From Candidatus Eiseniibacteriota bacterium (lineage in GTDB: Bacteria; Eisenbacteria; RBG-16-71-46; SZUA-252): a DNA stretch of 64,000 bases. The translations under genes and the position numbers were made by a program. Positions within the stretch are counted from its first letter, which is position 1, and the number at the start of each line of letters is the position of its first letter. The notes under the pieces are model-generated. The model was not told the DNA's origin, made no database searches, and saw only the letters and a program-made list of their open reading frames with translations. Shown piece after piece: positions 1 to 64,000 of the stretch. The stretch spans positions 16,144-80,143 of the forward strand of contig JANMQV010000152.1 of the NCBI GenBank assembly GCA_031370645.1, in the 5' to 3' direction.

Positions 1-1
1 C

Positions 2-685
2 CTCTTCGGCTGCCCGACCGTCGTGAACAACGTCGAGACGCTCGCTTGCGTGCCTCACATCGTGAAGCACGGGTGGGAGTGGTTCGCCGGTATCGGGACG
101 GAGCGAAACACGGGGCCGAAGCTTTATGGGCTCTCGGGCCACGTGGTGAAGCCGGGCGTCTACGAGGCGCCGATGGGCATTCCGCTTCGGAAACTGATCG
201 ACGAATTCGGCGGCGGCGTTCCCGGCGGACGCCCCATCAAGGCGGTCATCCCCGGCGGCGCGTCGTGCCCGGTGCTTCGCGGCGACGAGATCGACGTGCC
301 GATGGACTTCGACAGCATGACCCGGGCGGGGTCGCTCTTCGGCACCGGCACGCCGGTGGTGATGGACGACACCTGCTGCATGGTGAAGGCCGCGTGGATC
401 ACGGCGCGCTTCTTCGCGCACGAATCGTGCGGTCAATGCACGCCCTGCCGCGAAGGGGCCGGGTGGCTCCAGCGGCTCCTCTGGAAGATCGAGACGGGGC
501 AGGGCGAGGAGAAGGACATCGACACGCTCCTCTCCGTGACCGACCAGATCGAGGGGAACACGATCTGCGCATTGGGCGACGCGGCGGCCTGGCCGGCGCG
601 CGGCTTCGCGAAGAAATTCCGAGACGAGTTCATCCAGCACATCCGCGAGAAGCGCTGCCCCCTGGGCGGCGGCTCGCTGAATTGA
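2..685 (+). CDS. nuoF: NADH-quinone oxidoreductase subunit F (C-terminal part; 5' end lies outside the window)
   Basis: Translation carries the NuoF 51-kDa subunit C-terminus, including the 4Fe-4S cluster motif ESCGQCTPCREG and the soluble-ligand-binding region. The reading frame is open to the window edge. nuoG follows directly. Confidence 0.9.
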   Translation, partial: LFGCPTVVNNVETLACVPHIVKHGWEWFAGIGTERNTGPKLYGLSGHVVKPGVYEAPMGIPLRKLIDEFGGGVPGGRPIKAVIPGGASCPVLRGDEIDVPMDFDSMTRAGSLFGTGTPVVMDDTCCMVKAAWITARFFAHESCGQCTPCREGAGWLQRLLWKIETGQGEEKDIDTLLSVTDQIEGNTICALGDAAAWPARGFAKKFRDEFIQHIREKRCPLGGGSLN

Positions 686-695
686 GGGAGCGCCC

Positions 696-2324
696 ATGGC
701 GAACGTGACGCTGAAGATCGACGGCCGGAGCGTGTCGGTCCCGAAGGGGACGAACCTCGTGGAAGCGGGGAAGACGGCCGGTGTCTTCACGCCGCACTTC
801 TGCTACCACCCGGGCCTCCCGGTGGTCGGCGTCTGCCGCATCTGCCTGGTCGAGATCGAGGGGCGCCCGAAGCTCGTGGCCGGCTGCGCCACGCCGGCCG
901 AGGAGGGGATGACCGTCATCACCCGCTCGGCGAAGGTGAAGGAAGCGCGCCGCGCCGTGATGGAGTTCCTTCTCATCCACCATCCGCTCGACTGCCCCAT
1001 GTGCGACAAGGGAGGCGAGTGCACCCTCCAAGATTACACCGTCGCCATGAGCGGCCCCGCCACGCGCTTCAAGTTCGAGAAGAACACGTGGCCCGAGGAG
1101 GACGTGGGCGGAAAGCTCATCCTCAACAAGAACCGCTGCATCCTCTGCCTCCGCTGCGTGAATCTCTGCAAGGACGTGGCGGGTATCGAAGAGATCGCGG
1201 TCTTGGCGCGCGGCGAGGAGACCTACATCGGCACGATCGGCGGCCAGAAGATCGAGAACGAACTGGCCGGAAACATCGCCGACATCTGCCCGGTGGGCGC
1301 CCTGACGAGCAAGGATTTCCGCTTCAAGAGCCGCCCGTGGGAATTGAAGAATTCGCCGTCGGTCTGCACGCTCTGCTCCAAGGGGTGTAACACGATCGTC
1401 GGCTACCATCCGCGGCGCGACGAAGTGCTTCGCTTCACGGCGCGCGAGAACATGGACGTGAACCAATGGTGGATCTGCGACCGCGGCCGCGGGCAGTTCC
1501 ATTCGATTCACGCGCCGAACCGCCTGTCGGGGCCGGTTCGTCGCGATAACGGGAGCGTGAAGCCGGTGCTCTGGCACGAGGCGATCCCCGCGATCGCGGC
1601 GGCGCTAAAGAGCGTCATCGCGAAGAGCGGCGCCGGTGCCGTGGGCGTCGTCGCCTCCGCCGAACTGACGAACGAAGAGCTCTTCCTCGCGCGGACGATC
1701 TTCCGCGACAAGCTTGGGGTCGCGAACTTCGATTTCCCGGCCCGGCCGCAACCGCCGGTCGTCTATCCCAAGTTCACGATCGAAGGCGACAAGAATCCGA
1801 ACACGCGCGGCGCTCGCGCCCTCGGGATTGCGCCGGGGCAGGGCGGACGCTCCGTTCGGGACATCATCCAGGCGGCGGCGGAGGGGGAAATTCGCGCCCT
1901 CGTCTTCCTGCGTGGCGGCGACCTCGACACGTTCGGCGATGCCGCCCTCGTGGCGCGCGCGCTCGAGCGGGTGGAACTCCTCGTCGTTCTCGACACGCAC
2001 GCCTCGCCCGTGAGCGAGAAGGCGCACTGGGTCCTGGCGGGAGCAACGCACGTCGAGAAGGACGGCACCTACACGAACTCGCAGGGGCGCGTGCAGCGTG
2101 TCCAGCGTGTTTTCACGACCTCGCGCGACATCCGCGAGGATTGGCGCGTGCTCCAAGAGTTGGGACTCGCGCTCGGAGCGTTCTCGGAGCGCGTGGCCGG
2201 CGCCGAGGAACTCTTCGCGCGGCTCGCCGCCGCGAATCCGGCGTTCCGCGGGCTCACGTACACATCGGTGGGGGAACTTGGTGCGCCGCTCGCCTCCGCG
2301 ACGGCGGACGTCGCCGTGGGTTGA
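696..2324 (+). CDS. nuoG: NADH-quinone oxidoreductase subunit G (short form)
   Basis: The N-terminal 2Fe-2S ferredoxin domain (CYHPGLPVVGVCRICLVEIEG) and the HPLDCPMCDKGGEC 4Fe-4S motif are typical of NuoG/75-kDa subunits. It follows nuoF after 10 nt. Confidence 0.9.
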   Translation: MANVTLKIDGRSVSVPKGTNLVEAGKTAGVFTPHFCYHPGLPVVGVCRICLVEIEGRPKLVAGCATPAEEGMTVITRSAKVKEARRAVMEFLLIHHPLDCPMCDKGGECTLQDYTVAMSGPATRFKFEKNTWPEEDVGGKLILNKNRCILCLRCVNLCKDVAGIEEIAVLARGEETYIGTIGGQKIENELAGNIADICPVGALTSKDFRFKSRPWELKNSPSVCTLCSKGCNTIVGYHPRRDEVLRFTARENMDVNQWWICDRGRGQFHSIHAPNRLSGPVRRDNGSVKPVLWHEAIPAIAAALKSVIAKSGAGAVGVVASAELTNEELFLARTIFRDKLGVANFDFPARPQPPVVYPKFTIEGDKNPNTRGARALGIAPGQGGRSVRDIIQAAAEGEIRALVFLRGGDLDTFGDAALVARALERVELLVVLDTHASPVSEKAHWVLAGATHVEKDGTYTNSQGRVQRVQRVFTTSRDIREDWRVLQELGLALGAFSERVAGAEELFARLAAANPAFRGLTYTSVGELGAPLASATADVAVG

Positions 2325-3402
2325 TCCCGACCGACGCCGCCGGCTCCTCCTCGCGCTCCCCAAAACCGACCTCCACGTTCACCTCGACGGATCGCTCCGC
2401 CCGGAATCGCTCCTCGAGATGGCGCGAGAGCAGCGGCTACGGCTCCCGATCACGGACGCCGACGCGCTCGATGCGTTCCTCGATTCACTCACCTCGGGTG
2501 TCAGTCTCCCGGAATATCTGAAAGCTTTCGACCTCACGCTCCGCGTGCTCCAGACGCGCGAGGCGCTCGTCCGCGCGGCGTTTGAACTGGCGGAAGACTC
2601 GCATCTGGAAAATGTCCGCTACCTGGAAGTCCGCTACTGCCCGGCGCTCCACACGCGCCGCGGGCTTTCGATGGGGGAGACGGTGGAGGCGGTCGAGCAC
2701 GGCCTGAAGCGCGCGCGGCGCCGCTACGGCATCCAGAGCGGAATCATCATCTGCGGCATCCGGCACATGAGCCCCCGGCTCACGAATCGCCTCGCCGAGG
2801 TAGCGGTGGCGTACGCGGGGAAGGGTGTGGTCGCCTTCGATCTGGCCGGGGCCGAGCGTGATTTTCCCGCGAAGGCGCATAGCCGGGCCTTCCGCCTCGT
2901 TGCGAAGAACAACATGAACGTGACGGTGCACGCCGGAGAGGCGTACGGGCCGGAGAGCATCGCCCAGGCGCTCCACTACTGCAGCGCGCACCGGATCGGG
3001 CACGGCACACGACTCGGCGAAAACCGCGAGATCCTCGACTACGTGAACGACCACCGGATCCCGCTCGAAATGTGCCTCACGTCGAACGTCCAGACCGGTG
3101 CGGTCCGCCGTGCGAGCGCCCACCCGTTCCTCCGGTACCTGAGGCTGGGTCTTCGCGTCACGCTCAACACCGACAATCGGCTCGTCTCCCGGACCACGAT
3201 GACGCAGGAGCTCGACCGGGCGGTCACGACGTTCAAACTGACGCCGAACGATATCCGGCACGTCTTGGTGAACGGCTTCAAGTCGGCGTTCCTTCCCGTC
3301 GCTCGGAAGGCGGCCCTCCTGAGGGCATCCCTCCGCGAGATGGACGGCCTCTTCCGGCACGCCGGTATCCTCCCGCCGGAACGGGGACCGGAGGTTCTTT
3401 GA
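2281..3402 (+). CDS. add: adenosine deaminase
   Basis: LPKTDLHVHLDGS metal-binding signature, plus the HAGE and SNV/TDN motifs of the adenosine/AMP deaminase superfamily. The start is uncertain: the frame is open from 2098 and the only in-frame canonical start near the conserved N-terminus is GTG 2281, 44 nt inside nuoG. Confidence 0.75.
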   Translation: MRRSPPRRRTSPWVDPDRRRRLLLALPKTDLHVHLDGSLRPESLLEMAREQRLRLPITDADALDAFLDSLTSGVSLPEYLKAFDLTLRVLQTREALVRAAFELAEDSHLENVRYLEVRYCPALHTRRGLSMGETVEAVEHGLKRARRRYGIQSGIIICGIRHMSPRLTNRLAEVAVAYAGKGVVAFDLAGAERDFPAKAHSRAFRLVAKNNMNVTVHAGEAYGPESIAQALHYCSAHRIGHGTRLGENREILDYVNDHRIPLEMCLTSNVQTGAVRRASAHPFLRYLRLGLRVTLNTDNRLVSRTTMTQELDRAVTTFKLTPNDIRHVLVNGFKSAFLPVARKAALLRASLREMDGLFRHAGILPPERGPEVL

Positions 3403-3529
3403 GCCGGAACCGCCAAGGGCGCATCCAAACGTCCGGCGGCGGGTTTGCGGCGCATTCCTTGCGCCGTTCGGCCAGGAAGCCTAGACTCCTACCCCAAGCA
3501 TCTACCGCCGTGCACCCGAGGATCACGTC

Positions 3530-4570
3530 ATGAGCCAGATGGGCCGCTCCGCCGGTCCCCGATCATCGCTCTCCGGACGTCTGAGCCCCGTGCCAATCTT
3601 GCAGGTCGCCACCGGGTTCTGGGCGAGCCAAGCGCTATTGACCGCCGTCGAGCTGCGCGTCTTCACGATCCTCTTCCAGGGGCCGAAGAGCGCGGCTGAC
3701 GTCGCCGAGGCAGCCGGCGCCGATGCCGCGGCCATGGAAGCGCTCCTCGACGCGAATTGCGCCATCGGATTTCTGCAGCGGCAGGGAGACCGGTACAAGA
3801 ACGACGAAGTGGCGAACGCCTTCCTCGTGGAGAGCGTCCCGGGGAACTACGTGGAAATGGTCCGCTTCATGCGGGATCCGCTTTACCCGCTTTGGAGCTC
3901 GCTCCGAGAGCGCGTCCGCGGCGGAAGCCCGCCGACCGTGCCACAGGGGAACGACGAGCTCGAAATTGGCCTGGCGCGGGCCTTCCACACCGGCAGCTAT
4001 GCGACCATGTCGCGCGTGGCCGAAATCCTCGATCTCGAATTCAGCGACGTTTCCACTCTTCTCGAAATCGGGAGCCACACGGGCCCCGGCACCCTCTGTC
4101 TGGCGCGCCGTTATCCGCAGCTGCACGCGACCATCGTCGACCGGCCGGTTTTCCAGGCGGTCGCCGAGGAATTCATCAAGAGCATGAAGCTCGAGGATCG
4201 CGTGCGATTCGTCGCGGGCGACCCCGACGCCGCGCAGCCGGGCGCCAACGCCGACCTTTTGCTCATCCCGCACCACCTCTCGCGGCGGAGCCGAAACGTC
4301 ATCCCGCTCATCCTGGCGGCGGCGCGCGCGTCGCTCCGGGACGGCGGCCACATCATCGTCACCGAGTTCCTCCTCGAGGACTCCCACGCCGAGCCCAAGG
4401 AAGCGGCCCTCTATCGTCTGAACGTGCTCGCCGCGTACGGCGCCGGGAACGCCGGGGCGTTGACGCGCGGAGAGCTGACGAAGTACCTCCAGGAGGCCGG
4501 ATTCGCCGGCGTCGACATGGTGGGACTTCCGATATTCGGCATCACGGCCATCACGGCCACCAAGGGCTAG
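3530..4570 (+). CDS. class I SAM-dependent O-methyltransferase (plant-type OMT family with N-terminal dimerisation domain)
   Basis: The N-terminal region resembles an OMT dimerisation domain. The LLEIGSHTGPG SAM-binding motif I is present. Length (346 aa) is typical of COMT/HIOMT-like bacterial O-methyltransferases. Confidence 0.7.
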   Translation: MSQMGRSAGPRSSLSGRLSPVPILQVATGFWASQALLTAVELRVFTILFQGPKSAADVAEAAGADAAAMEALLDANCAIGFLQRQGDRYKNDEVANAFLVESVPGNYVEMVRFMRDPLYPLWSSLRERVRGGSPPTVPQGNDELEIGLARAFHTGSYATMSRVAEILDLEFSDVSTLLEIGSHTGPGTLCLARRYPQLHATIVDRPVFQAVAEEFIKSMKLEDRVRFVAGDPDAAQPGANADLLLIPHHLSRRSRNVIPLILAAARASLRDGGHIIVTEFLLEDSHAEPKEAALYRLNVLAAYGAGNAGALTRGELTKYLQEAGFAGVDMVGLPIFGITAITATKG

Positions 4571-4573
4571 GCC

Positions 4574-5224
4574 GTGCGGGTCGAACGCCGTCCCGTGGGG
4601 CCGTTCGACAATAATCTCTACATTCTCTCCACGCCCGGATCGCCGGACGCGATCGTCGTCGATCCCTGCGGCGACGACGGGACCGCGCTTCGCGAGATCG
4701 AGCGGCGCGGCCTCAAACTCCGCCGCATTCTCCTCACGCACGGGCACATCGACCACATCCTCGCCGTGAAGGCGTATCGCGACGCGACCGGGGCCCCGGT
4801 CTGGATGCATCCCGGCGATCGCTGGTGGCTCGAGCGCGCGCCGGCGCAGGCCGCGACATTCGAACTGCCGTGGAACGGCGCGTTCGAAGTCGATCACTGG
4901 ATCACGGGTGGGGAGGAAGTCGGACTGCCGGGCATCGAGGTGCGCGCGCTGGAGACGCCAGGGCACTCGCCCGGAAGCGTGACGTTTGTGACTCCCGACG
5001 GTCTGATCTCGGGCGATGTCCTCTTCGCCGGCTCGGTCGGCCGCACCGACCTTCCGCTCTGCGACCCCGAGGCGCTCGTCCGTTCCGTGCGGGAGTGTCT
5101 CTTCGCCTACCCTGACGCGACCCCCGTCTATCCGGGGCACGGCCCCGCGACGACCATCGGAGCGGAGCGCCGGTCGAACCCGTTCGTCGGGGACGTCGCG
5201 CTCGGACACCGCCAGAGCGTCTGA
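4574..5224 (+). CDS. MBL-fold metallo-hydrolase (glyoxalase II-like)
   Basis: THGHIDH (HxHxDH) zinc-binding motif with downstream His/Asp ligands (TPGHSPGS, GDVLF), as in the hydroxyacylglutathione hydrolase / beta-lactamase fold. GTG start 4 nt after the OMT stop. Confidence 0.8.
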   Translation: MRVERRPVGPFDNNLYILSTPGSPDAIVVDPCGDDGTALREIERRGLKLRRILLTHGHIDHILAVKAYRDATGAPVWMHPGDRWWLERAPAQAATFELPWNGAFEVDHWITGGEEVGLPGIEVRALETPGHSPGSVTFVTPDGLISGDVLFAGSVGRTDLPLCDPEALVRSVRECLFAYPDATPVYPGHGPATTIGAERRSNPFVGDVALGHRQSV

Positions 5225-5254
5225 CCGCCGCAGCGCCGCGCGGAGGGGAATCTC

Positions 5255-6895
5255 GTGACGAACGAATTCGAAAAACTCCTGCACCCGAGCGCGCTCTACC
5301 GCGACTTCCTCCTGTCGCCCGAGCGGGTGCGCGAGTTCTACCCGGCCGACTTCCGCGATCCCGCAGCACTCGGAACTCGTGCCGCGGCGCGGGCGTTCCC
5401 GCCCGATCGGCGCGCGGCGGTCGTCTCGATCCTGCGACGTCAAGCCGCGTCGTGGGATCTGGGCGAACACTCCCGGGAGGCGCTGGCGCGCTTCGAGCGC
5501 CCCGACGCGCTCTGCGTCGTGGCGGGGCAGCAGCCGGGGCTCTTCGGCGGGCCGCTCTACACGATCTACAAGGCGCTCACGGCCATCGCGCTCGCGAAGT
5601 CGATCGAAGCGGCGCGCGGCGTTCCGGTGGTGCCGATATTCTGGCTCGCCTCCGACGATCACGACTTCGAGGAAGTGCGCCGCACTTGGGTGAGCGACGG
5701 CGGGCCCGAGCCTTCGGTGTTAGAGGTGGCCGCCTCCGACGCTCCCGCCGGCGTTTCGGTGGCGCGCGTGAAGCTCGGCGCCGGCGTCGAGGCGCTCCAC
5801 CAGCGTCTCGCTTCGCTTCTCCCTCCGTCGGAATTCCGGGATCCGCTCCTCGCGCGACTGCGCGATGCCTACGCGCCGGGACGCGGATGGAGCGACGCCT
5901 TCGCGCGCTTCGTCGGTTCGCTCCTCGCGCCGATGGGAATGCTCCTCTTCGATCCTTCCGACGCGGAGACGAAACGGCTCGCGCTCCCGATCTTCGAGCG
6001 CGAGGCGGCGCTCGCCGGCGAGAGTTCACGAAAGGCGCACGATCGCGGCGCCGAACTCGTGGCGCGCGGCTACCACGCGCAGATCACGCGGTCGGGGAAC
6101 GAACTGAATCTCTTCTGGCACGAGGAGAAGCGCGAGTCGCTCCGACTGGTGGACGGGAAGGTGCGTGCTTCGGAAGGCGGTCCCACCTGGAGCCCCGCCG
6201 AATTCGCGAAGGCGCTGCACGATGCTCCCGAGAAGGCGAGCCCCGGGGTTCTTCTTCGTCCGCTCATGCAGGACTACCTCCTCCCGACCGCGGCGTACGT
6301 CGGCGGTCCCGCGGAGGTCGCCTATTGGGCGCAGATCCATCCCCTCTATCCGCTCTTCGACCTGGCAACCCCGGCCGTCACGCCGCGCGCGGGCGCCACG
6401 CTCCTCGAACCGAAGATCGCGAAGACGCTCGACCGCTTTGGACTCGAGTGGTCGGCGTTGGCGGGCGACGTGGAGCCGATCCTGACCGAGACGCTCCGGA
6501 AACTCCTCCCCGACGATTTCCCCGACCGCTTCGATCGCGAGCGGAAGGAGTGGGACGCCTCCTTCCAGCGCCTCGACGCCGTTGTTACCGCATTCGATCC
6601 GTCGCTCCGATCGGCGCTCACCACCGCGGCGGGAAAGGTGCAGCACGAGGGGCGCGAATTGGAGAGGAAACTGATGCAGGTCTGGAAGCGCCGCCAGGAG
6701 GAGTCGGTTTCGCAGATTCGCCGCGCGGCGGGGCACCTCTTCCCTCACGGGGGATTGCAAGAAAGAACGCTCTCCGTCCTCGGATATCTCGCGCGCTACG
6801 GCCCCGAATTGCCGGGGCGCATGCGCGAGGCGATCGGCGCGCCCGGCTCGCACGTGGTGATTCCGGTCGGCGGACCGGTGGTGGCGCCGCGATGA
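5255..6895 (+). CDS. bshC: bacillithiol biosynthesis cysteine-adding enzyme BshC
   Basis: Strong match to the BshC/YllA family. VVAGQQPGLFGGPLYTIYKAL and VPVVPIFWLASDDHDFEEV match the conserved core of B. subtilis BshC. Length 546 aa. Confidence 0.85.
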   Translation: MTNEFEKLLHPSALYRDFLLSPERVREFYPADFRDPAALGTRAAARAFPPDRRAAVVSILRRQAASWDLGEHSREALARFERPDALCVVAGQQPGLFGGPLYTIYKALTAIALAKSIEAARGVPVVPIFWLASDDHDFEEVRRTWVSDGGPEPSVLEVAASDAPAGVSVARVKLGAGVEALHQRLASLLPPSEFRDPLLARLRDAYAPGRGWSDAFARFVGSLLAPMGMLLFDPSDAETKRLALPIFEREAALAGESSRKAHDRGAELVARGYHAQITRSGNELNLFWHEEKRESLRLVDGKVRASEGGPTWSPAEFAKALHDAPEKASPGVLLRPLMQDYLLPTAAYVGGPAEVAYWAQIHPLYPLFDLATPAVTPRAGATLLEPKIAKTLDRFGLEWSALAGDVEPILTETLRKLLPDDFPDRFDRERKEWDASFQRLDAVVTAFDPSLRSALTTAAGKVQHEGRELERKLMQVWKRRQEESVSQIRRAAGHLFPHGGLQERTLSVLGYLARYGPELPGRMREAIGAPGSHVVIPVGGPVVAPR

Positions 6896-8064
6896 AGATC
6901 GGAATCTCCTGCTATCCGTCCCACGGAGGCTCCGGCGTCGTCGCGACCGAACTCGGCATGGAACTCGCCAAGCGCGGTCATGAGATTCACTTCATCTCGT
7001 ACGCGATTCCGTTTCGCCTGAAGCCGCATGCGGAGGGAATCTATTTCCACGAAGTGTCGAACACCTCGTACCCGCTCTTCCAATTCCCGCTCTACACGAT
7101 GACGTTGGCGGCGAAAATGGCGGAGGTCGCCGACGAGGTCGGGCTCGACGTGTTGCACGCGCACTACGCCATCCCGCACGCAGTTTGCGCCCATTTGGCG
7201 CGCGAGGTGGCGCGTACGAAAGACCGCCTCCGCGTCGTCACCACGCTCCACGGCACCGACATCACGCTCGTCGGCTCGGATCAGTCGTTCCGGTCGATCA
7301 CGCGCTACGGGATTGAGATGAGCGACGGGGTTACCGCCGTCTCCGAATTCCTCCGGAAACGGACCGTCGACGTCTTCGCGCCGAAGCGCGACGTGGAGGT
7401 GATCCCGAACTTCGTCGACACGGCCCGCTACGCGCCGCGCGAGGGTTCGGCCTGCCATCGCGAGCGCTACGCGCGGAGCGGGGAGAAGATCCTCACGCAC
7501 ATCTCGAACTTCCGCGCGAGCAAGCGGGCGCCGGATGCCGTGCGCGTGCTGGCGGCCGTGCGGCGGGAAGTGCCGGCGGTGCTCTTGATGGTGGGAGATG
7601 GTCCGGAGCGGACGCGAAGCCGTGAAGTGGCGGTGGAACTCGGCGTCGAACGCCACGTTCGTTACTTGGGGCAGATGGACGCGGTGGAAGAAGTCCTCGC
7701 CGCGAGCGACCTTTTCATCCTCCCGAGCGAGAACGAATCGTTCGGCCTCGCGGCGCTCGAAGCGATGTCGAGCGGCGTGCCGGTGATTGGCACCACCGCC
7801 GAAGGGCTCCCCGAGTTGATTCGCTTCGGGGAAACCGGGTATCTCGTGCCCGTGGGGGACGTCGAAGGGATGGCCCGGCGGGCGGTCGAGGTGTTGAGCG
7901 ACGCGAAGCTTCACACCACCATGGCCGCCGCCGCCCGGCGGCTCTCTGTGGAGAAATACGAGGCGAGCCGCGTCGTGCCGCTGTACGAGAAATTCTACGA
8001 GAAGGTGCGGGAGCGCCCCGTCTTCATCCCGCCGCCGCTCGCCCCGCCCGAGGGGCTGGCGTAG
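6892..8064 (+). CDS. bshA: N-acetyl-alpha-D-glucosaminyl L-malate synthase BshA (GT4)
   Basis: The N-terminus [36 protein letters not shown] is nearly colinear with B. subtilis BshA. GT4 C-terminal EX7E region present. ATG overlaps the bshC stop (ATGA). Confidence 0.9.
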
Positions 8065-8080
8065 GGGCGAACGTTCAGGC

Positions 8081-9274
8081 TCATGGATGGTGCGGAAGTG
8101 CGAGCGTCACACTCGGCGCTCCCGCCGGCACCAACAACGTCAGGATCGAGTCGGCGTCCGCGATACCGGCCCGAGTCACGGCCACCGTCCCAGATCCCGG
8201 TCGGCTCCGCACATAGAGATCGTATTCAAGCCCCCGCTCCAAGAGCAGATGGAACGCACCGGCGTTGTCTGTTGGACAAAAGGCCGAGCGGCGGGGATCG
8301 AGCCAGGGCACCGCGACGACGTATCGACCCGCTTGCGGCTCGCCTGTTCCCGACGTGAGGACCGCTCCCGACCAGAGGGTTCCGTCTAGCTCAAAGTCCT
8401 TCGTCGTCGGGCCCGATACCGGTGAATTCGGTGCATATCGAGGGAGGATGTACGAGCTCGAACCCTGAGGGGTGATCGTCCAACGATAACTCGCGGCGGA
8501 GAGATACATCGCGTAGTAGCCCTCGGCATCGGTGATCGCAGTCACGCTCGAGCCCGTGCTGTTCGCATAGACAAATGCTCCCAGAATGGGCACGCCGGCT
8601 CGACCGGTAACGTGTCCTTGAATCCGGCTGCCTTCCATTTGGAACACCATGGTCGTGTCGTTCGTGATCGCGACGTCCTCAATCTTTCTCGTGGGGTAGG
8701 GGTGAGGGTACGCACCGCCCGACGCGCGGATCTGATACACCCCTGGCGGGACGAGCAGGCGAAACGTGGAGCCCGTATAAGCGAAGTCGATGTAGTCGTA
8801 ATCTCCATTTGTGTGGAGACCGTCCATGTAGATATACCCCGCATTCAAGATCGCACCGTCGGGGTCGCGAATCTCGCCCGAAACGTAGGCTCCCGAGAGT
8901 CGGAACACGTGACGCCCGGCATCCCCCGAAACGACGAACTCCGGGATGTCGGGACGATGGGTGTAGGGGGAATTCTCAGGGAGGAGCGCGGTTCCGGTGT
9001 ATCTACCCTCCGGCACGTGAAAATGCGCGTGGCCGGCGGCGTCTGTCTCGGCGCCGAACACTCCAGACTGCCGCGTCGGTCCAATCCGGTTCAGGAGGAT
9101 GATCGCTTCGGAAATGGGGCTGCCGTCGCGCTCCTGGTAGATGAAATCGAGATCGACCTGGCGCGAGGGGGCCGTGGGAATTCGGGCGCACGCGAGCCCG
9201 ACCAACAGAAGCATTCCCCCGGCGCAAAAAACGCCGGTGCGTGCCCGTCGGCCCCTCGATCCCTTCGTGGTCAC
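8081..9274 (-). CDS. secreted protein with repeated carboxypeptidase-regulatory-like (transthyretin-like) beta-sandwich domains
   Basis: N-terminal hydrophobic signal/anchor segment, followed by several repeats rich in G/Y/T that look like CarboxypepD_reg-type beta sandwiches. No catalytic motif recognised. Confidence 0.45.
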   Translation of the reverse strand: MTTKGSRGRRARTGVFCAGGMLLLVGLACARIPTAPSRQVDLDFIYQERDGSPISEAIILLNRIGPTRQSGVFGAETDAAGHAHFHVPEGRYTGTALLPENSPYTHRPDIPEFVVSGDAGRHVFRLSGAYVSGEIRDPDGAILNAGYIYMDGLHTNGDYDYIDFAYTGSTFRLLVPPGVYQIRASGGAYPHPYPTRKIEDVAITNDTTMVFQMEGSRIQGHVTGRAGVPILGAFVYANSTGSSVTAITDAEGYYAMYLSAASYRWTITPQGSSSYILPRYAPNSPVSGPTTKDFELDGTLWSGAVLTSGTGEPQAGRYVVAVPWLDPRRSAFCPTDNAGAFHLLLERGLEYDLYVRSRPGSGTVAVTRAGIADADSILTLLVPAGAPSVTLALPHHP

Positions 9275-9280
9275 GCGAAA

Positions 9281-9895
9281 TTAGAACTCATATTGCACGC
9301 CAAACGTGAAGACACCGGTGACGAGCGTCTGGCGCGGAGATTCGTAATCGAGATAGCGTGAGGAATTGAAGATCGTGAAACTCGCCCGGTAGGCGTCCGC
9401 CGAAGCCTCGGCAAACGCAGACCACCGCGCCGCTGGCGCATACTCCACGCCCAGCCCCCCGGCGAATACCAATCCCGCCGTTCCGGGGGTGTCATAGAAA
9501 TTGAAGAACTGTCCGCCTAGCCCGCCGACCACATATGGCCGCAACGGACTTCGCAGCAGCGCAACAGTCGAGAGAAGCCGGATATCCCCGAAGCTCATGT
9601 CTTGTCCCGACGTCTTCCTTACGGGCGAGGAGTGCCCTGCGTCCATGACGATACTCACGCGTTCGCTGACTCCCATTGAAATCCGCACGCCAAATGCGAA
9701 CTCGGAGCGGAGCTTGAGGGGATCGGCGAAGACGCGGGCACCCATCACGGGCGCCACGCGGATCGGACGCTTGCCCACGCTTTCGGCGACGGCTGGACTC
9801 GCCGCCAGGAGAAACACGACGGCTAGCACCGCGAGAACCCTGGAGAGCGTCCAAGGGGAAGCGACATGGCGTCGGTATGAAGGACGGCGCTTCAT
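9281..9895 (-). CDS. outer-membrane beta-barrel protein (OmpA-like/OmpW-like small porin family)
   Basis: Signal peptide (LAVLAVVFLLAASPAVA), alternating amphipathic beta-strand pattern, and a C-terminal aromatic terminus (...GVQYEF) typical of BAM-dependent outer-membrane proteins. Confidence 0.6.
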   Translation of the reverse strand: MKRRPSYRRHVASPWTLSRVLAVLAVVFLLAASPAVAESVGKRPIRVAPVMGARVFADPLKLRSEFAFGVRISMGVSERVSIVMDAGHSSPVRKTSGQDMSFGDIRLLSTVALLRSPLRPYVVGGLGGQFFNFYDTPGTAGLVFAGGLGVEYAPAARWSAFAEASADAYRASFTIFNSSRYLDYESPRQTLVTGVFTFGVQYEF

Positions 9896-10035
9896 TCAAA
9901 CCTCTGTGGAACGGTTCGGACCGGCTGGACCGGCACTTGTGGGAAGGGGCCTTTCTGTGTACGATTCCATAGCTTACGCCCCTTCGAGGCGGGCCGCAAC
10001 GTGCCCAGCGAGGACCCTTTTCAGCCCCTGACGCC

Positions 10036-11031
10036 ATGACCCGACGCGAACGAATCCGAAAGACCCTGGCGGGCGAACCGACCGACCGACCCCCGATCTC
10101 CTTCTGGCGGCATTTCTATCACCGCGAGGGGTCGGCGGCCGATCTGGCGGCTTCCATGCTGGAGTTCCAGAAGCGCTACGACTGGGACATCCTGAAGGTC
10201 AATCCGCGCGGGTCGTATCACGTGGAGGACTGGGGGGTTCGGACGGCGCGCCCGGGGACTGGGCCGCTTGACAAGCCGAAGGTCGTCGCGGGAATCATTC
10301 GAGAGCCGGCCGACTGGGACAAGATCCACCCCGTCGATCCGACGCGCGGCGCCTTGGGCGAGCACCTGGACGCGCTCGAGCGGATCGCCGCCGAGGCGCA
10401 GGGCGACGTCGACTGGGTCATGACCGTCTTCAATCCGATTTCGATCGCGGCGGACCTGGCGAACGACGACGCGATGTTCGTGAATCACCTGCGCGAGCAC
10501 GGCGATCGCGTGCATGGCGCGCTTCGCGCCATCACCGAGACCTATGCCGGCTTCGTTCGCGAATGCATGGCGCGAGGTGCGGCGGGCATTTTCTTCGCCA
10601 CGACCGACTACGCCAACGACACGCGCATCGACCGCGCGACGACGAACGAATTCGGACGTCCCTACGATCTTCGCGTGCTGGCCGAAGCGGCCGGCGCGCC
10701 GCTCAACGTGGTTCACGTCTGCGGTCCCGGCGCCTACGTCGAAGAACATCTCGACTATCCGGTCTCCGTCGTCTCCTGGGCCGACCGCGCGCCGCGGAAC
10801 CCTTCGATCGCGGAAGTTCGCGCGAAGACCTCGAAGACGCTCCTGGCGGGGCTCGCGCACGACGGCGTGCTCCTCACCGGACCGGTGGAAGCGGTCCAGG
10901 AGGAAGCGCGCGCCGCGATCGTCGCCTCGGGCGGAACGCGATTCATTCTCGGACCGGGATGCGCCGTTCCGGCCGCGGCGCCGCTCGAGCACTTCCAAGC
11001 CGTTCGGGAGGTCGCGGTCGAATGCGCCTAG
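10036..11031 (+). CDS. uroporphyrinogen decarboxylase (URO-D) family protein, MtaA/CmuA-like methyltransferase fold
   Basis: URO-D/methylcobamide:CoM methyltransferase family architecture, about 330 aa. No haem-pathway neighbours, so the precise function is unassigned. Confidence 0.65.
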   Translation: MTRRERIRKTLAGEPTDRPPISFWRHFYHREGSAADLAASMLEFQKRYDWDILKVNPRGSYHVEDWGVRTARPGTGPLDKPKVVAGIIREPADWDKIHPVDPTRGALGEHLDALERIAAEAQGDVDWVMTVFNPISIAADLANDDAMFVNHLREHGDRVHGALRAITETYAGFVRECMARGAAGIFFATTDYANDTRIDRATTNEFGRPYDLRVLAEAAGAPLNVVHVCGPGAYVEEHLDYPVSVVSWADRAPRNPSIAEVRAKTSKTLLAGLAHDGVLLTGPVEAVQEEARAAIVASGGTRFILGPGCAVPAAAPLEHFQAVREVAVECA

Positions 11032-12350
11032 CCGCCTTCAAGTCGACGATCCGTCGCGCCACGGTGCTCGCGCTCGTCGCGGCCGTCGCCCTCACCGTCG
11101 GCTCCGCACGGGCGAAAGATAATCCAGCCCCCCCAGGGCCGGTCATCGACGTCCTCACGCTTGACGGCGCCATTCAGCCGATCAGCGCCGAGGTCTTCGT
11201 GAAGGCGATCGACCGCGCCGAGCGCGACCATCGCGAAGCGCTGATTGTCCGCCTCGACACGCCCGGCGGGCTCGACTCCTCCATGCGCGACATCATCAAG
11301 CGAATCCTCGTCTCGGACGTTCCCGTGATCGTCTTTGTGGCGCCTCCGGGCGCGCGCGCGGCGAGCGCGGGCACGTTCATCGCTTATGCGGCCCATGTCT
11401 CGGCCATGTCGCCCGGTACTTCGATCGGTGCGGCGACGCCGGTTCAGATGGGCGGGAACGACGTGCAGAAAGACCTCGGCCGGAAGGTGAAGAACGACGC
11501 CGTCTCCTACATCCGTTCTCTCGCCACGCAGCACGGGCGAAACGCCGACTGGGCCGAGAAGGCCGTGCGCGAAGGAGGATCGCTTCCGGAACGAGAAGCG
11601 CTTCGGCTCCACGTGGTCGATCTCGTCGCGCGCGATGTCGACGAGCTCCTCGCGGCGCTCGACGGTCGCACGGTGATGGTGGCGGGGATGGCGCGGACGC
11701 TCCACACGAAAGGCGCGACGAAGCGTGAACTGAAGCCGAGCTGGCGGCAGGAGATCCTCTCGCGCATCGTCGACCCGAACGTGGCCTACATTCTCTTCAT
11801 CCTCGGCTTCTACGGACTCATCTTCGAACTCTCGAATCCCGGCGCGATCCTTCCCGGGATCGTCGGCGGCATTTGCATTCTCCTCGCCTTCCTCGCCTTC
11901 CAGGCGCTACCGGTGAACATGACGGGAGTCTTCCTCATCCTCTTCGCCATGATCCTCTTCCTGGTGGAGGTGAAGGTGCAGAGCCACGGACTCCTCGCTG
12001 CCGGGGGCGTCGTGGCGCTCATTCTGGGATCGCTCATCCTCATGGGCGGCGACACCAACGTCGGGCGGGTTTCGCTGGTGGTGGTCGGCACGGCCGTCGG
12101 AGCGACGATCCTCTTCTTCACGTTGGTCATCGGGGCGGCGTGGCGGGCGCAAAAAACGCGAGCCACGACGGGGTGGGAAGGATTGGTCGGCGAGCGGGGC
12201 GAGGCGGTGACTCCGCTTGCTCCGAAAGGAAAAGTGTTTGTGCACGGGGAGTATTGGAACGCGGAATCGGGCGAGGTGATCGACACCGGCGCCTCGGTCA
12301 TCGTGGAGCGTGTGGACGGCATGACGCTGCGCGTGCGCAAGGCGTCGTAA
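11022..12350 (+). CDS. NfeD-family membrane-bound serine protease (ClpP-like domain + C-terminal OB-fold)
   Basis: Signal peptide, ClpP-like S49 domain (DTPGGLDSSMRDI..., GARAASAGTFIAYAAHVSAMSPGTSIGAATPV), a multi-TM segment and a C-terminal NfeD beta-barrel (GKVFVHGEYWNAES). Sits immediately upstream of an SPFH gene, the classic nfeD-stomatin operon. Confidence 0.8.
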   Translation: MRLAAFKSTIRRATVLALVAAVALTVGSARAKDNPAPPGPVIDVLTLDGAIQPISAEVFVKAIDRAERDHREALIVRLDTPGGLDSSMRDIIKRILVSDVPVIVFVAPPGARAASAGTFIAYAAHVSAMSPGTSIGAATPVQMGGNDVQKDLGRKVKNDAVSYIRSLATQHGRNADWAEKAVREGGSLPEREALRLHVVDLVARDVDELLAALDGRTVMVAGMARTLHTKGATKRELKPSWRQEILSRIVDPNVAYILFILGFYGLIFELSNPGAILPGIVGGICILLAFLAFQALPVNMTGVFLILFAMILFLVEVKVQSHGLLAAGGVVALILGSLILMGGDTNVGRVSLVVVGTAVGATILFFTLVIGAAWRAQKTRATTGWEGLVGERGEAVTPLAPKGKVFVHGEYWNAESGEVIDTGASVIVERVDGMTLRVRKAS

Positions 12351-12362
12351 GCGGAGGCAGGG

Positions 12363-13160
12363 ATGATCTCCTATGCGTTTGTAACGATTCTCTTCCTGGG
12401 AATACTGGTCTTCACGAGCGCCGTGAAGGTGCTTCGGGAGTACGAGCGCGCCGTCATCTTCCGCCTCGGGCGTTCGATCGGCCAGAAGGGCCCCGGGCTC
12501 ATCCTCCTGATCCCCATCATCGACAAGATGGTGAAGATCCCGCTTCGGACGGTGACCATGGACGTGCCGCCGCAGGACGTCATCACGCGCGACAACGTCT
12601 CGGTGAAGGTGAACGCGGTCATCTATTTCCGCGTTCTCGAACCGACGAAGGCCGTGCTCCAGGTGGAGAACTACCTCTACGCGACGTCTCAGATCGCGCA
12701 GACCACGCTCCGGTCGACGCTCGGCGAGGCCGACCTCGACGATCTCCTCTCCAAGCGCGAGAAGATCAACCAGGAGCTCCAGATGGTGATCGACCGCCAC
12801 ACGGAGCCGTGGGGAATCAAGGTGAGCACGGTCGAGGTGAAGAACGTCGACCTGCCGCAAGAAATGCAGCGCGCCATCGCCCGGCAGGCCGAAGCGGAGC
12901 GCGAACGCCGCGCGAAGGTCATCAACGCCGAAGGCGAACTCCAAGCGTCGCAGAAGCTCCAAGAGGCCGCGACCGTCATCGCGCGGGAGCCGCTGGCCAT
13001 GCAGCTTCGTTATCTGCAGACGCTCGCAGAGATCGCGACGGAAAACAGCTCGACCATCGTCTTCCCGGTGCCGATCGATCTCTTCGCGCCGCTGTTCCAG
13101 GCGCGTGAAAAGGCCGCGGCGGCCGCGCGCGTCAGTCCGGGGGCGGAGGGCCCGAAGTGA
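12363..13160 (+). CDS. SPFH/band-7 (stomatin/prohibitin-like) protein
   Basis: N-terminal TM helix followed by the SPFH domain ([17 protein letters not shown]...) and a C-terminal coiled coil ([18 protein letters not shown]). Confidence 0.9.
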
Positions 13161-14554
13161 CCCCAGTCCGGTACGATGTCGCGATCCTCGGCGGCGGACC
13201 CGGCGGCTACGTGGCCGCCATCCGCGCCGGTCAACTCGGCCTGAAGACGGTTCTCGTGGAGAAGGAGAGGGTCGGAGGCACCTGCCTTCACTGGGGCTGC
13301 GTTCCGACCAAGGCGCTCCTCGAAACGGCCGAAATCTTGCGGATGACGCGCCGCGCCGGGGAATTCGGCGTCCGCGTCACCGAGGCGACGCTCGACCTCC
13401 GCGCCGCGCAGGAGCGGAAGGAACGCATCGTGAAGAAGAGCACGATGGGGACCGAGTCGCTCTTGAAGAAGAACAAGGTGGTCACCGTGAAGGGGACCGG
13501 CCGGCTCCTCGCGCGCGATCGAATCGAAGTGCGGGAGCCGTCGGGCGGCCTGGCCACGGTCGAAGCCAATGCGATCATCCTCGCGACCGGCTCCAAGGTC
13601 GGCGGGCTTCCGATGGCGCCGGTCGACGGGCGCGTCGTCATCTCGAGCGACGACATTCTCGGACTCGACCGCGTGCCGGAGTCGTTGCTCGTCATCGGCG
13701 CGGGGGCGGTCGGCGTGGAGTTCGCATCGATCTACCATACGTTCGGGTCGAAGGTCGTCCTCATCGAATATCAGCCTCGGCTCCTCCCGATCGAGGACGC
13801 CGACCTCGGTGAGGCGCTTCAACGCTCCTTCACGCGCCAGGGAATCGAAGTCCACACGGGCGCCAATCTGAAGAACGTTCGCGTCGAAGCCGACGCGGCC
13901 TGGAGCGAGTTCGAAGTCGGCGGCGAGATCAAGCGGATCCGAACCGAGAGGGTCCTCATGGCCGCCGGAAGAAAGCCGGTCACCGAAGGGATCGGCCTGG
14001 AGACGCTCGGCGTCACGATGGACCGGGGCTTCGTGAAGGTGAACGGCTATCAGGAGACGAGCGTGCCGGGCCTCTACGCCATCGGCGACATCACGACGAG
14101 CCCCGCCCTGGCGCATGTCGCCTCTCACGAGGGGATCGTGGCGGCGGAGCGGATCGCCAAGCATGCGACGCATCCGGTCAATTACGACGCCATCCCGTCG
14201 TGCACCTATTGCCACCCCGAAGTGGCGAGCGTCGGCATGTCGGAAGCGCAGGCTCGAGCCGCGGGGCGCCAGGTGCGAATCGGAAAGTTTCCCTTCACGG
14301 CGAACTCCAAGGCCGGAATTCTCGGTGAAGGAGACGGTTTCGTGAAGGCGGTGGCCGACGCGGCCACCGGAGAGATTCTGGGAGTCCACATCATCGGCGT
14401 CCGCGCCACCGAGCAGATCGCGGAGTCCGTCGTCGCCCGCCACTTCGAGGCGTCGGCGCTGGAGTTGGCGGAAGTCGTGCACGCGCATCCGACGCTCGCG
14501 GAAGCCACCATGGAGGCCATGTTTGGAGCCGAAGGCCGAAGCATCCACATCTGA
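13157..14554 (+). CDS. lpd: dihydrolipoyl dehydrogenase
   Basis: FAD-binding GGGPGGY motif, redox-active disulfide [16 protein letters not shown]-binding GAGAVGVE, and the C-terminal HAHPTL(A/S)E dimerisation motif. Confidence 0.92.
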
Positions 14555-15563
14555 GAGCGCTGCCGCATCGCTCCCGGGGACAAGTCCCGCGAGCGATTCG
14601 CAGCCGATCGGTCTCACGTTTCCCTCCGACCGGCGTCTGAAGGCGGGGGAGAAGCGGAAGCCGCTCCGCGCCTACGAGCGACTGAGCGACGCGCCGCCGC
14701 CGCTTCGGCGGCCCGACTGGCTCCGCGCGCGCATTCCGACCGGGAAGGCATATCTCGAGACGAAGGAAATCCTCCGCACGCTCGATCTCCACACGGTCTG
14801 CGAGAGCGCCAACTGCCCGAACATCGGCGACTGCTTCTCGCGCCACACGGCCACGTTCCTCATTCTCGGAAACGTCTGCACGCGCGCCTGCCCCTTCTGC
14901 GACATCCGAAACGGGAAGCCGCTCCCGGTCGATCCGCAGGAGCCGGAGCGCGTGGCCGACGCGGCGCGGCGGCTCGGCCTCCGCTACGTCGTCGTGACCT
15001 CCGTGAATCGCGACGAGTTACCCGACGGCGGGGCGTCGCACTTCGCCGCCACCATTCGCGCCCTTCATCGGGAGAACTCGGGCGTGCGCGTGGAAGTGCT
15101 GATCCCCGATTTCCTGGGCGACGAGGATGCGCTACGGACCGTGCTCGACGCGCGACCGGACGTCTTGAATCACAACATGGAAACCGTGAAGCGGCTCTAC
15201 AAGCGCGTCCGCCCCGCGGGGCGTTACGAGCGGTCGCTCGCACTGCTTCAGAACGTGACGAAGTTTGCCCATGGCATTCCCGCCAAGTCGGGCCTCATGG
15301 TCGGCGTCGGCGAAGCGAAGGAGGAGGTCGAGGAGCTGATTCGCGACCTCCACGCGCACGGCGTTTCGACGATCACCATCGGGCAGTACCTGGCGCCCTC
15401 CACGTCGCATCTTCCGGTGGAGCGCTACGTGACGCCGGAGGAGTTCGCGCACTATCACCGCTACGGCATGGCGCTCGGCGTGCGGCAGGTGGCGTCGTCG
15501 CCGCTCGTCCGCTCGTCGTTCCACGCGGAGGAGCAGGCGGGAAAGACTGTCTGGGTAGGGTAG
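14523..15563 (+). CDS. lipA: lipoyl synthase (with roughly 60-aa low-complexity N-terminal extension)
   Basis: CESANCPNIGDC auxiliary-cluster motif and the radical-SAM CTRACPFC motif. The only in-frame ATG is 14523, overlapping the lpd 3' end, so the true start may be a downstream non-ATG codon. Confidence 0.88.
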   Translation: MEPKAEASTSESAAASLPGTSPASDSQPIGLTFPSDRRLKAGEKRKPLRAYERLSDAPPPLRRPDWLRARIPTGKAYLETKEILRTLDLHTVCESANCPNIGDCFSRHTATFLILGNVCTRACPFCDIRNGKPLPVDPQEPERVADAARRLGLRYVVVTSVNRDELPDGGASHFAATIRALHRENSGVRVEVLIPDFLGDEDALRTVLDARPDVLNHNMETVKRLYKRVRPAGRYERSLALLQNVTKFAHGIPAKSGLMVGVGEAKEEVEELIRDLHAHGVSTITIGQYLAPSTSHLPVERYVTPEEFAHYHRYGMALGVRQVASSPLVRSSFHAEEQAGKTVWVG

Positions 15564-15629
15564 CGCGAAGCGAGGAGCTGGAAGCGTGCAGTCGGCCGCG
15601 GCGCCCTGGGTGTCGCGGCCTTCGCCGTT

Positions 15630-16964
15630 TTAGAGGAGGTTTCCCGCCAGGATGACCCGTGCCGTGCTGAAGTAAATGATGAGCCCCGTCACGTCGACGA
15701 GCGTGGCGACGAAGGGCGCCGACGCCGTGGCGGGGTCGAGCCCGAGGCGGCGAAGCAGGAACGGCAGCATCGATCCCACCATCGTGCCCCAGAGCACGAT
15801 GCCGAGGAGGCTGACCGACACGGCGGCCGCTACGCTGAGGTAGTGCGGGCCGTAGGTGTGGAAGAGTTTTTCCCAGACGATGATCCGCACGAGGCCGATC
15901 GTGGCGAGAATCGATCCGAGGCCCAACCCCGCGAAGAACTCCCGCTGCACCACGCGCCACCAGTCGCGAAGCTTCACTTCGCCGAGCGCCATGGCGCGGA
16001 TGACGAGGGTCGTCGCCTGACCGCCCGAATTTCCGCCGCTCGAGATCACGAGCGGAACGAAGAGCGCGAGCACCACCGCGCGGGCGATCTCCGCCTCGAA
16101 GTGCCCCATGGCGACAGCGGTGAGGCTCTCGCCGAGGAATAGGACCGAGAGCCATCCGGCGCGCTTCTTGATCATCTCGAACAGACCCACCTGGAGATAG
16201 GGAGCCTCGAGAGCTACCGTACCGCCCATCTTCTGGATGTCTTCGGTGGCTTCTTCGCGAACGACGTCGACGACGTCGTCGAGGGTGACGATCCCCTTCA
16301 TTTTTCCTTCGGCGTCGACGACCGGGATGGCGAGGAGACGGTAGGTGGAGAAGAGCCGGCTCACGTCCTCCTGATCCATCGCTTCCGGGACGGTGACGAC
16401 ATCCGACGCCATGACCTCCTGCACCAATTGCCCCGGCTTCGCCGTGAAGAGCTCTCGGTACGAGACGACGCCGAGAAGTTTCTGCTCCTGATCGAGCACG
16501 TAGGCGTAGGGGAGCGATTGCGTCCCTTCCGCGGCCTGGCGGCGGAGGTAGGTGATCGCTTCATCGACGGTGATGTCGGGGCGAACGCGCGCGTAGCGCG
16601 GATTCATCAATCCGCCGGCGTCATCCTCGGCGTAGGCGAGAAGAGCTCCGACGTCGCGGCGGGTCGGCTCGTCCAACTGGGCGAGGAGTCCTTCGCGCTC
16701 GTGGTGCGACACCTCCTGCACCAAGTCGGCGGCGTCGTCGGGGGCGAGGAGACGGAACCAGGAACGGCGCTCCGCGGGCGGGAGTCCAAGGATGAGATCG
16801 GCCTGGTCCCGCGCCGAGAGTCCGAGGAAGAAGTCCTCCGCGTCCGTGCGTTCGAGCGCGCGAAACGCCTCCAGGCGATCGTCGGAGACGAGAAGCGACC
16901 ACGCGTCCTGGAGGTCTTCGAGCGAGAGCTGCTCGGGTGCTTCCGGGTCCACCGAAGGCGGCAT
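15630..16964 (-). CDS. mgtE: magnesium transporter MgtE
   Basis: N-terminal MgtE domain, tandem CBS domains and a C-terminal five-TM MgtE channel domain (GNSGGQATTL motif). The ORF extends to 17168, but the extra 68 aa are low-complexity, so ATG 16964 (MPPSVDPE...) is preferred. Confidence 0.88.
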   Translation of the reverse strand: MPPSVDPEAPEQLSLEDLQDAWSLLVSDDRLEAFRALERTDAEDFFLGLSARDQADLILGLPPAERRSWFRLLAPDDAADLVQEVSHHEREGLLAQLDEPTRRDVGALLAYAEDDAGGLMNPRYARVRPDITVDEAITYLRRQAAEGTQSLPYAYVLDQEQKLLGVVSYRELFTAKPGQLVQEVMASDVVTVPEAMDQEDVSRLFSTYRLLAIPVVDAEGKMKGIVTLDDVVDVVREEATEDIQKMGGTVALEAPYLQVGLFEMIKKRAGWLSVLFLGESLTAVAMGHFEAEIARAVVLALFVPLVISSGGNSGGQATTLVIRAMALGEVKLRDWWRVVQREFFAGLGLGSILATIGLVRIIVWEKLFHTYGPHYLSVAAAVSVSLLGIVLWGTMVGSMLPFLLRRLGLDPATASAPFVATLVDVTGLIIYFSTARVILAGNLL

Positions 16965-17073
16965 GCGATCGAGTCTCCAACGGGGAGTGGGACGCGAGGC
17001 GGCACGATCGGCGCCGCGTGTCGGCCATGCTACGCCGCGCGGGGGCGGAACGGCAAGCGCGGCGGCTCCGGGG

Positions 17074-17389
17074 GGCGTTCTCTGCGACGTGCTCCCTCCC
17101 GACATCGACGGGGCGGACGCGCTTTGCCGGTTTCGCGCGCTCGATCCGGAATTGCCGATCATCACCATGACAACATTCGGGACGGTCGAGATGGCGATTC
17201 GCGCGCTGGACGAGGGCGCGTTCGATTGCGTCCGGAAGCCCTTCGCGATCGAGGCGGTGCGAAATTACGTCGCGCGCGGCGACGTTCTTGGTGTTGCCGC
17301 GGGGGTCGCTCTACCGCATGTTGGAGCGGTTCAAGGCGGAGGCAGCGGATCGGGCCAATCTAGCGCATTGGCCCATTTCACTAACTTAG
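17074..17389 (+). pseudogene. remnant of an NtrC/Fis-type response regulator (partial receiver domain + frameshifted Fis-type HTH; N-terminus and AAA+ domain missing)
   Basis: Frame A reads ...CDVLPPDIDGADALCRFRALDPELPIITMTTFGTVEMAIRALDEGAFDCVRKPFAIEAVRNYVARGDVLGVAAG, the receiver domain from the phospho-Asp onward with the KPF motif. After a G5 run at 17300-17305 the frame changes and frame B reads RGSLYRMLERFKAEAADRAN, a Fis-type HTH C-terminus. No intact N-terminus exists in any frame. Confidence 0.4.
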
Positions 17390-17621
17390 GTAACCCATTC
17401 GGATTACGCCGCTTAGACGGATTGATCCCGTTGAGAGACCAAGGAGAGCGTGCCGAAATGCTCAACCCGACCGACAACTCGATCCGTAGTTCGCTCCCTT
17501 GGCTCTCGAGGTCGCGGTCGTCAGCGAGGATTGCCCCCCACATCTCGCGCCGGCCCCTCCCGAGAGCCTTTTCTTATCTCCGTGGACAACCGCGCCGGCA
17601 CGTCCCTAAACTCACTTCCCC

Positions 17622-20600
17622 GTGATCTCGCTCGACACTCGCTCCTGGAGCGCCGCCATCGCCCCCATTCGTCGTGCCGTTTCGTCCGTCGCGCTTCTAT
17701 TCCTCACGCTGCAATTCAATCCCGCACCGCAACTCTTCGCGCAGGGTGCGGCCGCCACCCAGGCAGCGGCGCCTCCGGCGGCAGGCACGCCCGTACCGGG
17801 CCTCGAGGTGCTCGGCATCGTCGACGGAATTCCGATTCATCAGTTCGAGTGGGATCGGCTGGCGACGCCCTATTACCGTGAAGTCGAAGGGGAAGCGGGA
17901 AGAAAACTCACGGCGGACGAGCAGCGCCTTCTTCGCGAAAACGTCCTGCATGAATTGATTCGCGAGCGACTCTGGCTCGCCGACGGGCGGCGGCGGGGCA
18001 TGACCGTGCCGGACGCTGAAGTCGACGCCCGCATGAAACAGAGCCAGTTCTTCAAGACGAACGGCCGCCTGGACGAAGGGAAATTTCTCGCCTTCAAGCG
18101 ATCGCCCGCCTCGAACTACCCGGAACTCCGCGCCCAGCTCGCCATGGGTCTCCTCTTGGAACAGTACACACGATGGATGGAGCGGCGATTCGGTCCGCGC
18201 GACACCGAATTGAAGCAGGCGTATCGGGAGCGGACGTCGCTCGCGACGATCCGCTTCCTCCACCTCGGGCCCGATGCCGTCTCCCTCGACCCCGAGGCGA
18301 CGGAAGCGGAAATTCGTGCTTACTACGACGAGCATCCGGCGGAATTCCAGGCGCCCGCCGAAGCGCGCATCCAGTACGTGAAGATCCAGCAGCCCGTCCC
18401 CGAGCCGGCCGCGGCCGACACTTCGCGGGACGCGGCGGCGCAGGCATCGCTTCGCGCGGGAAAGGAATTGCTCGCGGCCATCCAAGCGGGGGCGCCACCG
18501 GAGACGGCCGCGCGCATCCACGGAGGGTTCCACGACAGCGGGAATTTCCGCGTGGGGGATCCGATTCGCGGGCTCGGCCGGAGCGACCTCTTGACCGACG
18601 CCGTGAGCGGCACTGAGGCCGGCGCGTGGATCAAGGAGCCTATTCGGATCGGCGGTTTCCATGTCGTTGCCCGCGTCGTCGAGAAGAAGAGTTCACGCGC
18701 GGTTCCATTCAGGGAGTCGGTCGCCCTCGCGAAGCGCCGCGCCGACGCGGCGAAGCGCGACGAATTCATCGATTCGCTGGCGCGCGCGGAGGTGACGCGG
18801 CGTTCCGACGAGTACAAGCATCCACGACTGGTCGCGACGGTCCTCGCCCGCCCGCTCGCGGCGTTCGAGGATCCGAAACCGATCGCCGCGAAGGAGATCA
18901 AGACGGCGCTCGACCGAGCGCGGAAGGCCGCGCGCGTGAGCGACACGGCGCGCGTCTGGCTCGATTCCGTTCGAACCACGCTTCCCGCACTTCTCGCGGC
19001 CGATCGCCGCGCGGCCTCGGCCGCGAAGGCGATGCGCGACGTGGCGGCGGACCTCCGCCGCGGCGACCGGGGTGACGATGTCGCGGCGCGGCGGCTGGCG
19101 ACCCTCTCCCGCCTCGGGCTCTGGAAAGGGGAACCGCCGGCGCGCGCCGGTCTTGCCGAGGGCGCGTTCCTCGATTCGCTCTACGCGCTTCGGGCCGGCG
19201 GCGTCGTCGGGCCGCGCGTCGCGCGCGATTCGATCTTCGTCGCCCGCGTCGATTCGATCGACCTCACGTTCGTGCCGCCCTACGAGGCGCTTCGCCAAGA
19301 GGCTCGCGCCGCCGCGATCCAGTCGAGCCACCTGAAAGCGGAGCGGGACGCGGAGGCGTGGTTCGCGGATCGCCGCGAGAAATACCTCACGCCTCCGAAG
19401 TACGTGATCGATCTCGTCACCTTCCCGTCGAAATCGAAGAGTGATACGACGCTCGTGCTGGAGGATTCGGTCGCCGCGTACCACGTGGCCCATCCGCTCG
19501 AATTCACGGAGCCGGCGAGGATCCGCGTTCGTCACATTCTCGTCTCGGCGCGCTCTGCCGACTCGCCGCGCGTGAAGGAGGAAGCGAAGGCGAAGGCCGT
19601 GGCGCTCCGCGCGCGGCTCCGGAAGGGCGAGGACTTCGCCGCCGTGGCGCGCGAGGCATCGGACGACAAGGGATCGGCGTCGCGCGGCGGCGACCTCGGC
19701 GAACTCCTTCGGAGCCAGTTGGTCCCCGAATTCGCGAACGCCGCCTTCGCGCTTCCCCCAGGAGAAGTGAGCGAGCCGGTGCTGACCCCCTTCGGCTATC
19801 ACCTAATCCGCGTCGACGAGCGAACTCCCGAACGGCTTCGCCCGCTCGAGGAGTGCCGGTCGGAGATCCGAAAATTTCTTTCGGAACAGTGGGCCGACAC
19901 GCTCGCTCGGCGGGGCGCCGAGGCGCTCATCGAGGCGGCGCGCGACAGCGCCTCGTTCGCCGCGCTCTCCGCACCGGCGGGAGGCGTGCATCGTTTTGGC
20001 CCCGTCGGGAACAACGACCGCCTGGGCGAGATTGGGCCGGTCCTGGGGGTGAGCGAGTGGCTCGCCCCGGTCGCGGAGGGGACGATCACGCCGGAGCCGC
20101 TTTTCACGCAGGAGGGATATCTCGTCGCGCGAAAGTTGCGTGAGATCGCGGCGACGCGGGCCCCGTTCGCCGACGTGCGCGACAAGGTCGTCGCGGACTA
20201 CCAGATCAGCCGAAGACGCGCCATCGCCGACTCGCTCGCGAACCACGTTCGCGAAGCGCTCGCGGCCGGCGCCGACCTCGACTCGCTCGCCGTTCCGTTC
20301 GGCGGACTCCGGATGAGCCGCCCCTTCGGCCGCTCGGGGCCGATTCCCGAATTCGCGCGCGACGCCTCGCTCGGACGCGACTCGCTCTACCTCGAGCGCG
20401 TCTTCGCCTCGAAGCCGGGCGCGGCGCTGCCGCCGCTCTCGGGCTCGAGCGGCACGCTCTTCGCGCTTCTCGAGTCGATCGTGGACCCTCCCGCCGCCGA
20501 GTTCTCGAAGCGGCGGGACGAGCTCCGTCGCGAATTGCTCGAGCAGCGGACCGCCGCGTGGACCGAGCGGCTCCGTTCGCGCGCGGTCGTCACGATCCGC

Positions 20601-20630
20601 CGCGCCGATTTGAAAGTTCTCCTCCACTGA
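17622..20630 (+). CDS. large periplasmic chaperone / peptidyl-prolyl cis-trans isomerase (SurA/PpiD family, parvulin PpiC domain)
   Basis: Signal peptide. SurA-N-like chaperone modules appear twice. A clear parvulin domain is present (IRVRHILVS...[46 protein letters not shown]). Total length 1002 aa. Confidence 0.7.
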   Translation: [1002 protein letters not shown]

Positions 20631-20715
20631 GTTTTCCGCTTGCGGCGCTTTCCACCCGCGCCTAGCATCCGGTTGCCCCGCTTCACCCCCGCGGCCCGGC
20701 TCGGAAGGAGAACCG

Positions 20716-21405
20716 ATGACCGGGACCCACGCACCGACGATTCAAAGCCGAGACGAACAGGAGCGACCGCGAGAGCGGCTTCTCGAGTGGGGCGCCGCGG
20801 CGCTCACGGATGTCGACCTCCTGGCGGCCATCCTCGGCACCGGGACGTCTGGCGCCGACGTGCTCGAGACCGCCGGACGTCTGGCGCGCTCCGTCAACAT
20901 CCGGCGGCTCCACTTGGTGCCGGCCGAAGACCTGCTCGCCGTGCGCGGCCTCGGTCCGGCCCGCGCCGCCCAGCTCCTCGCGGCCGCCGAATTGGGGCGG
21001 CGTCTCTGGCCCGACGGGGAAGCGGCGCCGCTCGTCCGCGGACCCGAACAGATCTACGAATTGACCCGCGACATTCGTACGGCGAATCGAGAGCATTTCG
21101 TCGGCTTCTATCTGAACTCGCGCCATCAGGTACTCCGCCGCGATATCATCTCGATTGGAAGTCTGAACGCGAGCATCGTTCATCCGCGCGAGGTCTACCT
21201 GCCGGCGATCGCGCTTTCGGCGGCGAGTCTCGTTCTCGCGCACAACCACCCTTCGGGGGATCCGACCCCCAGCGAGGAAGACTTGGCCATCACGCGGCGC
21301 CTGCACGAAGCGGGGCGGCTCCTCGGCATCGAACTCGTCGATCACGTCGTCGTCGCGCGCGACGCCTATGCGTCGTTTCGAGAGCGGAAGCTGCTCCGCG
21401 GATGA
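20716..21405 (+). CDS. radC: RadC-family JAMM/MPN+ protein (UPF0758)
   Basis: N-terminal HhH region (LLAAILGTG) and the JAMM motif HNHPSGDPTPSEEDLAITRRL. Good SD (GGAAGGAG) upstream. Confidence 0.85.
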   Translation: MTGTHAPTIQSRDEQERPRERLLEWGAAALTDVDLLAAILGTGTSGADVLETAGRLARSVNIRRLHLVPAEDLLAVRGLGPARAAQLLAAAELGRRLWPDGEAAPLVRGPEQIYELTRDIRTANREHFVGFYLNSRHQVLRRDIISIGSLNASIVHPREVYLPAIALSAASLVLAHNHPSGDPTPSEEDLAITRRLHEAGRLLGIELVDHVVVARDAYASFRERKLLRG

Positions 21406-22430
21406 AACGTTCGGCGCCATTCGTGCTCCACGCGCTTCTCGTGACGCACCTCGCGGTGCTTCTCGGCGCGTTGACCGGCTGCGGAGGGAGCGCGACTTCC
21501 TCCGGAACGCGGGCGGAGATCGACGACGGCGCGCCTCCCTCGTTCCTGGTCGCGAGCGCCGACACGGCACTCGCATCGGGCGACCCCGAAGGGGCACGCC
21601 GTCTCCTCCTCCGGGCCGAGAAGGCCGCGCCCGAGAGCGCCTTCGTCCATCTCGGTTTCGGACGCCTGCTGACGGCGCTCCGCCGCTACAAGGACGCCAA
21701 GGAATCGTTCGAGCGGGCGGCAGCGCTCGACCGGACGAGCCCCGAGCCGGCCTATTGGCTCGGCAGGGCCTACCAACAATCGGGCGACCTCGCGGCGGCG
21801 GCCGAGGCGTACGGGGTCGCGCTTCGGCTCGATCCGAATCACCGCGCGGCGGCCGCGGCGCTCGCGCCGATCTTGGGTGCCCGCTTCGAGGCGGCCGGCA
21901 TTCCGGGCGAGTACGCCCTCCTCCGCGACCGGTCGACGCTCACGCGTGGCGAGATGGCGGTCGTGCTCGCCGTGGAATTGGGGGCCGACCCCGATCGCGC
22001 CGCGTGGCGGTCGGATGCTTCACATCCCGAGGCAAATGAAGAACTCGCCACGGCGTGGGGCGCGAAATGGGCCAAAGCAGCGGCGTCGCGCGAATGGATC
22101 ACGCCCTTCGCCGACGGAAGCTTCCATCTCGACGATCCGGTGACGCGCGCGGCTCTCGCGTTAGCGCTCCTTTCCGTCGAACGCCGGTGGGGGATCGCCA
22201 CCGGCGCGGCGCCGCCCGAGACGACGACGGTCGCCTTTCCCGATGTCGGTCCGCGCCACTATCTCTACCGCGCGGCCACGAGAGCGACCCTCGCCGGGCT
22301 ACCACGGAGGGGCGAAACGGGCCGGTTCGAGCCATGGGCCTCGGCCACAGGAGTCGAAATGATGGAGGCGATTCGTGGTCTGGCGCGCCGTCTGGGGGCA
22401 AGTCCGGTCGTTTCGTCGGAACAGCGTTAG
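21402..22430 (+). CDS. TPR-repeat lipoprotein with C-terminal SLH-like segment
   Basis: Lipobox LTGC after the signal peptide. TPR-like helical repeats (AYWLGRAYQQSGDLAAAAEAYGVALRLDPNH). The C-terminal FPDVGPRHYLYRAATRATLAGL resembles an S-layer-homology motif. ATG overlaps the radC stop (ATGA). Confidence 0.45.
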   Translation: MKRSAPFVLHALLVTHLAVLLGALTGCGGSATSSGTRAEIDDGAPPSFLVASADTALASGDPEGARRLLLRAEKAAPESAFVHLGFGRLLTALRRYKDAKESFERAAALDRTSPEPAYWLGRAYQQSGDLAAAAEAYGVALRLDPNHRAAAAALAPILGARFEAAGIPGEYALLRDRSTLTRGEMAVVLAVELGADPDRAAWRSDASHPEANEELATAWGAKWAKAAASREWITPFADGSFHLDDPVTRAALALALLSVERRWGIATGAAPPETTTVAFPDVGPRHYLYRAATRATLAGLPRRGETGRFEPWASATGVEMMEAIRGLARRLGASPVVSSEQR

Positions 22431-22452
22431 TTCCCGGTGGTAAAATAGAAGG

Positions 22453-25227
22453 ATGACCCATTCCACGGGCCGGCTTTTCGCGGTCCTGATCTGCTTCCTT
22501 GCCGCCATCGCGACGGTTCCCACGTTTGCCGCCGCCGCTCCGCGTGCGCTCGACGCCCGCTCGGAGGGGGACGTGACGCCGCTTCGAGTCCTTCGGGCCC
22601 CCCACGGCGCGCCCCGCGTCTATGCTTCCGGCGATACGATCACGATCTACAGCGCCAGTTTGGAGACCCTCTCCAGTCCGGGGAACGAGGGAGGGTGGAC
22701 CCACATCGACATGTCGGGCCAGCCGACCGCGTGGCATATCGCGCCCGATCTCTCCTGCGAAGGGAATTCGTTCTGGTGCGGCGTCACCAACCCCGCTTGG
22801 ACCGGAGATCTCGACCAGAAGGGGTACGACAACGGCTGGACGCAGGAGGCATCGAACTACGTCGATCTCACCGGAGCGTTCTCCCCCGTGAAGATCGGCT
22901 TCAAGCACCGTCTGAACGTGGAATCGGGATACGATTTCGGCCGCTTCGAGGTGCTCGACCCGGACGAGGGGTGGGTGACCCTCGGTTCCTTCACCGGCGT
23001 CGTCGATCCGCCCGGCGCCGCGGCGTGCGACACCTTCTCGGTCCAAATTCCCGACTCCATCATCGCCAAGGGTGCGATCGTTCCATTCCGCTTCTCGTTC
23101 CTCTCCGATGTCTCGGGCTCCTCCGCCGACGGCCTCTATCCGAACGGAGCAGGTTGGTCGCTCGACAACGTGACGGTGGTGGCGGGCATTTCGGACGTCC
23201 GCTTCTTCGACGACTTCGAGGCGGGCATCGGCACCTGGAGCGTCAGCACCTTCCCGCCGGTCGGCGACACGTGGCGTCTCGTGACGAACGGCGCCACCGA
23301 ACAACTCTGCTCCACGAACATGACGAAGGTCTGGACCGCGGCGAGTCCCACGTCGGGAGCCCTTCTGCCGCGCGCCTTCGATATTCTCCAGAGTCCGGCG
23401 ATCGCCATGAGCGCGCCCGATCAGGTGTTCCTCTCGTTCGACGTCTTTCGCAATCTCCCGCTTCCCGCCTGCTTCTATTACAACATCACCTTCCGCGAGC
23501 GGAAGACGACCGATCTCGATTGGTCGCCCTGGATCGACCCGAGCGGGGTCCTCTATTTCGGAAACGAGAAGGAGTGGCTTCGTCAGACGATCCCCCTGGT
23601 GGGCGCCGGGGGGGCCGACTCGGTTCAATTCCGGCTCTCCATTCGCGATTTCGGGAATCTCTACTGCGATGGGAGTTCGACCGCGACGGGCACGCTTCTA
23701 CTTTTCGACAACCTCGAAATTCGCGTTGTCGGGCTGGCCGGTCCCTCCATCTCGACGACGGAGGCGGATCTCTTCCAAGACACGTTCAAAACGACGCCAT
23801 TCTTCGTGAACGACAACATCAACACACCGAAGGGGGACAGCCTCGTCGTCCGTGTCGCTGCCTCACGCGGCCTCAAGTCGACGTTTCTCCACTACAGCCT
23901 GAACGGCGCCGCCTTCACGGCGATACCGCTCGCGCCGACGGGCGCCTCCGCCTTGCATGCCTTCCAGGCGGACGTCCCCGCGGGCACCTACCCGCGCGGG
24001 AGCGTCGTCCGCTACTACATCGGTGCTACCGATTCGCTCGACGAGGTCGTGACGCTCCCGGCGGACGCGGTCGCCGCCTCGCACTATTTCTCGGTGTCGA
24101 TTCTTCCCGCCATTCAGGCGGCGTCTGGAATCTGTACCGGCGATTCGGCGCGAATCCTTTACGTGAATTCGGAGGCGCCGCTCGACGGCACGCCGGGAAT
24201 CGCGCAGGGGCTCGGCGCGCTCGGCACGCGCTTCGACCGCTACGACGTGAACGCCGCGGTATCGGGGCTCCGAAACGGGCTCGGGGGCGGCGACCCGCTC
24301 GACCCGAATCGGATCTGGCCCGCCACGCCGCTCTCCGCGATCGCCGGGTATTCGACCATCATCTGGGACGTGGGAGATCGATCGAACTCCACGCTGACGG
24401 CACAGGATCAGGCGCTCCTTCAATCGTGGGCGGCGCTTGCGGGGCGGAATCGGAATCTCCTCCTGGCGGGGGACAACCTCGCGCTCGATCTCGTCGTGAA
24501 CGGCACGGGCATACCGAACTTCCTCTCGTGCACCGCCGGCGCCACCTACATCCGCGACGGCTGGGAAGGCGCGCCGCAAGACACGCTTCAGCCGATTGTT
24601 GTCGGCGCGCCGGGAACGAAACTCGCGCCCGATCCGTTCCCCCTCGACGGCGGTTGTCCCGGGCTCAACCAGTTCGACGTGCTGACCCCCTCCGTCTGCG
24701 CGGGCGGAACGGGGCGGAATTGGCTCCTCTATCCAAATCAACTCGGCGCTGCAGTCGAGCGTCGCGCGGCACTCGGCGCGCCCGGCGCGGACAGCGTGCG
24801 CGCCGTGACCGCGGGCTTCACGTTCGCGGCGATGCTCAGCCCCGCGCAGCGGAATCTTTTTCTCTGGCGGACGGTTCACGAGGAGTTCGAAGAACCTTAT
24901 TGCTCGATTCCGACCGCCGTTCTTCCGACGCCTCCTTCGGCTTCGGCCGCGGCGGCGCGCCTCCTCGGAGCGGCGCCGAATCCGTTCAATCCGCAGACGA
25001 AGATTCGCTTCGAGCTCTCGCGAGGGGCGCGCGTGCGGCTCGCCATCTTCGACGTGAACGGATCTCGTGTGCGGACGCTGCTCGACGCGCCGCGTCCCGC
25101 GGGGCACTACGAAATCGGCTGGGACGGACGCGACGAGCAGGGACGGAGTGTCGCCACCGGCATGTATTTCTGCCGTTTGGAGGCTGGCGGGGCCTCTCAG
25201 GCGAGGAAGTTGACCCTCTTGCGCTAG
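22453..25227 (+). CDS. large secreted protein with T9SS-type C-terminal sorting domain (Por secretion CTD)
   Basis: Signal peptide. The last roughly 90 aa (NPFNPQTKIRFELSRGARVRLAIFDVNGSRVRTLLD...GHYEIGWDGRDEQGRSVATGMYFCRLEAGG) fit the TIGR04183-type T9SS CTD. The body is beta-rich with no recognised catalytic motif. Confidence 0.6.
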   Translation: MTHSTGRLFAVLICFLAAIATVPTFAAAAPRALDARSEGDVTPLRVLRAPHGAPRVYASGDTITIYSASLETLSSPGNEGGWTHIDMSGQPTAWHIAPDLSCEGNSFWCGVTNPAWTGDLDQKGYDNGWTQEASNYVDLTGAFSPVKIGFKHRLNVESGYDFGRFEVLDPDEGWVTLGSFTGVVDPPGAAACDTFSVQIPDSIIAKGAIVPFRFSFLSDVSGSSADGLYPNGAGWSLDNVTVVAGISDVRFFDDFEAGIGTWSVSTFPPVGDTWRLVTNGATEQLCSTNMTKVWTAASPTSGALLPRAFDILQSPAIAMSAPDQVFLSFDVFRNLPLPACFYYNITFRERKTTDLDWSPWIDPSGVLYFGNEKEWLRQTIPLVGAGGADSVQFRLSIRDFGNLYCDGSSTATGTLLLFDNLEIRVVGLAGPSISTTEADLFQDTFKTTPFFVNDNINTPKGDSLVVRVAASRGLKSTFLHYSLNGAAFTAIPLAPTGASALHAFQADVPAGTYPRGSVVRYYIGATDSLDEVVTLPADAVAASHYFSVSILPAIQAASGICTGDSARILYVNSEAPLDGTPGIAQGLGALGTRFDRYDVNAAVSGLRNGLGGGDPLDPNRIWPATPLSAIAGYSTIIWDVGDRSNSTLTAQDQALLQSWAALAGRNRNLLLAGDNLALDLVVNGTGIPNFLSCTAGATYIRDGWEGAPQDTLQPIVVGAPGTKLAPDPFPLDGGCPGLNQFDVLTPSVCAGGTGRNWLLYPNQLGAAVERRAALGAPGADSVRAVTAGFTFAAMLSPAQRNLFLWRTVHEEFEEPYCSIPTAVLPTPPSASAAAARLLGAAPNPFNPQTKIRFELSRGARVRLAIFDVNGSRVRTLLDAPRPAGHYEIGWDGRDEQGRSVATGMYFCRLEAGGASQARKLTLLR

Positions 25228-25249
25228 GTCCGTTTCGGCCCTATTCTTG

Positions 25250-25392
25250 TAGGTCACAACTGCAGACATCCTTCGGGGCGGGGCGCAAGTCCCCACCGGC
25301 GGTACAGCCCGCGAGCCTGGGACCTTGGTCCTCGGCAGATCCGGTGCAACTCCGGAGCCGACCGTTACAGTCGGGATGGAAGAAGGATGCAA
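25250..25392 (+). ncRNA. FMN riboswitch (RFN element)
   Basis: Conserved FMN-aptamer blocks in order: CUUCGGGGCGGGG-GCAAGUCCCCACCGGCGGUA-AGCCCGCGAGC-GGCAGAUCCGGUGCAACUCCGGAGCCGAC-GU-AGUCGGGAUGGAAGAAGGAU. Lies immediately upstream of ribD. Confidence 0.85.
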
Positions 25393-25430
25393 CGTTCGTC
25401 GGCGTTCGCGGCGTTAGACCGCGTGTGCCC

Positions 25431-25457
25431 CGCGGGTGTCTGCCTGCGGGGTTTTTC
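25431..25457 (+). terminator. riboswitch expression-platform terminator hairpin (CCCCGC...GCGGGG + UUUUU)
   Basis: GC stem CCCCGCGG/CCTGCGGGG followed by TTTTT, about 40 nt after the aptamer. Typical FMN-dependent intrinsic terminator. Confidence 0.6.
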
Positions 25458-25542
25458 TATGCGGCTCGAGTCCGGGGCGGCGCGCGACGCGGCCCTCATC
25501 CACGAATCATCCGGCGGCGTTTCGGCGGCCGAGCGAACCGCG

Positions 25543-26634
25543 ATGCGGGAGGCGATCCGCCTCGCGCGGCGCGGCGTCGGCGGCACGCATCCGAATCCGC
25601 GTGTCGGTGCGGTCGTGCTCACGGAGGGGCGTCCCGCGTCCCGCGGTTGGCACGCGCGAGCGGGCGAGGCGCACGCCGAGATCCGCGCGCTCGCGGATGC
25701 CGGCCCCCGCGCCCGCGGCGCCACGCTCGTCGTCACCCTCGAGCCGTGCGCCCACCAAGGCCGCACTCCTCCCTGTGCCGAAGCCATCCTCGCCTCCGGA
25801 ATCCGCCGTGTCGTCGTGGGGATGGTCGATCCGAACCCCATCGTGAATGGCCGCGGACTCGAGGCCCTTCGCGCGGCCGGCGTGGATGTCGTGGTCGGCG
25901 TGCTTGAAGAGGAGTGCCGCGCGCTGAACGGCCCGTACCTGAAAGCACTCGCGACGGGGCTCCCGTGGGTCACGTTGAAGGCGATGCTCTCCCTCGACGG
26001 CCGCATCGCGACCGACGCGGGCGATTCACGCGGCCTCGGCGGTGTCGAAGAGCAGCGGCTCTGCCACCGGCTTCGCGCCGAACACGACGCCGTGCTGATC
26101 GGAAGCGGCACGCTTCTCGCCGACGACCCGCTCCTCACCGTGCGGCTCGCTCGCGGGAGAACGCCCTGGCGCGTCGTGCTCGATTCCACGCTTCGGATGC
26201 CCGAGCGGGCCGCGATTCTCGGCACGACGGGTGATGCGCCTCTCATCGTGGCGACGGTATCGCGAGACGAGGCTCGAATCGCCGCGCTGGAAGCGCGCGG
26301 GGCCACGGTGTGGCGATTCGAACCGACCGACGCGGGAAAGGTGCCGCTTCGCCCTCTGCTCGAACGGCTGGCGAGCGAAGGGCGTTGCGCCCTCCTCGTG
26401 GAGGGAGGCACCGCGGTTCATACGTCGTTCCTCCGTGAGGGATGGGCCGACAGTGTCGCGGTCGGCATCGCGCCCGTTCTCCTGGGGGGCTCGGCGCCGC
26501 GCGCCTGGACCGGAGATCTCGGACGGGCGCGCCTCGGCGACGCGATCGAAATCGAATCGGTTCGCTCGCGCCGCGTCGGCCGCGATCTCTGGATCGAAGG
26601 GACGATTCGCCGCGCGGAGGAAACGGGTGTTTAG
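25543..26634 (+). CDS. ribD: bifunctional diaminohydroxyphosphoribosylaminopyrimidine deaminase / 5-amino-6-(5-phosphoribosylamino)uracil reductase
   Basis: Deaminase zinc motifs HAE...(P)CxxC (GEAHAEIRAL, LEPCAHQGRTPPC), then the RibD C-terminal reductase domain. Start ambiguity: ATG 25459 abuts the terminator T-tract with no SD; ATG 25543 (MREAIRLARRG) matches the E. coli RibD N-terminus and is preferred. Confidence 0.85.
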   Translation: MREAIRLARRGVGGTHPNPRVGAVVLTEGRPASRGWHARAGEAHAEIRALADAGPRARGATLVVTLEPCAHQGRTPPCAEAILASGIRRVVVGMVDPNPIVNGRGLEALRAAGVDVVVGVLEEECRALNGPYLKALATGLPWVTLKAMLSLDGRIATDAGDSRGLGGVEEQRLCHRLRAEHDAVLIGSGTLLADDPLLTVRLARGRTPWRVVLDSTLRMPERAAILGTTGDAPLIVATVSRDEARIAALEARGATVWRFEPTDAGKVPLRPLLERLASEGRCALLVEGGTAVHTSFLREGWADSVAVGIAPVLLGGSAPRAWTGDLGRARLGDAIEIESVRSRRVGRDLWIEGTIRRAEETGV

Positions 26635-27259
26635 CGGGATCGTGGAGCGCGTCGGGACCATCGAGCGTCGCGCCGAATCGAACGCGGGCGTGAGTTTTCA
26701 CGTGCGCGCCGGGTTCGACCCCGCGCCGGCGCCCGGAGCGAGCATCGCGGTGCACGGCGTCTGCCTCACCGTCGAGCGCGCCTCCGAGGGAGCCTTCGAC
26801 GTCACGGCGGTCGCGGAGACGCTCCGCCGGACGAATCTCGGCGCGCTCACGGAGGGCGCCCGCGTGAATCTCGAACGCGCGCTTCGCGTGGGGGACGAAA
26901 TCGGCGGGCACTGGGTACAAGGGCACGTCGACGGACTCGGCACGGTGGCGGCGGTGGAGACGCGAGGCGGTGACGTGCGCGTCGCGATTGAAACGCCGGC
27001 GCCGCTCCGGCGTTATGTGGCCGAGAAAGGATCGATCACCGTGGACGGCATTAGCCTCACGGTCGCCGCTTGGGAGGATCCGCGCCTCGTCGTGGCGCTG
27101 ATTCCGTACACGCTCGAACAGACCACCGCGTCGGCCTGGCGCCCGGGAACGCGAGTGAACCTTGAAGTAGACGTCGTGGCGCGTTACCTGGATCGCCTCC
27201 TCGCGGCACGCGCGGGCGAGGCGGAGGGCGCTGCCGCGCCGCAGACGGAGGCATCGTGA
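26627..27259 (+). CDS. ribE: riboflavin synthase alpha chain
   Basis: [11 protein letters not shown]-terminus and the duplicated lumazine-binding halves (GxSLTV motifs). GTG start overlaps the ribD end. Confidence 0.9.
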
Positions 27260-28575
27260 ACCGGGAGTCGAAGCGCAAGAACGGAGCGGGACCGCGGGGC
27301 CGCAAAGCCTCGGCGGGGGACGGCGTCGGAAAGATCGACGACGCGCTCCGCGCGCTCAAACGGGGCGAGATGGTCGTCGTCGTGGACGACGAAGACCGGG
27401 AGAACGAAGGCGACTTCGTGATGGCCGCCGAGAAGACGACGGCCGACGACGTGAATTTCATGACGCGAGAGGCGCGCGGACTCCTCTGTGTCTCGTTGCC
27501 GGGTGAGCGGCTGGAGCAATTGGGCCTCGGGCTCATGGCGCCGGCGAATACCGCTCGGTTCGCGACACCCTTCACCGTTTCGGTCGATCTCCTGCAAGGC
27601 ACGACATCGGGTTCCTCCACGCGGGATCGCGCGCTCACGATTCGCGCCCTCGCTTCGGCCAAGACGAAGCCGGAAGCGCTCGCGCGACCGGGGCATGTCT
27701 TCCCGCTCAAGGCGGACGACCACGGCGTGCTCCGCCGTCCGGGGCACACGGAGGCGGCGCTCGACCTCGCGCGGTTGGCGGGGCTTCGACCGGCCGGCGT
27801 GCTCTGCGAAATTCTCGCGGCCGACGGCACCATGGCGCGGGGCCCCGAATTGATCCGGATCGCGAAGAAGCACGGCATGGTTCTCATCACCATCCGCGAC
27901 CTCGTTCGCTACCGCTATCAGCGGGAGCGGCTCGTGAAGCGCATCGCTTCCTCGCGCCTTCCGACGAAGCACGGCATCTTCCGGGTCGTCGTCTATGAAA
28001 GCCCGCTCGACGGCGCGCACCATGTGGCGCTCGTCAAGGGAACGCCCTCCGCCTCGCGAGCCGATGTGGTTCGTCTTCATTCGCAATGCCTCACCGGCGA
28101 CGTCTTCGGCTCGATGCGCTGCGATTGCGGCGAGCAGATGGTGGCGGCGCTCGAACGGATCGAAGAAGAAGGGGCTGGCGCCTTCCTCTACCTTCGCCAA
28201 GAAGGGCGGGGGATCGGGCTCGCCAACAAGCTCCGCGCGTACGAGCTTCAAGACATGGGGCTCGACACGGTGGAAGCGAACGTCCGGCTCGGCTTCGCGC
28301 CCGATCTCCGCGACTACGGCATCGCGGCGCAGATCCTGCGCGACCTCGGCTATGAGAAAGTGCGGCTCCTCACGAACAATCCTCAGAAGGTCGACGCGCT
28401 CCGCGACTACGGCATCGCCGTGGAGGAGCGAGAGCCGATCGAGATCCTCCCGAATTCGGTGAACGAGCGATATCTCCGGACGAAGCGGGAGCGGATGGGG
28501 CACCTCTTGAAGAATCCGCTCCTTCGCGAAGCGGCCGCCGCGCACGGGAACGGCCGACGGGGACGGGGCGCGTGA
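27256..28575 (+). CDS. ribBA: bifunctional 3,4-dihydroxy-2-butanone-4-phosphate synthase / GTP cyclohydrolase II
   Basis: DHBP synthase motif ([15 protein letters not shown]) and the GTP cyclohydrolase II zinc motif ([15 protein letters not shown]). Confidence 0.9.
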
Positions 28576-29114
28576 GCCCGGTTCGTCCGCTCGGCCGACG
28601 GGGAGGGGAAGTCTTTTCCGTCCCTCGCGGTGCGCGGCTATTCGTCGGGAATCCCGCCGCTGGGCGGGGACTTCGCGTCGCGATCGTCGCGTCCCGCTTC
28701 AACGACCGGATCACGGCTCGGCTTCTCGAAGGCGCGTTCGGCGCGCTCGAGGCGGCCGGTGTTCGCGCGAAAGACCTGGCCGTGACGTTCGTGCCCGGGG
28801 CATTCGAACTTCCGTTCACGGCCCGAACCCTGGCGGCCTCGCGGCGCTACGACGCGATCGTCTGCTTAGGAGCCGTCGTTCGGGGCGGCACGCCCCACTT
28901 CGACTACGTGGCGGGCGAGGCGTCGCGCGGGATCGCGCGCGCTTCCGAGGGGACCGGCGTTCCGGTTCTCTTCGGCGTGCTGACGACCGACAACGAGCGG
29001 CAGGCGCTCGACCGCTCCGGCGGCCGGCTCGGAAATCGCGGAGCCGACGCGGCCCGCGCCGCGATCGAGATGGCGCAGGTCGCCCGGCAGCTCCGGGGAA
29101 GGAGACGAGCATGA
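28572..29114 (+). CDS. ribH: 6,7-dimethyl-8-ribityllumazine synthase
   Basis: Lumazine synthase fold ([27 protein letters not shown]). Confidence 0.9.
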
Positions 29115-29527
29115 CCTCCCGCCGGCAGGGACGAGAACTCGCCTTTCGCGCCGTCTATCAGGCGGACGTGACGGGGGAGACCCCGAACCATTGCCTCGAG
29201 GAGATTCTCGAAGAGACGCCCTCCTCGGACGAAATTCGCCTCTTCGCCGCCACGCTCGTGTCGGAATTGGAGGAACATCGCGACAACGTCGACGCCATCG
29301 TCTCACGGACGGCTCATAATTGGCCGCTTCGCCGCATGGCCGCGACCGACCGCTCCGTGATCCGCGTGGCCGTCGTGGAACTGCTCCATCACGCGGAGAC
29401 GCCGACGCGGGTCGCCCTCGACGAAGCGATCGAAATCGCGAAGAAATACGGCTCGGAAACGTCGGGATCGTTCGTGAACGGAATCCTTGACCGAATCGCC
29501 CACGACGAGCGACCCTCCGCGGGATGA
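29111..29527 (+). CDS. nusB: transcription antitermination factor NusB
   Basis: NusB family (RELAFRAVYQ...). Canonical position after ribH. Confidence 0.85.
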   Translation: MTSRRQGRELAFRAVYQADVTGETPNHCLEEILEETPSSDEIRLFAATLVSELEEHRDNVDAIVSRTAHNWPLRRMAATDRSVIRVAVVELLHHAETPTRVALDEAIEIAKKYGSETSGSFVNGILDRIAHDERPSAG

Positions 29528-30249
29528 TCACCGTTTTCCTGTCCGACATTCACGGCAATCTCGAGGCGCTCCAGGCGGTCCTCGCGGCCGTCGACACCTA
29601 CGCACCCGACCGGATCGTCTGCCTCGGCGACGTCGTCGGCTACGGCGCGAGCCCGAACGAGTGCCTCGACCTGGTTCGCTCCCGCTGCAAGACCGTTCTC
29701 CTGGGCAATCACGACGCGGCGGCGAGCGGTGGGCCGGAGATCGCCCGGTTCAATATCCACGCGCGGGTCGCCGCCGAGTGGACGAGCCGTGTGCTGACTC
29801 GGGAGAACCGCGAATTCCTCCAGCGCCTCCCCCTCACGTTCGACGGGAACGGCTTTCTCTGCGTCCACGCCTCGCCGGCCACGCCGCGCGATTGGGAGTA
29901 CCTGCTCGATCGCTTCGACGCCGAGCCGCAGTTCGCCTACTTCAACGTGCCGGTCTGCTTCATCGGGCATACGCACCAGCCGGCGATTTTCATGGCCGAT
30001 CCGGCGGGGTGCCGCTCGCTCCCGGTCGGATCGCTCTCGCTCGACCCACAACGCCGCTACATCGTGAACGTGGGGAGCGTCGGCCAGCCGCGCGACCGCG
30101 ATCCTCGCGCCTGCTTCGTGGTCTATCACGAACTGGCGAGTCGCATCGAATACGTCCGCGTCGCCTATCCGGTCGAGTTGGCCCAGGAACGGATCCGAGC
30201 CGCGCGTCTTCCCGAGGTCCTGGCCACCCGCCTCGCCACGGGGGAATAA
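29524..30249 (+). CDS. metallophosphoesterase (calcineurin-like, YfcE/MJ0936 family)
   Basis: DIHGN, GDVVGYG and GNHD motifs of the calcineurin-like phosphoesterase fold. Confidence 0.75.
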   Translation: MITVFLSDIHGNLEALQAVLAAVDTYAPDRIVCLGDVVGYGASPNECLDLVRSRCKTVLLGNHDAAASGGPEIARFNIHARVAAEWTSRVLTRENREFLQRLPLTFDGNGFLCVHASPATPRDWEYLLDRFDAEPQFAYFNVPVCFIGHTHQPAIFMADPAGCRSLPVGSLSLDPQRRYIVNVGSVGQPRDRDPRACFVVYHELASRIEYVRVAYPVELAQERIRAARLPEVLATRLATGE

Positions 30250-30250
30250 C

Positions 30251-31054
30251 GTGGCGCCCCGCGCTTCCACCGAAGAACACTGGAATCGATTCTGGACCGA
30301 ACGCGCCGATATCGACGCGGTCTATCCGACGGACGGCCGCGTGGTGGAACAGATCGTGGCCGAGGGCTCGGTGGCGGGGAAGCGGATCATGGAGGTCGGT
30401 GCGGGATCGGGGCGCGACAGCGTGCGGCTCGCCGCTGCGGGCGCCACGGCCGTGATCCTCGACTACTCCGTCCCCTCCCTCGAGACGGCGCGCCGCGTCG
30501 CCGAACGGGAGGGAGTCCGCGCGCACTTCGTCCGCGCCGACGCGCTCCGGCTCCCGTTCCGCGATGGGGCGTTCGACGTCGTCTTCCACCAGGGATTGCT
30601 GGAGCACTTCCGCGATCCGGCGCCGCTCCTTCGCGAGAATGTGCGCGTCCTGGCGCCCGGCGCGCTCCTCTTGGTCGACGTTCCGCAGCGATTCCATCTC
30701 TATACCGTGGCGAAGCACGTCCTCATCGCCATGGGGAAGTGGTTCGCCGGCTGGGAGACAGAATTCTCGATCGGAGAGCTGGAGCGCGCCATGCGAGGGG
30801 CCGGCGTGAGGATCACGAGCCGCTACGGCGCGTGGATGATTCCCGGCCTCTTCTACCGCGGACTCCGCCTCGTTCTCTTGAAGTTTGGTCTGGCGCGGCT
30901 TCCGCTCTACCCGCCGCCCGTGCCGATCGTCACGCCGGTCTCGCGGGCGCTCCGCCGCGCGTGGGAGCAAACCCCCTTCGCGATCCACACCTACTTCGTG
31001 ATCGGAGCGCTCGGCCGGAAGGATGGCGGCGGGGCGACGCCGCGCCGCGCTTGA
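30251..31054 (+). CDS. class I SAM-dependent methyltransferase (Methyltransf_11/25 type)
   Basis: EVGAGSGRD motif I, acidic end of strand 2 (ILDYS), motif post I/II (FDVVFHQGLLEHF). Confidence 0.7.
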   Translation: MAPRASTEEHWNRFWTERADIDAVYPTDGRVVEQIVAEGSVAGKRIMEVGAGSGRDSVRLAAAGATAVILDYSVPSLETARRVAEREGVRAHFVRADALRLPFRDGAFDVVFHQGLLEHFRDPAPLLRENVRVLAPGALLLVDVPQRFHLYTVAKHVLIAMGKWFAGWETEFSIGELERAMRGAGVRITSRYGAWMIPGLFYRGLRLVLLKFGLARLPLYPPPVPIVTPVSRALRRAWEQTPFAIHTYFVIGALGRKDGGGATPRRA

Positions 31055-32172
31055 GAATCGTCGCCCTGAACTGGCGCGATCCGCGGCACCCGGAAGCGGG
31101 CGGCGCCGAACTCCACCTTCTCGAGATCCTCAAGCGCTGCGTTCGCGACGGCGATCAGGTCACCTGGCTCGCCGAAGCATTCCCCGGCGCCGCCGCCGAG
31201 GACGTGGTGGAGGGCATCCGAATCGCTCGCGCGGGCACGTGGTACAATGCCCACCTTGCCCTCGGAGCGCTCTATCGCGCACGGTATCGGAGGGAGCGCG
31301 TCGATTTGGTGCTCGAGGACATCAACAAGGTGCCGTTCTTCACACCGCTCTTCGCGCGCGCCCCGGTGCTCGCGGTGGTGCCTCACCTCTTCGGCGCAAC
31401 CGTCTTTCGCGAGGCACCGATTCCGGTCGGCGCCGTCGTCTGGGCCCACGAATCACTCCTCCCCTTCGTCTACCGACACACTCCCTTTCTCGCCATCTCC
31501 GACAGCACTCGTGAGGATCTCGTCCGCCGGGGAATCGCGCGCGAACGGATCTCCGTCGTCCGCTGCGGGCTCGATCAGAGCGCCTATGCCGTCACGATGC
31601 CTCCCGAGGCGCGCGGCCCTGTTGTGGCGTTCCTGGGGCGACTCCGAAAGTACAAGGGAGCGCAGTTCGTCCTCCGCGCCTTTCCCGCGGTCCTCGCGGC
31701 GGTCCCCGAGGCTCGCCTCGACGTGATCGGCGACGGACCCTATCGCGCGGAGCTCGAGCGGCTCGCCAACCGACTCGGCATCGCGTCGCGCGTTCGGTTT
31801 CTCGGCGCGCTCTCGCACGCGGCCAAGGTGGCCGCCTTGAACGAGGCGCAGGTCGCGACCTGCCCCTCGCCCAAGGAAGGGTGGGGACTCACCGTCATCG
31901 AGGCGAACGCCTGCGGTGCCCCGGTCGTGGCGAGTCGAAGTCCCGGTCTCGTGGAATCGGTCCGCGACGGCGAGACGGGACTCCTCGTCCCGCATGGAGA
32001 CGTCCCGGCGCTGGCCGCCGGCATCACGCGGCTCCTTCGCGATCGCTCGGAGCGGCTCCGGATGGCGGAGGCGGGAAGTCGCTGGGCCGCGACGTTCGAT
32101 TGGGAGACCTGTTATCGCGAGAGCCGCGCCTGTTTCGCGCGCGCGGCGGCGTCGCGGGGAGCGGCCGCGTGA
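31051..32172 (+). CDS. glycosyltransferase family 4
   Basis: GT-B fold with the C-terminal GT4 signature (EGWGLTVIEANACGAPVVASRSPGLVESV). TTG start overlaps the preceding stop. Confidence 0.75.
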   Translation: MRIVALNWRDPRHPEAGGAELHLLEILKRCVRDGDQVTWLAEAFPGAAAEDVVEGIRIARAGTWYNAHLALGALYRARYRRERVDLVLEDINKVPFFTPLFARAPVLAVVPHLFGATVFREAPIPVGAVVWAHESLLPFVYRHTPFLAISDSTREDLVRRGIARERISVVRCGLDQSAYAVTMPPEARGPVVAFLGRLRKYKGAQFVLRAFPAVLAAVPEARLDVIGDGPYRAELERLANRLGIASRVRFLGALSHAAKVAALNEAQVATCPSPKEGWGLTVIEANACGAPVVASRSPGLVESVRDGETGLLVPHGDVPALAAGITRLLRDRSERLRMAEAGSRWAATFDWETCYRESRACFARAAASRGAAA

Positions 32173-33218
32173 CGCCGCGCTGGGGCGAGTTCTTCAAGCG
32201 CTACAAACTTCTCCTCGTGGGGGTGAAGATCGGGCTCTCCCTCGCGCTCTTCGCCTACGTCGTGGCGAAGGTTTCGCCCGGAAACGTCTGGGCGGTGGTC
32301 CGCCACGCCAATCCCACCTATCTCGGCGCCGCGGCGGCGCTCTTCGTCTTCTCGAATCTGGTCGGTTCGTGGCTCTGGGCGAGGCTCCTGCGCGCGCAGG
32401 GGGTGAACATCCCGTATCGAAACGCGGCCGCTTACTATTTCGTCGGCCTCTTCTTCAACAATTTCCTCCCGTCGAACATCGGCGGCGACATCGCGCGGAT
32501 CAGCGACGCCTCGAAGCACGCGACGAACGTCAGTTCGGTGTTCTCCGCCACGCTCATGGATCGGCTCCTCGGCGTCGTTTCGATCGCGCTCCTCGCCGTC
32601 ATCGCGTCGTTCGCCTCGCTCGATCGGTTCCACCTCTACGCCATCTACGGCGGAATCGTGCTCGTCTTCGTCACCTCGCTCGCGCTCTTTCTCAGCATTT
32701 TCCACCGCGGGGTGTTGAAGGCGTTCGAGTGGCCGTTCCGTGTGCTGGGGCTCCGAAAGGTAGAGGAGGGGATCGGACGCCTGCTCGACGACCTCCACGG
32801 GTTCCGGAACGAGAAGGCGGCGCTCCGGGCGGCGTTCCTGGCCAGCTCGCTCGTGCAGATCAGCCGGATCTATGTCCATTACCTGGTTGGCCTTTCCCTG
32901 GGAGTCCAGCTCGCGGCGGGGTACTATTTCCTCTTCGTGCCCGTTTTGGCCGCCCTGGTCTCTCTTCCGATTTCTATGAACGGACTCGGGATCCGGGAGG
33001 GGGCGTCGGTGGTTCTATTTCAGATGGCCGGGCTGACGCGGGAGCAAGCGTTCACGATCCCGTTCGTCACCTATCTCATGTCGGTGTTCATCAGCCTTCT
33101 CGGCGGTTTCATTTTCGTCACGCGGTCGCCTCGTCGCGCCTTGGCTCGGAAACTCGAAGCGAGACGGGAGAAGCGGGCGGAGAAAGCCGCCTCCATCGGT
33201 AGGGAGGACTCTCGGTGA
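32169..33218 (+). CDS. flippase-like membrane protein (lysylphosphatidylglycerol-synthase TM-region family, UPF0104)
   Basis: Eight or so TM helices with the conserved NFLPSNIGGDIAR-type motif of the LPG_synthase_TM / TIGR00374 family. These often sit next to Dpm1/GtrB-like GT2s in glycosylation loci. Confidence 0.55.
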   Translation: MTPRWGEFFKRYKLLLVGVKIGLSLALFAYVVAKVSPGNVWAVVRHANPTYLGAAAALFVFSNLVGSWLWARLLRAQGVNIPYRNAAAYYFVGLFFNNFLPSNIGGDIARISDASKHATNVSSVFSATLMDRLLGVVSIALLAVIASFASLDRFHLYAIYGGIVLVFVTSLALFLSIFHRGVLKAFEWPFRVLGLRKVEEGIGRLLDDLHGFRNEKAALRAAFLASSLVQISRIYVHYLVGLSLGVQLAAGYYFLFVPVLAALVSLPISMNGLGIREGASVVLFQMAGLTREQAFTIPFVTYLMSVFISLLGGFIFVTRSPRRALARKLEARREKRAEKAASIGREDSR

Positions 33219-35809
33219 ATTCATGGAAGCGCTGGCACGCGATCTTCGGCGCGCTCGCCTTGGGCGTACCGCTCTTCGTGTTCCTTCGCACGCTCACGGT
33301 CACGGTCCCGTTCTGGGATTCGGGCGAGTACATCGCCACATCCCGCATTCTCGGCCTTCCGCACCCGCCGGGGAACCCGGTCTACACGATGCTCGGGCGC
33401 ATGCTGACGCTCATCCCCATCGCGAGCATCGCCCAGCGCGTGAACTTCATGAGCGCCCTCGCGTCGGCGCTGACCTGCTTCTTCACCTATCTTGTCGTGG
33501 TCCGCGCGCTTCGCCGCACGTTCGAGGATCGCTTCGAGTCGGGCGCCGCCTGGGTCGCCTGCTTGGTTGGAGGATTGACGGCCGCGTTCTTCGTCGCGTT
33601 CTCCTCGTCGTTCTGGGACAGCGCCATCGAAGCCGAAGTCTATTCGCTCTCCTCGGCGCTCATCGCCTTTACGATGTGGCTCGCGTTCCGCTGGTGGGAC
33701 CGCCTCGATCAGCCGGGGAACGACAAACTGCTGATCCTCGTCACGTACATTCTCGGAGTCTCGACGGGCGTTCACCTCGGCACGATCCTCGTGGCGCCGG
33801 GGCTCCTGTTCCTTCTCGCGCTCATCCGTCCGACGATCTTCACGTCGGGCCGTTTCTGGGCTTCCGCGCTCCTCCTCCTCGGCACCCTCGCGTTTCTCGG
33901 GATCACGGAGGCTTCGGGCTGGAGTCCGCCGCTTCTGGTGCTCATCCTCCTCATCGGGGGTCTCGCCGCCTTTCTCATCTCGCGACGCGACCGGCTGGTG
34001 CGCGACAACCTGGCCACCTGGTGGGCGCTCGCGGTGCTGGTCGGATTTTCGGTGCAGCTCTTCCTTCTCATCCGTAGCCAGCAGATGCCGGCCATCAACG
34101 AGGGAAGCCCCTCCACGTTCGAGGCCTGGAAGGACTATCTCCTCCGGAAGCAGTACGGTCCGTCGAATCCGTTCGATCGCCGCGCCGACCTCTGGTTCCA
34201 GATCACGCACATGTACTTCCGCTACGTCGGGGAGCAGTGGAAGATCATCAACAAGATCGGCTCCCTGGACATCCAATCGTTCTGGGTTCGCCTCGTGAAC
34301 ATGCTTCCCTTCGCTCTCGCGTTCCTCGGGGCGTGGTGGAACGCCCAGCGCGACAAGAAGACCTTCTGGTTCTTCGTCGCGCAAAACGTCATCATGGCGC
34401 CCTTCCTGATTTTCTATCTCAATTTCACCGACCACGAGGTGCGGGAGCGCGACTACTTCTTCACCAACTCCTACCACTTCATCGCCATCTGGATCGGAAT
34501 GGGGGCCGCCGCGCTCCTCCATTCGGTCGTGGAGGCGATCGCGCCGGCGGGAGCGAGGGCCGCGCCGCCGCCGCGCCCGGCCGCCGCCCTGGCGGAAGGG
34601 GCGGGGAGTTCGGAGCCGGGGCCGCTTCCGGCCGCGCCGGCTGCCGCCTGGATCGTCGGCATCGCGCTCATCGGCTTCTCGGCGCTGCCGGCTCGCGCCG
34701 GATGGTTCGAGCACGACCGGTCGAATTTCTGGATCGCGCAGAACTACGCCTACAACATGCTCGCCCCGCTCGCGCCGAACTCGATCGTCATGACGAATGG
34801 CGACAACGACACCTTCCCGCTCTGGTACATCCAGGAGGTGGAAGGATTCCGGAAAGACATCCGAGTCGTGAACATGAGCCTCCTGAACACGCCCTGGTAC
34901 ATCCTCCAGTTGAAGAATCTCGAGCCGAAGGTCCCCTTCAGTTACACCGACGCGGAGATCGAGAAGCTCTACCCCTACCTCGACGAAAAATCGGGGCAGG
35001 TCGTCTGGGTGAAGGACCTCGCCGTGAAGAACATGATGGCGGCGAACGCCTGGAATAAGCCCGTCTACTTGGCCGTCACCGTTCCCGATCAGATGGGGAT
35101 GGACAAGCAACTGACGCTCGAGGGGCTGGTCTATCGGATCTCCCCCCAGCCCGTCACGAACGAGATCGATCTCAACCGGACCATGAAGAACCTCTACGAG
35201 GTCTTCAGATATCGCGGGCTCCTTGACGCGAATCGGAATTTCGACAAGGCGGTGTATAAGGACGATAACGCGATGCGCCTGGTGCAGAACTATTCGGCGG
35301 CGCACGTCCAGGTGGCCTATCAGCTCCAGTCGCAGCAGCGCCCGGCGGAGGCGATCAAGGTTCTCGAGGACGCGCGGAAGATCTCTCCCGACTTCCCGGG
35401 TCTGCTCGAATATCTGGGCCGTCTCTACGACCAGACCGGGAATCCAGCGAAGGCGGAGGCGTACTACCGCGAGGGCCTGGAGCGATTCCCGAGTTCGCCC
35501 GAGTTCTACTTCCATCTCGGCACGCTCGCCTACCGGCAAGGCAAAGTCGACGAGGCCGTGCAACTCCTCCGCCGCGCGACCGAGCTGAGCCAGCAATACT
35601 TCGATTGGTACAGCGCGCTCTTCACGGTCCTCTGGCAGACGGGGCAGAAGGCGGAAGCGATCGATGTCCTCCGCAACTGGCTCCGCGCCCATCCCGAGGA
35701 TCAGCAGACGTCGGAGGAGATCAAGCGCTTCGAGGATTCGCTCCGGACCGCTCCGCCGGGATTGCAGGACAAGTTGCGAACCTCCGGCTCGCGGGCCTTG
35801 GTTCGTTGA
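33215..35809 (+). CDS. DUF2723/TMEM260-like GT-C-fold membrane glycosyltransferase candidate with C-terminal TPR repeats
   Basis: Polytopic N-terminal half with the FWDSGEYIATS...LGLPHPPGNPVY signature recalled for DUF2723 (PMT/ArnT-related GT-C). A roughly 40-aa Ala/Pro linker. The C-terminal soluble region has TPR repeats (AEAYYREGLERFPSSPEFYFHLGTLAYRQGKVDEAVQLLRRA). Confidence 0.55.
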   Translation: MNSWKRWHAIFGALALGVPLFVFLRTLTVTVPFWDSGEYIATSRILGLPHPPGNPVYTMLGRMLTLIPIASIAQRVNFMSALASALTCFFTYLVVVRALRRTFEDRFESGAAWVACLVGGLTAAFFVAFSSSFWDSAIEAEVYSLSSALIAFTMWLAFRWWDRLDQPGNDKLLILVTYILGVSTGVHLGTILVAPGLLFLLALIRPTIFTSGRFWASALLLLGTLAFLGITEASGWSPPLLVLILLIGGLAAFLISRRDRLVRDNLATWWALAVLVGFSVQLFLLIRSQQMPAINEGSPSTFEAWKDYLLRKQYGPSNPFDRRADLWFQITHMYFRYVGEQWKIINKIGSLDIQSFWVRLVNMLPFALAFLGAWWNAQRDKKTFWFFVAQNVIMAPFLIFYLNFTDHEVRERDYFFTNSYHFIAIWIGMGAAALLHSVVEAIAPAGARAAPPPRPAAALAEGAGSSEPGPLPAAPAAAWIVGIALIGFSALPARAGWFEHDRSNFWIAQNYAYNMLAPLAPNSIVMTNGDNDTFPLWYIQEVEGFRKDIRVVNMSLLNTPWYILQLKNLEPKVPFSYTDAEIEKLYPYLDEKSGQVVWVKDLAVKNMMAANAWNKPVYLAVTVPDQMGMDKQLTLEGLVYRISPQPVTNEIDLNRTMKNLYEVFRYRGLLDANRNFDKAVYKDDNAMRLVQNYSAAHVQVAYQLQSQQRPAEAIKVLEDARKISPDFPGLLEYLGRLYDQTGNPAKAEAYYREGLERFPSSPEFYFHLGTLAYRQGKVDEAVQLLRRATELSQQYFDWYSALFTVLWQTGQKAEAIDVLRNWLRAHPEDQQTSEEIKRFEDSLRTAPPGLQDKLRTSGSRALVR

Positions 35810-35816
35810 GAGGCCG

Positions 35817-36770
35817 ATGCGCGCGCTCGTGACGGGGGCGGCTGGATTCATCGGTTCGAGCCTCGTCGACGCCCTGCTCGAATCGGGGGTGGAGGTGATC
35901 GGCTTCGATGCGTTCACCGGCAATTACGATGCGACGCGGAAACGGGCGAATCTGGAAGGCGCGCTCGGCCGGCGCGGATTCCGGCTCGTGGAGGGGGATC
36001 TCCGCCACGCCTCGCTGGCTCCGCTCCTCGAGGGGACGACGCACGTTGTCCATCTCGCGGCGCTTCCCGGCGTGCGCGCCAGCTGGGGCGAAGCGTTTCG
36101 CGACTACGCCGAACACAACGTGGTCGGCACGCAGCGGCTCTTGGAGGCGGTGCGGGCGTCGGGCCGCGTGGAGCGGCTCGTGGCCGCGTCGAGCAGCAGC
36201 GTCTATGGCATGCCGCGGCGCTTTCCCACACCGGAGGATGAACCGCCGCGTCCGCTCTCGCCCTACGGCGTGACCAAGGTGGCGACCGAGTCCCTTCTGC
36301 AATCGTATCGGGCCTCGTTCGGCGTGCCGGCGGTGGCCCTTCGTTATTTCACGGTGTACGGACCGCGCCAGCGCCCCGACATGGGGATCCATCGCTTCTT
36401 CGAGGCGGCTCGGGCGGGGAAGCCGGTCACCCTGTTCGGAGACGGAAAGCAGACCCGCGACTTCACGTTCGTGGAGGACGCCGTTCGCGCGACGGTGGCG
36501 GCCATGACGCGGCCCGCCCCCGAACCGGCGTACAATGTCGGCGGTGGGCATCGCGTCTCGCTCGGCGACCTCCTCGACTCGATCGCGGGCGTCGCCGGCA
36601 AGCCGGTCGCGCGCCGCCATGTGGAGGCGCAAGCGGGCGATCCGCGCGATACGTCGGCCGACACGACGCTCGCGAGGCGCGATCTCGGTTACGCGCCTGC
36701 GACGGCGCTCCTCGACGGACTCCGGAGGCAATGGGAATGGCAGCGGAACTTGGCGGCGGCGCCGGCGTGA
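35817..36770 (+). CDS. NAD-dependent epimerase/dehydratase (UDP-sugar 4-epimerase-like SDR)
   Basis: TGAAGFIGS Rossmann motif and the YxxxK catalytic dyad (SPYGVTK). Extended SDR family. Confidence 0.85.
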   Translation: MRALVTGAAGFIGSSLVDALLESGVEVIGFDAFTGNYDATRKRANLEGALGRRGFRLVEGDLRHASLAPLLEGTTHVVHLAALPGVRASWGEAFRDYAEHNVVGTQRLLEAVRASGRVERLVAASSSSVYGMPRRFPTPEDEPPRPLSPYGVTKVATESLLQSYRASFGVPAVALRYFTVYGPRQRPDMGIHRFFEAARAGKPVTLFGDGKQTRDFTFVEDAVRATVAAMTRPAPEPAYNVGGGHRVSLGDLLDSIAGVAGKPVARRHVEAQAGDPRDTSADTTLARRDLGYAPATALLDGLRRQWEWQRNLAAAPA

Positions 36771-37702
36771 GCGCTCCCCCGGTCGATCTCACGGTGCTCA
36801 TCCCCGCCTATAACGAGGCGGAGAACATCCGCCCGCTCCTCGAGAAGCTGGTGAAGGACGTCGCACCGCTCGGCCTGTCGACGGAGATCATCGTCCTCGA
36901 CGACGGCTCGACCGACGGCACGCTCGACGCGGTACGCGCGCTTCGCGGCATGATCCCGGGGCTCCACGTGATTTCGTTCCGCCGCAATTTCGGCAAGTCG
37001 GCCGCTCTCTCCATCGGCTTTCGAGAGGCACAGGGGCGCTTCGTCGTCACGATGGACGCCGATCTCCAGGACGATTCGGCGGAGATCGGGCCGCTTCTTC
37101 GAAAGATCGACGAGGGATTCGATCTCGTCTCCGGTTGGAAGCAGAAGCGGAAGGACCCGATCATGAAGACGGTGCCTTCGAAACTCTTCAACGGCGTCAC
37201 CGCGCGGATGACCGGCGTCTCGCTCCACGACATGAACTGCGGGCTCAAGGCCTATCGCGCCGACGTGGTGAAGACCGTGAAGCTCCGGGGCGAACTCCAC
37301 CGCTTCATTCCGGTCCTCGCGCACTGGAACGGATTTCGAGTCTCCGAGATTCGGACCGTCCACCATCCGCGCCTTCATGGCACGACGAAATTCGGCGCGT
37401 CGCGCTTCCTGAACGGATTCCTCGATCTCCTCGCCGTCATGTTCATGACGACCCAGAGCACGCGGCCGCTCCATCTCTTCGGACGGCTCGGCATCCTTGT
37501 CGCCTTCGTGGGAGGGTGCGCCACGCTCTGGGCCTCCTGGCCCTGGTTCCTGGGAGAGGGGCTTCGCCTCCGGCCGATGCTCGTCTTCGGGCTCGTCCTC
37601 ATCGTGCTCGGCATCCAATTCCTCTCCCTCGGCTTCCTCGGCGAATTGATCGCCGGGACGCGCGCCGCGGATCCCGACTACCCGGTTCGGGAGCGCTTCT
37701 AG
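36731..37702 (+). CDS. GT2 polyprenol-phosphate sugar synthase (GtrB/ArnC/DPM1-like, with C-terminal TM anchor)
   Basis: VLIPAYNEAENI, LDDGSTDGT and the DADLQDD DxD region, plus two C-terminal TM helices. This is the GtrB/CsbB architecture. Confidence 0.75.
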   Translation: MGMAAELGGGAGVSAPPVDLTVLIPAYNEAENIRPLLEKLVKDVAPLGLSTEIIVLDDGSTDGTLDAVRALRGMIPGLHVISFRRNFGKSAALSIGFREAQGRFVVTMDADLQDDSAEIGPLLRKIDEGFDLVSGWKQKRKDPIMKTVPSKLFNGVTARMTGVSLHDMNCGLKAYRADVVKTVKLRGELHRFIPVLAHWNGFRVSEIRTVHHPRLHGTTKFGASRFLNGFLDLLAVMFMTTQSTRPLHLFGRLGILVAFVGGCATLWASWPWFLGEGLRLRPMLVFGLVLIVLGIQFLSLGFLGELIAGTRAADPDYPVRERF

Positions 37703-37742
37703 CGCTTCGGCGCCCGCGCATGGCGTCGGCCCTCGCCCTCCG

Positions 37743-38900
37743 ATGGCGCCCATGAAGGTGGCGCTCCTCGGACCGACCTATCCGCACCGCGGCGGGATCG
37801 CGCACTACACGACACTCCTCTCCCGCGCGTTCGCCGAACGGATCGGCGCCGACTCGCTTTCGATGGTTTCCTTCAGCCGGCTCTATCCGGGGCTCCTCTT
37901 TCCGGGCACCACGCAGTTCGATGAGAGCGGCGAGGCGCTGAGGCCCCCGGTCGAGCCGGCGGCGATGCTCGACAGCATCGCGCCGCACACCTGGTTCGCG
38001 GCGGGAAAGCGGCTGCGCGAGGCGAAGGCCGATCTCCTGGTCGTTCCGTGGTGGCATCCCTTCTTCGGTCCTTCGCTCGGCGTGGCCGCTCGCGCCGCCC
38101 GGCCGCGCGGCGCGGCGGGACCGAAGCGCGTCTTCCTCTGCCACAACGTGGAGCCGCACGAAGCGACACCGCTCGATCGCGCCCTCTCCGCCTATGGACT
38201 CGGCGCGGCCGACGGCTTCCTCGTGCACGCGAGGGCTGAGGAGGCGCGGCTCAAGCGTCGCGCCGACGGGCGACCGATCCGCGTCCATCCTCATCCGACC
38301 TACGAAGTCTTCAGCCGCACCCCGCCCAGCCGCGACGCCGCTCGCGCGACGGTCGGCGCGCGCGGGAAGACGATCCTCTTCTTCGGTTACGTCCGGACCT
38401 ACAAGGGACTCGCCGATCTCCTCGAGGCGCTTCGCCTCGCGCGACCCGATGCCTGGGATACGCTGCTCGTCGTCGGGGAGTTTTATGAATCGCGCGACCG
38501 TTATGCGACCGCGCTGGACGATCCGGCGCTCCGGGGGAAGGTGACGGTCGTCGATCGCTACGTGGCGAACGAGGAAGTCGCGACCTACTTCGCCGCGGCG
38601 GATGTCGTGGCGCTTCCGTACCGCTCCGCCACCGGTTCGGGAATCGCGCAGGTCGCTTACGGTGCCGGCGTGCCGGTGATCGCGACGAGGACGGGTGGAT
38701 TGGAGGAGGTGGTGGAAGAGGGGAGGACGGGGCTCCTCGTGCCGGCGGAGGATCCCGCGTCGTTCGCCCGCGCCGTGGAGCGCTACTTCGACGGCAACCT
38801 CGCCGCGCCGCTCCGCGAAGGAGTGGCGCTCGCGAGGGAACGCTACAGCTGGGGCGCGCTCGTCGAGGCGTTGCTCGATCTGGCGCGGGAGTGTCGGTGA
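37743..38900 (+). CDS. glycosyltransferase family 4
   Basis: GT-B fold. C-terminal GT4 region (SATGSGIAQVAYGAGVPVIATRTGGLEEVV). Confidence 0.75.
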   Translation: MAPMKVALLGPTYPHRGGIAHYTTLLSRAFAERIGADSLSMVSFSRLYPGLLFPGTTQFDESGEALRPPVEPAAMLDSIAPHTWFAAGKRLREAKADLLVVPWWHPFFGPSLGVAARAARPRGAAGPKRVFLCHNVEPHEATPLDRALSAYGLGAADGFLVHARAEEARLKRRADGRPIRVHPHPTYEVFSRTPPSRDAARATVGARGKTILFFGYVRTYKGLADLLEALRLARPDAWDTLLVVGEFYESRDRYATALDDPALRGKVTVVDRYVANEEVATYFAAADVVALPYRSATGSGIAQVAYGAGVPVIATRTGGLEEVVEEGRTGLLVPAEDPASFARAVERYFDGNLAAPLREGVALARERYSWGALVEALLDLARECR

Positions 38901-39873
38901 ACGCTCCCGGTGCCATCCGACGCGCCACGCCGGCGACTCCCGTGTGGGCCGTCGTGCTCGCGTTCAATCAATTCGACTACACGCGCGAGTGCCTCCGAGC
39001 GCTTCGAGCGCTCGATCCCGCGCCCGATCACGTGCTCCTCGTGGACAGCGGATCGAGCGACGGCACGCCCGCGCGCGCGCGGGCCGAATTCCCCGAAGTG
39101 GAGGTGCTCGCGCTCGGGGAGAATCGCTGGTTTGCGGGAGGGGTGAACGCGGGGTTCGAGCGGGCCCTACCGGCGGGGCCGCATCGGTGCTTCTTCTCAA
39201 CAACGATCTCGTCCTCGAGCGAGGGGCGCTGGGAATTCTTCGTGCCGCGCTCGAAGCGGACGGATCGCGCGGTGCGGTGAGCCCGAAGCTCTTCACCTTC
39301 GACCCACCCGACCGGATCTGGTTCGCCGGCGGTGTCGTGACGCGCGGATTCGGCCTCGTTCGCCATCGCGGCGTGAATCGGAAGGACGACGCGTTCCGCG
39401 ACCGGGCGCTCGCCATCGATTACGTTTCGGGAGCGGCCGTGCTCCTGAGCCGCGAGGCGCTCGAGCGCGTGGGACTCCTCGACACCGATTACGTGATCTA
39501 CGTGGAGGACGTCGACTGGTCGGCGCGCGCGCGTCAAGCGGGATTCACGCTCTGGTACGAACCGGAAGCGAGGGGGTGGCACCACGTCTCGGTGACGAGC
39601 GGGGGGGGGCTCACGCCGCTGAAGGCCTATTTCCGACTCCGCAGCGGCGCGCTTTACCTCTCGCGCCACGAGCCCCGCGCCTCGCGGCCGCTCGCGTGGC
39701 TCGCCTACGGCGCCTGGACCGCGTGGCTCCTCATCGGGACGGCGTGGCGCCGCGATTTCGAATCGGCCGGCGCGCTTCTTCTCGGCTTCGTCGACTTCAC
39801 GCGCGTCCTTCTGGGCGGCCAAGCGCCCGTTCGTAAGCCCGAAGCGTTCGCTCGGCGAGCGCGTCGAGGCTAA
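38891..39873 (+). pseudogene. GT2 glycosyltransferase (rhamnosyltransferase-like) interrupted by a frameshift at a G4 run near 39176
   Basis: The N-terminus (VLAFNQFDYTRECLRALRAL...VDSGSSDGT...ENRWFAGGVNAGFERALPAG) runs in one frame to 39280. The continuation (AASVLLLNNDLVLE...YVEDVDWSARARQAGFTLWYEPEARGWHH) is in another frame. Inserting one G in the GCGGGG run near 39176 restores the LLLNNDLV motif. Confidence 0.65.
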
Positions 39874-40939
39874 AGCGGGCCGCGCGCTCCCGTCCGCGGG
39901 CCGCCATGGCGCGAAGCGGCTCGGGATCGGCCGCGGCGCGCCGTAGCGCTTCGGCGAGCGCCTTCGCGTCTCCGGCCGGAACCACGACGGCGTCCTCTCC
40001 CACCACTTCCGGCAGCGCGCCGCCGTCCGTCGTGACGCAGGGCGTCCCCGCCGCAAGCGCCAGAAGCGGCGGGATGCCGAACCCCTCGTACCGCGACGGA
40101 TAGACAAAGAGCGCCGCCCCCCCGAAGAGCGCGGCCAAGTCGGCGTCGGGAACATAACCGGGGAAGATCGCGTTCACTCGAAGCGCCGCCGCCATCGCTT
40201 CGCACGCTTGCCGATGTTCGTTTCGGCTTCCAGCCAGGACGAGCACGGGGCTCGTCCCGCCGGGGAACGCCGCGGCCATCGCCGCGAGAAGGGTGAAGAG
40301 TCCCTTTCGCGGATCGAATCCCCCCACGTAGAGCCAATAGGGATCTCCGAACGCGCGGCGGTTTTCGGTGAGGCGCGCCGGCGCGGCCGGCACGAACCAT
40401 CGAGGAACGGCGCACGGGACGACCTCCACGCGGGGTGCGGCGTCGGGAATCTTGGCGGCGATGTCGCGGCGGCTCGCTTCGCTCAGCGTGACGATGGCGG
40501 CCGCCCGACGCGCGGAGGAACGAATGGCGCTTCGGTAGAGGGCCCGGTGGAGCCAAGCGGGCTTCGGCCACGGCACTTCCCGAGGAAGCCGCCAGGGAAT
40601 GAGATCGTGGAGCGAAAGGACGCTCGGCATCGGGAGGCCCGCCGGCACGCCATGATTCCACGTCGCGTGAAAGAGATCGGGGCGAGGGTCGAGGGAGGAG
40701 AGGAGCCGCGGCAGGACTCCCCGCTCCCAGCGGATCCGCTGGCCGGGGGAACCGGCCGTGATGACCGGGATGGAGGCCGGGACGCGCCCGGCCGGGACCG
40801 GACGATCGGAAACCCCGACGTAGGAAACGCCGAGGCGGGGTACTTCTTCCAGTAGCTGAGCGACCAAGAGGCCGACGCCGCCCCCGGAATCGAGGGCCAG
40901 CGGCCTCAGGTCGATGGCGACGCGGAGGGAGACGCTCAC
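39797..40939 (-). CDS. glycosyltransferase family 4
   Basis: GT-B fold. C-terminal GT4 motif (SRYEGFGIPPLLALAAGTPCVTTDGGALPEVV). Convergent with the frameshifted GT2 and overlaps it by 77 nt. Confidence 0.75.
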   Translation of the reverse strand: MSVSLRVAIDLRPLALDSGGGVGLLVAQLLEEVPRLGVSYVGVSDRPVPAGRVPASIPVITAGSPGQRIRWERGVLPRLLSSLDPRPDLFHATWNHGVPAGLPMPSVLSLHDLIPWRLPREVPWPKPAWLHRALYRSAIRSSARRAAAIVTLSEASRRDIAAKIPDAAPRVEVVPCAVPRWFVPAAPARLTENRRAFGDPYWLYVGGFDPRKGLFTLLAAMAAAFPGGTSPVLVLAGSRNEHRQACEAMAAALRVNAIFPGYVPDADLAALFGGAALFVYPSRYEGFGIPPLLALAAGTPCVTTDGGALPEVVGEDAVVVPAGDAKALAEALRRAAADPEPLRAMAARGRERAARFSLDALAERTLRAYERALGRPEGRA

Positions 40940-41041
40940 AGCGCCACGCTACGGGAGGAGGGGTGCCAGGTCAACCGATGCCGTTCGGCGCATCCGCCGC
41001 CTTGACTTCACCTTGCGCCGACCGGTAGCCTGAGAGCGTGC

Positions 41042-42211
41042 GTGATTGCGGAGGCGGCCGTGCGTCCCACGTGGGATGTCGTATGGGTGAGTGACATCCC
41101 GTGGTCGGCCCTCTGGCAACGGCCGCAGCAGTTGGCGACCCGCTTCCCCGAGGACGTCCGGATCCTATTCGTCGAGCCATGGACGCTCGGCGCGCCCCCT
41201 GCATGGTCTCCCGAGGAAGTGGCGCCGCGGATCGCGCGGATTTCATTCCCGTTTCTGCCGCTCCATGCCCGGGATCTCCGGCTTCGCCGCTTGGCGTATC
41301 GCCTCGGCTCGTCGGCTCCCGCCACCTCGATGCTCTTCGCCGCGCAGCGACTCTGGGCGAGGCGTTGGCGCGGCTTCGGCCGGCAGGGCGCCCGTCGCCT
41401 CGTGCTGGCACAGAATTTCATGGCCACGCCGTTCCTCGAAGCGTGGCGTCCCGATCGGATCGTCTACGACATGATCGACGCGCCCCTTCACTTCGCTCCG
41501 GTGCCGCCGCGGCTCGTGCCGCAGTGGCAAGCGCTGCTCTCCCGCGCCGATCGGGTGATCGTCACGTCGGAGGCATTGGTGTCGCTCGCGAAGTCGGGAG
41601 GTGCGACGGCGCCGGCCTTGATCGGGAACGGCGTCGAGGCGGACCGATTCGATCCTAACCGCGTGACGCCGGCCGTGCTCCCTGGGAATCCCGAAGCGCC
41701 GGCGTTCGGATATGTTGGCTCGCTACATTCGTGGTTCGATCTCGAGTTGGTGGCGGCGCTCGCCGAAGCGATGCCCGAATCGCGCGTGGTGCTGGTCGGC
41801 CCCGCGCCCCCCGAGACGGCCGCGGCGTTGGAGCGGCTGATGACCTCTCGGCCGAATCTTCATTGGATGGGACCGCGGCCCTACGTGGAAGTGCCCGCGC
41901 TCGTTCGGGCCTTCCGCGTCGGCCTCATCCCGTTTCGCCGCACCCCGCTCACGGAGGCGGTGAATCCCGTGAAGCTCTACGAGTACGCCGCGGCAGGCGT
42001 TCCGACGGTGACAACTCGATTCAGTGACGAAGTCGAGGGTTGGAGCGACGCGGCGCGCGTGGCCGACGGCCCCGAAGCATTTCTCAGCGCGTGCCGGGAC
42101 GCGGCGGCCGCACCGCCCGATGTCGCGTCGCTTCGCGCGTTCGCGAGGCGGCACGATTGGGAGGCCATTGCCGCGCGGTTCGTCGCGGCCAGTCTGGAGG
42201 AGGCGGCGTGA
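41042..42211 (+). CDS. glycosyltransferase (GT-B, group 1-like)
   Basis: C-terminal half has group-1 GT features (GYVGSLHSWFDLELV, PVKLYEYAAAGVPTV). N-terminal half is divergent. Confidence 0.6.
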   Translation: MIAEAAVRPTWDVVWVSDIPWSALWQRPQQLATRFPEDVRILFVEPWTLGAPPAWSPEEVAPRIARISFPFLPLHARDLRLRRLAYRLGSSAPATSMLFAAQRLWARRWRGFGRQGARRLVLAQNFMATPFLEAWRPDRIVYDMIDAPLHFAPVPPRLVPQWQALLSRADRVIVTSEALVSLAKSGGATAPALIGNGVEADRFDPNRVTPAVLPGNPEAPAFGYVGSLHSWFDLELVAALAEAMPESRVVLVGPAPPETAAALERLMTSRPNLHWMGPRPYVEVPALVRAFRVGLIPFRRTPLTEAVNPVKLYEYAAAGVPTVTTRFSDEVEGWSDAARVADGPEAFLSACRDAAAAPPDVASLRAFARRHDWEAIAARFVAASLEEAA

Positions 42212-44628
42212 AGCAGTCGTTGGGCTGGCGGTGGGCGTACGGAGCGACGGCGCTGCTCGTGCTTGTCTTCTTCTACCCGATCGTCTTCGGCAAGGTCTTC
42301 CTCTCGCCGGACTCGGTCGCCCCCGCGGGCTTCTCGAAGATCGCCTTGGAAGCCCTCACGCAGCGCGGCGTCTACGCGCTTTGGAATCCATATCACTTCC
42401 TCGGAATGCCGTCGTTCGGGAGTCTCGCCCACGTCCCGTTCGTCTATCCGCCCGACGTCATCTTTGGATTTCTGAACCAGAATCTCGGATTCCCCGATCT
42501 CACGTGGCTCATCGCGCATTACCTCCTCCTCGCCGTGAGCATGGTGGCGCTCTTGCGGGCGCTCGGTGCGGGCCCGGAAGCGGCCGCCATCGGGGCCACG
42601 ACGCTCGCGCTGACTCCGAATCTCGTGGCGGTCGGGGCGTTCGGACACGGCAGCCAGATCATGACGGCCGCTTACCTGCCGCTCCTCTTTCTCCTCTACG
42701 ATCGCTACGCGCGGCGAGGCTCGCTCCTCGCGCTCTCCGCCTTCGCGCTCGCCGCCGCGTTCCAACTGCTGCGCGGACACGTGCAGATCGTCTTCTACAG
42801 CTGGTTCGCGCTCGGGCTCTACGCGCTATTCCTCTCCGTGGCGGCCTTCCGCGAGGGACGGCGGCCGGACGGGATTCGTGCCCTGGTGGGGCTCGCGACG
42901 GGCCTGGGGCTCGCCTTCGGGATGAGCGCCTTCCTCTACCTGCCCATTCGCGACTACGCCGAACACTCGGTGCGAAGCGCCGGCGCGGGCGGGGGCGCCG
43001 GATTCGAGTACGCCACCTCGTGGTCGTTCGCCCCGCGGGAGATGCTCACCTTCCTCATTCCTTCCATGTTCGGTTTCGGCGGGCAAACCTACTGGGGAGC
43101 CATGCCGTTCACCGACTATCCGAATTACATGGGGATCATTCCGTTCGCGCTCGCGCTCTACGCCGCCGTCACGCTCCGGGGGACGATGCGCGCGTTTCTC
43201 GTCACGCTCGCCGGCGTTTCGCTCCTCATCTCGTTCGGCAAGCACTTCGCGCCGCTCTACGCGCTCCTCTACGACCACCTGCCGTTCTTCAACAAGTTCC
43301 GCGTGCCGGTGATGATTCTCGTCCTCGTCCAATTCGCCACGGCGGCGCTCGCGGCGTTGGGGATCGACCGGGCGATGAGGATGCCCGAGGCGGGGAAGCG
43401 CACCGGGGCCGCCGCGGCCGCGGCGACGACCGCCGCGGCGGGGCCGTGGTGGCGCGCCTGCGCCATGGCCATCGGCGGAGCCATCGGCGGGATCGCGCTC
43501 TTCCAGGCGTTTCGCCCGTCGCTCGAAGCGGCAGCCGCGTCGAGTCGCGCGAACATGAATCAGGGGCTCGCGCGTCTCGCGCTCGACATGGCCTCGATCG
43601 ATCTCCTCAAGTCGGGGATCCTGCTCGCGTTCGGCTTCGCCGCGATCGCGCTCTACCGGTCCGGCCGGGTGGGGAAGAGCGTGGCGGCGGCAGCGCTCCT
43701 CTTGATCACCGCGGGCGACCTCTGGACCCTCGACCGGCGGATCATGGATCCGCAGGTCGGGACGAAGCGCGAGTACGCCGACTACTTCGCCGAGTCGCCG
43801 GAGGTGACCTTCCTTCGCGGCGATTCGACGCAGTTTCGCGTCCTCCCGACGGCGTGGAACGACGCGCGCCTCGCCTCCTTCGGTGTGGCGTCGGTGCTCG
43901 GCTACCATCCGGCGAAACCGCGGCTCTACCAAGCCTTCATCGATACGATCGGGATCAACAGCATGGAAACGCTCCAAATGCTGAACACAAAGTACGTCTT
44001 GTCCGATCGGTACTTTCCCGCCGACATGCAGGGGCTCCGGCTCCGGTTCGACGGAAAGGTGAAGACGTACGAGGTGGACGGGGCGTTGCCGCGGGCGTAC
44101 GTGGTCCATCATCTCTACCCGGTTCGCGACGAGTCGATGGCGCTCGCCGCCATTCGCGCGCACGGGGTCGATCCGCGGCTGGAGGCGGTCTGGACGAAGC
44201 CCGACCCCCTCCCGACCCTCGCCAACCCGTCGCTTCCCGATTCGGTGCGGCTCCTCCTCTTCGATTTCAACGAGGTGGAATACAGCGTCTCCACGAACGC
44301 GTCCGGTCTTCTCGTGACGATCGATCAGTGGGATCCCGACTGGAGCGTCACGGTGGACGGGAAGGCAGCCGACCTGGAGCGCGTGAATTACCTGATGCGC
44401 GGCGTGTTGATCCCCGAGGGGGTCCACATCGTTCGGTTCCACTACATGCCGCGAGCGCTCGAGGCGGGCATCCGAATCTCGGCGGCCTCCCTGGCGCTCA
44501 CGATCTTGCTGGCGGGATTGGGGCTCGTGACGGGGCGCCGGCGCCGCGCGATGCCGCCTGCCGCCACGGACGATTCGCCCGCGGCGGCGCACGCGTCCGC
44601 GGAGAAGCGAAAGGGGAAACGCGCGTGA
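42208..44628 (+). CDS. YfhO-like polytopic membrane protein (GT-C-fold glycosyltransferase candidate)
   Basis: About 807 aa: roughly 14 TM helices in the N-terminal 450 aa, then a large soluble C-terminal domain and a final TM helix. Overall architecture is that of the YfhO family. A Dpm1-like GT2 gene follows immediately (GTGA overlap). Confidence 0.5.
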   Translation: MKQSLGWRWAYGATALLVLVFFYPIVFGKVFLSPDSVAPAGFSKIALEALTQRGVYALWNPYHFLGMPSFGSLAHVPFVYPPDVIFGFLNQNLGFPDLTWLIAHYLLLAVSMVALLRALGAGPEAAAIGATTLALTPNLVAVGAFGHGSQIMTAAYLPLLFLLYDRYARRGSLLALSAFALAAAFQLLRGHVQIVFYSWFALGLYALFLSVAAFREGRRPDGIRALVGLATGLGLAFGMSAFLYLPIRDYAEHSVRSAGAGGGAGFEYATSWSFAPREMLTFLIPSMFGFGGQTYWGAMPFTDYPNYMGIIPFALALYAAVTLRGTMRAFLVTLAGVSLLISFGKHFAPLYALLYDHLPFFNKFRVPVMILVLVQFATAALAALGIDRAMRMPEAGKRTGAAAAAATTAAAGPWWRACAMAIGGAIGGIALFQAFRPSLEAAAASSRANMNQGLARLALDMASIDLLKSGILLAFGFAAIALYRSGRVGKSVAAAALLLITAGDLWTLDRRIMDPQVGTKREYADYFAESPEVTFLRGDSTQFRVLPTAWNDARLASFGVASVLGYHPAKPRLYQAFIDTIGINSMETLQMLNTKYVLSDRYFPADMQGLRLRFDGKVKTYEVDGALPRAYVVHHLYPVRDESMALAAIRAHGVDPRLEAVWTKPDPLPTLANPSLPDSVRLLLFDFNEVEYSVSTNASGLLVTIDQWDPDWSVTVDGKAADLERVNYLMRGVLIPEGVHIVRFHYMPRALEAGIRISAASLALTILLAGLGLVTGRRRRAMPPAATDDSPAAAHASAEKRKGKRA

Positions 44629-45338
44629 AAGCGCTCGTCATCATCCCGACCTACAACGAACGGGAGAACCTCACCGAGCTCCTTCGCCAGATCTTCGCGC
44701 TCGGCATCGGCCTCGAGGTTCTGATCGTGGACGACAACTCGCCGGACCGCACCGGGCAGTTGGCGGACGAGATGGCCGCCGCCGACCCGCACATCCACGT
44801 GCTCCATCGCGCGGGGAAGATGGGACTCGGTTCGGCCTACGTGGCGGGGTTTCGCTACGCCCTCGATCGCGACTACGAGGCGATCTTCGAGATGGACGCC
44901 GACTTCTCGCACAGTCCCGAGAGCCTGCCGGTGTTCCTGAAGGAACTCGAGTCGGCCGACCTCGTCCTCGGTTCTCGCTATCTGCACGGCGTGACGGTCG
45001 TGAACTGGCCGCTCAGCCGCCTCATTCTTTCCTACGCGGCGAATGTCTACAGCCGCGTCATCACGGGCATGAACATCAAGGACGCCACCGGCGGCTTCAA
45101 ATGCTTCCGGCGCCAAGTGCTCGAAGCGATCGATTGGAGTCGCGTGAAATCGGACGGCTACGGATTCCAGATCGAGATCAACTTCAAGGCGTTCCGGAAG
45201 GGATTCCGCATCAAGGAGATTCCGATCCTCTTCGTCGACCGGCGCGCCGGGGAGTCGAAGATGTCGCGGAAGATCGTATGGGAGGCCGCCTACATGGTTT
45301 GGCGCCTGCGGGTCCTCGACCTCATCGGGGCGCTGTAG
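44625..45338 (+). CDS. polyprenol-monophosphate mannose/sugar synthase (DPM1-like GT2)
   Basis: VIIPTYNEREN, VDDNSPDRTG and the FEMDADFSH DxD region are close to the Dpm1/Ppm1 family. A soluble form without a TM tail. Confidence 0.8.
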   Translation: MKALVIIPTYNERENLTELLRQIFALGIGLEVLIVDDNSPDRTGQLADEMAAADPHIHVLHRAGKMGLGSAYVAGFRYALDRDYEAIFEMDADFSHSPESLPVFLKELESADLVLGSRYLHGVTVVNWPLSRLILSYAANVYSRVITGMNIKDATGGFKCFRRQVLEAIDWSRVKSDGYGFQIEINFKAFRKGFRIKEIPILFVDRRAGESKMSRKIVWEAAYMVWRLRVLDLIGAL

Positions 45339-45349
45339 CCCGCGCGCCC

Positions 45350-47302
45350 ATGGGCGTCTCCCTCGTCGTCGTCCACTACCGCACCCGGGAGCCGCTCGCT
45401 CGCCTTCTGGCGTCGCTTCGCACCGCGCGCCCGGCTCCCGTGCGCGAGCTCATCATCGTGAACAACTCGGGCGAGCCGCTCGACGACCTGGTCGCGGGCT
45501 CCGGTCTTCCGACGCGTGTTCTCTCGCCGGGGAAGAATCTTGGATACGCGGGGGGCGTGAACCTCGGCATCCGCGCGGCGACCGAGGAGGATGTGCTGAT
45601 CCTGAACCCCGACATCCAGGTGACGCCGGGGTCGGTGGAGGCGCTCGTCCTCTGCGCCGAGCAGCGGCCGCGCGCCGGACTCGTGGCCCCGAAGCTCGTC
45701 TTCCCGGACGGAACGCTTCAGCTTTCCGTCCGGCGCTTCTACAATGCGAAAACACTCCTCCTCCGCCGGCTCCCACTGGGACCGATGGCGGAGCGGAGTC
45801 GAATCGTCCGCGACCACTTGATGGCCGATTGGGATCACGAGGAGTCGCGCCCCGTCGACTGGGCGCTCGGCGCCGCCCTCTTCGCGCGGCGGCGTGCCAT
45901 GCGGGACGTCGGGCTCATGGACGAGCGCTACTTCCTCTACTTCGAAGACGTCGATTGGTGCGAGCGGATGTGGCGCCACGGCTTCGAAGTGGTCTACTGC
46001 GCCGAGTCGCGCATGGTGCACGAGCACCAACGCGCCAGCGCCCGTCTCGAACCGCGGTCGTGGAAGGCCCATGCCGCGGGACTCCTCCGATTCGCGGAAA
46101 AGTGGAGTGCCGTCCTTTACGCCGTGAGCCAATACCGCCGCCGCATCGTGCAGGGCGTCGCTCTCGCGGGCGACCTGATCGCCGTCTCCGCCGCGTTCCT
46201 GGCGGCGTACGGCTTTCGCCTGCTCCTCGATCCGTGGTTCGAGAAGCCGGTCTTTCCGCTTCCGAACTACCGCGGTCTCTTCGTCTTCGCCCTCGCCATG
46301 ACCATTGCCTCCCTCGCCTGGAACGGACTCTATCGCCGTCTCTCGTTCACGGACGGAATCGATCGCGCGTTTTCGCTCGGGCGCGCCGTCGTGCAGGCGG
46401 GACTCCTCGTCATGGCGGCGACGTTCTTCTTCCAGACGCCCCGATTCTCGCGCGTCCTCGTCCTCCTCCTGGGGCCGCTCTGTTTCGGAATGCTTCTCGT
46501 CTCTCGCGCCGCGGTGGAGCGGCTCGGCGCCGGGGCGCGGCGACACGGTTTCGCCTTCCGCCGCGTGCTCCTCCTCGGGAGCGGCGAAGCGGCGGCGCGC
46601 GCGCGCGCGGCGCTCGAGGAAGCACGGGGCGAAGGGTTCGAGCCGCTTCGCGCCGAGTACTCGGGTCCCGAAGGGGAGACGCCGGAGGCAGCCGCGGCGA
46701 GGCTTCGGACTCTCGTCGCGACGGAACGAATCCAGATCGTCCTCCTCGTTCCCGACGAGCTGGAGCTTCCGCATCTCCTCGCCGTCGGCGCGGCCCTCCG
46801 CGAGTGCGGCGCGGCCATCTGGTGGGCCGGCCCGGCCGCGCTCTTGGCCCCGCTCGGCGCCGAGTCGCGGCTCGGCCCGCTTGACGCCGTGCTCCTCCAC
46901 ACTCCCTCGCGCGGACTCGGTCCGCGCACGCGGAAGCGAGTGAGCGATCTCTTCCTTTCGTTCTTGGTGGCGCCGTGGCGCTGGGGTGGGCTCCGCGCCT
47001 ATCTCGCCGCGCACGAGGAGCCGCTCCGTCCCGCCGAAGCGTGGCGCCAAGTGTGGAGCGGAGAACGCTCCTGGGTAGGCCGGAGCCGGTACGAAGTCGA
47101 TCGCTGGGCCGGCATACCGTCGTGGGCGCGGCTCGCGCTCCAAACGCTTCGCCCCGGGGTCGTCTCGCCCGCGCTCTCGAGCAAGAACGGCGCCGATCGC
47201 ACCGCGCGCTTGGAGTCCGAGCTCGCCTATCTCTCTCGATTCTCGATGGCGGAGGACCTGCGGCTCTTCCTTCGCGCGACGCGCGGGCAGGGAACCCGAT
47301 GA
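45350..47302 (+). CDS. fusion protein: N-terminal GT2 (rhamnosyltransferase-like) + polytopic region with degenerate polyprenyl-glycosylphosphotransferase (WbaP-like) features
   Basis: Residues 1-250 form a complete GT2 domain (VVVHYRT, NNSG, NLGYAGGVN, YFEDVDWCERM). Then come TM helices and a CoA-binding-like segment arranged as in the WbaP N-terminus. The C-terminus keeps only fragments of the Bac_transf catalytic domain. Confidence 0.6.
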   Translation: MGVSLVVVHYRTREPLARLLASLRTARPAPVRELIIVNNSGEPLDDLVAGSGLPTRVLSPGKNLGYAGGVNLGIRAATEEDVLILNPDIQVTPGSVEALVLCAEQRPRAGLVAPKLVFPDGTLQLSVRRFYNAKTLLLRRLPLGPMAERSRIVRDHLMADWDHEESRPVDWALGAALFARRRAMRDVGLMDERYFLYFEDVDWCERMWRHGFEVVYCAESRMVHEHQRASARLEPRSWKAHAAGLLRFAEKWSAVLYAVSQYRRRIVQGVALAGDLIAVSAAFLAAYGFRLLLDPWFEKPVFPLPNYRGLFVFALAMTIASLAWNGLYRRLSFTDGIDRAFSLGRAVVQAGLLVMAATFFFQTPRFSRVLVLLLGPLCFGMLLVSRAAVERLGAGARRHGFAFRRVLLLGSGEAAARARAALEEARGEGFEPLRAEYSGPEGETPEAAAARLRTLVATERIQIVLLVPDELELPHLLAVGAALRECGAAIWWAGPAALLAPLGAESRLGPLDAVLLHTPSRGLGPRTRKRVSDLFLSFLVAPWRWGGLRAYLAAHEEPLRPAEAWRQVWSGERSWVGRSRYEVDRWAGIPSWARLALQTLRPGVVSPALSSKNGADRTARLESELAYLSRFSMAEDLRLFLRATRGQGTR

Positions 47303-49500
47303 GGCGCTCCGTCGTGGCGGCATGGGCGCTCGTGCTCGTGGCGATCTCGATCGTTCCGTCCGCCGCCGAGAGCGCGACCCGGGTGTTTATCGTGAATCAC
47401 GTCGCGTCGAACGACATCCGCGGAGCGGCGCCGTGGGGCGCGTCCCTGGCGCTCGCCACAAACGGCGGGCTCGTCTTCGCCGACACGGCAACCGGGGGCA
47501 CCTCGAAAGTCCTTCGCCGAAGCGGCGGGCTCGCGTCGAACAACCTCATGGCGATCGCCGCCAGTCCCGCCGGCGCCCTCTGGATCGGCACCGCCGATCT
47601 CGGCCTCTCGCGGTACCGGCCCGACGGGACGTTCCCTCGAACGCTCACGTCGTTTGACGGACTCCCGAGCGATCGCGTGCAGGCGCTCCTCCGATCGGGG
47701 GACAGCGTCTGGGTCGCGACGAGCGGCGGCGTCGCCCTCTTCGCCGAGAACCCGGCCAACGGCCAGATCGCGCTCCGACGCTCCGATTCGAAGGCGAGCA
47801 CCGGGGGCGCGTTGGTGAGCGACGACGTGACGTCGTTCGCGGTCTGGAACGACACGCTCTGGTGCGGCACGAACGCGGGGCTCTCGATCTTCGCCTCCGG
47901 AGTCTGGAGCGCGCGAAGTTCCATCGTCTCCGAGCGAGTGCAGGCGCTCCTGGTCGAGCGCGACACGCTCTGGGTCGGAACGAAGACGGGACTTCGCGCC
48001 TACGCCGGTGGAGCCGTCGCGTCGCGCGGGCTGGCGATCGAGACGCTCGCGCTGGCGGCCATTCCCGGCGGCGTCGGGCGCGGAACCACCATCGGCCCTT
48101 ACCTCGAGTCGCCCGACGGCCTCGAGACATCGCTCGGGCTCGCCGGGCTTCCAATCGCGCGCGTCCAAGTGATGACCGCGACCGGCTCCTCGCGCGTGGT
48201 GGCGGGGACCGCGACGGGCCTCGCGCGGCGCGTCGAGGGCGCGACCCCCTGGGAGCCGATCCGGAGCGCCGGCCCCGAGTGGAACGGCGGCTCCCGCGTC
48301 TCGGCGGGAGGAGGAAACGTTTGGGTGACGCTCGGGAACGCGGTCCCGCCCGGATTGGGTATCGGGAGCGTCATGCGCTACGACGGGACGTCGTGGTCGA
48401 TCCTTACCAGCGCCTCGACGGGCGGCAATTTACAGGATGCGGGCGCCATCGGAGTCCTGGCGGCGAGGGACGGCCGGCTCTGGGTCGGGCACTGCTGTTC
48501 GGGCTCGCTCGGGCCCTCGCGCCCTCGCGCCGATCGCTGGGATCCGGGCGCCGACGTCTGGGATCGCCCCGCCGCCTATAACATCATCGCGCTCGCGCAG
48601 GCGCCCTCCGGCCGCGTCTTCGCCGCGGGCGTCGAATACGAGAACGGCCTCTATCTCCTCGACGGGACGACGGCCGCGCTGCTCGATTCCCTCACGCCCG
48701 GGAACACGAACTCCGGGCTGAGCCGAAACAATCTCCGCGACGTCGCGTTCGATCCGTCGGGTCGCGCCTGGATCGCGACGGTCGACAACGGCGTCGATCG
48801 CTGGAACGGAAACGGCACCGACGATCACGCCGACGACGGCTGGACGCACTTCGCGGGCATCGGCTTCCCGAGTCTCCAGACCACGGCGATCGCCGTCGTC
48901 GCCGGCAACGACGCGTGGGTCGGGACGCGAGGCGGAGCGGTTCGAATTGCGAACGACGCGGTCGACCTCTTGGCCACGTCGCGCGCCAACAGCGCCATCG
49001 GCGGCGCGGAGGTGAACGACCTCGCGGTGGACGACGACCATGCCGTTTGGATCGCCACCGCCGGCGGATTGACGCGGATCTCCCCCTCCGGGCAGATCGA
49101 GCGATTCGGCGCAGACGACGGGCTCGCGGACGAAGACGTGCTGGCGCTCTCGTGGGACGGCGCACGCGAGATCCTCTGGGCGGTCACCGCCGGAGGGGTT
49201 TCGGAGATTCACCCCGCCCTCTCCACGCGCGCGTCGTTCGACGACGGGAGCTACGTCTATCCCAATCCCGCGACCGCGGCGAGCGCGCCGATTCGGCTGG
49301 GCGGCATCTCGGGCGAGATTCGCGGCGAGATCCGAGATCTCTCGGGAACGCGCATTCGTTCCTTTCACGCGAACCCCGTCGCCACCGCCGTCTGGGATCT
49401 CCGCGACGAGCAGGGATCGATCGTGGCTCCGGGAATCTATCTCGTGGTGCTCCGTCAGGGCGACCTGACGCGCGTGCTCCGCGTGGCGGTCACGCGATGA
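47299..49500 (+). CDS. secreted beta-propeller protein (two-component-regulator-propeller / Reg_prop repeats) with T9SS-type C-terminal sorting domain
   Basis: Signal peptide. Repeated LW(I/V)GT..GL motifs (LWIGTADLGLSRY, VWVATSGGVALF, LWCGTNAGLSIF, LWVGTKTGLRAY, VWIATAGGLTRI). The last roughly 90 aa (YVYPNPATAAS...GIYLVVLRQGDLTRVLRVAVTR) resemble a T9SS CTD. Confidence 0.55.
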   Translation: MRRSVVAAWALVLVAISIVPSAAESATRVFIVNHVASNDIRGAAPWGASLALATNGGLVFADTATGGTSKVLRRSGGLASNNLMAIAASPAGALWIGTADLGLSRYRPDGTFPRTLTSFDGLPSDRVQALLRSGDSVWVATSGGVALFAENPANGQIALRRSDSKASTGGALVSDDVTSFAVWNDTLWCGTNAGLSIFASGVWSARSSIVSERVQALLVERDTLWVGTKTGLRAYAGGAVASRGLAIETLALAAIPGGVGRGTTIGPYLESPDGLETSLGLAGLPIARVQVMTATGSSRVVAGTATGLARRVEGATPWEPIRSAGPEWNGGSRVSAGGGNVWVTLGNAVPPGLGIGSVMRYDGTSWSILTSASTGGNLQDAGAIGVLAARDGRLWVGHCCSGSLGPSRPRADRWDPGADVWDRPAAYNIIALAQAPSGRVFAAGVEYENGLYLLDGTTAALLDSLTPGNTNSGLSRNNLRDVAFDPSGRAWIATVDNGVDRWNGNGTDDHADDGWTHFAGIGFPSLQTTAIAVVAGNDAWVGTRGGAVRIANDAVDLLATSRANSAIGGAEVNDLAVDDDHAVWIATAGGLTRISPSGQIERFGADDGLADEDVLALSWDGAREILWAVTAGGVSEIHPALSTRASFDDGSYVYPNPATAASAPIRLGGISGEIRGEIRDLSGTRIRSFHANPVATAVWDLRDEQGSIVAPGIYLVVLRQGDLTRVLRVAVTR

Positions 49501-49525
49501 CGCCGCGCGCGCTCTCCGACTCGCG

Positions 49526-50500
49526 ATGAAATTCGAGTCGCCGCTCGTCCTCGTTTCGCCTCCCGATCGCGAGCGCTGGGACGCGCTCGTCGCGGGCGCG
49601 CCGGGGGCGAGCTTCATCCACACACCGGCGTGGGCCAAACTCTGGACCGACGAATGGCCGGACTCCCGCTGGGAAGCGCTCGTGGTGGAGGAAGGGGGCG
49701 CCTACGCCGCGGGGCTCGGAGCGATCGTTCGGCGCCGCGGGCCGTTTCGCACGATCGACGCCATGCCCTTCGCCACCTACGGCGGGCCACTCGTCCGAAA
49801 GGGACACCCCGACCCCCGCGGCCTCTCGACGGCGCTCCTCGAAGGATTCGCCCGATGGATCGGAGGCCCCTTCGTGCTCCGCGCTTCGCTGGCGTGGGAG
49901 CGGGGCGATCGCGACGCGTTTCCCGACCGCCTGCCTCCGCTCGAGTCGTTCACGCACGTGCTGCCGCTGTCGGCGGATTACGAGGAGGTCGCGTCCCACT
50001 TCTCTCCCTCCACGCGACGGCTCGTTCGGCAGGCCGACGAGAGCGGCCTTTCGATCGAAACGGCCGACACGATCGAAAAGATCGGCGCCTTCTACGGCCT
50101 GGCCGTGGAAACCGTGCGGCGCCGCGGCGGCACGCCGAAGCCGCGATCGCTCTACGAACGGATCTTTCACGATCTCGTCTCGAAGGGATCGGGACGCTAT
50201 CACCTCGTCCGTCACGGCGAGAACGTGGTGGCGGGGAGCCTCCATTTTTTCCACGAGGGCGTGGCGACGAACTGGCTCCCGGTTTCGAGCGAGGCGGCGT
50301 GGCCGCTTCGGCCGAATAATTTCCTCATCGCCTCGATCCTCGAAACGCTGAGCGCCGCGGGCTACCTGGAATACAACTTCGGCGCCTCGCCCCCCGACGC
50401 CTCGGGTCTCATCCGCTACAAAGAGGGGTGGGGCGCGCGGAGCCGCCCCGTCCTTCTCGCGGGGCGCCGCTCGGGACTCCACCGGCGCTTCCGCCCGTAG
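49526..50500 (+). CDS. FemAB-like / GNAT-fold acyltransferase (peptidoglycan-bridge-formation fold; often seen next to EPS loci)
   Basis: Length and duplicated GNAT-like fold arrangement (NWLPVSSEAAWPLRPNNFLIASILE). No closer family motif confirmed. Confidence 0.45.
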   Translation: MKFESPLVLVSPPDRERWDALVAGAPGASFIHTPAWAKLWTDEWPDSRWEALVVEEGGAYAAGLGAIVRRRGPFRTIDAMPFATYGGPLVRKGHPDPRGLSTALLEGFARWIGGPFVLRASLAWERGDRDAFPDRLPPLESFTHVLPLSADYEEVASHFSPSTRRLVRQADESGLSIETADTIEKIGAFYGLAVETVRRRGGTPKPRSLYERIFHDLVSKGSGRYHLVRHGENVVAGSLHFFHEGVATNWLPVSSEAAWPLRPNNFLIASILETLSAAGYLEYNFGASPPDASGLIRYKEGWGARSRPVLLAGRRSGLHRRFRP

Positions 50501-50508
50501 GCCGACGC

Positions 50509-51651
50509 GTGCGGATCCTCCTCCTCGCGCACGCACCGTCGATCCACACGCAGCGCTGGGCGCGGTCGCTCGGGGCGCGGGGGCACGACGTGCGGCTTCT
50601 CTCGGTGACGCCGGCGCCGAGCGCGGCCGTCCCGGGCGAGCCGATCGGTTGGCGCGGCGCGCCGCTTCCGTTTCTCCGCTATGCCGCCGCGCGGGGAAAG
50701 GTGCGGCGCGTGCTCGAGTCGTGGAAGCCGGACGCGACGGTCGCGCACTTTCTTCCGAATTACGGGTTCCTCGCCATGCTCTCCGGCGCGCATCCCTTCG
50801 TGCTGACGGCGTGGGGCTCCGATCTCCTCGTGAACGCCCGCCGCTCGCCGTTTCACGAGGCGCGCGCTCGCGCGGTGCTGGGGCGCGCCTCGCTGATCCA
50901 CGTCGATTCCGAGAATCTCGCCGTCGCCGCGCGGGCGCTTGGCGCCGAGCCCCACCGCCTCTGGATGCGCCCGTGGGGCGTGGAGGTGGACGCCCTCGCG
51001 CCCGCGTCGCCCTGGAATGAGCGACGCGTGCGCGCCGGCGCGATCCGCGTCCTCTGGAATCGGATGCTCGAACCGCTCTACGATCCCGAGACCTTGCTTC
51101 GGGCGCTCGAGGCGCTCCGACGGAGCGGCCGCGATGTACGAGCCACGATCGCGGGGGACGGTCCGCTCCGTCCCGCGCTCGAGGTCGCTGCTGCGCGTCT
51201 CGGCCTCGCCGCGAACGTCCGCTTCACCGGGCGGGTGGACGAAGCGGCGATGCGCGCCCTCTACCGGGAACATGAGTTCTACGTCTCCATGTCCCGATCC
51301 GATTCCACTTCGCAGTCGCTCCTCGAGGCGATGGCGTCGGGGCTCTATCCGATTGTGAGCGACATCGCGGGGAACCTCCCCTGGGTGCGGGGCGCCGCGG
51401 CCGCGCGCGAAGCGGCGGGCGATGCGGGGCGCCTCGTGCCTTGCGGCGACGACCGTGCGTTGGCGGCGGCGATCATCGCGGCGGCCGACGATCCCGATGG
51501 CGCGGAACGAATCGCTCGAGGGATCGCGCGCGTTCGCGCGGAGGCGGACTGGAGAGAGACCGTGTCGCAATTCGAGGCGCGGCTCGCCCTGCTTTCGCGC
51601 GACGCCCGAAACGGCGCGGGAGCAGGACCCGGGGGAGCGAGCCGGGCATGA
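50509..51651 (+). CDS. glycosyltransferase family 4
   Basis: GT-B fold. C-terminal GT4 motif (SRSDSTSQSLLEAMASGLYPIVSDIAGN). Confidence 0.7.
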   Translation: MRILLLAHAPSIHTQRWARSLGARGHDVRLLSVTPAPSAAVPGEPIGWRGAPLPFLRYAAARGKVRRVLESWKPDATVAHFLPNYGFLAMLSGAHPFVLTAWGSDLLVNARRSPFHEARARAVLGRASLIHVDSENLAVAARALGAEPHRLWMRPWGVEVDALAPASPWNERRVRAGAIRVLWNRMLEPLYDPETLLRALEALRRSGRDVRATIAGDGPLRPALEVAAARLGLAANVRFTGRVDEAAMRALYREHEFYVSMSRSDSTSQSLLEAMASGLYPIVSDIAGNLPWVRGAAAAREAAGDAGRLVPCGDDRALAAAIIAAADDPDGAERIARGIARVRAEADWRETVSQFEARLALLSRDARNGAGAGPGGASRA

Positions 51652-52985
51652 AACGGCTTCTCGTCCTCGCCTACTTCTTTCCGCCCCTCGGCGGCGGCGG
51701 ATGCCAGCGGACGCTCAAACTCGTTCGCTACCTCGAACCGAACGGATGGGTCTCCACCGTGGTGACGGTGAAGGAACCCGACTACTGGATCCTCGACCCG
51801 ACGCTCCTCGAGGAGATTCCCGCTTCGTGCGAGGTGGCCCGCGTGAGCGCGCTGACTTCGCAGCGTCTCCTCCGCCTCCTTGGGGGTGCGGGCGTTCAAC
51901 TGGAGGAGCGACAGGGGACTCGGCGCGCGGGAGCCTTCCGCGCTCTGAGACGCCTGCAGCAATTCGTCGCGATCCCCGACGGCTATCGCCCCTGGGCGCG
52001 CGCCGCCGAGCGCGCCGCCGCTGCGCGCCTCGCGAAGGGAGGCATCGACGCGCTCTGGACCACGTCGTCGCCCGAGAGCGCGCATCTCGCCGGCCTCGCG
52101 CTGAAACGGAAATTCGCGCTCCCGTGGATCGCCGACTTTCGTGATCCGTGGGTCGGGCGCGTCACCTATGCGCCTCCCACCGCGTGGCACGATCGCCGGC
52201 ACCGCGCGCTCGAACGTGAAGTCGTCGCCACCGCCGATCGCGTCACTGTCGTGAGCGAAGCCATGGCGGCGCGGTTCCGGGAGCGCTATCCCGCGCTCGG
52301 CCCCGCGCACTTCGTCGTGCTTCCGAACGGATACGACCCCGACGACTGGGCGCGTGTCGCGCGACTCCCGTTGTCGCTCGAGCCGGACGCGGCTCGTGAG
52401 GCCGACGCGCGGCGTTTCGTCGTGCTTCATGCCGGCCAGCTGGCGCATCGCCCCACCGTCGGCGACCTGCTCGCCGCCGTGGCCCGCCTCGTGGAGGAAT
52501 CGCCCGCACGCCGGAAGACGCTTCGGCTCCGTTTCATGGGTGGAAACGAAGGGCTCGACGCGGCGACCGTGGCGCGGAAGGGGCTCTCGGAGGTCGTGGA
52601 TCTTCTGCCGTCGCGTCCCCACCTCGAGGCGATGGCGGCCATGAGGCGGGCGAATCTCCTTGTCCTCTTGGGCCATGGCGGAGAGGCCGATTCCCAACTC
52701 TACACGGGGAAAATCTACGAATACCTCACGAGTGGAACGCCGCTTGTCGGCGTCCTCGGCCCAGGCCCGGCCAGCGACCTCATCTCCCGAGCGGGAGGCG
52801 GCCGCGCGTGTCTTCCAGGGGACGTAGATGGCGTCTGTTCCGCGATTCGATCCCCCCTGGAGGCCTGGGAACGACATGAAAAGCGGCAGGACCTCCCACT
52901 TCCAGCGATCGCCGTCGAGTGGGAGCGCCGAACCATGGCCCGGCAGGCCGCCGAACTCCTCGATTCAGTCCATTCCAAGCGCTAG
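51648..52985 (+). CDS. glycosyltransferase family 4
   Basis: N-terminal FFPPLGGGGCQRT motif typical of GT4 enzymes acting on membrane-bound acceptors. C-terminal GT-B Rossmann domain. Confidence 0.7.
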   Translation: MKRLLVLAYFFPPLGGGGCQRTLKLVRYLEPNGWVSTVVTVKEPDYWILDPTLLEEIPASCEVARVSALTSQRLLRLLGGAGVQLEERQGTRRAGAFRALRRLQQFVAIPDGYRPWARAAERAAAARLAKGGIDALWTTSSPESAHLAGLALKRKFALPWIADFRDPWVGRVTYAPPTAWHDRRHRALEREVVATADRVTVVSEAMAARFRERYPALGPAHFVVLPNGYDPDDWARVARLPLSLEPDAAREADARRFVVLHAGQLAHRPTVGDLLAAVARLVEESPARRKTLRLRFMGGNEGLDAATVARKGLSEVVDLLPSRPHLEAMAAMRRANLLVLLGHGGEADSQLYTGKIYEYLTSGTPLVGVLGPGPASDLISRAGGGRACLPGDVDGVCSAIRSPLEAWERHEKRQDLPLPAIAVEWERRTMARQAAELLDSVHSKR

Positions 52986-53074
52986 CCTCCGCCTTCCTCC
53001 CCACGATTTCCCCCCCCTTCCGTAAGCCTTTGGACTCCATGGAAATAAAATTTCATTTTTTCTAGGATTCCGCG

Positions 53075-53103
53075 TTGACACCCCCTATCGGGATGCCTAG
53101 GAT
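53075..53103 (+). promoter_or_regulatory. sigma70-like promoter of the dcw cluster (TTGACA-17 nt-TAGGAT), preceded by an AT-rich UP-like element
   Basis: TTGACA at 53075-53080, a 17-nt spacer, TAGGAT at 53098-53103. An unusual AT-rich stretch sits just upstream (53041-53066, GGAAATAAAATTTCATTTTTTCTAGG) in a 70% GC genome. Confidence 0.5.
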
Positions 53104-53111
53104 GCGCGCTG

Positions 53112-53139
53112 GTGGAGGGAAGTGGGGAATTGTGGGGGG
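53112..53139 (+). promoter_or_regulatory. MraZ-binding-repeat-like direct repeats (GTGG[A/G]GG x3 at exact 10-bp spacing)
   Basis: GTGGAGGGAA / GTGGGGAATT / GTGGGGGGAT starting at 53112, 53122 and 53132, just downstream of the -10 element. E. coli MraZ binds GTGGG direct repeats separated by 5-nt spacers in the same relative position. Confidence 0.5.
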
Positions 53140-53203
53140 ATGAGCTGGTGGCCTTCCCACCTGCTCCCAAGGGCACTCAGAGGCGACACGGGCGAGTCAG
53201 GGG

Positions 53204-53644
53204 ATGGCGACGTTCCGCGGTAGCTACGAACACACCATTGATCACAAGGGGCGCGTCAGCATTCCGGCGCGCTTCCGCCGCCAGTTGTCCGGTGACGCGA
53301 ACGAGACGTTTGTCGTTCTCCGCGGCCTCGACACCTGTGTCGCGCTCTATCCCGCCGACGAGTTCCGCCGACTCGAAGAACGCCTTCGCGCCCGCTCGTT
53401 CACCGACGAGACGACGCGTCGTTTTCAGCGGCTCCTCTTCCACGATTCGCGCGACGAGACGCTCGATGCGCAGGGACGCGTGGCGCTTCCGCCCGCGCTC
53501 ATCACGCACGCCGAACTGAAGCACGGCGTGCTCGTGAAGGGCGTGCTCGACCACATCGAAATTTGGAATCCCGACACCTACGAGCGCTATGTCGGCGCCT
53601 CGAATCGAACATACGAAGAAATCGCGGGAGAACTCCTACTGTGA
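53204..53644 (+). CDS. mraZ: division/cell-wall cluster transcriptional regulator MraZ
   Basis: Tandem MraZ/SpoVT-AbrB-like domains with the DxxGR motifs (IDHKGRVSIPARFR, LDAQGRVALPPAL). Confidence 0.9.
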   Translation: MATFRGSYEHTIDHKGRVSIPARFRRQLSGDANETFVVLRGLDTCVALYPADEFRRLEERLRARSFTDETTRRFQRLLFHDSRDETLDAQGRVALPPALITHAELKHGVLVKGVLDHIEIWNPDTYERYVGASNRTYEEIAGELLL

Positions 53645-54093
53645 TCGCCGCCACGCTTCGCCGCGACCGGACTTCGGTCGGAGAACACCCGACCTACCAG
53701 TGGGACGCCGCGCTCGACGCCGGCGCGCGCACGATCCGGCTCTACGGCCGCCTCGGCGAGCGCGAACTTCGCCGCGTGCTCGACGCGATCGTGGAGCGAG
53801 CCCGTTCGCCGCGCGACACGGTGCACGTCGATTTCTCCGGCGTCTCGCACGTCGACTTCCGAGCCGTCGCGGAGTTCTTGGCGGCGCTCGGACGCCTTCG
53901 CGATCGAAGCGCGGCGATCTGGATCGTCGGGGCATCGCCCTACATTCGGCAGCTCATGGACGTCTCGGGTGAGGGGTCGCTGCGGCGAGCGCTCTCCCCA
54001 GACGTGGGACCCGCGGCAAGTGCGGCCCGGCCGGGAGGAGACGAACTCCGCGCGGCCGAGCGGCGCGCGCTTCGAGCGGGCACCTGGAACTAG
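53641..54093 (+). CDS. STAS-domain protein (anti-sigma-factor-antagonist-like) inserted between mraZ and rsmH
   Basis: VHVDFSGVSHVDFRAVAEFLAALGRLRDRSAAIWIVGASPYIRQLMDVSG fits the STAS/SpoIIAA-like fold. GTG start overlaps the mraZ stop. Confidence 0.55.
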   Translation: MIAATLRRDRTSVGEHPTYQWDAALDAGARTIRLYGRLGERELRRVLDAIVERARSPRDTVHVDFSGVSHVDFRAVAEFLAALGRLRDRSAAIWIVGASPYIRQLMDVSGEGSLRRALSPDVGPAASAARPGGDELRAAERRALRAGTWN

Positions 54094-54116
54094 ACGGACC
54101 GACGGGGAACGGAGCG

Positions 54117-55055
54117 ATGTCCGGGCACGTCCCGGTCCTCCTCCTCGAAGCGGTCCGGCTTCTCATCACCGATTCACGCGGCACCTACGTCGACGTCACG
54201 CTCGGCGGCGGCGGGCACTCGGTGGCTTTACTGCACGAGGTGGGAATGGATTCGAGGCTGGTAGGGATGGATTGCGACCCAGCGGCGGTGGAACGCGCGC
54301 GCCGGACGCCGCCTGCCCTGGCCCCACGTTTCACCGCCGTCCGTGCGCGCTTCTCCGAACTGGAACGCGCTCTCGAGTCGCTCGGCATCGCCGAGGTGGA
54401 CGGGATCCTCGCCGATCTCGGCATCTCCTCGACACAGCTCGACGATCCGGTCCGCGGTCTGTCGTTCGACCGTGAGGGGCCGCTCGATATGCGTCTCGAC
54501 CCATCCCGCCCCGATTCCGCCGACTCCCTGATCTCCAAGGTGGACGACGAAACGCTCGTGCGGTGGCTCTCCGAGTATGGCGAGCTTCCCCGCGCGCGCG
54601 CCGCGGCCCGCGCCATCCGCCGCCAGCGCCACGCCCAGGGACATCTCACGACGCGCGGGCTCCGCGACGCGCTGGAGCCGCTCTACCCCGGCCCGTCACG
54701 CCACCGCCGTTTGGCTCAGGCGTTCCAGGCGCTCCGCATGGCGGTCAATCACGAGCTCGAGGAGCTTCGCGCGCTGCTCGACGCGGCCGCGCGGATCGTC
54801 CGGCCCGGCGGGACGCTCGTCGTCATCGCCTACCACTCGATCGAGGACCGGATGGTAAAGCAGGCCTTCCGGCCGCCACGCCCGTTCGAGATATGGGAAG
54901 AGCCGGCGCCCGAGCCGTGGGAGCCGATCACGCCGAAACCGATCCGTCCCGATGACTCCGAAGTTCACGACAACCCTCGCGCGGGAAGCGCGCGCCTGCG
55001 GGCGGCTCGCCGCCGCCCCGGCGTGGCGGCGCCCGTGCGCCGCGAGGAGGCCTGA
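54117..55055 (+). CDS. rsmH: 16S rRNA (cytosine1402-N4)-methyltransferase
   Basis: HVPVLL N-terminus, SAM-binding DxTLGGGGHS, DLGISSTQLD motif. Confidence 0.92.
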   Translation: MSGHVPVLLLEAVRLLITDSRGTYVDVTLGGGGHSVALLHEVGMDSRLVGMDCDPAAVERARRTPPALAPRFTAVRARFSELERALESLGIAEVDGILADLGISSTQLDDPVRGLSFDREGPLDMRLDPSRPDSADSLISKVDDETLVRWLSEYGELPRARAAARAIRRQRHAQGHLTTRGLRDALEPLYPGPSRHRRLAQAFQALRMAVNHELEELRALLDAAARIVRPGGTLVVIAYHSIEDRMVKQAFRPPRPFEIWEEPAPEPWEPITPKPIRPDDSEVHDNPRAGSARLRAARRRPGVAAPVRREEA

Positions 55056-55056
55056 G

Positions 55057-55527
55057 GTGAGTGGCTACCTCCGTCGCTACCGCCTCGAACCGCGCCGTGG
55101 ACACGGCCGTCTCGTGGCCTGCGTTCTTCTCCTCATGGCCGTCCTCTTCGCGAAAGTCTGGCAGTCGACGGCCGCGAATTCGCTCTCGATGGAGCGCGAC
55201 CGCCTTCGCCGCGAGGTGCGCGTGCTGGAGAACCGGATTCGCCTCTCCTCCGAACTCCGCATCCAGGCCGCGCTCCGCGAGGGGCTCGATCATCGGGCGC
55301 TCACGGCGCTCGGCTTTCAGAATCCCGACCCGGCCGTCGTCGTGAACATCGAACTGAGCGACGCGGCGCCCCTCGGTCCCCGAGCAAGTGACGGCGTCGC
55401 CGCGCGATTCAGCGGATTCCTCCGCGGCTTCCAGGGCACGCGCGACCGACGAGCCGACGAGGCCCGCGCCATCGAGGTTTCCACGGAGATTCCCACCGAC
55501 GCAAACGCCGACGAGGGGTCCCGATGA
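55057..55527 (+). CDS. ftsL: cell division protein FtsL-like (single TM + coiled coil)
   Basis: Position between rsmH and ftsI. One TM helix (LVACVLLLMAVLF) followed by a coiled-coil segment. Confidence 0.55.
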   Translation: MSGYLRRYRLEPRRGHGRLVACVLLLMAVLFAKVWQSTAANSLSMERDRLRREVRVLENRIRLSSELRIQAALREGLDHRALTALGFQNPDPAVVVNIELSDAAPLGPRASDGVAARFSGFLRGFQGTRDRRADEARAIEVSTEIPTDANADEGSR

Positions 55528-57614
55528 TTCCGCGCGACCGAAATCGCCTTCGCGCGATCGCGCTCCTCGGGCTCGTGGCCTTCGCCGTGCTCTTCGCGCG
55601 TTTGGTTCAGATCCAGTTGGTCGGCCACGAGCGATACGCGCGCGACGCCCGCTCCCAGCAGACGCGTCGCGTCATCTTGGAGCCGGAGCGGGGAAGAATT
55701 TTCGACCGCCACCTCCGTCCGCTCGCGGAGAACGTCGACCTGAGCCAGATTTCGGTTCGTCCCGGCGAGATTCGGAACGCCGGCGCCGTGGGCGATTTCC
55801 TCCGGCAAACGACCGGCGCCCCGGGGCTCCGGAAGCTCAAACTGGGGCGCGCGAATCACCGCGTCTACGTCCGCATCGCCGCCCAGCTGAAGCCGGAGCA
55901 GGAACTCGCGCTGAAGACGACGAAACTCCCCGAGGGGATTCACGTCGAGCAGGTGCCGGGCCGCGTCTACCCGCTCGAGGACGTCGCCCGTTCGGTCCTG
56001 GGCGTCGTGGGGAATGAAGGGCACGGCCTCGAAGGGCTGGAGCAGGTCTTCGACCGCGAACTGCAAGGGAAGCCGGGCTGGGCCACGCTCTTCTCGGACG
56101 GTCGCGGAACGAACTACGAGTTGCCCCGAAGCATGGTGAAGCTGCCCGACTCGGGCGGAAGCCTCGTGACGACGATCGACCTCGATGCCCAGTCGGTGGC
56201 CGTCATGAAGCTCCGCGAAGCCGTGGCGCGGACCGGATCGAAGAGCGGCACGGCGGTCTTCGTCGATCCGAAGACGGGCGACATCCTGGCAATGGCAACG
56301 GTCGATGGCCCCGCGGCCGGGGGCGCTCCGAACCGAAACCGCGTCGTGGCCGACCAGTACGAGCCGGGTTCCACGTTCAAGATCCTCGCCGGCTGTGCCG
56401 CCATCGAGGAGAAGCTCTTCTCCGACCAGGAATCGATTTGGGTCTACCAGGGGAAGATCGACTTCGGCGGCTTCTCGATCCACGACTCCCATCCGGAGAC
56501 CGGGTGGTACACGCTTCGCCGCGCGACCTCGCACTCGAGCAACGTCGTCTACTCCCAGGTCGGAACGCGCGTGGGCGCGGAGCGGCTCTACCGCTACGCG
56601 CGGCTTTTCGGATTCGGACAACCGACGCGCGTACAGCTCCCGGGCGAAGCGCCGGGCGTGGTGCGCGAACCGTCGCGCTGGTCGAAGCGCTCCCTTGCGA
56701 CGATCTCGATCGGCCACGAGGTGCTCGTGACGCCACTCCAGGTGGTGATGGCCTACGCCGCCGTCGCGAATGGAGGGATGCTCCTTCGCCCCCGCATCGC
56801 GAGCGCGATCGTGGACGACGAAGGCGAGCTGATCCGCGAGGTGCCGGTGGAGCCGGTCCGGCGCGTGATCTCCGAAGCGACGGCGAGGAAGTTCCGCTCC
56901 TTCCTCCGCGAGGCGGTAACCGATGGGACGGCCGCCGAGGCGGCGCTCCCCTGGTGCGAGGTGGCGGGAAAGACGGGAACGGCGCAGAAGACGGTGGAAG
57001 GGACGAAGGGGTACGGCGCGGGGCGTTACATGGCCTCATTCGTCGGGATGGTGCCGGCCGACGATCCGAAGGTGGTCGGGCTCGTCGTCCTCGACGAACC
57101 GCGCGGCGCCTATTACGGCGGCGAAATCGCCGCACCGGTGTTCCGAGAAATCATCGCGGCTTGGGCGGTGCAGGGGCGCGGGCCGTTGACGATGCCGACT
57201 TCGGAGTTGGTGCGCGCGGACGAACCGCCCTCCTCCTCCGAGCGCGTTCCCGACGTCCGCCTTCTGGCGCCGGGCCGCGCGCGCGAGCTCTTGGGGCGCG
57301 GTGGATTCGATGTACGCGTGACCGGCGACGGCGCGCGAGTCCTGGCGCAGGATCCGGCGCCGGGCGAAGCCGCAAGGAGGGGCGCGACGGTTTCGCTCAC
57401 GCTCGCCTCGGCGACGGAGACGGGTGAGGTCGTGATGCCCGACCTCCGCGGGCTCTCGGTGCGGGAGGCCATCACGCAATTGCGCGCGCTGGCCATTCCC
57501 GTCGGGCGCGTGCGGGGATCGTCGGGACGGGTGGTGGAGCAGTCTCCCGAGCCGGGGCGGGTCGTGCGCCGCGAGACGCGAGCCGTCTTGACGCTCGAGC
57601 CGCGGGGCGCGTGA
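55524..57614 (+). CDS. ftsI: peptidoglycan D,D-transpeptidase FtsI (class B PBP) with C-terminal PASTA domains
   Basis: PBP dimerisation domain, transpeptidase motifs STFK, SHSSN and KTGTA, then two PASTA-like repeats (LAPGRARELLGRGGFDVRVTGDG..., MPDLRGLSVREAITQLRALAIPVGRVRG...). Confidence 0.9.
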   Translation: MIPRDRNRLRAIALLGLVAFAVLFARLVQIQLVGHERYARDARSQQTRRVILEPERGRIFDRHLRPLAENVDLSQISVRPGEIRNAGAVGDFLRQTTGAPGLRKLKLGRANHRVYVRIAAQLKPEQELALKTTKLPEGIHVEQVPGRVYPLEDVARSVLGVVGNEGHGLEGLEQVFDRELQGKPGWATLFSDGRGTNYELPRSMVKLPDSGGSLVTTIDLDAQSVAVMKLREAVARTGSKSGTAVFVDPKTGDILAMATVDGPAAGGAPNRNRVVADQYEPGSTFKILAGCAAIEEKLFSDQESIWVYQGKIDFGGFSIHDSHPETGWYTLRRATSHSSNVVYSQVGTRVGAERLYRYARLFGFGQPTRVQLPGEAPGVVREPSRWSKRSLATISIGHEVLVTPLQVVMAYAAVANGGMLLRPRIASAIVDDEGELIREVPVEPVRRVISEATARKFRSFLREAVTDGTAAEAALPWCEVAGKTGTAQKTVEGTKGYGAGRYMASFVGMVPADDPKVVGLVVLDEPRGAYYGGEIAAPVFREIIAAWAVQGRGPLTMPTSELVRADEPPSSSERVPDVRLLAPGRARELLGRGGFDVRVTGDGARVLAQDPAPGEAARRGATVSLTLASATETGEVVMPDLRGLSVREAITQLRALAIPVGRVRGSSGRVVEQSPEPGRVVRRETRAVLTLEPRGA

Positions 57615-59110
57615 TCGGCGCCATCGCACGTGAAGCGGCCGCCGTGCCGCGGATCCTGAACGCGCTCGAGACGCGCGGGGCCGCCACGGGAACGTGGGCC
57701 CGCGTGCAGTACGATTCCCGCGCGGTGGGCGCGGGGGATCTCTTCGTCGCCATTCCCGGAGCGAAAGCCGACGGACACGGCTATCTCGGCGCGGCGCACG
57801 CGAAGGGTGCGCTCCTCGCCGTCGTGGAGCGAATCGTTCCCGGCGAGCCGATTCCGCAAGTAAGGGTCGCGAGCGCGCGGCGGGCGCTGGCGCTCCTGGC
57901 TGGAGAAGAGACGGAACACGCCTCGCGCGAACTGACCATGATCGGCGTGACGGGGACGAACGGAAAGACGACCACGACGCACCTGGTGCGCGCGGTGCTC
58001 GAGCGGCACGGCGAGCGGGTCGGTGTCATCGGCACGGTCGGGTACGAATTCGCAGGCGAGCGCCACGACGCCGCCCACACGACGCCCGAGGCGCCCGAGC
58101 TGGCGCGTCTTCTTCGCACGTGGCGCGACCACGGCGCCGACGCGGTGGCGATGGAGGTTTCGTCGCACGCGCTGGCGCTCGATCGCTCCTATGGGATCGC
58201 ATTCGACGCGGGGGTCTTCACCAACTTGACGCAGGACCATCTCGACTTCCACGGGACGCTGGAGGTGTATCGCGACGCGAAAGCGCGGCTCTTCCGCCCC
58301 GATACGCGCGGCGATCGCACGAAGCCGTTCGTCGGCGTGGTGAACGGCGACGACCCGGCCGGACTCTGGATCAAGGAGCACGGCAAAGGAAAATTTCTCA
58401 CATTTGGGCGCGGCGCAGCGGCGGAGGTTGCGGCCACGGACGTGCAGCTTGATCCGTCAGGCACGAGACTACGGATTCGGCACCCGCGCGGTACCGAAAC
58501 GGTCGCCCTCCGCCTGCGCGGCGCCTTCAATGTGATGAACGCCCTCGCGGCGTTCGGTGCCTGCTACGTGCTCGGCGTTCCGCCCGCCGAAATCGCCGAG
58601 GGTCTCGGCGAATTGGCGCGCGTGCCGGGGCGACTCGATCCGGTCGATGCGGGGCAGCCGTTTCAGGTCTTCGTCGACTACGCCCACACGCCCGACGCGC
58701 TCGAACGCGCGCTGGAAGCCGTTCGCGCCCTGGGGCCGAAGCGACTTCGTTGTGTCTTCGGCTGCGGCGGCGATCGCGATCGCGGGAAGCGCCCTCTCAT
58801 GGGCGAGGCGGCGGCGCGTCTGGCGGACGACGTGATCGTGACCTCCGACAATCCGCGGAGCGAGGCGCCGGAGGCGATCGTCGCGGAGATACTCGCCGGC
58901 GCCGGCGCGGCGGGAGGTTCGAAGGTCCGCGCGATGATCGATCGATCCGAGGCGATCCACGCCGCGGTGGCGGCGTGCGAGCCGGGCGACGCCCTCCTGA
59001 TCGCGGGGAAGGGGCACGAGACGTATCAGATTCTCGCCGACCGGACGATCGACTTCGACGATCGTGCGGTCGCGCGCGACGCACTTCGCCTTCGAGGATT
59101 CAAGGCGTGA
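57611..59110 (+). CDS. murE: UDP-N-acetylmuramoyl-L-alanyl-D-glutamate--2,6-diaminopimelate ligase
   Basis: GVTGTNGKTTTT P-loop, Mur ligase middle and C-terminal domains, and the DNPR motif (TSDNPRSE) characteristic of meso-DAP-adding MurE. Confidence 0.9.
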   Translation: MIGAIAREAAAVPRILNALETRGAATGTWARVQYDSRAVGAGDLFVAIPGAKADGHGYLGAAHAKGALLAVVERIVPGEPIPQVRVASARRALALLAGEETEHASRELTMIGVTGTNGKTTTTHLVRAVLERHGERVGVIGTVGYEFAGERHDAAHTTPEAPELARLLRTWRDHGADAVAMEVSSHALALDRSYGIAFDAGVFTNLTQDHLDFHGTLEVYRDAKARLFRPDTRGDRTKPFVGVVNGDDPAGLWIKEHGKGKFLTFGRGAAAEVAATDVQLDPSGTRLRIRHPRGTETVALRLRGAFNVMNALAAFGACYVLGVPPAEIAEGLGELARVPGRLDPVDAGQPFQVFVDYAHTPDALERALEAVRALGPKRLRCVFGCGGDRDRGKRPLMGEAAARLADDVIVTSDNPRSEAPEAIVAEILAGAGAAGGSKVRAMIDRSEAIHAAVAACEPGDALLIAGKGHETYQILADRTIDFDDRAVARDALRLRGFKA

Positions 59111-60579
59111 CGCCGGCTCCGAGGGCCGGTGCGACCACGCGGACGCCGAGCCCCTGGCTCTCGCTCGCGGATGTCGCTCGCGTCACGGGAGGAACGCTGG
59201 TCGTTCCCGCGAGCGCCAAGGCGGCTGCAGCCTTCGCGGAGGCGGCGATCGATAGCCGTACCCTCCTCGGTGGGGAGCTCTTCGTGCCGCTTCCGGGCGC
59301 CAACAGCGACGGCCACGCGTTCGTCGCCGCGGCGCTCGATGCGGGCGCGGCGGGGAGCCTGGTGCGGAGCGACTGGACCGTCCCCGCCGAGATCGCGCGG
59401 CGCGGAAAGCCAGTGATCGCGGTCCCCGATCCGCTCGTCGCGCTCCAGACGCTCGCGCGTCACTGCCGCGACCGTGCCGGGATTCCCGTCGTGGCGGTGA
59501 CCGGATCGAACGGCAAGACGACGACGAAGGAGATGATCGCGGCCGTGCTCGGCTCGCGGCTTCGCGTGCACAAGAACGTGGGGAACTGGAACAACCAGAT
59601 CGGATTGCCGCTGACGATGACACGGCTTCGCCCCGAGCACCAGGTGATGACGCTGGAACTGGCCATGCGCGCCCGGGGGGAGATTGCCGAACTCGCGCGA
59701 ATCTGCCGTCCCGATGTCGGCGTGCTCACGGTGGCGGCGGAGGCGCACTTGGAGCGGCTTGGATCGCTCGATGCGATCGCCCAGGCGAAAAGCGAACTTG
59801 CCGCGGCCATTCCGGCCGACGGTCTTCTCGTCTTGAACGCCGACGACGCGAGGCTCTGGGCGATGAACCGGAAGCGCTCCGTGCCGATCCGCTCGTACGC
59901 GACGGAGAATCCCGAAGCCGATCTCAAGCCGACGAGCGTCAGCGTGACGACCGAAGGGGGAACGCGTTTCGCGCTCCCCGACGGCACGGAGTTCTCGCTC
60001 TCGCTCCTCGGCCGCCACAACGTGCGAAACGCGCTCGCCGCCATTCTGGTGGGAGAGCGCTTCGGCGTCACGCACGCGGCCGCGGCCTTAGCACTCCGCG
60101 CCATGCCGGCACCGGCGCACCGCCTCGAGTTGCTTCAGTCGGGCGGCGTGTCGGTGCTGGACGATTGTTACAACGCGAACCCCGCGTCGATGGGCGAAGC
60201 ACTCTGGCTCCTCGGCGCCATCGAGACGCGGGGCGCGCGGCGCGCGGTGCTCGGCGACATGCTCGAACTCGGGCGCGAGGCGGAATCGTTTCACGAAGCG
60301 ATCGGACGGCGCGTTCCCGCCGCCGCGTGGCTTTACGTGGCGGGCGCGTTCTCCGAGGCGGTGGCGCGCGGCGCCGCGGCCGCGGGTGTCGAGGCCACGC
60401 GTCTCCGCCGCTTCGACGACGTGGATGCCATGGCCGCCGCCGTGCGCGCGGACGTGAAGCCGGGAGACCTGGTGTTGGTGAAGGGATCACGCGGGATGCG
60501 GCTCGAGCGGGTCGTCGACGCGCTCGTGCCGGGGCGCGCGGGGAACGCGGCCGCTTTGGCGGCGGCGGGGAAGGAGTAG
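59107..60579 (+). CDS. murF: UDP-N-acetylmuramoyl-tripeptide--D-alanyl-D-alanine ligase
   Basis: AVTGSNGKTTTKEM P-loop and the MurF family C-terminal domain. GTG start overlaps the murE stop. Confidence 0.9.
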   Translation: MTPAPRAGATTRTPSPWLSLADVARVTGGTLVVPASAKAAAAFAEAAIDSRTLLGGELFVPLPGANSDGHAFVAAALDAGAAGSLVRSDWTVPAEIARRGKPVIAVPDPLVALQTLARHCRDRAGIPVVAVTGSNGKTTTKEMIAAVLGSRLRVHKNVGNWNNQIGLPLTMTRLRPEHQVMTLELAMRARGEIAELARICRPDVGVLTVAAEAHLERLGSLDAIAQAKSELAAAIPADGLLVLNADDARLWAMNRKRSVPIRSYATENPEADLKPTSVSVTTEGGTRFALPDGTEFSLSLLGRHNVRNALAAILVGERFGVTHAAAALALRAMPAPAHRLELLQSGGVSVLDDCYNANPASMGEALWLLGAIETRGARRAVLGDMLELGREAESFHEAIGRRVPAAAWLYVAGAFSEAVARGAAAAGVEATRLRRFDDVDAMAAAVRADVKPGDLVLVKGSRGMRLERVVDALVPGRAGNAAALAAAGKE

Positions 60580-60582
60580 CCG

Positions 60583-61671
60583 GTGCTCTATCACCTCCTC
60601 TATCCGCTCCACGAACAGTTCCCGGCGCTGAATGTCTTCCGATACATCACGTTTCGCTCCGCCTACGCCATGGCCACCGCGCTCCTCCTGGCGCTCGTTT
60701 TCGGCCCGGTCGTGATCCGGAAGCTGAAGGCGCTGAAGATCGGGCAGATGATTCGCGAGGAAGGCCCCCAGTCGCACTACGACAAGGCGGGCACCCCCAC
60801 GATGGGCGGGATCTTGATCGTCATCGCCATCGCGGTGAGCACGCTTCTCTGGGGAAATCTCGAGAATCGTCTCGTCTGGGTCGCCCTCATCGCGACGCTC
60901 TTCATGGGCGCCGTCGGCTTCCTGGACGACTGGCTTCGCGTGGTGAAGCACCTTCGGAAGGGACTACTCGGCCGCTACAAATTGGCGGGCCAAATCGCGC
61001 TCGGAATCGGTGTGTTCCTGGCGGTCTTCCTCTATCCGTCCGGCGGGCTCCTCGACCCGAGCGAGACGAACGTTCCCTTCCTCAAGCGGACCTTCCTCGA
61101 CTTCGGCTGGCTCTACCTGCCGTTCGTGGTGCTCGTCATCACCGGCTCCTCGAACGCCGTGAATCTCGCCGACGGGCTCGACGGCCTCGCCGCCGGCATG
61201 ACCGCGTTCGCCGCCGTGGCTCTCGGCGGCATGTGCTACATCACGGGGCACGTGAAGTTCTCGCAGTACCTCCAGGTGGCCTACATCCCCGGCGCCGGTG
61301 AGCTGACCGTCTTCTGCGCGGCGGTGCTCGGTGCGACGCTCGGCTTCCTGTGGTGGAATTGCCACCCGGCCGACGTCTTCATGGGCGACACCGGTTCGCT
61401 CTCGCTCGGCGCCGCGCTCGGCACGGTGGCGGTCCTGATCAAGCGCGAGTTCCTCCTCGCCATCGTCGGCGCCGTTTTCGTCCTCGAGGCCCTTTCGGTA
61501 ATGGCGCAGGTCTTGTCGTTCAAGCTCTGGGGAAAGCGGATCCTCCGCATGTCGCCCCTTCATCACCATTTCGAACTCTCCGGCTGGAAGGAGACGCGCG
61601 TCGTGGTCCGCTTCTGGATCGCCGCCGCGCTCTTCGCGCTCGTCGGATTGAGCACGTTGAAACTTCAATGA
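60583..61671 (+). CDS. mraY: phospho-N-acetylmuramoyl-pentapeptide-transferase
   Basis: Ten-TM MraY with DD and DNxxNxxDGxDGL (NAVNLADGLDGLAAG) and FMGDTGSL motifs. Confidence 0.95.
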   Translation: MLYHLLYPLHEQFPALNVFRYITFRSAYAMATALLLALVFGPVVIRKLKALKIGQMIREEGPQSHYDKAGTPTMGGILIVIAIAVSTLLWGNLENRLVWVALIATLFMGAVGFLDDWLRVVKHLRKGLLGRYKLAGQIALGIGVFLAVFLYPSGGLLDPSETNVPFLKRTFLDFGWLYLPFVVLVITGSSNAVNLADGLDGLAAGMTAFAAVALGGMCYITGHVKFSQYLQVAYIPGAGELTVFCAAVLGATLGFLWWNCHPADVFMGDTGSLSLGAALGTVAVLIKREFLLAIVGAVFVLEALSVMAQVLSFKLWGKRILRMSPLHHHFELSGWKETRVVVRFWIAAALFALVGLSTLKLQ

Positions 61672-63050
61672 CCGAGCGTCCCTTCTTCGCCGGGGCGAAG
61701 GCCCTGATCGTCGGCGCCGCGCGAAGCGGTGTGGCGGCGGCGAAGCTGATCGTTCGCCACGGCGGCCAGGTACGTCTGGTCGACCGCCGAGCGGCCGGAG
61801 AGCTGGCCGCCACCGTCCGCGATTTGGAGGCGCTCGGCGTGGAACTCCGCTTCGGCGCCACGGACACGAGCGCGCTCGAAGGGCGCGACCTGGTCGTCGT
61901 GAGCCCCGGCGTGCCGCTCGATCTGCCGCTCTTCCGCGAGGCCGAACGCCGCGGCATCCCGGTCGTCGCGGAGCTCGAGCTGGGGCACGCGGTCGCGAAG
62001 GCGCCGATCGTCGCGGTAACCGGGACGAACGGAAAGAGCACCACGGTGGAACTCCTCGGCGCCATGGGTCGCGCCGCCGGCAGGGCGACCGAAGTGCTCG
62101 GAAACATCGGCACCGCGCTCTCCGAGCGGGCGGAAGAAGTCCCCGCCGAGGGACTCCTCGTCGTCGAGGTCTCGTCATTCCAACTCGAGACCTGCACGCG
62201 ATTCCGTCCCCGCGTCGGCGTGATCCTGAACGTGACGCCCGACCATCTCGACCGCCATGGGTCGATCGAGCGCTATGCGGCGTTGAAGGCGCGCCTCTTC
62301 GAGCGGCAGGATGAGAGCGATTTCCGCGTCCAGCCGCTCGGCGAGGCCCGCATCACGGCCCTTCTTCGCCCCATGCGCTCGCGCCCGCTCTGGTTCGGCG
62401 TCGCCGATCCGACGGGCGATGGAGTCTGGTTGGAAGGCGACTCGCTCCAGTGGCGTTTCGGAAGGAACCACGGCACGTTCCTCCGCCGTGAAGAGGTACC
62501 GCTTCCCGGGCCGCACAACACCGAGAACATGACCGCGGCCGCGGCCGCGGCACTCGCCGTCGGGATCGCGCCGGCCGCGATCGCGAAGGCGCTCCGCGAG
62601 TTCAAGGGACTGCCGCACCGGCTCACGCTCGTCGCCACAATCGACGGGGTGCGTTACGTCAACGATTCCAAGGCCACAAACGTCGATGCGATGCGCCGCG
62701 CGCTCGAGTCGTACGACGCGCCGATCGTGCTGATCGCGGGGGGACGGGACAAGGACGGGGACTTCGCGGCGGTCGCGCCGCTGGTTCTCGAGCGAGTTCG
62801 CCATCTCGTCACGTTGGGTGAAGCGGCCGAGAAACTCGAAGGCGCCTGGCCACAGGTGCCGACGACACGGGCCGCGACGCTCGAAGGGGCGGTGGCGTCC
62901 GCGCGGTCCCACGCGACCCCAGGAGGGGTCGTCCTCCTCTCTCCCGGCTGTGCATCGTACGACATGTTCCGGAATTTCGAGGACCGCGGGGCGCGGTTCG
63001 AGGCGGCCGTGCACACCCTGGAGCGCGAGCGCGCGGGAGCGGGACGATGA
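61668..63050 (+). CDS. murD: UDP-N-acetylmuramoylalanine--D-glutamate ligase
   Basis: N-terminal Rossmann domain (LIVGAARSGVAAAKL), AVTGTNGKSTT P-loop, MurD C-terminal domain. Confidence 0.92.
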   Translation: MTERPFFAGAKALIVGAARSGVAAAKLIVRHGGQVRLVDRRAAGELAATVRDLEALGVELRFGATDTSALEGRDLVVVSPGVPLDLPLFREAERRGIPVVAELELGHAVAKAPIVAVTGTNGKSTTVELLGAMGRAAGRATEVLGNIGTALSERAEEVPAEGLLVVEVSSFQLETCTRFRPRVGVILNVTPDHLDRHGSIERYAALKARLFERQDESDFRVQPLGEARITALLRPMRSRPLWFGVADPTGDGVWLEGDSLQWRFGRNHGTFLRREEVPLPGPHNTENMTAAAAAALAVGIAPAAIAKALREFKGLPHRLTLVATIDGVRYVNDSKATNVDAMRRALESYDAPIVLIAGGRDKDGDFAAVAPLVLERVRHLVTLGEAAEKLEGAWPQVPTTRAATLEGAVASARSHATPGGVVLLSPGCASYDMFRNFEDRGARFEAAVHTLERERAGAGR

Positions 63051-64000
63051 ACGTCGCTGTCGGCTCCACGCGCCGATTCGACTGGGCGCTCGTCGCCCCC
63101 GTCGCGTGTCTCGTGGCGCTCGGCGTCGTCATGGTCTACTCCTCGAGCGCGTTTCTCGGGGCGACCCGCTACGATTCGGCTACTTACTTCCTGCAGCGCC
63201 ACGCCGTCCGCGTGATTCTCGGCGTGGGGCTCCTGGCCGTTCTCATGCGGATCGACTACCACCGCCTCCAGCGGCTCGCTCCCTGGGCGCTCGGCGGGAG
63301 CGTCGTCCTGCTCGGCGTCCTCATCGCGCTCGGCGGCGAAGGGGTGCGCGGCGCGAACCGCTGGCTCTCGGTCGCCACCTTTACCATGCAGCCCACCGAG
63401 TTGGCGCGCGTGGCCTGCGTGATCTATCTGGCGCACCTTCTCGACAAGAAGGGGAACCGCATCGCGTCATTCCGCGACGGCATCCTCCCCGCCTGCATGG
63501 TGCTCGGGCTCCTCGCGCTCCTCATCTTGAAACAGCCGAACCTCGGGAGCACGATCGCGCTCCTCTCGACCGGCTTCGCGCTCCTCTATCTCGCGGGCGC
63601 GAAGCGCCGACACTTGGCGCTCCTCGTGCTGGCGGGCGTCCTCGTCGCCTCGCTCGCCGTGCTCCGGAACCCCTACATGATGGATCGCGTCGTCGCCTGG
63701 CAGGCGCAGTGGGGCTCAGGACATGCCGATGCCCTCGGCAAGAACTGGCAGGTATCGCAGTCGATCCTGGCGCTCGGATCGGGCGGCGTCTTCGGCGCGG
63801 GAGCGGGGCACGGGCTTCAAAAAGTATTCTTCCTCCCCGATCCGCACACCGACTTCATCTACGCGGTGGTCGGCGAGGAACTCGGGCTTCTTGGAACGGC
63901 GGGCGTGCTCTTGGCCTACGTGGCGCTCTTCCTCCGCGGGCTCAAGGTGGCGGCGAACGCGCCGGATCGCTTCGGGCGCTATCTCGCGGCCGGTCTCACC
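63047..64000 (+). CDS. ftsW: peptidoglycan glycosyltransferase FtsW (SEDS family; 3' end outside the window)
   Basis: SEDS-family multi-TM protein in the canonical position after murD. ATG overlaps the murD stop. The ORF runs to the window edge. Confidence 0.85.
   Translation, partial: MNVAVGSTRRFDWALVAPVACLVALGVVMVYSSSAFLGATRYDSATYFLQRHAVRVILGVGLLAVLMRIDYHRLQRLAPWALGGSVVLLGVLIALGGEGVRGANRWLSVATFTMQPTELARVACVIYLAHLLDKKGNRIASFRDGILPACMVLGLLALLILKQPNLGSTIALLSTGFALLYLAGAKRRHLALLVLAGVLVASLAVLRNPYMMDRVVAWQAQWGSGHADALGKNWQVSQSILALGSGGVFGAGAGHGLQKVFFLPDPHTDFIYAVVGEELGLLGTAGVLLAYVALFLRGLKVAANAPDRFGRYLAAGLT

Follow-up and report, generated by a model that had tools for sequence, protein, structure and literature searches.

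Gene content between nusB and mraZ

The window considered here, a 64 kb stretch of a Candidatus Eisenbacteria genome, contains a 23 kb glycosylation locus (30251-52985) at the position originally predicted. It occupies a fixed site between nusB and mraZ and has housekeeping flanks, with the rib operon and nusB upstream and the dcw cluster downstream. We find 17 genes instead of the 20 first proposed, or 18 with a conserved metallophosphoesterase, and six GT4 glycosyltransferases instead of seven. Every functional class that had been named is present, and all key family assignments hold in comparisons with Pfam, NCBIfam and the PDB. The genes are:

29524-30249, +, calcineurin-like metallophosphoesterase (Pfam Metallophos, E 1e-15)
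30251-31054, +, SAM-dependent methyltransferase (Pfam Methyltransf_11, E 9e-21)
31051-32172, +, GT4a, retaining GT-B enzyme of MshA/PimA/PimB/BshA type (Pfam Glycos_transf_1, E 1e-39)
32169-33218, +, stand-alone MprF-type flippase-like protein, LPG_synthase_TM/UPF0104/PplT (Pfam PF03706, E 1.6e-41, 143 bits, cut-off 33.4)
33215-35809, +, TMEM260-like (DUF2723) GT-C enzyme with C-terminal TPR (PF11028, E 1.2e-48, 165.7 bits, plus TPR families)
35817-36770, +, SDR nucleotide-sugar epimerase/dehydratase (Pfam Epimerase, E 1.7e-60)
36737-37702, +, ArnC/GtrB/PgfS-type polyprenyl-phosphate glycosyltransferase, GT2 (PDB ArnC 8vxh, E 6.5e-47, residues 7-308)
37743-38900, +, GT4b (Pfam Glyco_trans_1_4, E 2e-23)
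38897-39873, +, rhamnosyltransferase/GlfT1-like GT2, frameshifted in the assembly (N- and C-terminal GT2 halves in two frames)
39797-40939, -, GT4c (Pfam Glycos_transf_1, E 3e-30)
41042-42211, +, GT4d, TuaH-like, first in the downstream operon (Pfam Glyco_trans_1_4, E 5e-10)
42208-44628, +, YfhO-family GT-C glycosyltransferase
44625-45338, +, Dpm1-type polyprenyl-phosphate-hexose synthase, GT2 (PDB P. furiosus DPMS 5mlz, E 3.4e-38, residues 1-229)
45350-47302, +, GT2 with four TM helices, a CoA_binding_3-like part and a degenerate phosphoglycosyltransferase (PGT) remnant (Pfam GT2 and CoA_binding_3)
47299-49500, +, distant PorZ homologue by profile and predicted fold: signal peptide, two beta-propellers, T9SS-type C-terminal domain (CTD) (NCBIfam T9SS_PorZ, E 1.3e-19)
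49526-50500, +, VimA-type FemAB/Acetyltransf_6 transferase, aminoacyl-tRNA-dependent-like (Pfam Acetyltransf_6, E 1e-18; FemAB, E 3e-6)
50509-51651, +, GT4e (Pfam Glyco_trans_4_2 and Glycos_transf_1), start set at GTG, 50509
51648-52985, +, GT4f, last gene before mraZ (Pfam Glyco_transf_4, E 3e-12)

Overlaps of 4 bp join the methyltransferase stop to the GT4a start, GT4a to the flippase-like gene, the YfhO-like stop to the Dpm1-type gene, and GT4e to GT4f, while the PorZ-like gene overlaps its upstream neighbour via ATGA. The locus had been described as co-directional throughout. This does not hold for GT4c, which lies on the minus strand, convergent with the preceding GT2 and with a divergent gap of 102 bp before the next gene, so that the locus comprises at least three transcription units. 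GT4c keeps its orientation in all related loci. Between GT4f and mraZ lie 218 bp that include a sigma70-like site (53075-53103). The frameshifted GT2 carries a 1-bp deletion near 39168 relative to the related loci L001 and L008; its counterpart is intact (325 aa) in L008, a 99.5%-identical independent assembly, and in all orthologues. The start of the SDR gene was set as in the L008 gene call. The metallophosphoesterase, whose gene also separates nusB from the methyltransferase gene in L001, L003, L004, L005, L008 and metagenome loci, is an uncertain member of the locus.

Donor synthases, GT-C enzymes and export components

Two complete pairs of polyprenyl-phosphate-sugar synthase and GT-C enzyme are encoded here along with the flippase-like protein, and the members of each pair are adjacent or translationally coupled. 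The first synthase, expected to be GtrB-like with a TM tail, matches ArnC and GtrB (5ekp, E 3e-33) over its full length and ends in two TM helices (residues 249-267 and 284-302); the NCBIfam models ArnC (E 4e-47) and PgfS (E 2e-38) both score under cut-off. The second aligns with the catalytic part of the P. furiosus Dol-P-Man synthase 5mlz, which bears out its Dpm1-like assignment; no TM segment was found in it, and at ~80% identity it is the most conserved protein in the locus.

Both large membrane proteins proved to be GT-C enzymes, as proposed, and not members of unrelated transporter families. The TMEM260-like protein, with about 10 TM segments, matches the human TMEM260 structure (9rql, E 8e-18) as well as PF11028 and keeps the DSGE loop ('FWDSGEY' aligned to human 'GGDSGEL'); its orthologues are 58-86% identical throughout Eisenbacteria. 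The YfhO-like assignment likewise stands. Fold matches include PimE, AftA, AftB and AftD. The flippase-like protein has at least five hydrophobic segments and scores above cut-off for TIGR00374 (79.9 bits versus 43.2) as well as PF03706, in line with its predicted family; it has no match among PDB sequences.

Among the remaining enzymes, GT4a matches MshA (3c4q), PimB' (3okc) and PimA (2gej) in the PDB, with NCBIfam MshA (E 8e-36) under cut-off. The same limit applies to the match of GT4d to TuaH (E 1e-25) and to those of the SDR protein to GalE and dTDP-glucose dehydratase (E ~2e-45). GT4b is 66-86% identical across related loci.

The only sequence resembling an initiating PGT is, as had been noted, a degenerate domain fused to a GT2. 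Bac_transf reaches 13 bits against a cut-off of 27, with only model positions 97-173 aligned, TIGR03025 covers only model positions 2-269 of 445, and visual inspection shows no lysine, KFRTM or DPR segment; the domain is degenerate in every lineage examined. The predicted lack of an export system also held up. The main ORFs of the 64 kb gave no family match to Wzx, Wzy, Wzz, Wza, Wzc, WaaL or an ABC exporter, and inside the window the locus is bordered by its housekeeping flanks rather than by a Wzx/Wzy/Wza set with an intact PGT. The locus itself has no Wbp-pathway genes, VimE-type deacetylase, WaaL, Wzy, Wzx or functional initiating PGT. A Wzx-type flippase (Polysacc_synt) does occur inside the equivalent locus of the deep-branching relatives L005 and L045, the latter also carrying a PglF-like dehydratase and a DegT aminotransferase, so a conventional Und-PP/Wzx branch may exist in this genome too.

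A PorZ-like gene in a conserved neighbourhood

Family and fold identity of the components, operon-like coupling and synteny across the phylum are established directly. Comparison with related genomes, which the original prediction had called for, shows a collinear gene order in each of the 35 related loci with a PorZ-like gene. The arrangement is far beyond chance. This collinearity and the constant nusB-mraZ site mark the locus as a core feature conserved across the phylum and not as a strain-variable EPS island. The dcw cluster adjoins it in all lineages. In divergent lineages we find a compact nine-gene core (methyltransferase, GT4a, flippase-like, TMEM260-like, epimerase, ArnC-like, GT4b, YfhO-like, Dpm1-like), and the side-by-side GT-C modules there fit a functional unit. 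GT4d invariably lies 5' of the YfhO-like gene, and L004, L044 and L045 are no exception; the methyltransferase-GT4a pair adjoins distant DUF2723 genes in other lineages as well. Eisenbacteria is an uncultured soil phylum.

The propeller protein had been read as T9SS-sorted. Its signal peptide and CTD agree with this, but profile and fold comparisons identify it as more than a candidate substrate, namely as a distant homologue of PorZ, which in T9SS passes the anchoring glycolipid on to the sortase. PorZ is its best NCBIfam match, and a profile of its family finds P. gingivalis PorZ (5m11) in one collinear stretch (E 6.9e-26). The relationship to PorZ is distant: identity is 19%, and the score of 70 bits compares with an equivalog cut-off of 260. 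All 31 orthologues match the T9SS_PorZ model and 9 of the 31 match Por_Secre_tail, the T9SS sorting domain, for which the protein of the window itself scores under cut-off; YPNP and GVY motifs can be picked out by eye in the C-terminal consensus. Its AF2 model (pLDDT 91.5) has 5m11 as top PDB fold match in Foldseek over the full length (E 4e-30, TM 0.65, as against 0.33 for HTCS sensors). It is also the least conserved protein in the locus (43-50% identity).

The VimA-type gene lies directly 3' of the PorZ-like gene in 30/30 loci, followed in the longer loci by two GT4 genes (the place of GT4e is conserved), and the WbaP-derived fusion lies directly 5' in 23/26. In L044 the PorZ-like gene follows directly on the YfhO-like and Dpm1-like genes, and the deep lineage L045 has the GT2-PGT and PorZ-like parts fused into a single ORF of 1387 aa. 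The VimA-type protein resembles an aminoacyl-tRNA-dependent peptide synthase (9wqy, E 4.7e-7), and its only NCBIfam match is TIGR03019 (E 6e-14). VimA, which determines the amino acid on the linking sugar of T9SS, reportedly matches this family too (PMC7468200). FemAB/TIGR03019 proteins are also known from EPS loci that have nothing to do with T9SS. The vim operon of P. gingivalis includes the glycosyltransferase gene vimF, and WbaP starts the linker there (PMC13086638); in the loci compared here, two GT4 genes follow the VimA-type gene in the longer ones and a WbaP-derived fusion lies upstream of the PorZ-like gene. The Eisenbacteria locus holds homologues of Bacteroidota proteins that fasten secreted proteins to a surface glycolipid. 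Elsewhere in the 64-kb window a second CTD-bearing protein is encoded (22444-25227), and of the T9SS core genes porU, porV, sprA and porK-N none was seen there.

What the locus may build

We put at roughly 0.5 the probability that the locus builds a surface glycolipid to which T9SS cargo is anchored and which carries an aminoacylated linking sugar, and that the two GT-C modules decorate it in the periplasm. Substrates, lipid anchor, order of steps and T9SS role are all inferred. In the cytoplasm, the six GT4 and two soluble-type GT2 enzymes would build an oligosaccharide on a membrane lipid, with the epimerase and methyltransferase supplying or modifying sugars, and the VimA-type transferase would add an amino acid to an amino sugar, providing the free amine needed by the T9SS sortase. 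The lipid-linked intermediate, polyprenyl-phosphate sugars or both would then reach the periplasmic face, the flippase-like protein being the candidate mover. As a precedent, a GT4 and a UPF0104 flippase-like protein of the P. aeruginosa GpgSDF system make a glycolipid and, it is proposed, move it (PMC12713373). On the periplasmic side the GT-C enzymes would add sugars from polyprenyl-phosphate donors, each using the synthase encoded beside it: the TMEM260-like enzyme would pair with the ArnC-type GT2 and the epimerase, the YfhO-like enzyme with the Dpm1-type GT2. Finally, the PorZ homologue, exported by T9SS, might, at the outer membrane, bind the completed glycolipid and present it to a PorU-type sortase, which would join cargo C-termini to it. 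Against this count the distance of the PorZ match, the sub-threshold Por_Secre_tail score, the FemAB/TIGR03019 proteins of other EPS loci, the T9SS core genes not seen in the window, and the lack in the locus of Wbp-pathway, VimE-type, WaaL, Wzy, Wzx and working PGT genes that would point to the amino sugar, the lipid carrier and the export route.

The original prediction was of a system that glycosylates surface protein or lipid acceptors, possibly T9SS cargo, in the periplasm. The synthase/GT-C pairs, the flippase-like protein, the degenerate PGT and the lack of Wzx, Wzy, Wza and Wzc among the main ORFs agree with periplasmic glycosylation. Because of the PorZ homologue, the VimA-type gene beside it in 30/30 loci and the two GT4 genes that follow in longer loci, however, the T9SS link is more likely to lie in synthesis of the cargo anchor than in glycosylation of the cargo. 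We consider it unlikely that the locus serves mainly periplasmic protein glycosylation. In that case both GT-C enzymes would move single sugars from polyprenyl-phosphate donors to Ser/Thr residues of envelope proteins that are secreted, perhaps T9SS cargo or Ig-like domains of such proteins; GT4 and GT2 enzymes would extend these sugars or serve another product, and the PorZ-like protein would be a substrate or an accessory lectin. The DSGE loop and C-terminal TPR do recall the human protein O-mannosyltransferase that modifies Ig-like IPT domains; the ArnC/PgfS-like GT2, epimerase and GT-C mirror the S. mutans Pgf genes (NCBIfam PgfS, PgfM1, PgfM2), whose products glycosylate adhesins; YfhO enzymes act with CsbB-type GT2s; and the nine-gene core consists mostly of such parts. 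Yet it accounts neither for the six GT4s, the WbaP-derived fusion and the VimA-type transferase nor for the L045 fusion and the strict linkage of PorZ to VimA, and PorZ is not known to have a glycosylation role in Bacteroidota. Sequence does not reveal the type of acceptor; GT-C relatives that use lipids or glycans include AftD, ArnT and PimE.

A structural lipoglycan comparable to mycobacterial PIM/LM/LAM or to lipoteichoic acid, made beside cell-wall synthesis and without a T9SS link, seems quite improbable. GT4a would glycosylate a phospholipid, the MprF-type protein flip it and the GT-C enzymes, drawing on polyprenyl-phosphate sugars, lengthen it on the outside, and the propeller protein would be only a glycan-binding surface protein. 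In its favour, GT4a, whose gene overlaps that of the flippase-like protein, is nearest to MshA, PimA and PimB', the dcw cluster is a neighbour in all lineages, a Dpm1-type synthase with GT-C enzymes follows the logic of PPM-dependent mannosyltransferases, and PimE and the Aft enzymes are among the fold matches. GT4/UPF0104 systems (GpgSDF, HexSDF) make glycolipids. But the likeness of GT4a to PimA and MshA is generic and under every curated cut-off, the VimA-type neighbour and the specific fold match to PorZ, CTD included, are passed over, and a lipoglycan of this kind overlaps with a T9SS anchor and could simply describe how the anchor gets built. About as improbable is an ordinary Wzx/Wzy-dependent O-antigen or EPS cluster that would have its genes for initiating transferase, flippase, polymerase and exporter at other sites of the genome and whose GT-C pairs only add side branches, like Gtr systems on O-antigen. 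The abundance of GT4 and GT2 genes, along with an epimerase and a methyltransferase, would suit it, as would the Wzx of L005 and L045, the dehydratase and aminotransferase of L045, and the descent of the fused remnant from a WbaP-type pathway. O-antigen and EPS loci are usually strain-variable, however, unlike this one with its 35/35 collinearity at a core-genome site; Wzx/Wzy-type assembly and export genes are missing from the main ORFs of the whole 64 kb, rib/nusB and dcw genes flank the locus, the PGT is degenerate in every lineage examined, and the embedded PorZ homologue is left unaccounted for.

Also against the anchor reading, the TPR domain and the human precedent point to a protein acceptor for at least the TMEM260-like enzyme, which fits the original prediction better.

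Gene content and setting of the locus

Gene calls based on third-position GC, Pfam matches and the gene calls of a near-identical contig place 17 genes within 30251-52985, in a glycan gene cluster that lies between nusB and mraZ. The original prediction had counted 20 genes, all of them co-directional and seven of them GT4s; we find six GT4s (GT4a to GT4f), one of which, GT4c, is on the minus strand. Every functional class that it named is present, and the genes follow one another in this order (plus strand unless marked):

Methyltransferase (MT)
31051-32172, GT4a
32169-33218, LPG_synthase_TM protein, flippase-like
33215-35809, TMEM260-like protein with TPR domain
SDR epimerase
36737-37702, ArnC-like GT2
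37743-38900, GT4b
38897-39873, GT2
39797-40939 (-), GT4c
41042-42211, GT4d
42208-44628, YfhO-like protein
44625-45338, Dpm1-like GT2
45350-47302, GT2 fused to a phosphoglycosyltransferase (PGT) remnant
47299-49500, propeller protein
49526-50500, FemAB-like protein
50509-51651, GT4e
51648-52985, GT4f

Start-stop overlaps of 4 bp occur at eight gene junctions of the locus; GT4c is convergent with the GT2 gene that precedes it and is separated from GT4d by a divergent gap of 102 bp. A scan for promoters and terminators returned a single promoter-like site, before mraZ, and terminators at chance level. Upstream, the locus is flanked by ribD, ribBA, ribH, nusB and a metallophosphoesterase gene, with nuoF/G, adenosine deaminase, bshC, hemE, a Band 7 protein, lipA, mgtE, a SurA-like protein and radC farther out; downstream come mraZ, a STAS gene, mraW, PBP3, murE, mraY, murD and ftsW. 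GC content is ~68% in the window with no compositional break at the locus, and this uniformity, together with phylum-wide synteny, led us to reject a horizontally acquired island.

The GT2 gene at 38897-39873 is split in the window by a 1-bp deletion near 39168. It is intact in all orthologues and in L008, a near-identical ENA assembly (99.5% identity over 16.8 kb), and because L008 carries the intact gene the deletion must be either strain-specific (a very recent pseudogene) or an assembly error.

Three observations concern the flanking genes:

17610-20630 (+), a periplasmic chaperone of the SurA type, unusually long at 1006 aa, that combines the SurA N-terminal and PPIC rotamase domains
53563-54093 (+), an ORF with a STAS_2 domain (anti-sigma-antagonist type) that separates mraZ from mraW where the dcw cluster begins; an insertion there is unusual, and the related loci L006 and L007 have it as well
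55524-57614 (+), a division transpeptidase (PBP3/FtsI-like) with two C-terminal PASTA domains, which are known mostly from Gram-positive bacteria

GT-C transferases, donor synthases and a candidate translocator

Two of the GT2 enzymes resemble synthases of polyprenyl-phosphate sugars. The product of 36737-37702 gives full-length alignments with ArnC (8vxh, E 6.5e-47) and GtrB (5ekp, E 3e-33) and ends in two TM helices, as a GtrB/ArnC-type synthase with a TM anchor does, which bears out the earlier call of a GtrB-like enzyme with a TM tail. The product of 44625-45338 has no TM segment and aligns with the archaeal Dol-P-Man synthase 5mlz over the latter's catalytic part (E 3.4e-38), in keeping with its description as Dpm1-like.

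The TMEM260-like protein (864 aa) scores 165.7 bits against PF11028 (cut-off 24.2), matches the solved structure of human TMEM260 (9rql, E 8e-18) and has TPR families at about residues 670-840. Its 'FWDSGEY' aligns with 'GGDSGEL' of the human protein, a shared DSGE motif that we read as the probable equivalent of the loop holding the proposed catalytic Asp52 of TMEM260. PF11028, an acidic motif in the first extracytoplasmic loop and C-terminal TPR repeats, the features that mark the TMEM260/DUF2723 family, are all found here. A literature search for function studies on bacterial DUF2723 proteins returned nothing relevant. The YfhO-like protein scores 34.9 bits against PF09586 (gathering score 28.5), with only its last 70 residues aligned, and a precomputed PF09586 match is present in nearly all of 120 listed homologues. 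Both family assignments, DUF2723 and YfhO, had been proposed from the sequence and both lie above cut-off. For the YfhO-like protein a PDB sequence search gave nothing useful, and its assignment was settled by structure prediction.

The original prediction had staked its case on these two large membrane proteins not falling into unrelated transporter families. Fold comparison found GT-C, with Aft, Emb and PimE structures among the matches, and on these results we ruled out transporters; the locus so encodes the GT-C-fold transferases that three-component periplasmic glycosylation calls for. With GtrA/GtrB/GtrC, ArnC/ArnE-F/ArnT, CsbB/GtcA/YfhO and S. mutans PgfS/PgfM1/PgfE/PgfM2 it shares a TM-tailed GT2 polyprenyl-phosphate-sugar synthase, GT-C transferases (one of the YfhO family) and, in the case of Pgf, an epimerase adjoining the synthase. 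It differs in having two modules rather than one, set among eight cytoplasmic glycosyltransferases, in a second donor synthase of the TM-less Dpm1 type and in its flippase: no family match to a GtrA/GtcA-family or ArnE/F-type small flippase was found in the locus, whose sole flippase candidate is the MprF-type LPG_synthase_TM protein.

Two further comparisons are instructive. The human pair of TMEM260 and the Dol-P-Man synthase DPM1 resembles the locus in PF11028, the putative DSGE catalytic loop, the C-terminal TPR and the presence of a Dpm1-type synthase; however, the human enzyme acts in the ER and the bacterial one would sit in the inner membrane, and the donor synthase gene nearest the TMEM260-like gene is the ArnC-like rather than the Dpm1-like one. 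Mycobacterial PIM/LM/LAM and arabinogalactan synthesis (the GT4s PimA/PimB, Ppm1, and the GT-C enzymes PimE/Mpt/Aft/Emb) likewise has GT4s at work in the cytoplasm, a Dpm1-type polyprenyl-phosphate-mannose synthase and GT-C enzymes for extension on the extracytoplasmic side. This likeness holds at the level of families only; the locus belongs to a diderm FCB organism and nothing points to a phosphatidylinositol acceptor.

The LPG_synthase_TM assignment, also made in the original prediction, is confirmed by Pfam (E 1.6e-41) and TIGR00374, both above their cut-offs; a PDB sequence search gave nothing useful for this protein, whose assignment rests on Pfam and NCBIfam. Its gene is overlapped by that of GT4a, which is closest to MshA, PimA and PimB' and has a weak match (E 5e-9) to a GlcNAc-PG synthase model. 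Translational coupling of a GT4 gene to one for a stand-alone LPG_synthase_TM protein is a feature shared with P. aeruginosa GpgSDF and C. difficile HexSDF, and the FemAB/dupli-GNAT-type transferase encoded in the locus recalls MprF, whose synthase domain is of this fold class. Unlike GpgSDF and HexSDF the locus has no deacetylase, and unlike in MprF the FemAB gene lies 16 kb away from the flippase-like gene. In P. aeruginosa, a GT4 and a UPF0104-type protein make GlcN-phosphatidylglycerol (PMC12713373), the flippase role of GpgF being itself putative, and stand-alone MprF-type flippase-like proteins are widespread and often fused to glycosyltransferases (bioRxiv 10.1101/2022.03.11.483950). 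We regard the MprF-type protein of the locus as a candidate translocator.

A side observation concerns thiol metabolism. The window holds a clear BshC homologue (bacillithiol synthesis) at 5225-6895 (+), and GT4a has sub-threshold BshA and MshA matches, so that a relative of thiol-pathway GT4s may have been recruited as GT4a.

The propeller protein and its neighbours

PorZ is the sole significant NCBIfam match of the propeller protein (NF052228, 70.2 bits, E 1.3e-19), confined to the C-terminal half and below the 260-bit equivalog cut-off. The same model is matched by 31 of 31 aligned orthologues (best E 7.8e-27), and the family profile aligns with P. gingivalis PorZ (5m11, E 6.9e-26) in one collinear stretch to the C-terminus (296-740 versus 274-758), whereas hybrid-sensor domains from Bacteroides give scattered repeats only. 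An AF2 model (pLDDT 91.5) has 5m11 as its top PDB match in Foldseek (E 4e-30, TM 0.65/0.64 over the full length) and shows the architecture of PorZ, two beta-propellers and a C-terminal beta-sandwich folded as in 5M11. Shared Reg_prop repeats might instead suggest a hybrid two-component sensor. We rejected this identity: such sensors reach a global TM of 0.33 against the model, no kinase domain match was found in the protein, and it carries a signal peptide and a probable C-terminal domain (CTD) of the sorting type.

As to that domain, the T9SS type A sorting model TIGR04183 scores 16.3 bits on the protein of the window (cut-off 23) and is matched by 9 of 31 orthologues at E<=1e-3; judged by eye, YPNP and GVY motifs stand at the C-terminal end of the alignment consensus. 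The original prediction had seen here a T9SS-sorted propeller protein that might be a substrate of the pathway, and the signal peptide and probable CTD agree with the first part of this. What changes is the protein's identity: we conclude from sequence and model that it is a PorZ homologue, and a distant one rather than an equivalog because its score falls below the NF052228 cut-off. At 43-50% identity it is the least conserved protein of the locus.

The gene after it encodes a FemAB/Acetyltransf_6 protein in all 30 loci with enough sequence. In the window this protein matches Acetyltransf_6 (E 1e-18) and, as its only NCBIfam match, TIGR03019 (E 6.3e-14, below the 260-bit cut-off), the combination expected of VimA; its PDB matches are aminoacyl-tRNA-dependent peptide synthases. 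VimA's operon partner VimE, a CE4 deacetylase, has no counterpart, there being no deacetylase family match anywhere in the locus. The gene directly before the PorZ-like gene is the GT2-PGT fusion in 23 of 26 loci. Its product (650 aa) comprises a GT2 domain, four TM helices and a CoA_binding_3-like domain. Its alignment with the EPS sugar-transferase model TIGR03025 spans positions 2-269 of 445 only, and Bac_transf (PF02397) reaches 13.2 bits (cut-off 27) over model positions 97-173 only. Since the Bac_transf match is both partial and below cut-off, the earlier description of a degenerate PGT is correct, and we ruled out the fused domain as a functional initiator.

Veith et al. (PMC7468200) report that VimA matches TIGR03019 and that, when vimA is swapped, the linking sugar to which T9SS cargo are amide-bonded carries a different amino acid (Ser or Gly). 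In a 2026 model the linker is built on Und-PP by WbaP, GtfC, GtfF and VimF, with vimF in the vim operon (PMC13086638). Two GT4 genes come after the FemAB gene, and in the light of this literature the stretch 45350-52985 reads as WbaP-derived fusion, PorZ-like, VimA-like, GT4, GT4. Set beside the T9SS attachment and A-LPS linker pathway of P. gingivalis (PorZ, PorU, VimA/VimE/VimF, WbaP, GtfC/F), the locus agrees in several respects: its PorZ-like protein combines two propellers with a putative CTD, its FemAB-type transferase matches TIGR03019 as VimA is reported to do, GT4 genes are adjacent, and a WbaP-derived protein is encoded directly upstream. It differs in phylum (Eisenbacteria), in the distance of its PorZ-like protein (~19% identity, scores below curated cut-offs), in its degenerate PGT domain and in containing no Wbp genes, VimE, WaaL, Wzy or Wzx. 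Linker-type genes also share one operon with the PorZ-like gene here; in P. gingivalis, porZ is not known to be linked to the vim genes. The two GT-C modules and the MprF-type protein of the locus have no place in the lists of A-LPS-specific genes that PMC7468200 and PMC13086638 give. Within the window no T9SS core genes were seen, and a literature search on T9SS in Eisenbacteria returned nothing relevant.

Conservation and possible role

Nearly all homologues of three proteins of the locus carry the label Candidatus Eisenbacteria, and from nusB to mraZ both gene content and gene order are unchanged in the contexts of orthologues at 85%, 61% and 48-49% identity. Scanning GTDB species representatives with a profile of the propeller protein yielded 36 loci, mostly titled Eisenbacteria MAGs; the few with other phylum labels are taken to be misbinned, and because nothing else was matched the scan is uninformative on other phyla. 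A PorZ-like gene stands above threshold in 35 of the 36, every one of them collinear, and all twelve genes from GT4b to mraZ fit within 11 loci. Deep lineages (38-43% identity) keep the block metallophosphoesterase-MT-GT4a-flippase-TMEM260-(epimerase)-ArnC-like, and two of them, L004 and L045, keep a second, GT4d-YfhO, followed in L045 by the Dpm1-like GT2. The middle of the locus varies in these lineages and holds a Wzx-type gene in two, L005 and L045.

A metagenome scan with the TMEM260-like profile found more divergent high-GC lineages with contiguous GT-C modules (...TMEM260-epimerase-ArnC-like-GT4b-YfhO-Dpm1-like-GT2/PGT) and 66 distant DUF2723 loci (<=33% identity), mostly lower in GC than the window and probably mostly from other phyla. 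In the latter only partial pairings recur: about half have a GT2 as the next gene downstream, 8-11 have the MT-GT4a pair and 7 have LPG_synthase_TM. The full arrangement is therefore a hallmark of Eisenbacteria and near relatives, and the recurrence of GT2s beside distant DUF2723 genes suggests a general DUF2723-GT2 partnership beyond them. Among these 66 (part of the metagenome loci L046-L125), the GT2 directly downstream is most like the N-terminal domain of the 45350 fusion in 22 of 66, ArnC- or Dpm1-like GT2s occur in about 15 of 66, and three (L054, L057, L063) carry tandem DUF2723 duplicates.

Two divergent relatives bear on the PorZ-like protein. In the deep lineage L045 (13119-17282, GCA_030017955.1), GT2, PGT remnant and PorZ-like double propeller form a single ORF of 1387 aa, the junction being a hydrophobic stretch that resembles a signal peptide. 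This ORF is preceded by genes for a DegT aminotransferase and a B12-radical SAM protein and followed by a PglF-like dehydratase, the Wzx gene, a GT4 and a GT2. In L044 (477-5237), another divergent Eisenbacteria MAG, YfhO and the Dpm1-like GT2 are immediately followed by a PorZ-like gene (26% identity), so the link to the YfhO module holds without a GT2-PGT gene in between. Fusion and adjacency both speak for a functional tie of the PorZ-like protein to glycan synthesis.

What could such a locus make? Our proposal is a surface glycolipid or lipoglycan to which T9SS cargo are anchored, with substrates and T9SS role inferred from sequence; we give this reading a probability of about one half. 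Cytoplasmic GT4 and GT2 enzymes would build a glycan that the VimA-like enzyme aminoacylates; the product would be moved outward, with the MprF-type protein as candidate translocator; in the periplasm each of the two GT-C enzymes would add sugars taken from a polyprenyl-phosphate donor of its own; and the PorZ-like protein would pass the product to a sortase. Family identity, gene coupling and conservation are what the data establish, and the anchor reading has weak points: the PorZ and VimA links are distant and below curated cut-offs, the locus contains no Wbp genes, VimE, WaaL, Wzy or Wzx, and T9SS core genes were not seen in the window. A rival reading, a lipoglycan independent of T9SS, we consider very unlikely.

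The original prediction favoured periplasmic glycosylation of proteins, and the TPR domain and the human precedent do point to proteins as substrates of the TMEM260-like enzyme at least, a further weak point of the anchor reading. We hold protein glycosylation to be possible if somewhat unlikely. An ordinary Wzx/Wzy cluster with its absent parts elsewhere in the genome we again consider very unlikely. The Wzx genes of L005 and L045 keep it alive; against it, neither the locus nor the main ORFs scanned over the 64 kb gave a family match to Wzx, Wzy, a chain-length regulator, Wza/Wzc or an ABC exporter, so that the absences claimed earlier hold there, and the locus behaves as a core envelope locus rather than a variable EPS island.

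The anchor reading can be drawn more boldly, in a form that we think fairly unlikely as a whole: Eisenbacteria would anchor T9SS cargo not on LPS but on a dedicated lipoglycan made without Wzx, Wzy or WaaL. Here a GT4 would glycosylate a membrane lipid, a VimA-type enzyme would aminoacylate the glycan in the cytoplasm and an MprF-type flippase would move it outward; two GT-C enzymes, one a bacterial TMEM260 relative, would extend it from polyprenyl-phosphate sugars; and a PorZ homologue, coupled to the synthesis genes and fused to them in one lineage, would carry it to the sortase. If true, bacterial DUF2723 proteins would gain a described function for the first time, and no T9SS attachment pathway would have been described outside Bacteroidota before this one.

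The component families and both logics, three-component GT-C glycosylation and the PorZ/VimA attachment pathway, are already known. Their union in one fixed, phylum-wide locus outside Bacteroidota appears to be undescribed in the literature searched, as do an MprF-type protein standing in for GtrA, a clear genetic context for a bacterial TMEM260 relative and a PorZ homologue coupled (in one lineage fused) to glycan enzymes. The findings are real and coherent, wholly inferential, and come from an uncultured phylum; even so the locus is a concrete, testable place to study the anchoring of T9SS cargo outside Bacteroidota. Human TMEM260 is a disease gene, and a bacterial TMEM260/DUF2723 enzyme is here placed beside its likely donor synthase, epimerase and translocator in a module that could be rebuilt in a heterologous host. 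The locus also suggests that MprF-type flippase-like proteins may take part in GT-C-based glycoconjugate pathways. Finally, a large glycan locus is a fixed core-genome feature beside the cell-division cluster across the whole phylum, and this fixity points to a basic envelope component of the abundant uncultured Eisenbacteria of soil.

A candidate for T9SS cargo lies in the same window:

22444-25227 (+), a protein of 927 aa in which only a C-terminal FlgD_ig / T9SS sorting domain can be recognised, the first 819 residues having no Pfam match; it is kept upstream of the rib operon in the related loci L001, L003 and L005

Follow-up and report, generated by a model that had tools for sequence, protein, structure and literature searches.

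A bacterial protein related to human TMEM260, a protein O-mannosyltransferase, encoded beside a plausible lipid-linked sugar donor pathway in Candidatus Eiseniibacteriota

The stretch of DNA analysed here (the window) is 64,000 nucleotides long and comes from a Candidatus Eiseniibacteriota bacterium (GCA_031370645.1 JANMQV010000152.1:16144-80143). It carries a cluster of ORFs that abut or overlap in the manner of an operon, amongst which is a gene for a large membrane protein that ends in TPR repeats. The genes and signals that concern us are as follows:

30251..31054, + strand: SAM-dependent methyltransferase, a conserved upstream member of the cluster (Methyltransf_11, 8.9e-21)
31051..32172, + strand: GT4 glycosyltransferase, directly 5' of the flippase-like gene (Glycos_transf_1, 1.1e-39; 373 aa on the identical contig)
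32169..33218, + strand: flippase-like membrane protein of 349 aa, LPG_synthase_TM / TIGR00374 / 'PplT' (PF03706, 1.6e-41)
33201..33208, + strand: Shine-Dalgarno-like AGGGAGGA, 6 nt 5' of the GTG start (read from the sequence)
33215..35809, + strand: TMEM260-family (DUF2723) GT-C glycosyltransferase with C-terminal TPRs, 864 aa (ORF and translation, PF11028 and TPR profile matches)
35817..36770, + strand: SDR epimerase, UDP-glucuronate 4-epimerase-like, 317 aa (PDB matches, gene call)
36737..37702, + strand: GT2 polyprenyl-phosphate glycosyltransferase of the ArnC/GtrB/PgfS type (profile and PDB matches)
42208..44628, + strand: another polytopic protein, which matches the YfhO family weakly and at the C-terminal end only (PF09586, 7.8e-09)

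The ORF at 33215..35809 (+) begins with a GTG that overlaps the stop codon of the upstream gene (GTGA), and its GC3 of 0.87 against a GC2 of 0.43, in a window of 68% GC, is a profile typical of coding sequence. The original prediction had placed an 864-aa ORF here, which is borne out both by translation and by an ENA metagenome contig that encodes an identical 864-aa protein (P0001). The homologues found number more than 550, and the part of the protein free of TPRs is matched by 14,830 cluster representatives at 50% identity, which places the ORF far beyond chance.

A Pfam search identified PF11028 (TMEM260-like; TMEM260_N, formerly DUF2723) at aa 35-202, with E=1.2e-48 and 165.7 bits against a cut-off of 24.2, the match spanning positions 1-171 of the 179 in the profile, and this is the sole significant family on aa 1-672. 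The FWDSGEY segment that had been tied to DUF2723 at the outset (VPFWDSGEYIATSRILGLPHPPGNPVY) occupies aa 31-57. PF28495 (TMEM260_2) has a precomputed match on the 100% identical protein and on relatives. Furthermore, a family profile without the TPRs matched human TMEM260 (9rql) alone in the PDB (E=3.7e-30), in an alignment that runs unbroken from the N-terminus through the luminal domain (profile 12-507, human residues 29-486), and both phmmer and profile alignments to 9rql pair aa 502-575 with human residues 414-486. As judged from sequence, the product is a bacterial protein related to human TMEM260, which is a protein O-mannosyltransferase. The likeness to TMEM260, TMTC and PMT enzymes that had been proposed therefore holds for the first of these; PMT (PF02366), PMT_2 (PF13231) and DUF1736 (PF08409) have no match on aa 1-672 even at E<=10, so that membership of TMTC (GT105) or PMT/POMT (GT39) is rejected and the TMTC resemblance is an analogy of architecture.

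By hydropathy, aa 1-498 are polytopic and the C-terminal 366 aa are soluble, and on the latter several TPR families score above their cut-offs at ~aa 670-840, as had been anticipated from the first reading of the sequence. An AF2 model of the protein has a pLDDT of 86.2 and a pTM of 0.85, and the domains are as follows:

33215..34708, + strand: membrane GT-C core, aa 1-498, 11-13 TM helices, N-terminus cytoplasmic
34709..35230, + strand: Rossmann-like domain, periplasmic, aa 499-672, five beta-strands (alignment to 9rql 414-486; DSSP)
35231..35749, + strand: TPR domain, aa 673-845, ten helices, ~five repeats

DSSP places the strands of the Rossmann-like domain in this model at 524-527, 550-553, 617-620, 633-635 and 639-642. 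The core contains a two-helix insertion at ~aa 214-262 that shorter homologues do not have. The loops rich in K and R are those predicted to be cytoplasmic, and the C-terminal domain shares a side with the loop containing D35; the positive-inside rule, together with homology to the solved human enzyme, thus puts the TPR domain in the periplasm, along with the catalytic loop. The two outcomes named at the outset as refuting the prediction, namely the lack of a DUF2723/PMT-like profile match and a cytoplasmic TPR domain, were both checked, and both results spoke for it. The protein combines a GT-C transmembrane core, a Rossmann-like domain and TPRs, with the extramembrane part non-cytoplasmic.

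Mutagenesis of human TMEM260 has shown D52, H67, R264, Y267, R355 and D441 to be required or important, with D52 and H67, which lie in a sugar-recognition motif, being required for activity and the catalytic base D441 sitting on the Rossmann-like extramembrane domain beside the peptide-binding TPR (bioRxiv 10.64898/2026.03.17.711096). The counterparts of these residues are:

33317..33364, + strand: first periplasmic loop, the 'sugar-recognition motif', with D35 = human D52 and H50 = human H67 (phmmer and profile alignments to 9rql)
34145..34156, + strand: donor-loading-loop R311 = human R264 (phosphate) and Y314 = human Y267 (sugar) (profile alignment)
34448..34450, + strand: R412 in EVRERDYF = human R355 (TMH10, sugar contact) (profile alignment)
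34802-34804, + strand: D530 in the invariant TNGDNDTFPLW = human catalytic base D441 (alignment to 9rql)

All six functional residues of the human enzyme are thus conserved in the aligned bacterial protein, and D35, H50, R311, Y314, R412 and D530 are each invariant in 60/60 homologues. The motifs PFWDSGE, HPPG, EVRERDYF and TNGDNDTFPLW are likewise invariant across the 60 and recur in several phyla; in related loci NGDNDT is found in 78/84 and EVRERDYF in 82/84, the latter count being partly due to EVRERDYF having served as a search pattern. It could be argued that the protein is a catalytically dead scaffold or a TPR adaptor that merely resembles a glycosyltransferase, yet six validated residues and long active-site motifs that are invariant in 60 homologues and recur in several phyla, along with a tight operon link to a donor synthase, make this idea scarcely credible.

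Turning to the neighbouring genes, the ATG of the SDR gene lies 7 nt 3' of the stop codon of the TMEM260-like gene and its best PDB matches are BcUGAepi (6zl6, 1.3e-75) and MoeE5 (7.8e-64). In comparison with BcUGAepi (6zl6; 6zlj is its Y149F variant), the catalytic Tyr/Lys and the Thr/Ser carboxylate network are represented, in that Y149, K153, S127, S128, T178 and R185 (in GPRQRPDM) are kept and T126 is replaced by Ser, R185 being the carboxylate-binding Arg of UDP-glucuronate 4-epimerases (PMC12338863). The SDR is therefore closest to UDP-glucuronate 4-epimerases, which is its predicted activity. The GT2 gene starts at 36731/36737, ~925 nt past the stop of the TMEM260-like gene; its product matches ArnC (NF007986, 4.4e-47) over its full length and PgfS (2.4e-38), its best PDB matches are ArnC structures (8vxh, 6.5e-47) with GtrB (5ekp) at 3e-33, and it has two C-terminal TM helices (aa 249-271 and 284-302), so that the GtrB-like synthase originally noted 900 nt downstream is indeed a full-length enzyme of the ArnC/GtrB type. 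A GT2 of this type beside a GT-C is the arrangement of the three-component Gtr, Arn and Pgf systems. No small flippase of the GtrA or ArnE/F type was found among the annotated cluster genes; adjoining instead is the PplT/LPG_synthase_TM flippase-like gene, which is also called on the identical contig and whose product has at least six TM helices and matches TIGR00374 above its cut-off (2.1e-22).

It is plausible that this operon can make a lipid-linked sugar donor for the TMEM260-like enzyme. The mannose (Dol-P-Man) donor that the original prediction mentioned for TMTC enzymes finds no support here, since UDP-glucuronate 4-epimerases are the nearest relatives of the adjoining SDR, which retains their carboxylate-binding Arg; the operon context favours a uronic acid over mannose, on a carrier that must be a bacterial polyprenyl phosphate.

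The association of these genes is conserved among relatives of at least 32% identity, drawn from Eisenbacteria, Krumholzibacteriota and other bins. Within 8 kb on the downstream side, 45/46 loci have a GT2 and 42/49 an epimerase, while the flippase-like gene is upstream in 40/53 and the methyltransferase is upstream in 44/49; the GT4 is at the same position in L001, L002 and L004. HddA/HddC-like genes replace the epimerase in the L002 lineage and no epimerase was detected in four further loci (L003, L010, L026 and L041), which suggests that the sugar is not fixed.

The cluster also contains the YfhO-like gene (42208-44628), whose PF09586 match covers only the last ~70 of 835 model positions and whose product has ~12 hydrophobic segments. 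As the YfhO family includes experimentally proven bacterial protein O-glycosyltransferases (PMC12041528), it is arguable whether the TMEM260-like protein is, as had been claimed, the best single candidate for such an enzyme in the window. It could also be that the GT2 and epimerase serve the YfhO-like GT-C, with the TMEM260-like enzyme using another donor made elsewhere, such as Und-P-Man, and the adjacency reflecting a shared envelope-glycosylation cluster. Pairs of a GtrB/CsbB-type GT2 and YfhO are established in Firmicutes (PMC12041528), there is one clear polyprenyl-P-sugar synthase for the two GT-Cs, a YfhO-like protein occurs in 14/26 relatives with enough flank as well as in the window, and distant TMEM260-like relatives (<32% identity) mostly do without a neighbouring GT2, which is absent in 14/16 of their loci. 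However, the epimerase and GT2 genes directly adjoin the TMEM260-like gene, and one must go ~4.5 kb and four genes further to reach the YfhO-like gene; the linkage to the GT2 is also far tighter than that to YfhO, and we therefore consider this arrangement improbable. Nor are the two exclusive, as one donor could feed both GT-Cs.

The reading that we prefer is that of an inner-membrane TMEM260-type GT-C with a periplasmic active site and a donor supplied by the operon, the acceptor most likely being Ser/Thr of an exported protein, a proposal to which as a whole we would give even chances. The SDR would convert a UDP-sugar, most likely UDP-GlcA to UDP-GalA, and the ArnC/GtrB-type GT2 would place that sugar on undecaprenyl phosphate at the cytoplasmic face, after which the lipid-linked monosaccharide would be flipped, possibly by the upstream flippase-like protein. 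The donor would then enter the tunnel of the TM core, where D35, H50, Y314 and R412 would hold the sugar and R311 the phosphate; the TPR and Rossmann-like domains would offer an acceptor hydroxyl to D530 acting as general base, and a single sugar would be transferred with inversion. The catalytic activity, the identity of the sugar, the role of the flippase and the class of acceptor are all what we infer for this system. En bloc transfer of an undecaprenyl-diphosphate glycan, built by the cytoplasmic GT4 and GT2 enzymes, to a protein or other carrier in the manner of an oligosaccharyltransferase or ligase would seem very improbable, as the donor-site residues match those with which TMEM260 holds a monophosphate-linked monosaccharide, STT3/PglB sequence motifs or Pfam matches are absent, and there is no initiating phosphoglycosyltransferase among the annotated cluster genes at 30251-51651, only MraY in the adjacent dcw cluster.

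With regard to the acceptor, the original prediction of a bacterial protein-directed glycosyltransferase stands as far as the GT-C family (PF11028) and the six residues are concerned; homology with human TMEM260 suggests a protein acceptor, the likeliest site being a Ser/Thr within an extended stretch of a protein that is exported. The human IPT sequon P-x5-P-x3-G-P-x2-[GA]-G-G-x2-[ST] had no match in a six-frame search of the window or in the 1.3 Mb around 84 related genes, and the window codes for no disordered region rich in Ser/Thr. In human TMEM260 an asparagine ladder in the TPR binds peptide (bioRxiv 10.64898/2026.03.17.711096), and no obvious conserved ladder is seen in the TPR helices here beyond N685 and N692. 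The cluster is also rich in cytoplasmic GT4 and GT2 enzymes, with the GT4 and flippase-like pair just upstream of the TMEM260-like gene, an arrangement that follows the pattern of glycolipid or lipoglycan pathways and counts against a protein acceptor. The same enzyme chemistry could be directed at a lipid-linked glycan, a glycolipid or LPS/lipid A: the GT4 would make a glycolipid at the cytoplasmic face, the PplT-type protein would flip it and the GT-C would add periplasmic GalA from polyprenyl-P-GalA, leaving the TPRs as a scaffold. Such a scheme has parallels in LpsL/RgtE/RgtA-D of Rhizobium, ArnC/ArnT, and PimA, Ppm1 and PimE of mycobacteria. However, peptides are the substrates of the one family member that has been characterised, the base on the Rossmann-like domain next to the TPR is kept here (D530 and TPRs), the protein is unrelated in sequence to the ArnT/GT83 Pfam families, and the GT4s score 35-60 bits against a cut-off of 480 for the GlcNAc-PG synthase model. 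A lipid acceptor is thus a serious possibility, albeit on the unlikely side.

The protein O-mannosyltransferase activity of TMEM260 came to light only in 2023, and reports on the structure and mechanism of the enzyme followed in 2026. Despite the numerous bacterial relatives (~15,000 clusters at 50% identity), a literature search found no characterised bacterial member of the TMEM260/DUF2723 family. The present locus shows a bacterial member in which the catalytic apparatus of the human enzyme is retained in full and which, unlike animal TMEM260, has the genes of a plausible donor-synthesis pathway beside its own, so that its function is testable with a five-gene cassette (GT4, flippase-like, GT-C, epimerase and GT2) in E. 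coli. If the acceptor is a protein this would be a new bacterial O-glycosylation system, a possible tool for glyco-engineering and a clue to the origin of the animal pathway; if it is a lipid, the TMEM260 fold would not be confined to protein substrates. A broader idea, which is speculative and which we think rather unlikely to hold in full, is that Eisenbacteria and Krumholzibacteriota have a TMEM260-type pathway that transfers a single GalA (or a lineage-specific sugar), not mannose, from undecaprenyl-phosphate-sugar onto Ser/Thr of proteins emerging unfolded into the periplasm, and that this would be both an undescribed kind of bacterial protein O-glycosylation and the prokaryotic ancestor of TMEM260 glycosylation in metazoans, the donor-supply genes still being joined to it in one operon. 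What is presented here is a well-supported annotation and not the discovery of a new kind of system.

Several known systems share parts of this arrangement. In gpgSDF (GlcN-phosphatidylglycerol synthesis; GT4, deacetylase and PplT-type flippase) a GT4 is likewise followed by a UPF0104/LPG_synthase_TM (PplT) gene, but the present cluster lacks a deacetylase, its GT4s do not come near the cut-off of the GpgS model and the pair is joined in the operon to a GT-C and a polyprenyl-P-sugar synthase. ArnC/ArnT and the LpsL/RgtE/RgtA-D system also place an ArnC-like GT2 beside a GT-C that uses a polyprenyl-P-monosaccharide donor flipped to the periplasm, and the UDP-GlcA 4-epimerase-like enzyme has its counterpart in LpsL; the GT-C here is not of the ArnT/GT83 type by sequence and carries Rossmann-like and TPR domains, and nothing beyond this analogy indicates an LPS acceptor.

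The streptococcal Pgf and GtrB/PgtC2 systems (PgfS GT2, PgfE epimerase, and PgfM1/M2 or PgtC2 as GT-C) share the combination of 4-epimerase, Und-P-sugar synthase and extracytoplasmic GT-C, and O-glycosylate Ser/Thr of exported proteins (PMC12041528); they differ in that their GT-Cs are of the YfhO family and without TPRs, their sugars are Glc and GalNAc, and their hosts are monoderm. TMTC1-4 (GT105) also have a C-terminal TPR array, luminal or periplasmic, after the GT-C core. PMT/POMT (GT39) differ by the MIR domain, which the bacterial protein does not have, and the TMEM260 lineage is set apart from TMTC and PMT by a proposed catalytic base on the Rossmann-like domain.

The closest likeness is to human TMEM260 itself (PDB 9RQL/9RQM/9RQN; the protein O-mannosyltransferase for IPT domains), with which the bacterial protein shares the Pfam families PF11028 and PF28495, the domain order of GT-C core, Rossmann-like domain and TPR, and the non-cytoplasmic position of the extramembrane domains. 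No IPT-type sequon was found near the bacterial gene, and the bacterial protein has a longer TPR domain, with ~ten helices against five, two extra TM helices (~aa 214-262), an Ala/Pro-rich cytoplasmic loop, and NGDND in place of the human RGDLP around the catalytic base, which brings with it the extra invariant acid D532.

The open reading frame at 33215-35809 on the plus strand, hereafter the target, runs for 864 codons from a GTG start that shares nucleotides with the stop codon of the gene before it (GTGA) and has a Shine-Dalgarno-like sequence, AGGGAGGA, 6 nt 5' of it. In a window of 68% GC its GC3 is 0.87 against a GC of 0.43 at second codon positions, a composition in keeping with a real gene; with an identical protein of 864 aa called on an ENA metagenome contig, the reading frame originally predicted is confirmed. 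The closest named relatives come from Candidatus Eisenbacteria MAGs and are labelled "DUF2723 domain-containing protein" or "protein O-mannosyl-transferase family". The FWDSGEY segment from which the family was first recognised is present at aa 32-57, as PFWDSGEY...LGLPHPPGNPVY, Pfam places PF11028 ("TMEM260-like", formerly DUF2723) on aa 35-202 (E=1.2e-48), and many TPR families match at about aa 670-840.

The original prediction likened the protein to TMEM260- and TMTC-type enzymes, and only the TMEM260 assignment stands. Searched with the single sequence, the PDB gave human TMEM260 (9RQL, 9RQM and 9RQN), the protein O-mannosyltransferase for IPT domains, at E=8e-18 in two pieces; a profile with the TPRs left in was of no use for family placement, since TPR proteins ranked above TMEM260. 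Because TPR matches swamped everything else in the PDB search, a profile was built from a TPR-free alignment of nine diverse homologues, and with this human TMEM260 was the sole match in the whole PDB (E=3.7e-30); profile positions 12 to 507 align continuously with human residues 29-486, and the match therefore spans the whole membrane core and reaches into the luminal domain. PF28495 (TMEM260_2), a newer Pfam model, has been assigned in the database to the identical protein and to relatives, and aa 1-672 of the target gave no PMT, PMT_2 or DUF1736 match even at E<=10. Judged by its sequence the target is thus a genuine TMEM260/DUF2723 protein; membership of TMTC or PMT is rejected, the two resembling it only in fold and overall layout. 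Its TPR-free part matches 14,830 cluster representatives (50% identity) at E<=1e-3 and 1,034 at E<=1e-30, mostly 770-1000 aa long, and in the literature on DUF2723, PF11028 and TMEM260 no paper characterising a bacterial member was found, the matches to PF11028 being names of Plasmodium genes.

An AlphaFold2 model made from a 60-sequence alignment (mean pLDDT 86.2, pTM 0.85) has a helical membrane core (aa 1-500), five beta-strands with flanking helices (aa 500-670) and ten TPR helices (aa 684-845), the C-terminal repeats having been correctly foreseen. In the model the middle region matches the Rossmann-like "palm" described for human TMEM260. When the full-length model was compared with the PDB by Foldseek, TPR proteins swamped the result and STT3B was the only GT-C among the best 50; the structure table for the target carries unlabelled figures of 21.5 for ALG12, 21.0 for STT3B, 20.6 for Pmt4, 20.3 for Pmt2, 20.1 for PglB, 19.9 for AftB, 19.6 for ArnT and 18.9 for AglB.

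Hydropathy gives 11 clear hydrophobic spans and puts the K/R-rich loops 97-110, 205-213, 256-267 and 374-383 all on one side of the membrane, with the loops bearing D35, R311/Y314 and R412, and all of the C-terminal 366 residues, on the other. The total is 11 or 13 transmembrane spans, depending on how helix 141-162 and the kinked 171-204 are counted, but the parity is the same either way, since D530, R412 and the loops that carry D35 and R311/Y314 have to lie on one side of the membrane. A cytoplasmic TPR domain, which would have told against the original prediction, is therefore rejected, the K/R-rich loops marking the opposite side, and the domain is predicted to be periplasmic, on the same side as the D35 loop, as had been proposed. 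At about aa 214-262 (window 33854-34000) there is a two-helix transmembrane insertion that is absent from shorter homologues of ~750 aa and keeps the parity, and at aa 446-472 (window 34550-34630) an Ala/Pro-rich cytoplasmic loop with pLDDT < 50 differs between relatives in both length and sequence.

The functional residues of human TMEM260 have been defined by cryo-EM and mutagenesis in a 2026 preprint: the first luminal loop supplies D52 and H67, which position the donor sugar, the donor-loading loop supplies R264 and Y267, which contact phosphate and sugar, R355 is a functional residue in TMH10, D441 on the Rossmann-like luminal domain is the general base, and the TPR domain binds an extended acceptor peptide (bioRxiv 10.64898/2026.03.17.711096). 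In sequence alignments these six residues correspond, in order, to D35, H50, R311, Y314, R412 and D530 of the target, each of which is invariant in 60/60 homologues down to ~40% identity. Set beside this conservation, the reading of the target as a catalytically dead scaffold is unlikely. Across 84 related loci from several candidate phyla NGDNDT is found in 78 and EVRERDYF in 82, the latter figure being partly so by construction because EVRERDYF was one of the search patterns. At the catalytic base the human enzyme has RGDLP whereas the target has NGDND, with an additional invariant acid, D532; D530 and D532 (aa 530-532, window 34802-34810) form a DxD-like pair, both invariant, and D532 might serve as a ligand for a metal or for a basic or amino group on the substrate.

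The target lies within a tightly packed run of genes, all on the same strand, as follows.

25265-25391, plus strand: FMN riboswitch (118 bits), the only Rfam match
3' of the riboswitch, same strand: ribD, ribE, ribBA, ribH and nusB, in that order
between nusB and the SAM methyltransferase, same strand: metallophosphoesterase
30251-31054, plus strand: SAM methyltransferase
31051-32172, plus strand: GT4
32169-33218, plus strand: flippase-like LPG_synthase_TM/TIGR00374 protein
33215-35809, plus strand: the target, a TMEM260-family GT-C
35817-36770, plus strand: SDR epimerase
36737-37702, plus strand: GT2, ArnC/GtrB/PgfS-like
37743-38900, plus strand: GT4, followed by further glycosyltransferases
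42208-44628, plus strand: polytopic protein with a weak YfhO match (YfhO-like second GT-C)
up to about 51.6 kb: more glycan genes, the last ending at 51651, then the dcw cell-division cluster

After nusB the glycosylation genes abut or overlap, with no convincing terminator (25400-33218); a scan of 27-45 kb for promoters and terminators did not exceed chance expectation, the search for tRNA genes was negative and Rfam matched nothing beyond the riboswitch. The GT4 at 31051-32172 has weak MshA/BshA-like matches far under the cut-offs, and elsewhere in the window a BshC homologue (bacillithiol biosynthesis) lies at 5225-6895 on the plus strand (PF10079, 1.7e-82). The coding strand is ambiguous for the long ORFs 45101-47302 (plus) and 45290-47323 (minus), and a 539-aa minus-strand ORF in the 51348-52964 region has no Pfam match. 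The dcw cell-division and peptidoglycan cluster (53973-64000, plus strand; mraW, ftsI with PASTA domains, murE, mraY, murD, ftsW) starts ~2.3 kb 3' of the last glycan gene and has an unannotated gap at 59.1-60.6 kb between murE and mraY.

The polyprenyl-phosphate-sugar synthase first noted downstream of the target is borne out by the GT2, which aligns over its full length with ArnC (NF007986, 4.4e-47; PDB 8vxh, 6.5e-47), GtrB (5ekp, 3e-33) and PgfS (2.4e-38), and has the two C-terminal transmembrane helices typical of such synthases. The SDR epimerase is closest to the Bacillus cereus UDP-glucuronate 4-epimerase (6zl6, 1.3e-75; 6zlj is its Y149F variant), followed by MoeE5 (7.8e-64), with far lower scores for GalE-type enzymes; it retains Y149, K153, T178 and the carboxylate-binding R185, and its GPRQRPDM stretch is identical. 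With such an epimerase adjoining the target, mannose, the sugar of the enzymes to which the protein was first likened, is unlikely, and the sugar moved is probably another. The flippase-like protein belongs to the MprF-flippase ("PplT") domain family.

When one genome per species was scanned, relatives of the target turned up in at least 594 genomes. The best 80 loci were kept, nearly all of them labelled as MAGs or uncultured isolates; these come from Eisenbacteria, Krumholzibacteriota and bins labelled Latescibacterota, Omnitrophota, Verrucomicrobiia or Fibrobacteraceae, and next from Cloacimonadota, Zixibacteria, Gemmatimonadota, Ignavibacteria and Glassbacteria. On three Eisenbacteria contigs (target identity 61%, 42% and 40%) the order from ribD through the GT2 is the same.

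Linkage of window neighbours to target relatives (tblastn of the neighbour proteins against the kept loci; relatives of >=32% identity, loci with sufficient flank)
ArnC-like GT2, within 8 kb downstream: 45/46 loci
epimerase, downstream: 42/49 loci
flippase-like gene, upstream: 40/53 loci
methyltransferase, upstream: 44/49 loci
nusB, upstream: 41/45 loci
YfhO-like gene, downstream: 14/26 loci

Among relatives of <32% identity the GT2 is nearby in only 2/16 loci, and its coupling to the target is therefore a property of the >=32% identity clade and not of the whole family. Linkage of rib-nusB to a TMEM260-like gene was also seen in Eisenbacteria, Krumholzibacteriota and Fibrobacteria-like bins (loci L057, L065, L071 and L084). 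In one relative of 40% identity (locus L002, 11229-12934) an HddA-like heptose-phosphate kinase (1.3e-91, below the cut-off) and an HddC/ManC-like nucleotidyltransferase (6e-43 / 6e-34) stand next to the GT2 in place of the epimerase, which hints that an otherwise identical cassette delivers a different, perhaps heptose-like, sugar. Lineages may thus keep the GT2 and GT-C pair but vary in the sugar.

The second GT-C contests the claim that the target is the best single candidate for a protein-directed glycosyltransferase in the window. This YfhO-like protein has ~12 hydrophobic segments and matches PF09586 (7.8e-09) over only the last ~70 of 835 model positions; because the YfhO-type PgtC2 and PgfM1 are proven protein O-glycosyltransferases in streptococci (PMC12041528), the product of the GT2 may be shared with it or be an object of competition. 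A second rival to our reading is that the YfhO-like enzyme is the one supplied by the GT2; an exclusive pairing is opposed by the GT2 adjoining the target and by the linkage counts (45/46 against 14/26), and a donor shared by both is possible.

We propose that the epimerase would make UDP-GalA, from which the GT2 would make undecaprenyl-P-GalA at the cytoplasmic face. Once flipped across the membrane, this lipid would be bound by the target through D35, H50, Y314, R412 and R311, and the Rossmann-like and TPR domains would hold an acceptor hydroxyl for D530 to deprotonate. One sugar would be transferred with inversion; en-bloc transfer of an oligosaccharide is unlikely.

As to the acceptor, we give Ser/Thr of exported proteins roughly an even chance; it is favoured by analogy, since the sole characterised member glycosylates extended peptides and the catalytic base on an extramembrane domain and the TPR clamp are retained. 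Chief among the rival readings is a lipid-linked acceptor. Cytoplasmic glycosyltransferases abound in the wider cluster, the TPR helices are without an extended conserved asparagine ladder beyond N685 and N692, and an ArnC-like GT2 beside a uronic-acid epimerase is reminiscent of the LPS-decorating systems RgtE/Rgt of Rhizobium and Arn. No candidate protein substrate was found either: the human IPT acceptor sequon and looser versions were absent from the window and from 84 related loci (1.3 Mb), and nothing convincing among the window proteins resembled the Ser/Thr-rich disordered stretches of streptococcal substrates. Two exported-protein candidates on the plus strand are an unusually long SurA-like protein of 1006 aa with parvulin PPIase domains (17610-20630) and a 927-aa protein (22444-25227) whose only Pfam match is a C-terminal FlgD_ig, which may be a tag for secretion or sorting; both lack a Ser/Thr-rich region and an IPT sequon.

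The original reading is supported in the main, as a TMEM260-type GT-C with TPRs predicted to be periplasmic beside a polyprenyl-P-sugar synthase. Pfam already has models for the family, and public records already annotate the gene accordingly; this is not a new kind of system and will not surprise the specialist. What is added here is the residue-by-residue match to the newly solved human enzyme, the conservation of an operon for donor supply, and a pointer to a sugar probably other than mannose. Together they frame a clean hypothesis, open to experimental test, about a large bacterial family that is still uncharacterised. Two known systems bear comparison. The GT4 and PplT/LPG_synthase_TM flippase-like pair at 31051-33218 resembles the gpgS-gpgF module for glycosyl-phosphatidylglycerol, the glucosaminyl-phosphatidylglycerol operon gpgSDF having a GT4 then a PplT-type flippase (PMC12713373); by this analogy, which speaks for the lipid acceptor, the pair could make and flip a glycolipid that is either unrelated to the GT-C or its acceptor. 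The target cassette also has the same gene content (epimerase, GT2 and GT-C) as the streptococcal systems, in which PgfE is the epimerase, PgfS/GtrB the GT2 and PgfM1/PgtC2 the GT-C, and which attach O-glycans to exported proteins in their Ser/Thr-rich regions (PMC12041528).

Follow-up and report, generated by a model that had tools for sequence, protein, structure and literature searches.

Known systems that resemble the locus

In Bacillus, Staphylococcus and Listeria, LTA and WTA are glycosylated by a three-component system, CsbB-GtcA-YfhO, in which a cytoplasmic GT2 enzyme makes a polyprenol-phosphate-sugar and a GT-C enzyme of the YfhO family transfers the sugar outside the membrane (PMC5836110, PMC8035078). 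The genes may adjoin, as in the GT2-GtrA-YfhO arrangement of a Priestia plasmid. The acceptors of the family go beyond LTA: in Listeria the family decorates WTA, in streptococci proteins rich in Ser/Thr (PMC8035078, PMC12041528). In streptococci, GtrB/PgtC2 and PgfS/PgfM1, whose YfhO-family GT-Cs work with Und-P-monosaccharides, can modify Ser/Thr-rich regions of envelope proteins (PMC12041528).

Then there are the systems that use a synthase of the DPM1 type, human DPM1-DPM2-DPM3 (type II DPMS) and Pyrococcus furiosus DPMS (PfDPMS, type III), the catalytic domain of the latter being active and membrane-targeted by itself (PMC5526996). Actinobacterial Ppm1 is presented in PMC5982138 as a polyprenol-P-mannose synthase serving extracytoplasmic glycosyltransferases. 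Its Pol-P-Man feeds periplasmic GT-Cs that mannosylate proteins, glycolipids and lipoglycans. Pmt and PimE are GT-C mannosyltransferases that work with it. These GT-Cs are not known to be coupled to ppm1 in translation.

The locus considered here lies in a window of 64,000 nucleotides from Candidatus Eiseniibacteriota (GCA_031370645.1, contig JANMQV010000152.1), where a YfhO-like gene is followed by a Dpm1-like gene (Table 1). The pair is a variant of a well-known type of system. For both genes, the family names are already in use in the public annotation of close relatives: "YfhO family protein" for the first and, from PGAP, polyprenol monophosphomannose synthase (Ppm1) for the second. On balance I favor the view that the pair is a periplasmic mannosylation module that would use polyprenol-P-mannose.

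Table 1. Features of the locus (positions within the window)
Position	Strand	Feature	Remarks
31881..33218	+	Flippase-like membrane protein (LPG_synthase_TM / TIGR00374)	true start probably near 32170
33215..35809	+	TMEM260-like GT-C with C-terminal TPR repeats	PF11028 165.7 bits; ~11-12 TM helices
36731..37702	+	ArnC/PgfS/CsbB-type GT2	two C-terminal TM helices
41042..42211	+	GT4 glycosyltransferase, TuaH-like, no TM	first gene of the conserved triad
42208..44628	+	YfhO-superfamily GT-C glycosyltransferase (predicted)	806 aa; GTG start
44625..45338	+	TM-less DPM1/Ppm1-type GT2, predicted polyprenol-phosphate mannose synthase	237 aa; GTG start
45350..47302	+	GT2 domain, 4-5 TM region and CoA_binding_3 domain	starts 11 nt past the Dpm1-like stop
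47296..49500	+	Secreted double beta-propeller (Reg_prop repeats)	signal peptide, T9SS-type C-terminal domain; PorZ-like architecture
49526..50500	+	FemAB / Acetyltransf_6 family protein	PF13480 68 bits; TIGR03019 51.7 bits, below cutoff
50428..52985	+	Two GT4 glycosyltransferases	ORF limits 50428-51651, 51441-52985; true starts uncertain

The YfhO-like protein

The GTG start of the YfhO-like gene is preceded by the Shine-Dalgarno sequence GGAGGAGG. Its stop overlaps the start of the Dpm1-like gene in GTGA at 44625-44628, as an earlier sequence-only reading of this DNA had said, and the coupling is genuine.

That reading's assignment of the product to the YfhO family is upheld by PF09586, passed at 35 bits (cutoff 28.5) with a match confined to the last 70 residues. 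Comparison by hhalign pairs the N-terminal module with the Listeria Lmo1079-type YfhO (probability 96.4%, E 1.4e-9), the C-terminus with Priestia YfhO (95.5%), and the full length with Bacteroides finegoldii YfhO (100%, E 2.5e-47, ~24% identity). Judged by these alignments, the protein is a homologue of experimentally characterised YfhO, the relationship to the canonical protein being remote (22% identity). Unlike the GT-Cs of CsbB-GtcA-YfhO, it belongs to a distant subfamily of which the Pfam model detects only the C-terminus, and HMM-detectable likeness to the streptococcal enzymes is likewise limited to those 70 residues. NCBIfam gives weak matches to PgfM1 and PgfM2.

An AF2 model (pLDDT 81.8, pTM 0.82) has as its best Foldseek matches the GT-C enzymes AftD, STT3, AftA and PglB, and a GT-C fold of the YfhO superfamily is predicted. 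Hydropathy and the model together place ~13 TM helices at residues 8-516, an extracytoplasmic (periplasmic) domain of ~230 residues at 517-748, a single further TM helix at 749-781 and a cytoplasmic RRRR tail. The large extracytoplasmic domain had been foreseen. So had a total of about 14 helices, all of them taken to be N-terminal; one of the 14 is in fact the terminal anchor. The EL1 Asp, terminal beta-sandwich and final TM helix are common to this protein and the YfhO of CsbB-GtcA-YfhO, and structural comparison of the C-terminal domain gave no informative match. The EL1 loop is modelled at low confidence (pLDDT 40-60); its Asp, D35, corresponds in alignments to the EL1 Asp found in Listeria, Priestia and Bacteroides and is invariant across 39 relatives.

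The Dpm1-like protein

The overlapping gene encodes, as expected from the first reading, a soluble Dpm1-like GT2. It matches PF00535 (112 bits), and residues 1-229 align with the PfDPMS catalytic domain (5mlz) at E 3.4e-38. The DAD motif is intact (D91-A-D93), and the catalytic residues are present on the alignment: with roles taken from PMC5526996, the protein conserves E12 and D91/D93, the guanine contact D37, the mannose O2 and O3 contacts D91 and H96, and L68. Also kept are R118/R132/S136, which bind the acceptor phosphate of polyprenol phosphate, and R206/E210/K212 of the A-loop. From this conservation I infer specificity for mannose, which the enzyme probably loads on a lipid carrier.

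The pair might work as proposed with another sugar, a different hexose or hexosamine drawn from a different nucleotide sugar. The protein reaches no NCBIfam equivalog cutoff, its best models (AglJ, a haloarchaeal Dol-P-hexose transferase, and PpgS) all falling far below, and one residue of the PfDPMS donor pocket differs, K178 aligning with G180. Set against the conserved guanine and mannose contacts, and against a Dol-P-Man synthase as the nearest solved structure by far (134 bits vs at most 52 for ArnC and GtrB), this is an unlikely reading.

The sequence-only reading had called the pair CsbB/YfhO-type. The functional pairing is borne out by conserved synteny, the family of the partner is not. 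Enzymes of the CsbB/GtrB/ArnC type are membrane-anchored, CsbB/GtrB by two TM helices, and CsbB/GtrB use UDP-sugars, whereas this synthase has no TM segment, is of the DPM1 type and is predicted to use GDP-Man. The streptococcal synthases, which are also anchored, handle Glc and GalNAc in Firmicutes hosts. The catalytic domain of the window enzyme is instead that of actinobacterial Ppm1, although the GT-Cs served by Ppm1 come from other families (PMT, PimE/GT87 and others) and another phylum. The human and P. furiosus synthases share the same domain and key residues, and human DPM1 also has no TM helices. Unlike DPM1-DPM2-DPM3, however, the sole conserved candidate for a membrane partner here is the GT-C, whose gene lies just upstream and overlaps that of the synthase; no DPM2 or DPM3 homologues were seen. 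Possibly the two proteins form a physical complex.

Conservation of a three-gene unit

Sequence downstream of the YfhO-like gene is available in 76 related loci. In 68 of these the Dpm1-like gene lies directly 3' and the order GT4, YfhO-like, Dpm1-like recurs, nearly always under the label Eisenbacteria; stop and start overlap in 58 of the 68, most often by 4 nt or a single nucleotide. Adjacency this frequent is not chance, and an overlap this nearly universal implies that the two proteins are translated together in a fixed ratio. Glycosyltransferase genes are tightly packed in the locus, with short overlaps at many of their junctions, so one might imagine an accident of operon packing that leaves the two proteins functionally unlinked. 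It is too much to ask of accident that order and overlap should persist down to 38-42% GT-C identity, and I regard the idea as very improbable. From locus to locus, percent identity rises and falls together in the two proteins (r = 0.98).

In 62 loci a GT4 gene lies upstream of the YfhO-like one. Of 64 such junctions, 28 are -4 overlaps and the others do not exceed 43 nt. The unit is thus a triad, GT4 with YfhO-like and Dpm1-like genes, within a larger conserved cluster. The window's GT4 matches Pfam Glyco_trans_1_4 and, below cutoff, NCBIfam TuaH (90 bits). Its stop is joined to the YfhO-like start by a second GTGA, at 42208-42211, that the first reading did not mention.

In KSB1, Latescibacterota and unclassified relatives, the YfhO-like gene is paired with a CsbB/ArnC-type GT2, and there is no Dpm1-like gene. 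In a Latescibacterota relative this GT2 fills the slot directly 3' of the GT-C gene, so that the position is a donor synthase slot, occupied by one or the other of two enzyme types. The Bacteroidota homologues examined are orphans beside ahcY or unrelated genes, with no adjoining synthase.

The host is apparently a diderm without teichoic acids. It had been remarked that a diderm has no LTA, which is correct; it is not surprising on that account, since YfhO-family acceptors exceed LTA and the "YfhO family" annotation is widespread in diderms, e.g. Bacteroidota and Microvirga.

Bacteroidota, also diderms of FCB type, suggest another role. A 2026 preprint proposes in silico that their YfhO is the missing O-oligosaccharyltransferase of general protein O-glycosylation, with a diphosphate-linked oligosaccharide as donor (bioRxiv 10.64898/2026.07.27.740950). 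The window protein, a full-length homologue, could similarly transfer a preassembled undecaprenyl-diphosphate-linked oligosaccharide to periplasmic proteins. The glycan would be built by the cytoplasmic GT4 and GT2 enzymes, of which the locus encodes six and three to four, respectively. The Dpm1-like enzyme would do no more than provide mannose for later trimming or extension in the periplasm, or for another GT-C. A Wzx-type flippase immediately 5' of the YfhO-like gene in KSB1 fits this role. However, the experimentally characterised YfhO-family enzymes all use monophosphate-linked single sugars (PMC8035078, PMC12041528), neither the catalytic domain of an initiating phosphoglycosyltransferase nor Wzx was found within the window, and the overlap kept so widely is with a Pol-P-sugar synthase. 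I consider oligosaccharide transfer improbable.

A second synthase and a second GT-C

As had been noticed, the locus holds another synthase and GT-C pair. The ArnC/PgfS-like GT2 (NCBIfam ArnC 160 bits, PgfS 132 bits, both below cutoffs) is the CsbB-like enzyme of the locus and its second polyprenol-P-sugar synthase; it lies ~5 kb 5' of the pair in the window's clade, and the GT2s that accompany YfhO-like genes in KSB1, Latescibacterota and unclassified relatives are of its type (45-52% identical). The second GT-C is TMEM260-like. TMEM260 and PMT enzymes depend on Dol-P-Man, and the eukaryotic relatives of this GT-C use dolichol-P-mannose. The partners might be crossed, the ArnC/CsbB-type synthase feeding the YfhO-like GT-C, as the relatives just named would suggest, and the Dpm1-like enzyme feeding the PMT-related TMEM260-like protein, whose family PF11028 Pfam describes as "Protein O-mannosyltransferase TMEM260-like". 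Against this, the TMEM260-like gene stands with the epimerase and ArnC-like genes in a contiguous block of their own, and the overlap joins the Dpm1-like gene to the YfhO-like one. Moreover, in the 41 loci of the ~40%-identity Eisenbacteria clade the triad has neither an ArnC-like nor a TMEM260-like gene within 6 kb of it, nor was any other polyprenol-P-sugar synthase found in that clade within 6 kb of the pair. Crossed partners have, I think, a small chance of being right.

A proposed model for periplasmic mannosylation

In the mannosylation module that I propose, the Dpm1-like GT2 would be held at the cytoplasmic face of the inner membrane by amphipathic interface helices and would move mannose from GDP-mannose to polyprenol (undecaprenol) phosphate. 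No GDP-mannose pathway genes were found within the window. The lipid-linked mannose would then be flipped to the periplasmic face. The locus, unlike CsbB-GtcA-YfhO, shows no GtrA homologue within the window; the flippase-like protein (PF03706 143 bits; TIGR00374 78.8 bits vs cutoff 43.2) is a candidate for this step, which some other factor might perform instead. There the YfhO-like GT-C, with D35 of its first periplasmic loop, would mannosylate an extracytoplasmic acceptor. The sequences show how the genes are built, which families they belong to, and that catalytic residues, gene order and coupling are conserved; sugar, lipid carrier, flipping step and acceptor are what I infer from them. 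The chance is a little short of even that the acceptor is a glycan or glycolipid, the product of cytoplasmic enzymes co-conserved with the pair, namely the GT4 of the triad, the GT2/CoA_binding_3 protein and the two downstream GT4s. Ser/Thr residues of envelope proteins, by analogy with the streptococcal YfhO-family enzymes, are a more tentative choice.

Genes downstream of the pair

The GT2/CoA_binding_3 protein resembles the N-terminal half of large polyprenyl-phosphate glycosylphosphotransferases and has no match to their catalytic region; its gene is conserved 3' of the pair in clade A and, at some loci, in clade B. Both clades of Eisenbacteria keep the two GT4s along with the triad. Downstream of the pair, 49 loci have a propeller gene similar to that of the window, with ~25% identity in clade B. 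The top NCBIfam match of the window propeller is PorZ (70 bits vs cutoff 260), and its top PDB matches are Bacteroides HTCS sensor propellers. VimA, reported as a TIGR03019 match (PMC7468200), matches the family of the FemAB-like protein.

Locus and gene structure

The two genes considered here lie within a run of glycosylation genes of about 22 kb (about 31-53 kb in the window, which has a G+C content of about 68%), flanked on one side by a riboflavin/nusB operon and on the other by the dcw cell-division cluster. Translation gives an 806-aa ORF (ORF A, YfhO-like GT-C) linked by a GTGA stop/start overlap to a 237-aa ORF (ORF B, Dpm1-like GT2). Both begin with GTG, and purine-rich Shine-Dalgarno-like stretches can be read in the sequence 6-14 nt 5' of each start. 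The upstream GT4 gene overlaps the start of ORF A in the same way, through GTGA, and the gene after ORF B begins with ATG 11 nt past the ORF B stop. Because both neighbours abut or overlap the pair, it sits at the centre of a tightly packed operon. Nearly all close homologues of the two come from MAGs named Candidatus Eisenbacteria or Eiseniibacteriota; an exact-sequence contig look-up for the ORF A protein gave no match.

Features of the window and of related loci (window positions unless a locus is named)
Feature	Position	Remarks
BshC homologue	5255-6895	bacillithiol biosynthesis
Probable T9SS cargo, 924 aa	22453-25227	C-terminal sorting domain
Riboflavin/nusB operon	25.4-29.5 kb	flank of glycosylation run
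GT4 opening the glycosylation locus	30739-32172	
Upstream block	31881-37702	TIGR00374 flippase-like protein, TMEM260-like (PF11028) GT-C with TPR, NAD-dependent epimerase/dehydratase, ArnC/PgfS-like GT2
TIGR00374 flippase-like protein	31881-33218	
GT2 with two C-terminal TM helices	36731-37702	
GT4 of the triad	41042-42211	
ORF A, YfhO-like GT-C	42208-44628 (+)	806 aa
ORF B, Dpm1-like GT2	44625-45338 (+)	237 aa
GT2 + membrane + CoA_binding_3 fusion	45350-47302	650 aa; in only some loci of the distant clade
Secreted Reg_prop double beta-propeller	47296-49500	signal peptide, T9SS-type C-terminal domain; co-conserved with the triad
FemAB/Acetyltransf_6 protein	49526-50500	in only about a third of loci
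Two GT4s		last in the conserved downstream order, both Eisenbacteria clades
dcw cluster	mraW at 54117	then ftsI, murE, murF, mraY, ftsW
FtsI-like class B PBP	55524-57614	in dcw cluster
Latescibacterota locus	L051 5941-9364	ArnC/CsbB-type GT2, no Dpm1-type
KSB1 locus	L041 1166-8481	ArnC/CsbB-type GT2, no Dpm1-type
Bacteroides finegoldii 'YfhO family protein'	L083 4182-6704	reference sequence

Identity of the large protein

The sequence-only reading had placed the ORF A product in the YfhO family, and the profile search bears it out, PF09586 scoring 35.0 bits against a gathering cutoff of 28.5. The match is limited to 70 residues, aa 689-758, aligned with the last positions of the model (765-835 of 835), and a Pfam search with just the N-terminal 520 aa gives nothing at E <= 1. 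This C-terminal-only pattern is common to the relatives from KSB1, Latescibacterota, Marinimicrobia and Bacteroides. An exhaustive phmmer search with the N-terminal module by itself reached 7,852 cluster representatives (E <= 1e-3), and the most distant among the 150 matches listed were again of the C-terminal-only kind, offering no bridge to canonical YfhO.

The bridge came from tblastn against plasmid-collection records, which supplied three references. The first is a YfhO of Listeria monocytogenes, encoded in the galU/rml region for wall teichoic acid and, I take it, of the Lmo1079 type. Lmo1079 has been shown experimentally to be necessary for GlcNAc decoration of WTA (PMC8035078). The second belongs to a Priestia plasmid triad, GT2-GtrA-YfhO, and the third comes from Bacteroides finegoldii, where it is annotated as 'YfhO family protein'. 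PF09586 matches the two Firmicute proteins over the full length of the model (Listeria 403 bits, Priestia 460 bits) and the Bacteroides protein at the C-terminus only, as in ORF A.

Profile alignments with hhalign reach all three. Residues 41-261 of the ORF A family are colinear with 63-279 of Listeria YfhO (probability 96.4%, E 1.4e-9, identity 22%), and against a profile of the two canonical sequences the probability is 84.7%. At the other end of the protein, aa 680-765 (beta-sandwich and TM helix) align with Priestia YfhO 770-855 at 95.5%, and the whole protein aligns with Bacteroides YfhO at 100% (E 2.5e-47). Residue D35 (S-P-D-S), invariant in 39 relatives of ORF A, shares a column of the multiple alignment with an Asp of the Listeria (SHD), Priestia (NTD) and Bacteroides (QHD) proteins, and a W...G-[MG]-[PG] motif C-terminal to D35 is common to the same proteins. 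On this evidence the ORF A product is truly a YfhO-superfamily protein, though a distant one, and D35 is its putative catalytic base. The subfamily in which it falls is large and characteristic of FCB-group diderms; Pfam detects only the C-terminus of its members, and the current Pfam YfhO model under-represents it.

The predicted structure fits this placement. An AlphaFold2 model built from 39 homologues (pLDDT 81.8, pTM 0.82), taken together with hydropathy, gives a protein with its N-terminus inside and about 13 TM helices at aa 8-516. The first periplasmic loop is long (aa 28-98) and bears the invariant P34-D35, and the motif FGFGGxTYWGxMPFTDYPNYMG lies in a second conserved loop. Next in the model comes a periplasmic domain (aa 517-748) that terminates in a beta-sandwich, after which a final TM helix (749-781) leads to a short cytoplasmic tail rich in arginine. 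The arrangement, an N-in multi-TM domain, an extracytoplasmic C-terminal domain and a final TM helix, is that of YfhO. Foldseek against PDB ranks GT-C enzymes first (AftD, STT3, AftA, PglB, EmbB, Pmt4), and the fold of the ORF A product is that of a GT-C enzyme. A PDB sequence profile search with the ORF A alignment returned only spurious GPCR matches. Modelled separately (pLDDT 91.9), the C-terminal domain has no Foldseek match at E <= 1e-3, resembling AftD and the accessory domains of GH127/GH146 only over short beta-sandwich stretches, and therefore gives no hint of the acceptor.

The alternative raised earlier was that ORF A encodes an ArnT-like modifier. No PMT, PMT_2 or ArnT-type Pfam match appears for ORF A at E <= 1, and I dismiss membership in ArnT or PMT_2, GT-Cs that modify lipid A or proteins.

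Orphan 'YfhO family protein' genes were also seen in Bacteroidota, beside ahcY, and on a plasmid of the alphaproteobacterium Microvirga (loci L083, L084, L085); the Bacteroides protein was the one of these scanned against Pfam. The Bacteroidota gene beside ahcY has been noted as well in a preprint on Bacteroides YfhO (10.64898/2026.07.27.740950).

Identity of the small protein

ORF B is a GT2 (PF00535, 112 bits). The suggestion that it is Dpm1-like stands: of the solved structures, the catalytic domain of PfDPMS, the P. furiosus dolichyl-phosphate mannose synthase, is nearest by far (5mlz; E 3.4e-38 over aa 1-229), ArnC and GtrB scoring 52 bits or less. Functional residues were mapped onto ORF B from the PfDPMS structure paper (PMC5526996). 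The catalytic residues, whose loss would have told against a synthase, are present. E12, D37 (guanine N1/N2), R62 and L68 are kept, as are D91 and H96 (mannose O2/O3) and D93 (metal), D91 and D93 forming the DXD metal site; so are R118, R132 and S136, which contact the acceptor phosphate, and R206, E210 and K212 of the acceptor loop (A-loop). Q93 at the metal site of PfDPMS is replaced by Ser in ORF B (motif DADFSH), presumably as in human DPM1, and K178 of PfDPMS lies opposite a Gly in a gapped region of the alignment.

It is a different matter to call ORF B a CsbB-type enzyme, as the sequence-only reading did. Such an enzyme carries two C-terminal TM helices. ORF B has no TM segment at all, stopping after the catalytic domain at the point where the TM domain of PfDPMS starts, and CsbB-family membership is dismissed on that ground; it is the ORF at 36731-37702 that, unlike ORF B, does have a GT2 domain and two C-terminal TM helices. 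PfDPMS cut to its catalytic domain keeps its membrane targeting and is fully active (PMC5526996), so a TM-less ORF B enzyme is plausible on its own.

ORF B reaches no NCBIfam equivalog cutoff (the best is AglJ, 69.6 bits against 325), in a scan that returned no Ppm1-specific model. PGAP and IMG name its relatives 'polyprenol monophosphomannose synthase' or 'dolichol-phosphate mannosyltransferase'. I infer that ORF B makes polyprenol-P-mannose from GDP-mannose.

Conservation of the pair

Might the two genes be neighbours by chance? One genome per GTDB species was scanned, yielding more than 585 relatives of ORF A, and the best 80 loci were taken. A Dpm1-like gene (identity 58-92%) lies directly 3' of the GT-C gene in 68 of the 76 loci that have downstream sequence, and the upstream GT4 is found in 62 loci. 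The stop/start overlap, mostly of -4 or -1 nt, is retained in 58 of the 68, with a gap of 0-20 nt in 8 more. The arrangement spans two Eisenbacteria clades, whose mean GT-C identities to ORF A are 66% and 39%, and the identities of the three proteins of the triad (GT4, GT-C, Dpm1-like GT2) co-vary over the loci with r = 0.98. In the more distant clade no other polyprenol-P-sugar synthase was found within 6 kb. Chance adjacency is contradicted by the 68 loci.

The eight loci that lack a Dpm1-like gene are all of non-Eisenbacteria types, with GT-C identities of 32-36%. In the Latescibacterota locus a two-TM ArnC/CsbB-type GT2 stands immediately 3' of the GT-C gene, and the KSB1 order is ArnC-like, GT4, GT2, Wzx-type flippase, YfhO-like. 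One donor synthase seems to have displaced another in situ. Because either a DPM1-type or an ArnC/CsbB-type enzyme fills the slot beside the GT-C, the slot is consistently that of a lipid-sugar donor synthase, with two architectures; no other observation argues as strongly for ORF B as the source of the donor used by ORF A. Among the homologues examined, those of Bacteroidota and Microvirga are orphans.

A proposed role for the pair

I propose that ORF A and ORF B carry out a periplasmic glycosylation step that depends on polyprenol-P-mannose, the best-supported reading of the pair. The synthase would charge undecaprenyl phosphate with mannose from GDP-mannose, the lipid would be flipped, and the GT-C, with D35 as its putative base, would pass the sugar to an acceptor outside the cytoplasm. 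The three-component logic is textbook, and relatives of both genes are already filed under the right family names in public records.

What differs from the characterised YfhO systems, all of which work with membrane-anchored, UDP-sugar-dependent GT2s, is that here a YfhO-superfamily GT-C is tied to a TM-less DPM1-type synthase. Also new are the apparently diderm phylum, the unusually conserved translational coupling and the displacement of one synthase type by another in situ. To my knowledge YfhO-family GT-Cs have been characterised experimentally in Firmicutes only. The Eisenbacteria arrangement is the first genomic clue to the type of donor in the diderm YfhO subfamily, one that points to a lipid-monophosphate sugar, apparently mannose. 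Two unrelated architectures have come to occupy the donor-synthase slot in evolution, one TM-less (DPM1 type) and one with two TM helices (CsbB/ArnC type), and the two genes required for direct reconstitution overlap each other. If only the plain reading is true, we have one further three-component glycosylation system, in an uncultured phylum.

As to the acceptor, YfhO-family enzymes are known to modify LTA, WTA and envelope proteins in their Ser/Thr-rich regions (PMC8035078; PMC12041528), and a preprint of July 2026 predicts that the Bacteroidota homologue is the general O-oligosaccharyltransferase still missing from that phylum (10.64898/2026.07.27.740950). The co-conserved cytoplasmic GT4s have weak top matches to TuaH, GlcNAc-PG synthase and IagA/BgsA, lipid- or polymer-directed enzymes, so a glycan or glycolipid is slightly more likely than a protein.

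The near-universal stop/start overlap raises a possibility open to test: the synthase may be anchored by the GT-C. In its full form, which I think improbable though worth stating, the GT-C and the TM-less synthase would be a stoichiometric trans-membrane machine in which the YfhO-like protein plays a DPM3-like role. The mannolipid might then pass straight to the GT-C or be flipped by it, and one complex would channel mannose from synthesis through translocation to transfer. Were such a complex real, monophosphate-linked single sugars would be the donors throughout the FCB-diderm YfhO subfamily, and the O-oligosaccharyltransferase proposal for the essential Bacteroidota YfhO would need revision.

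The surrounding cluster

The gene order downstream is kept with the triad in both Eisenbacteria clades. The fusion protein that follows ORF B has an N-terminal GT2, 4-5 TM helices and CoA_binding_3, and resembles the N-terminal half of large phosphoglycosyltransferases: it matches the first 269 of the 445 positions of the EPS polyprenyl glycosylphosphotransferase model, the remaining (catalytic) part being unmatched. I know of no such domain combination in the literature. PDB sequence searches with this fusion and with the upstream GT4 were uninformative.

PorZ and VimA of P. gingivalis have roles in attaching T9SS cargo to anionic LPS, and two genes of the cluster call them to mind. The top NCBIfam model for the secreted propeller, PorZ, scores 70 bits where the cutoff is 260, and the propeller's top PDB matches are the propellers of Bacteroides hybrid two-component sensors (HTCS); a firm PorZ assignment is dismissed and only a PorZ-like architecture retained. 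The best model for the FemAB protein is TIGR03019, which P. gingivalis VimA also matches (PMC7468200). A T9SS cargo anchor as the product of the locus is less likely in view of the preprint (10.64898/2026.07.27.740950), according to which P. gingivalis, the organism in which the anchoring system was defined, has no YfhO.

A second synthase/GT-C pair, claimed for the same locus, is indeed there in the window's own clade, in the upstream block. Its TMEM260-like GT-C has C-terminal TPR repeats, and its ArnC/PgfS-like GT2 has two TM helices. TMEM260-type protein O-mannosyltransferase-like enzymes have been little studied in bacteria. The block also holds the TIGR00374 flippase-like protein. Among the window ORFs scanned, in which small ORFs were covered non-exhaustively, none matched GtrA or Polysacc_synt, the marks of a dedicated GtrA- or Wzx-type flippase.

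A diderm envelope would fit the T9SS-type C-terminal domains and the SurA-like chaperone. The 924-aa product of another ORF has a C-terminal FlgD_ig/T9SS-type sorting domain as its only Pfam match, with weak matches to the C-terminal ends of the PorU and T9SS cargo models, and probably represents a further T9SS cargo. In the dcw cluster, the FtsI-like class B PBP ends in two PASTA domains, a C-terminal feature characteristic of PBP2x-type enzymes of Gram-positives and uncommon among diderms. Finally, the BshC homologue (PF10079, 278 bits) and the partial MshA/BshA-like matches of the GT4 that opens the glycosylation locus suggest that Eisenbacteria may make a bacillithiol-type thiol.
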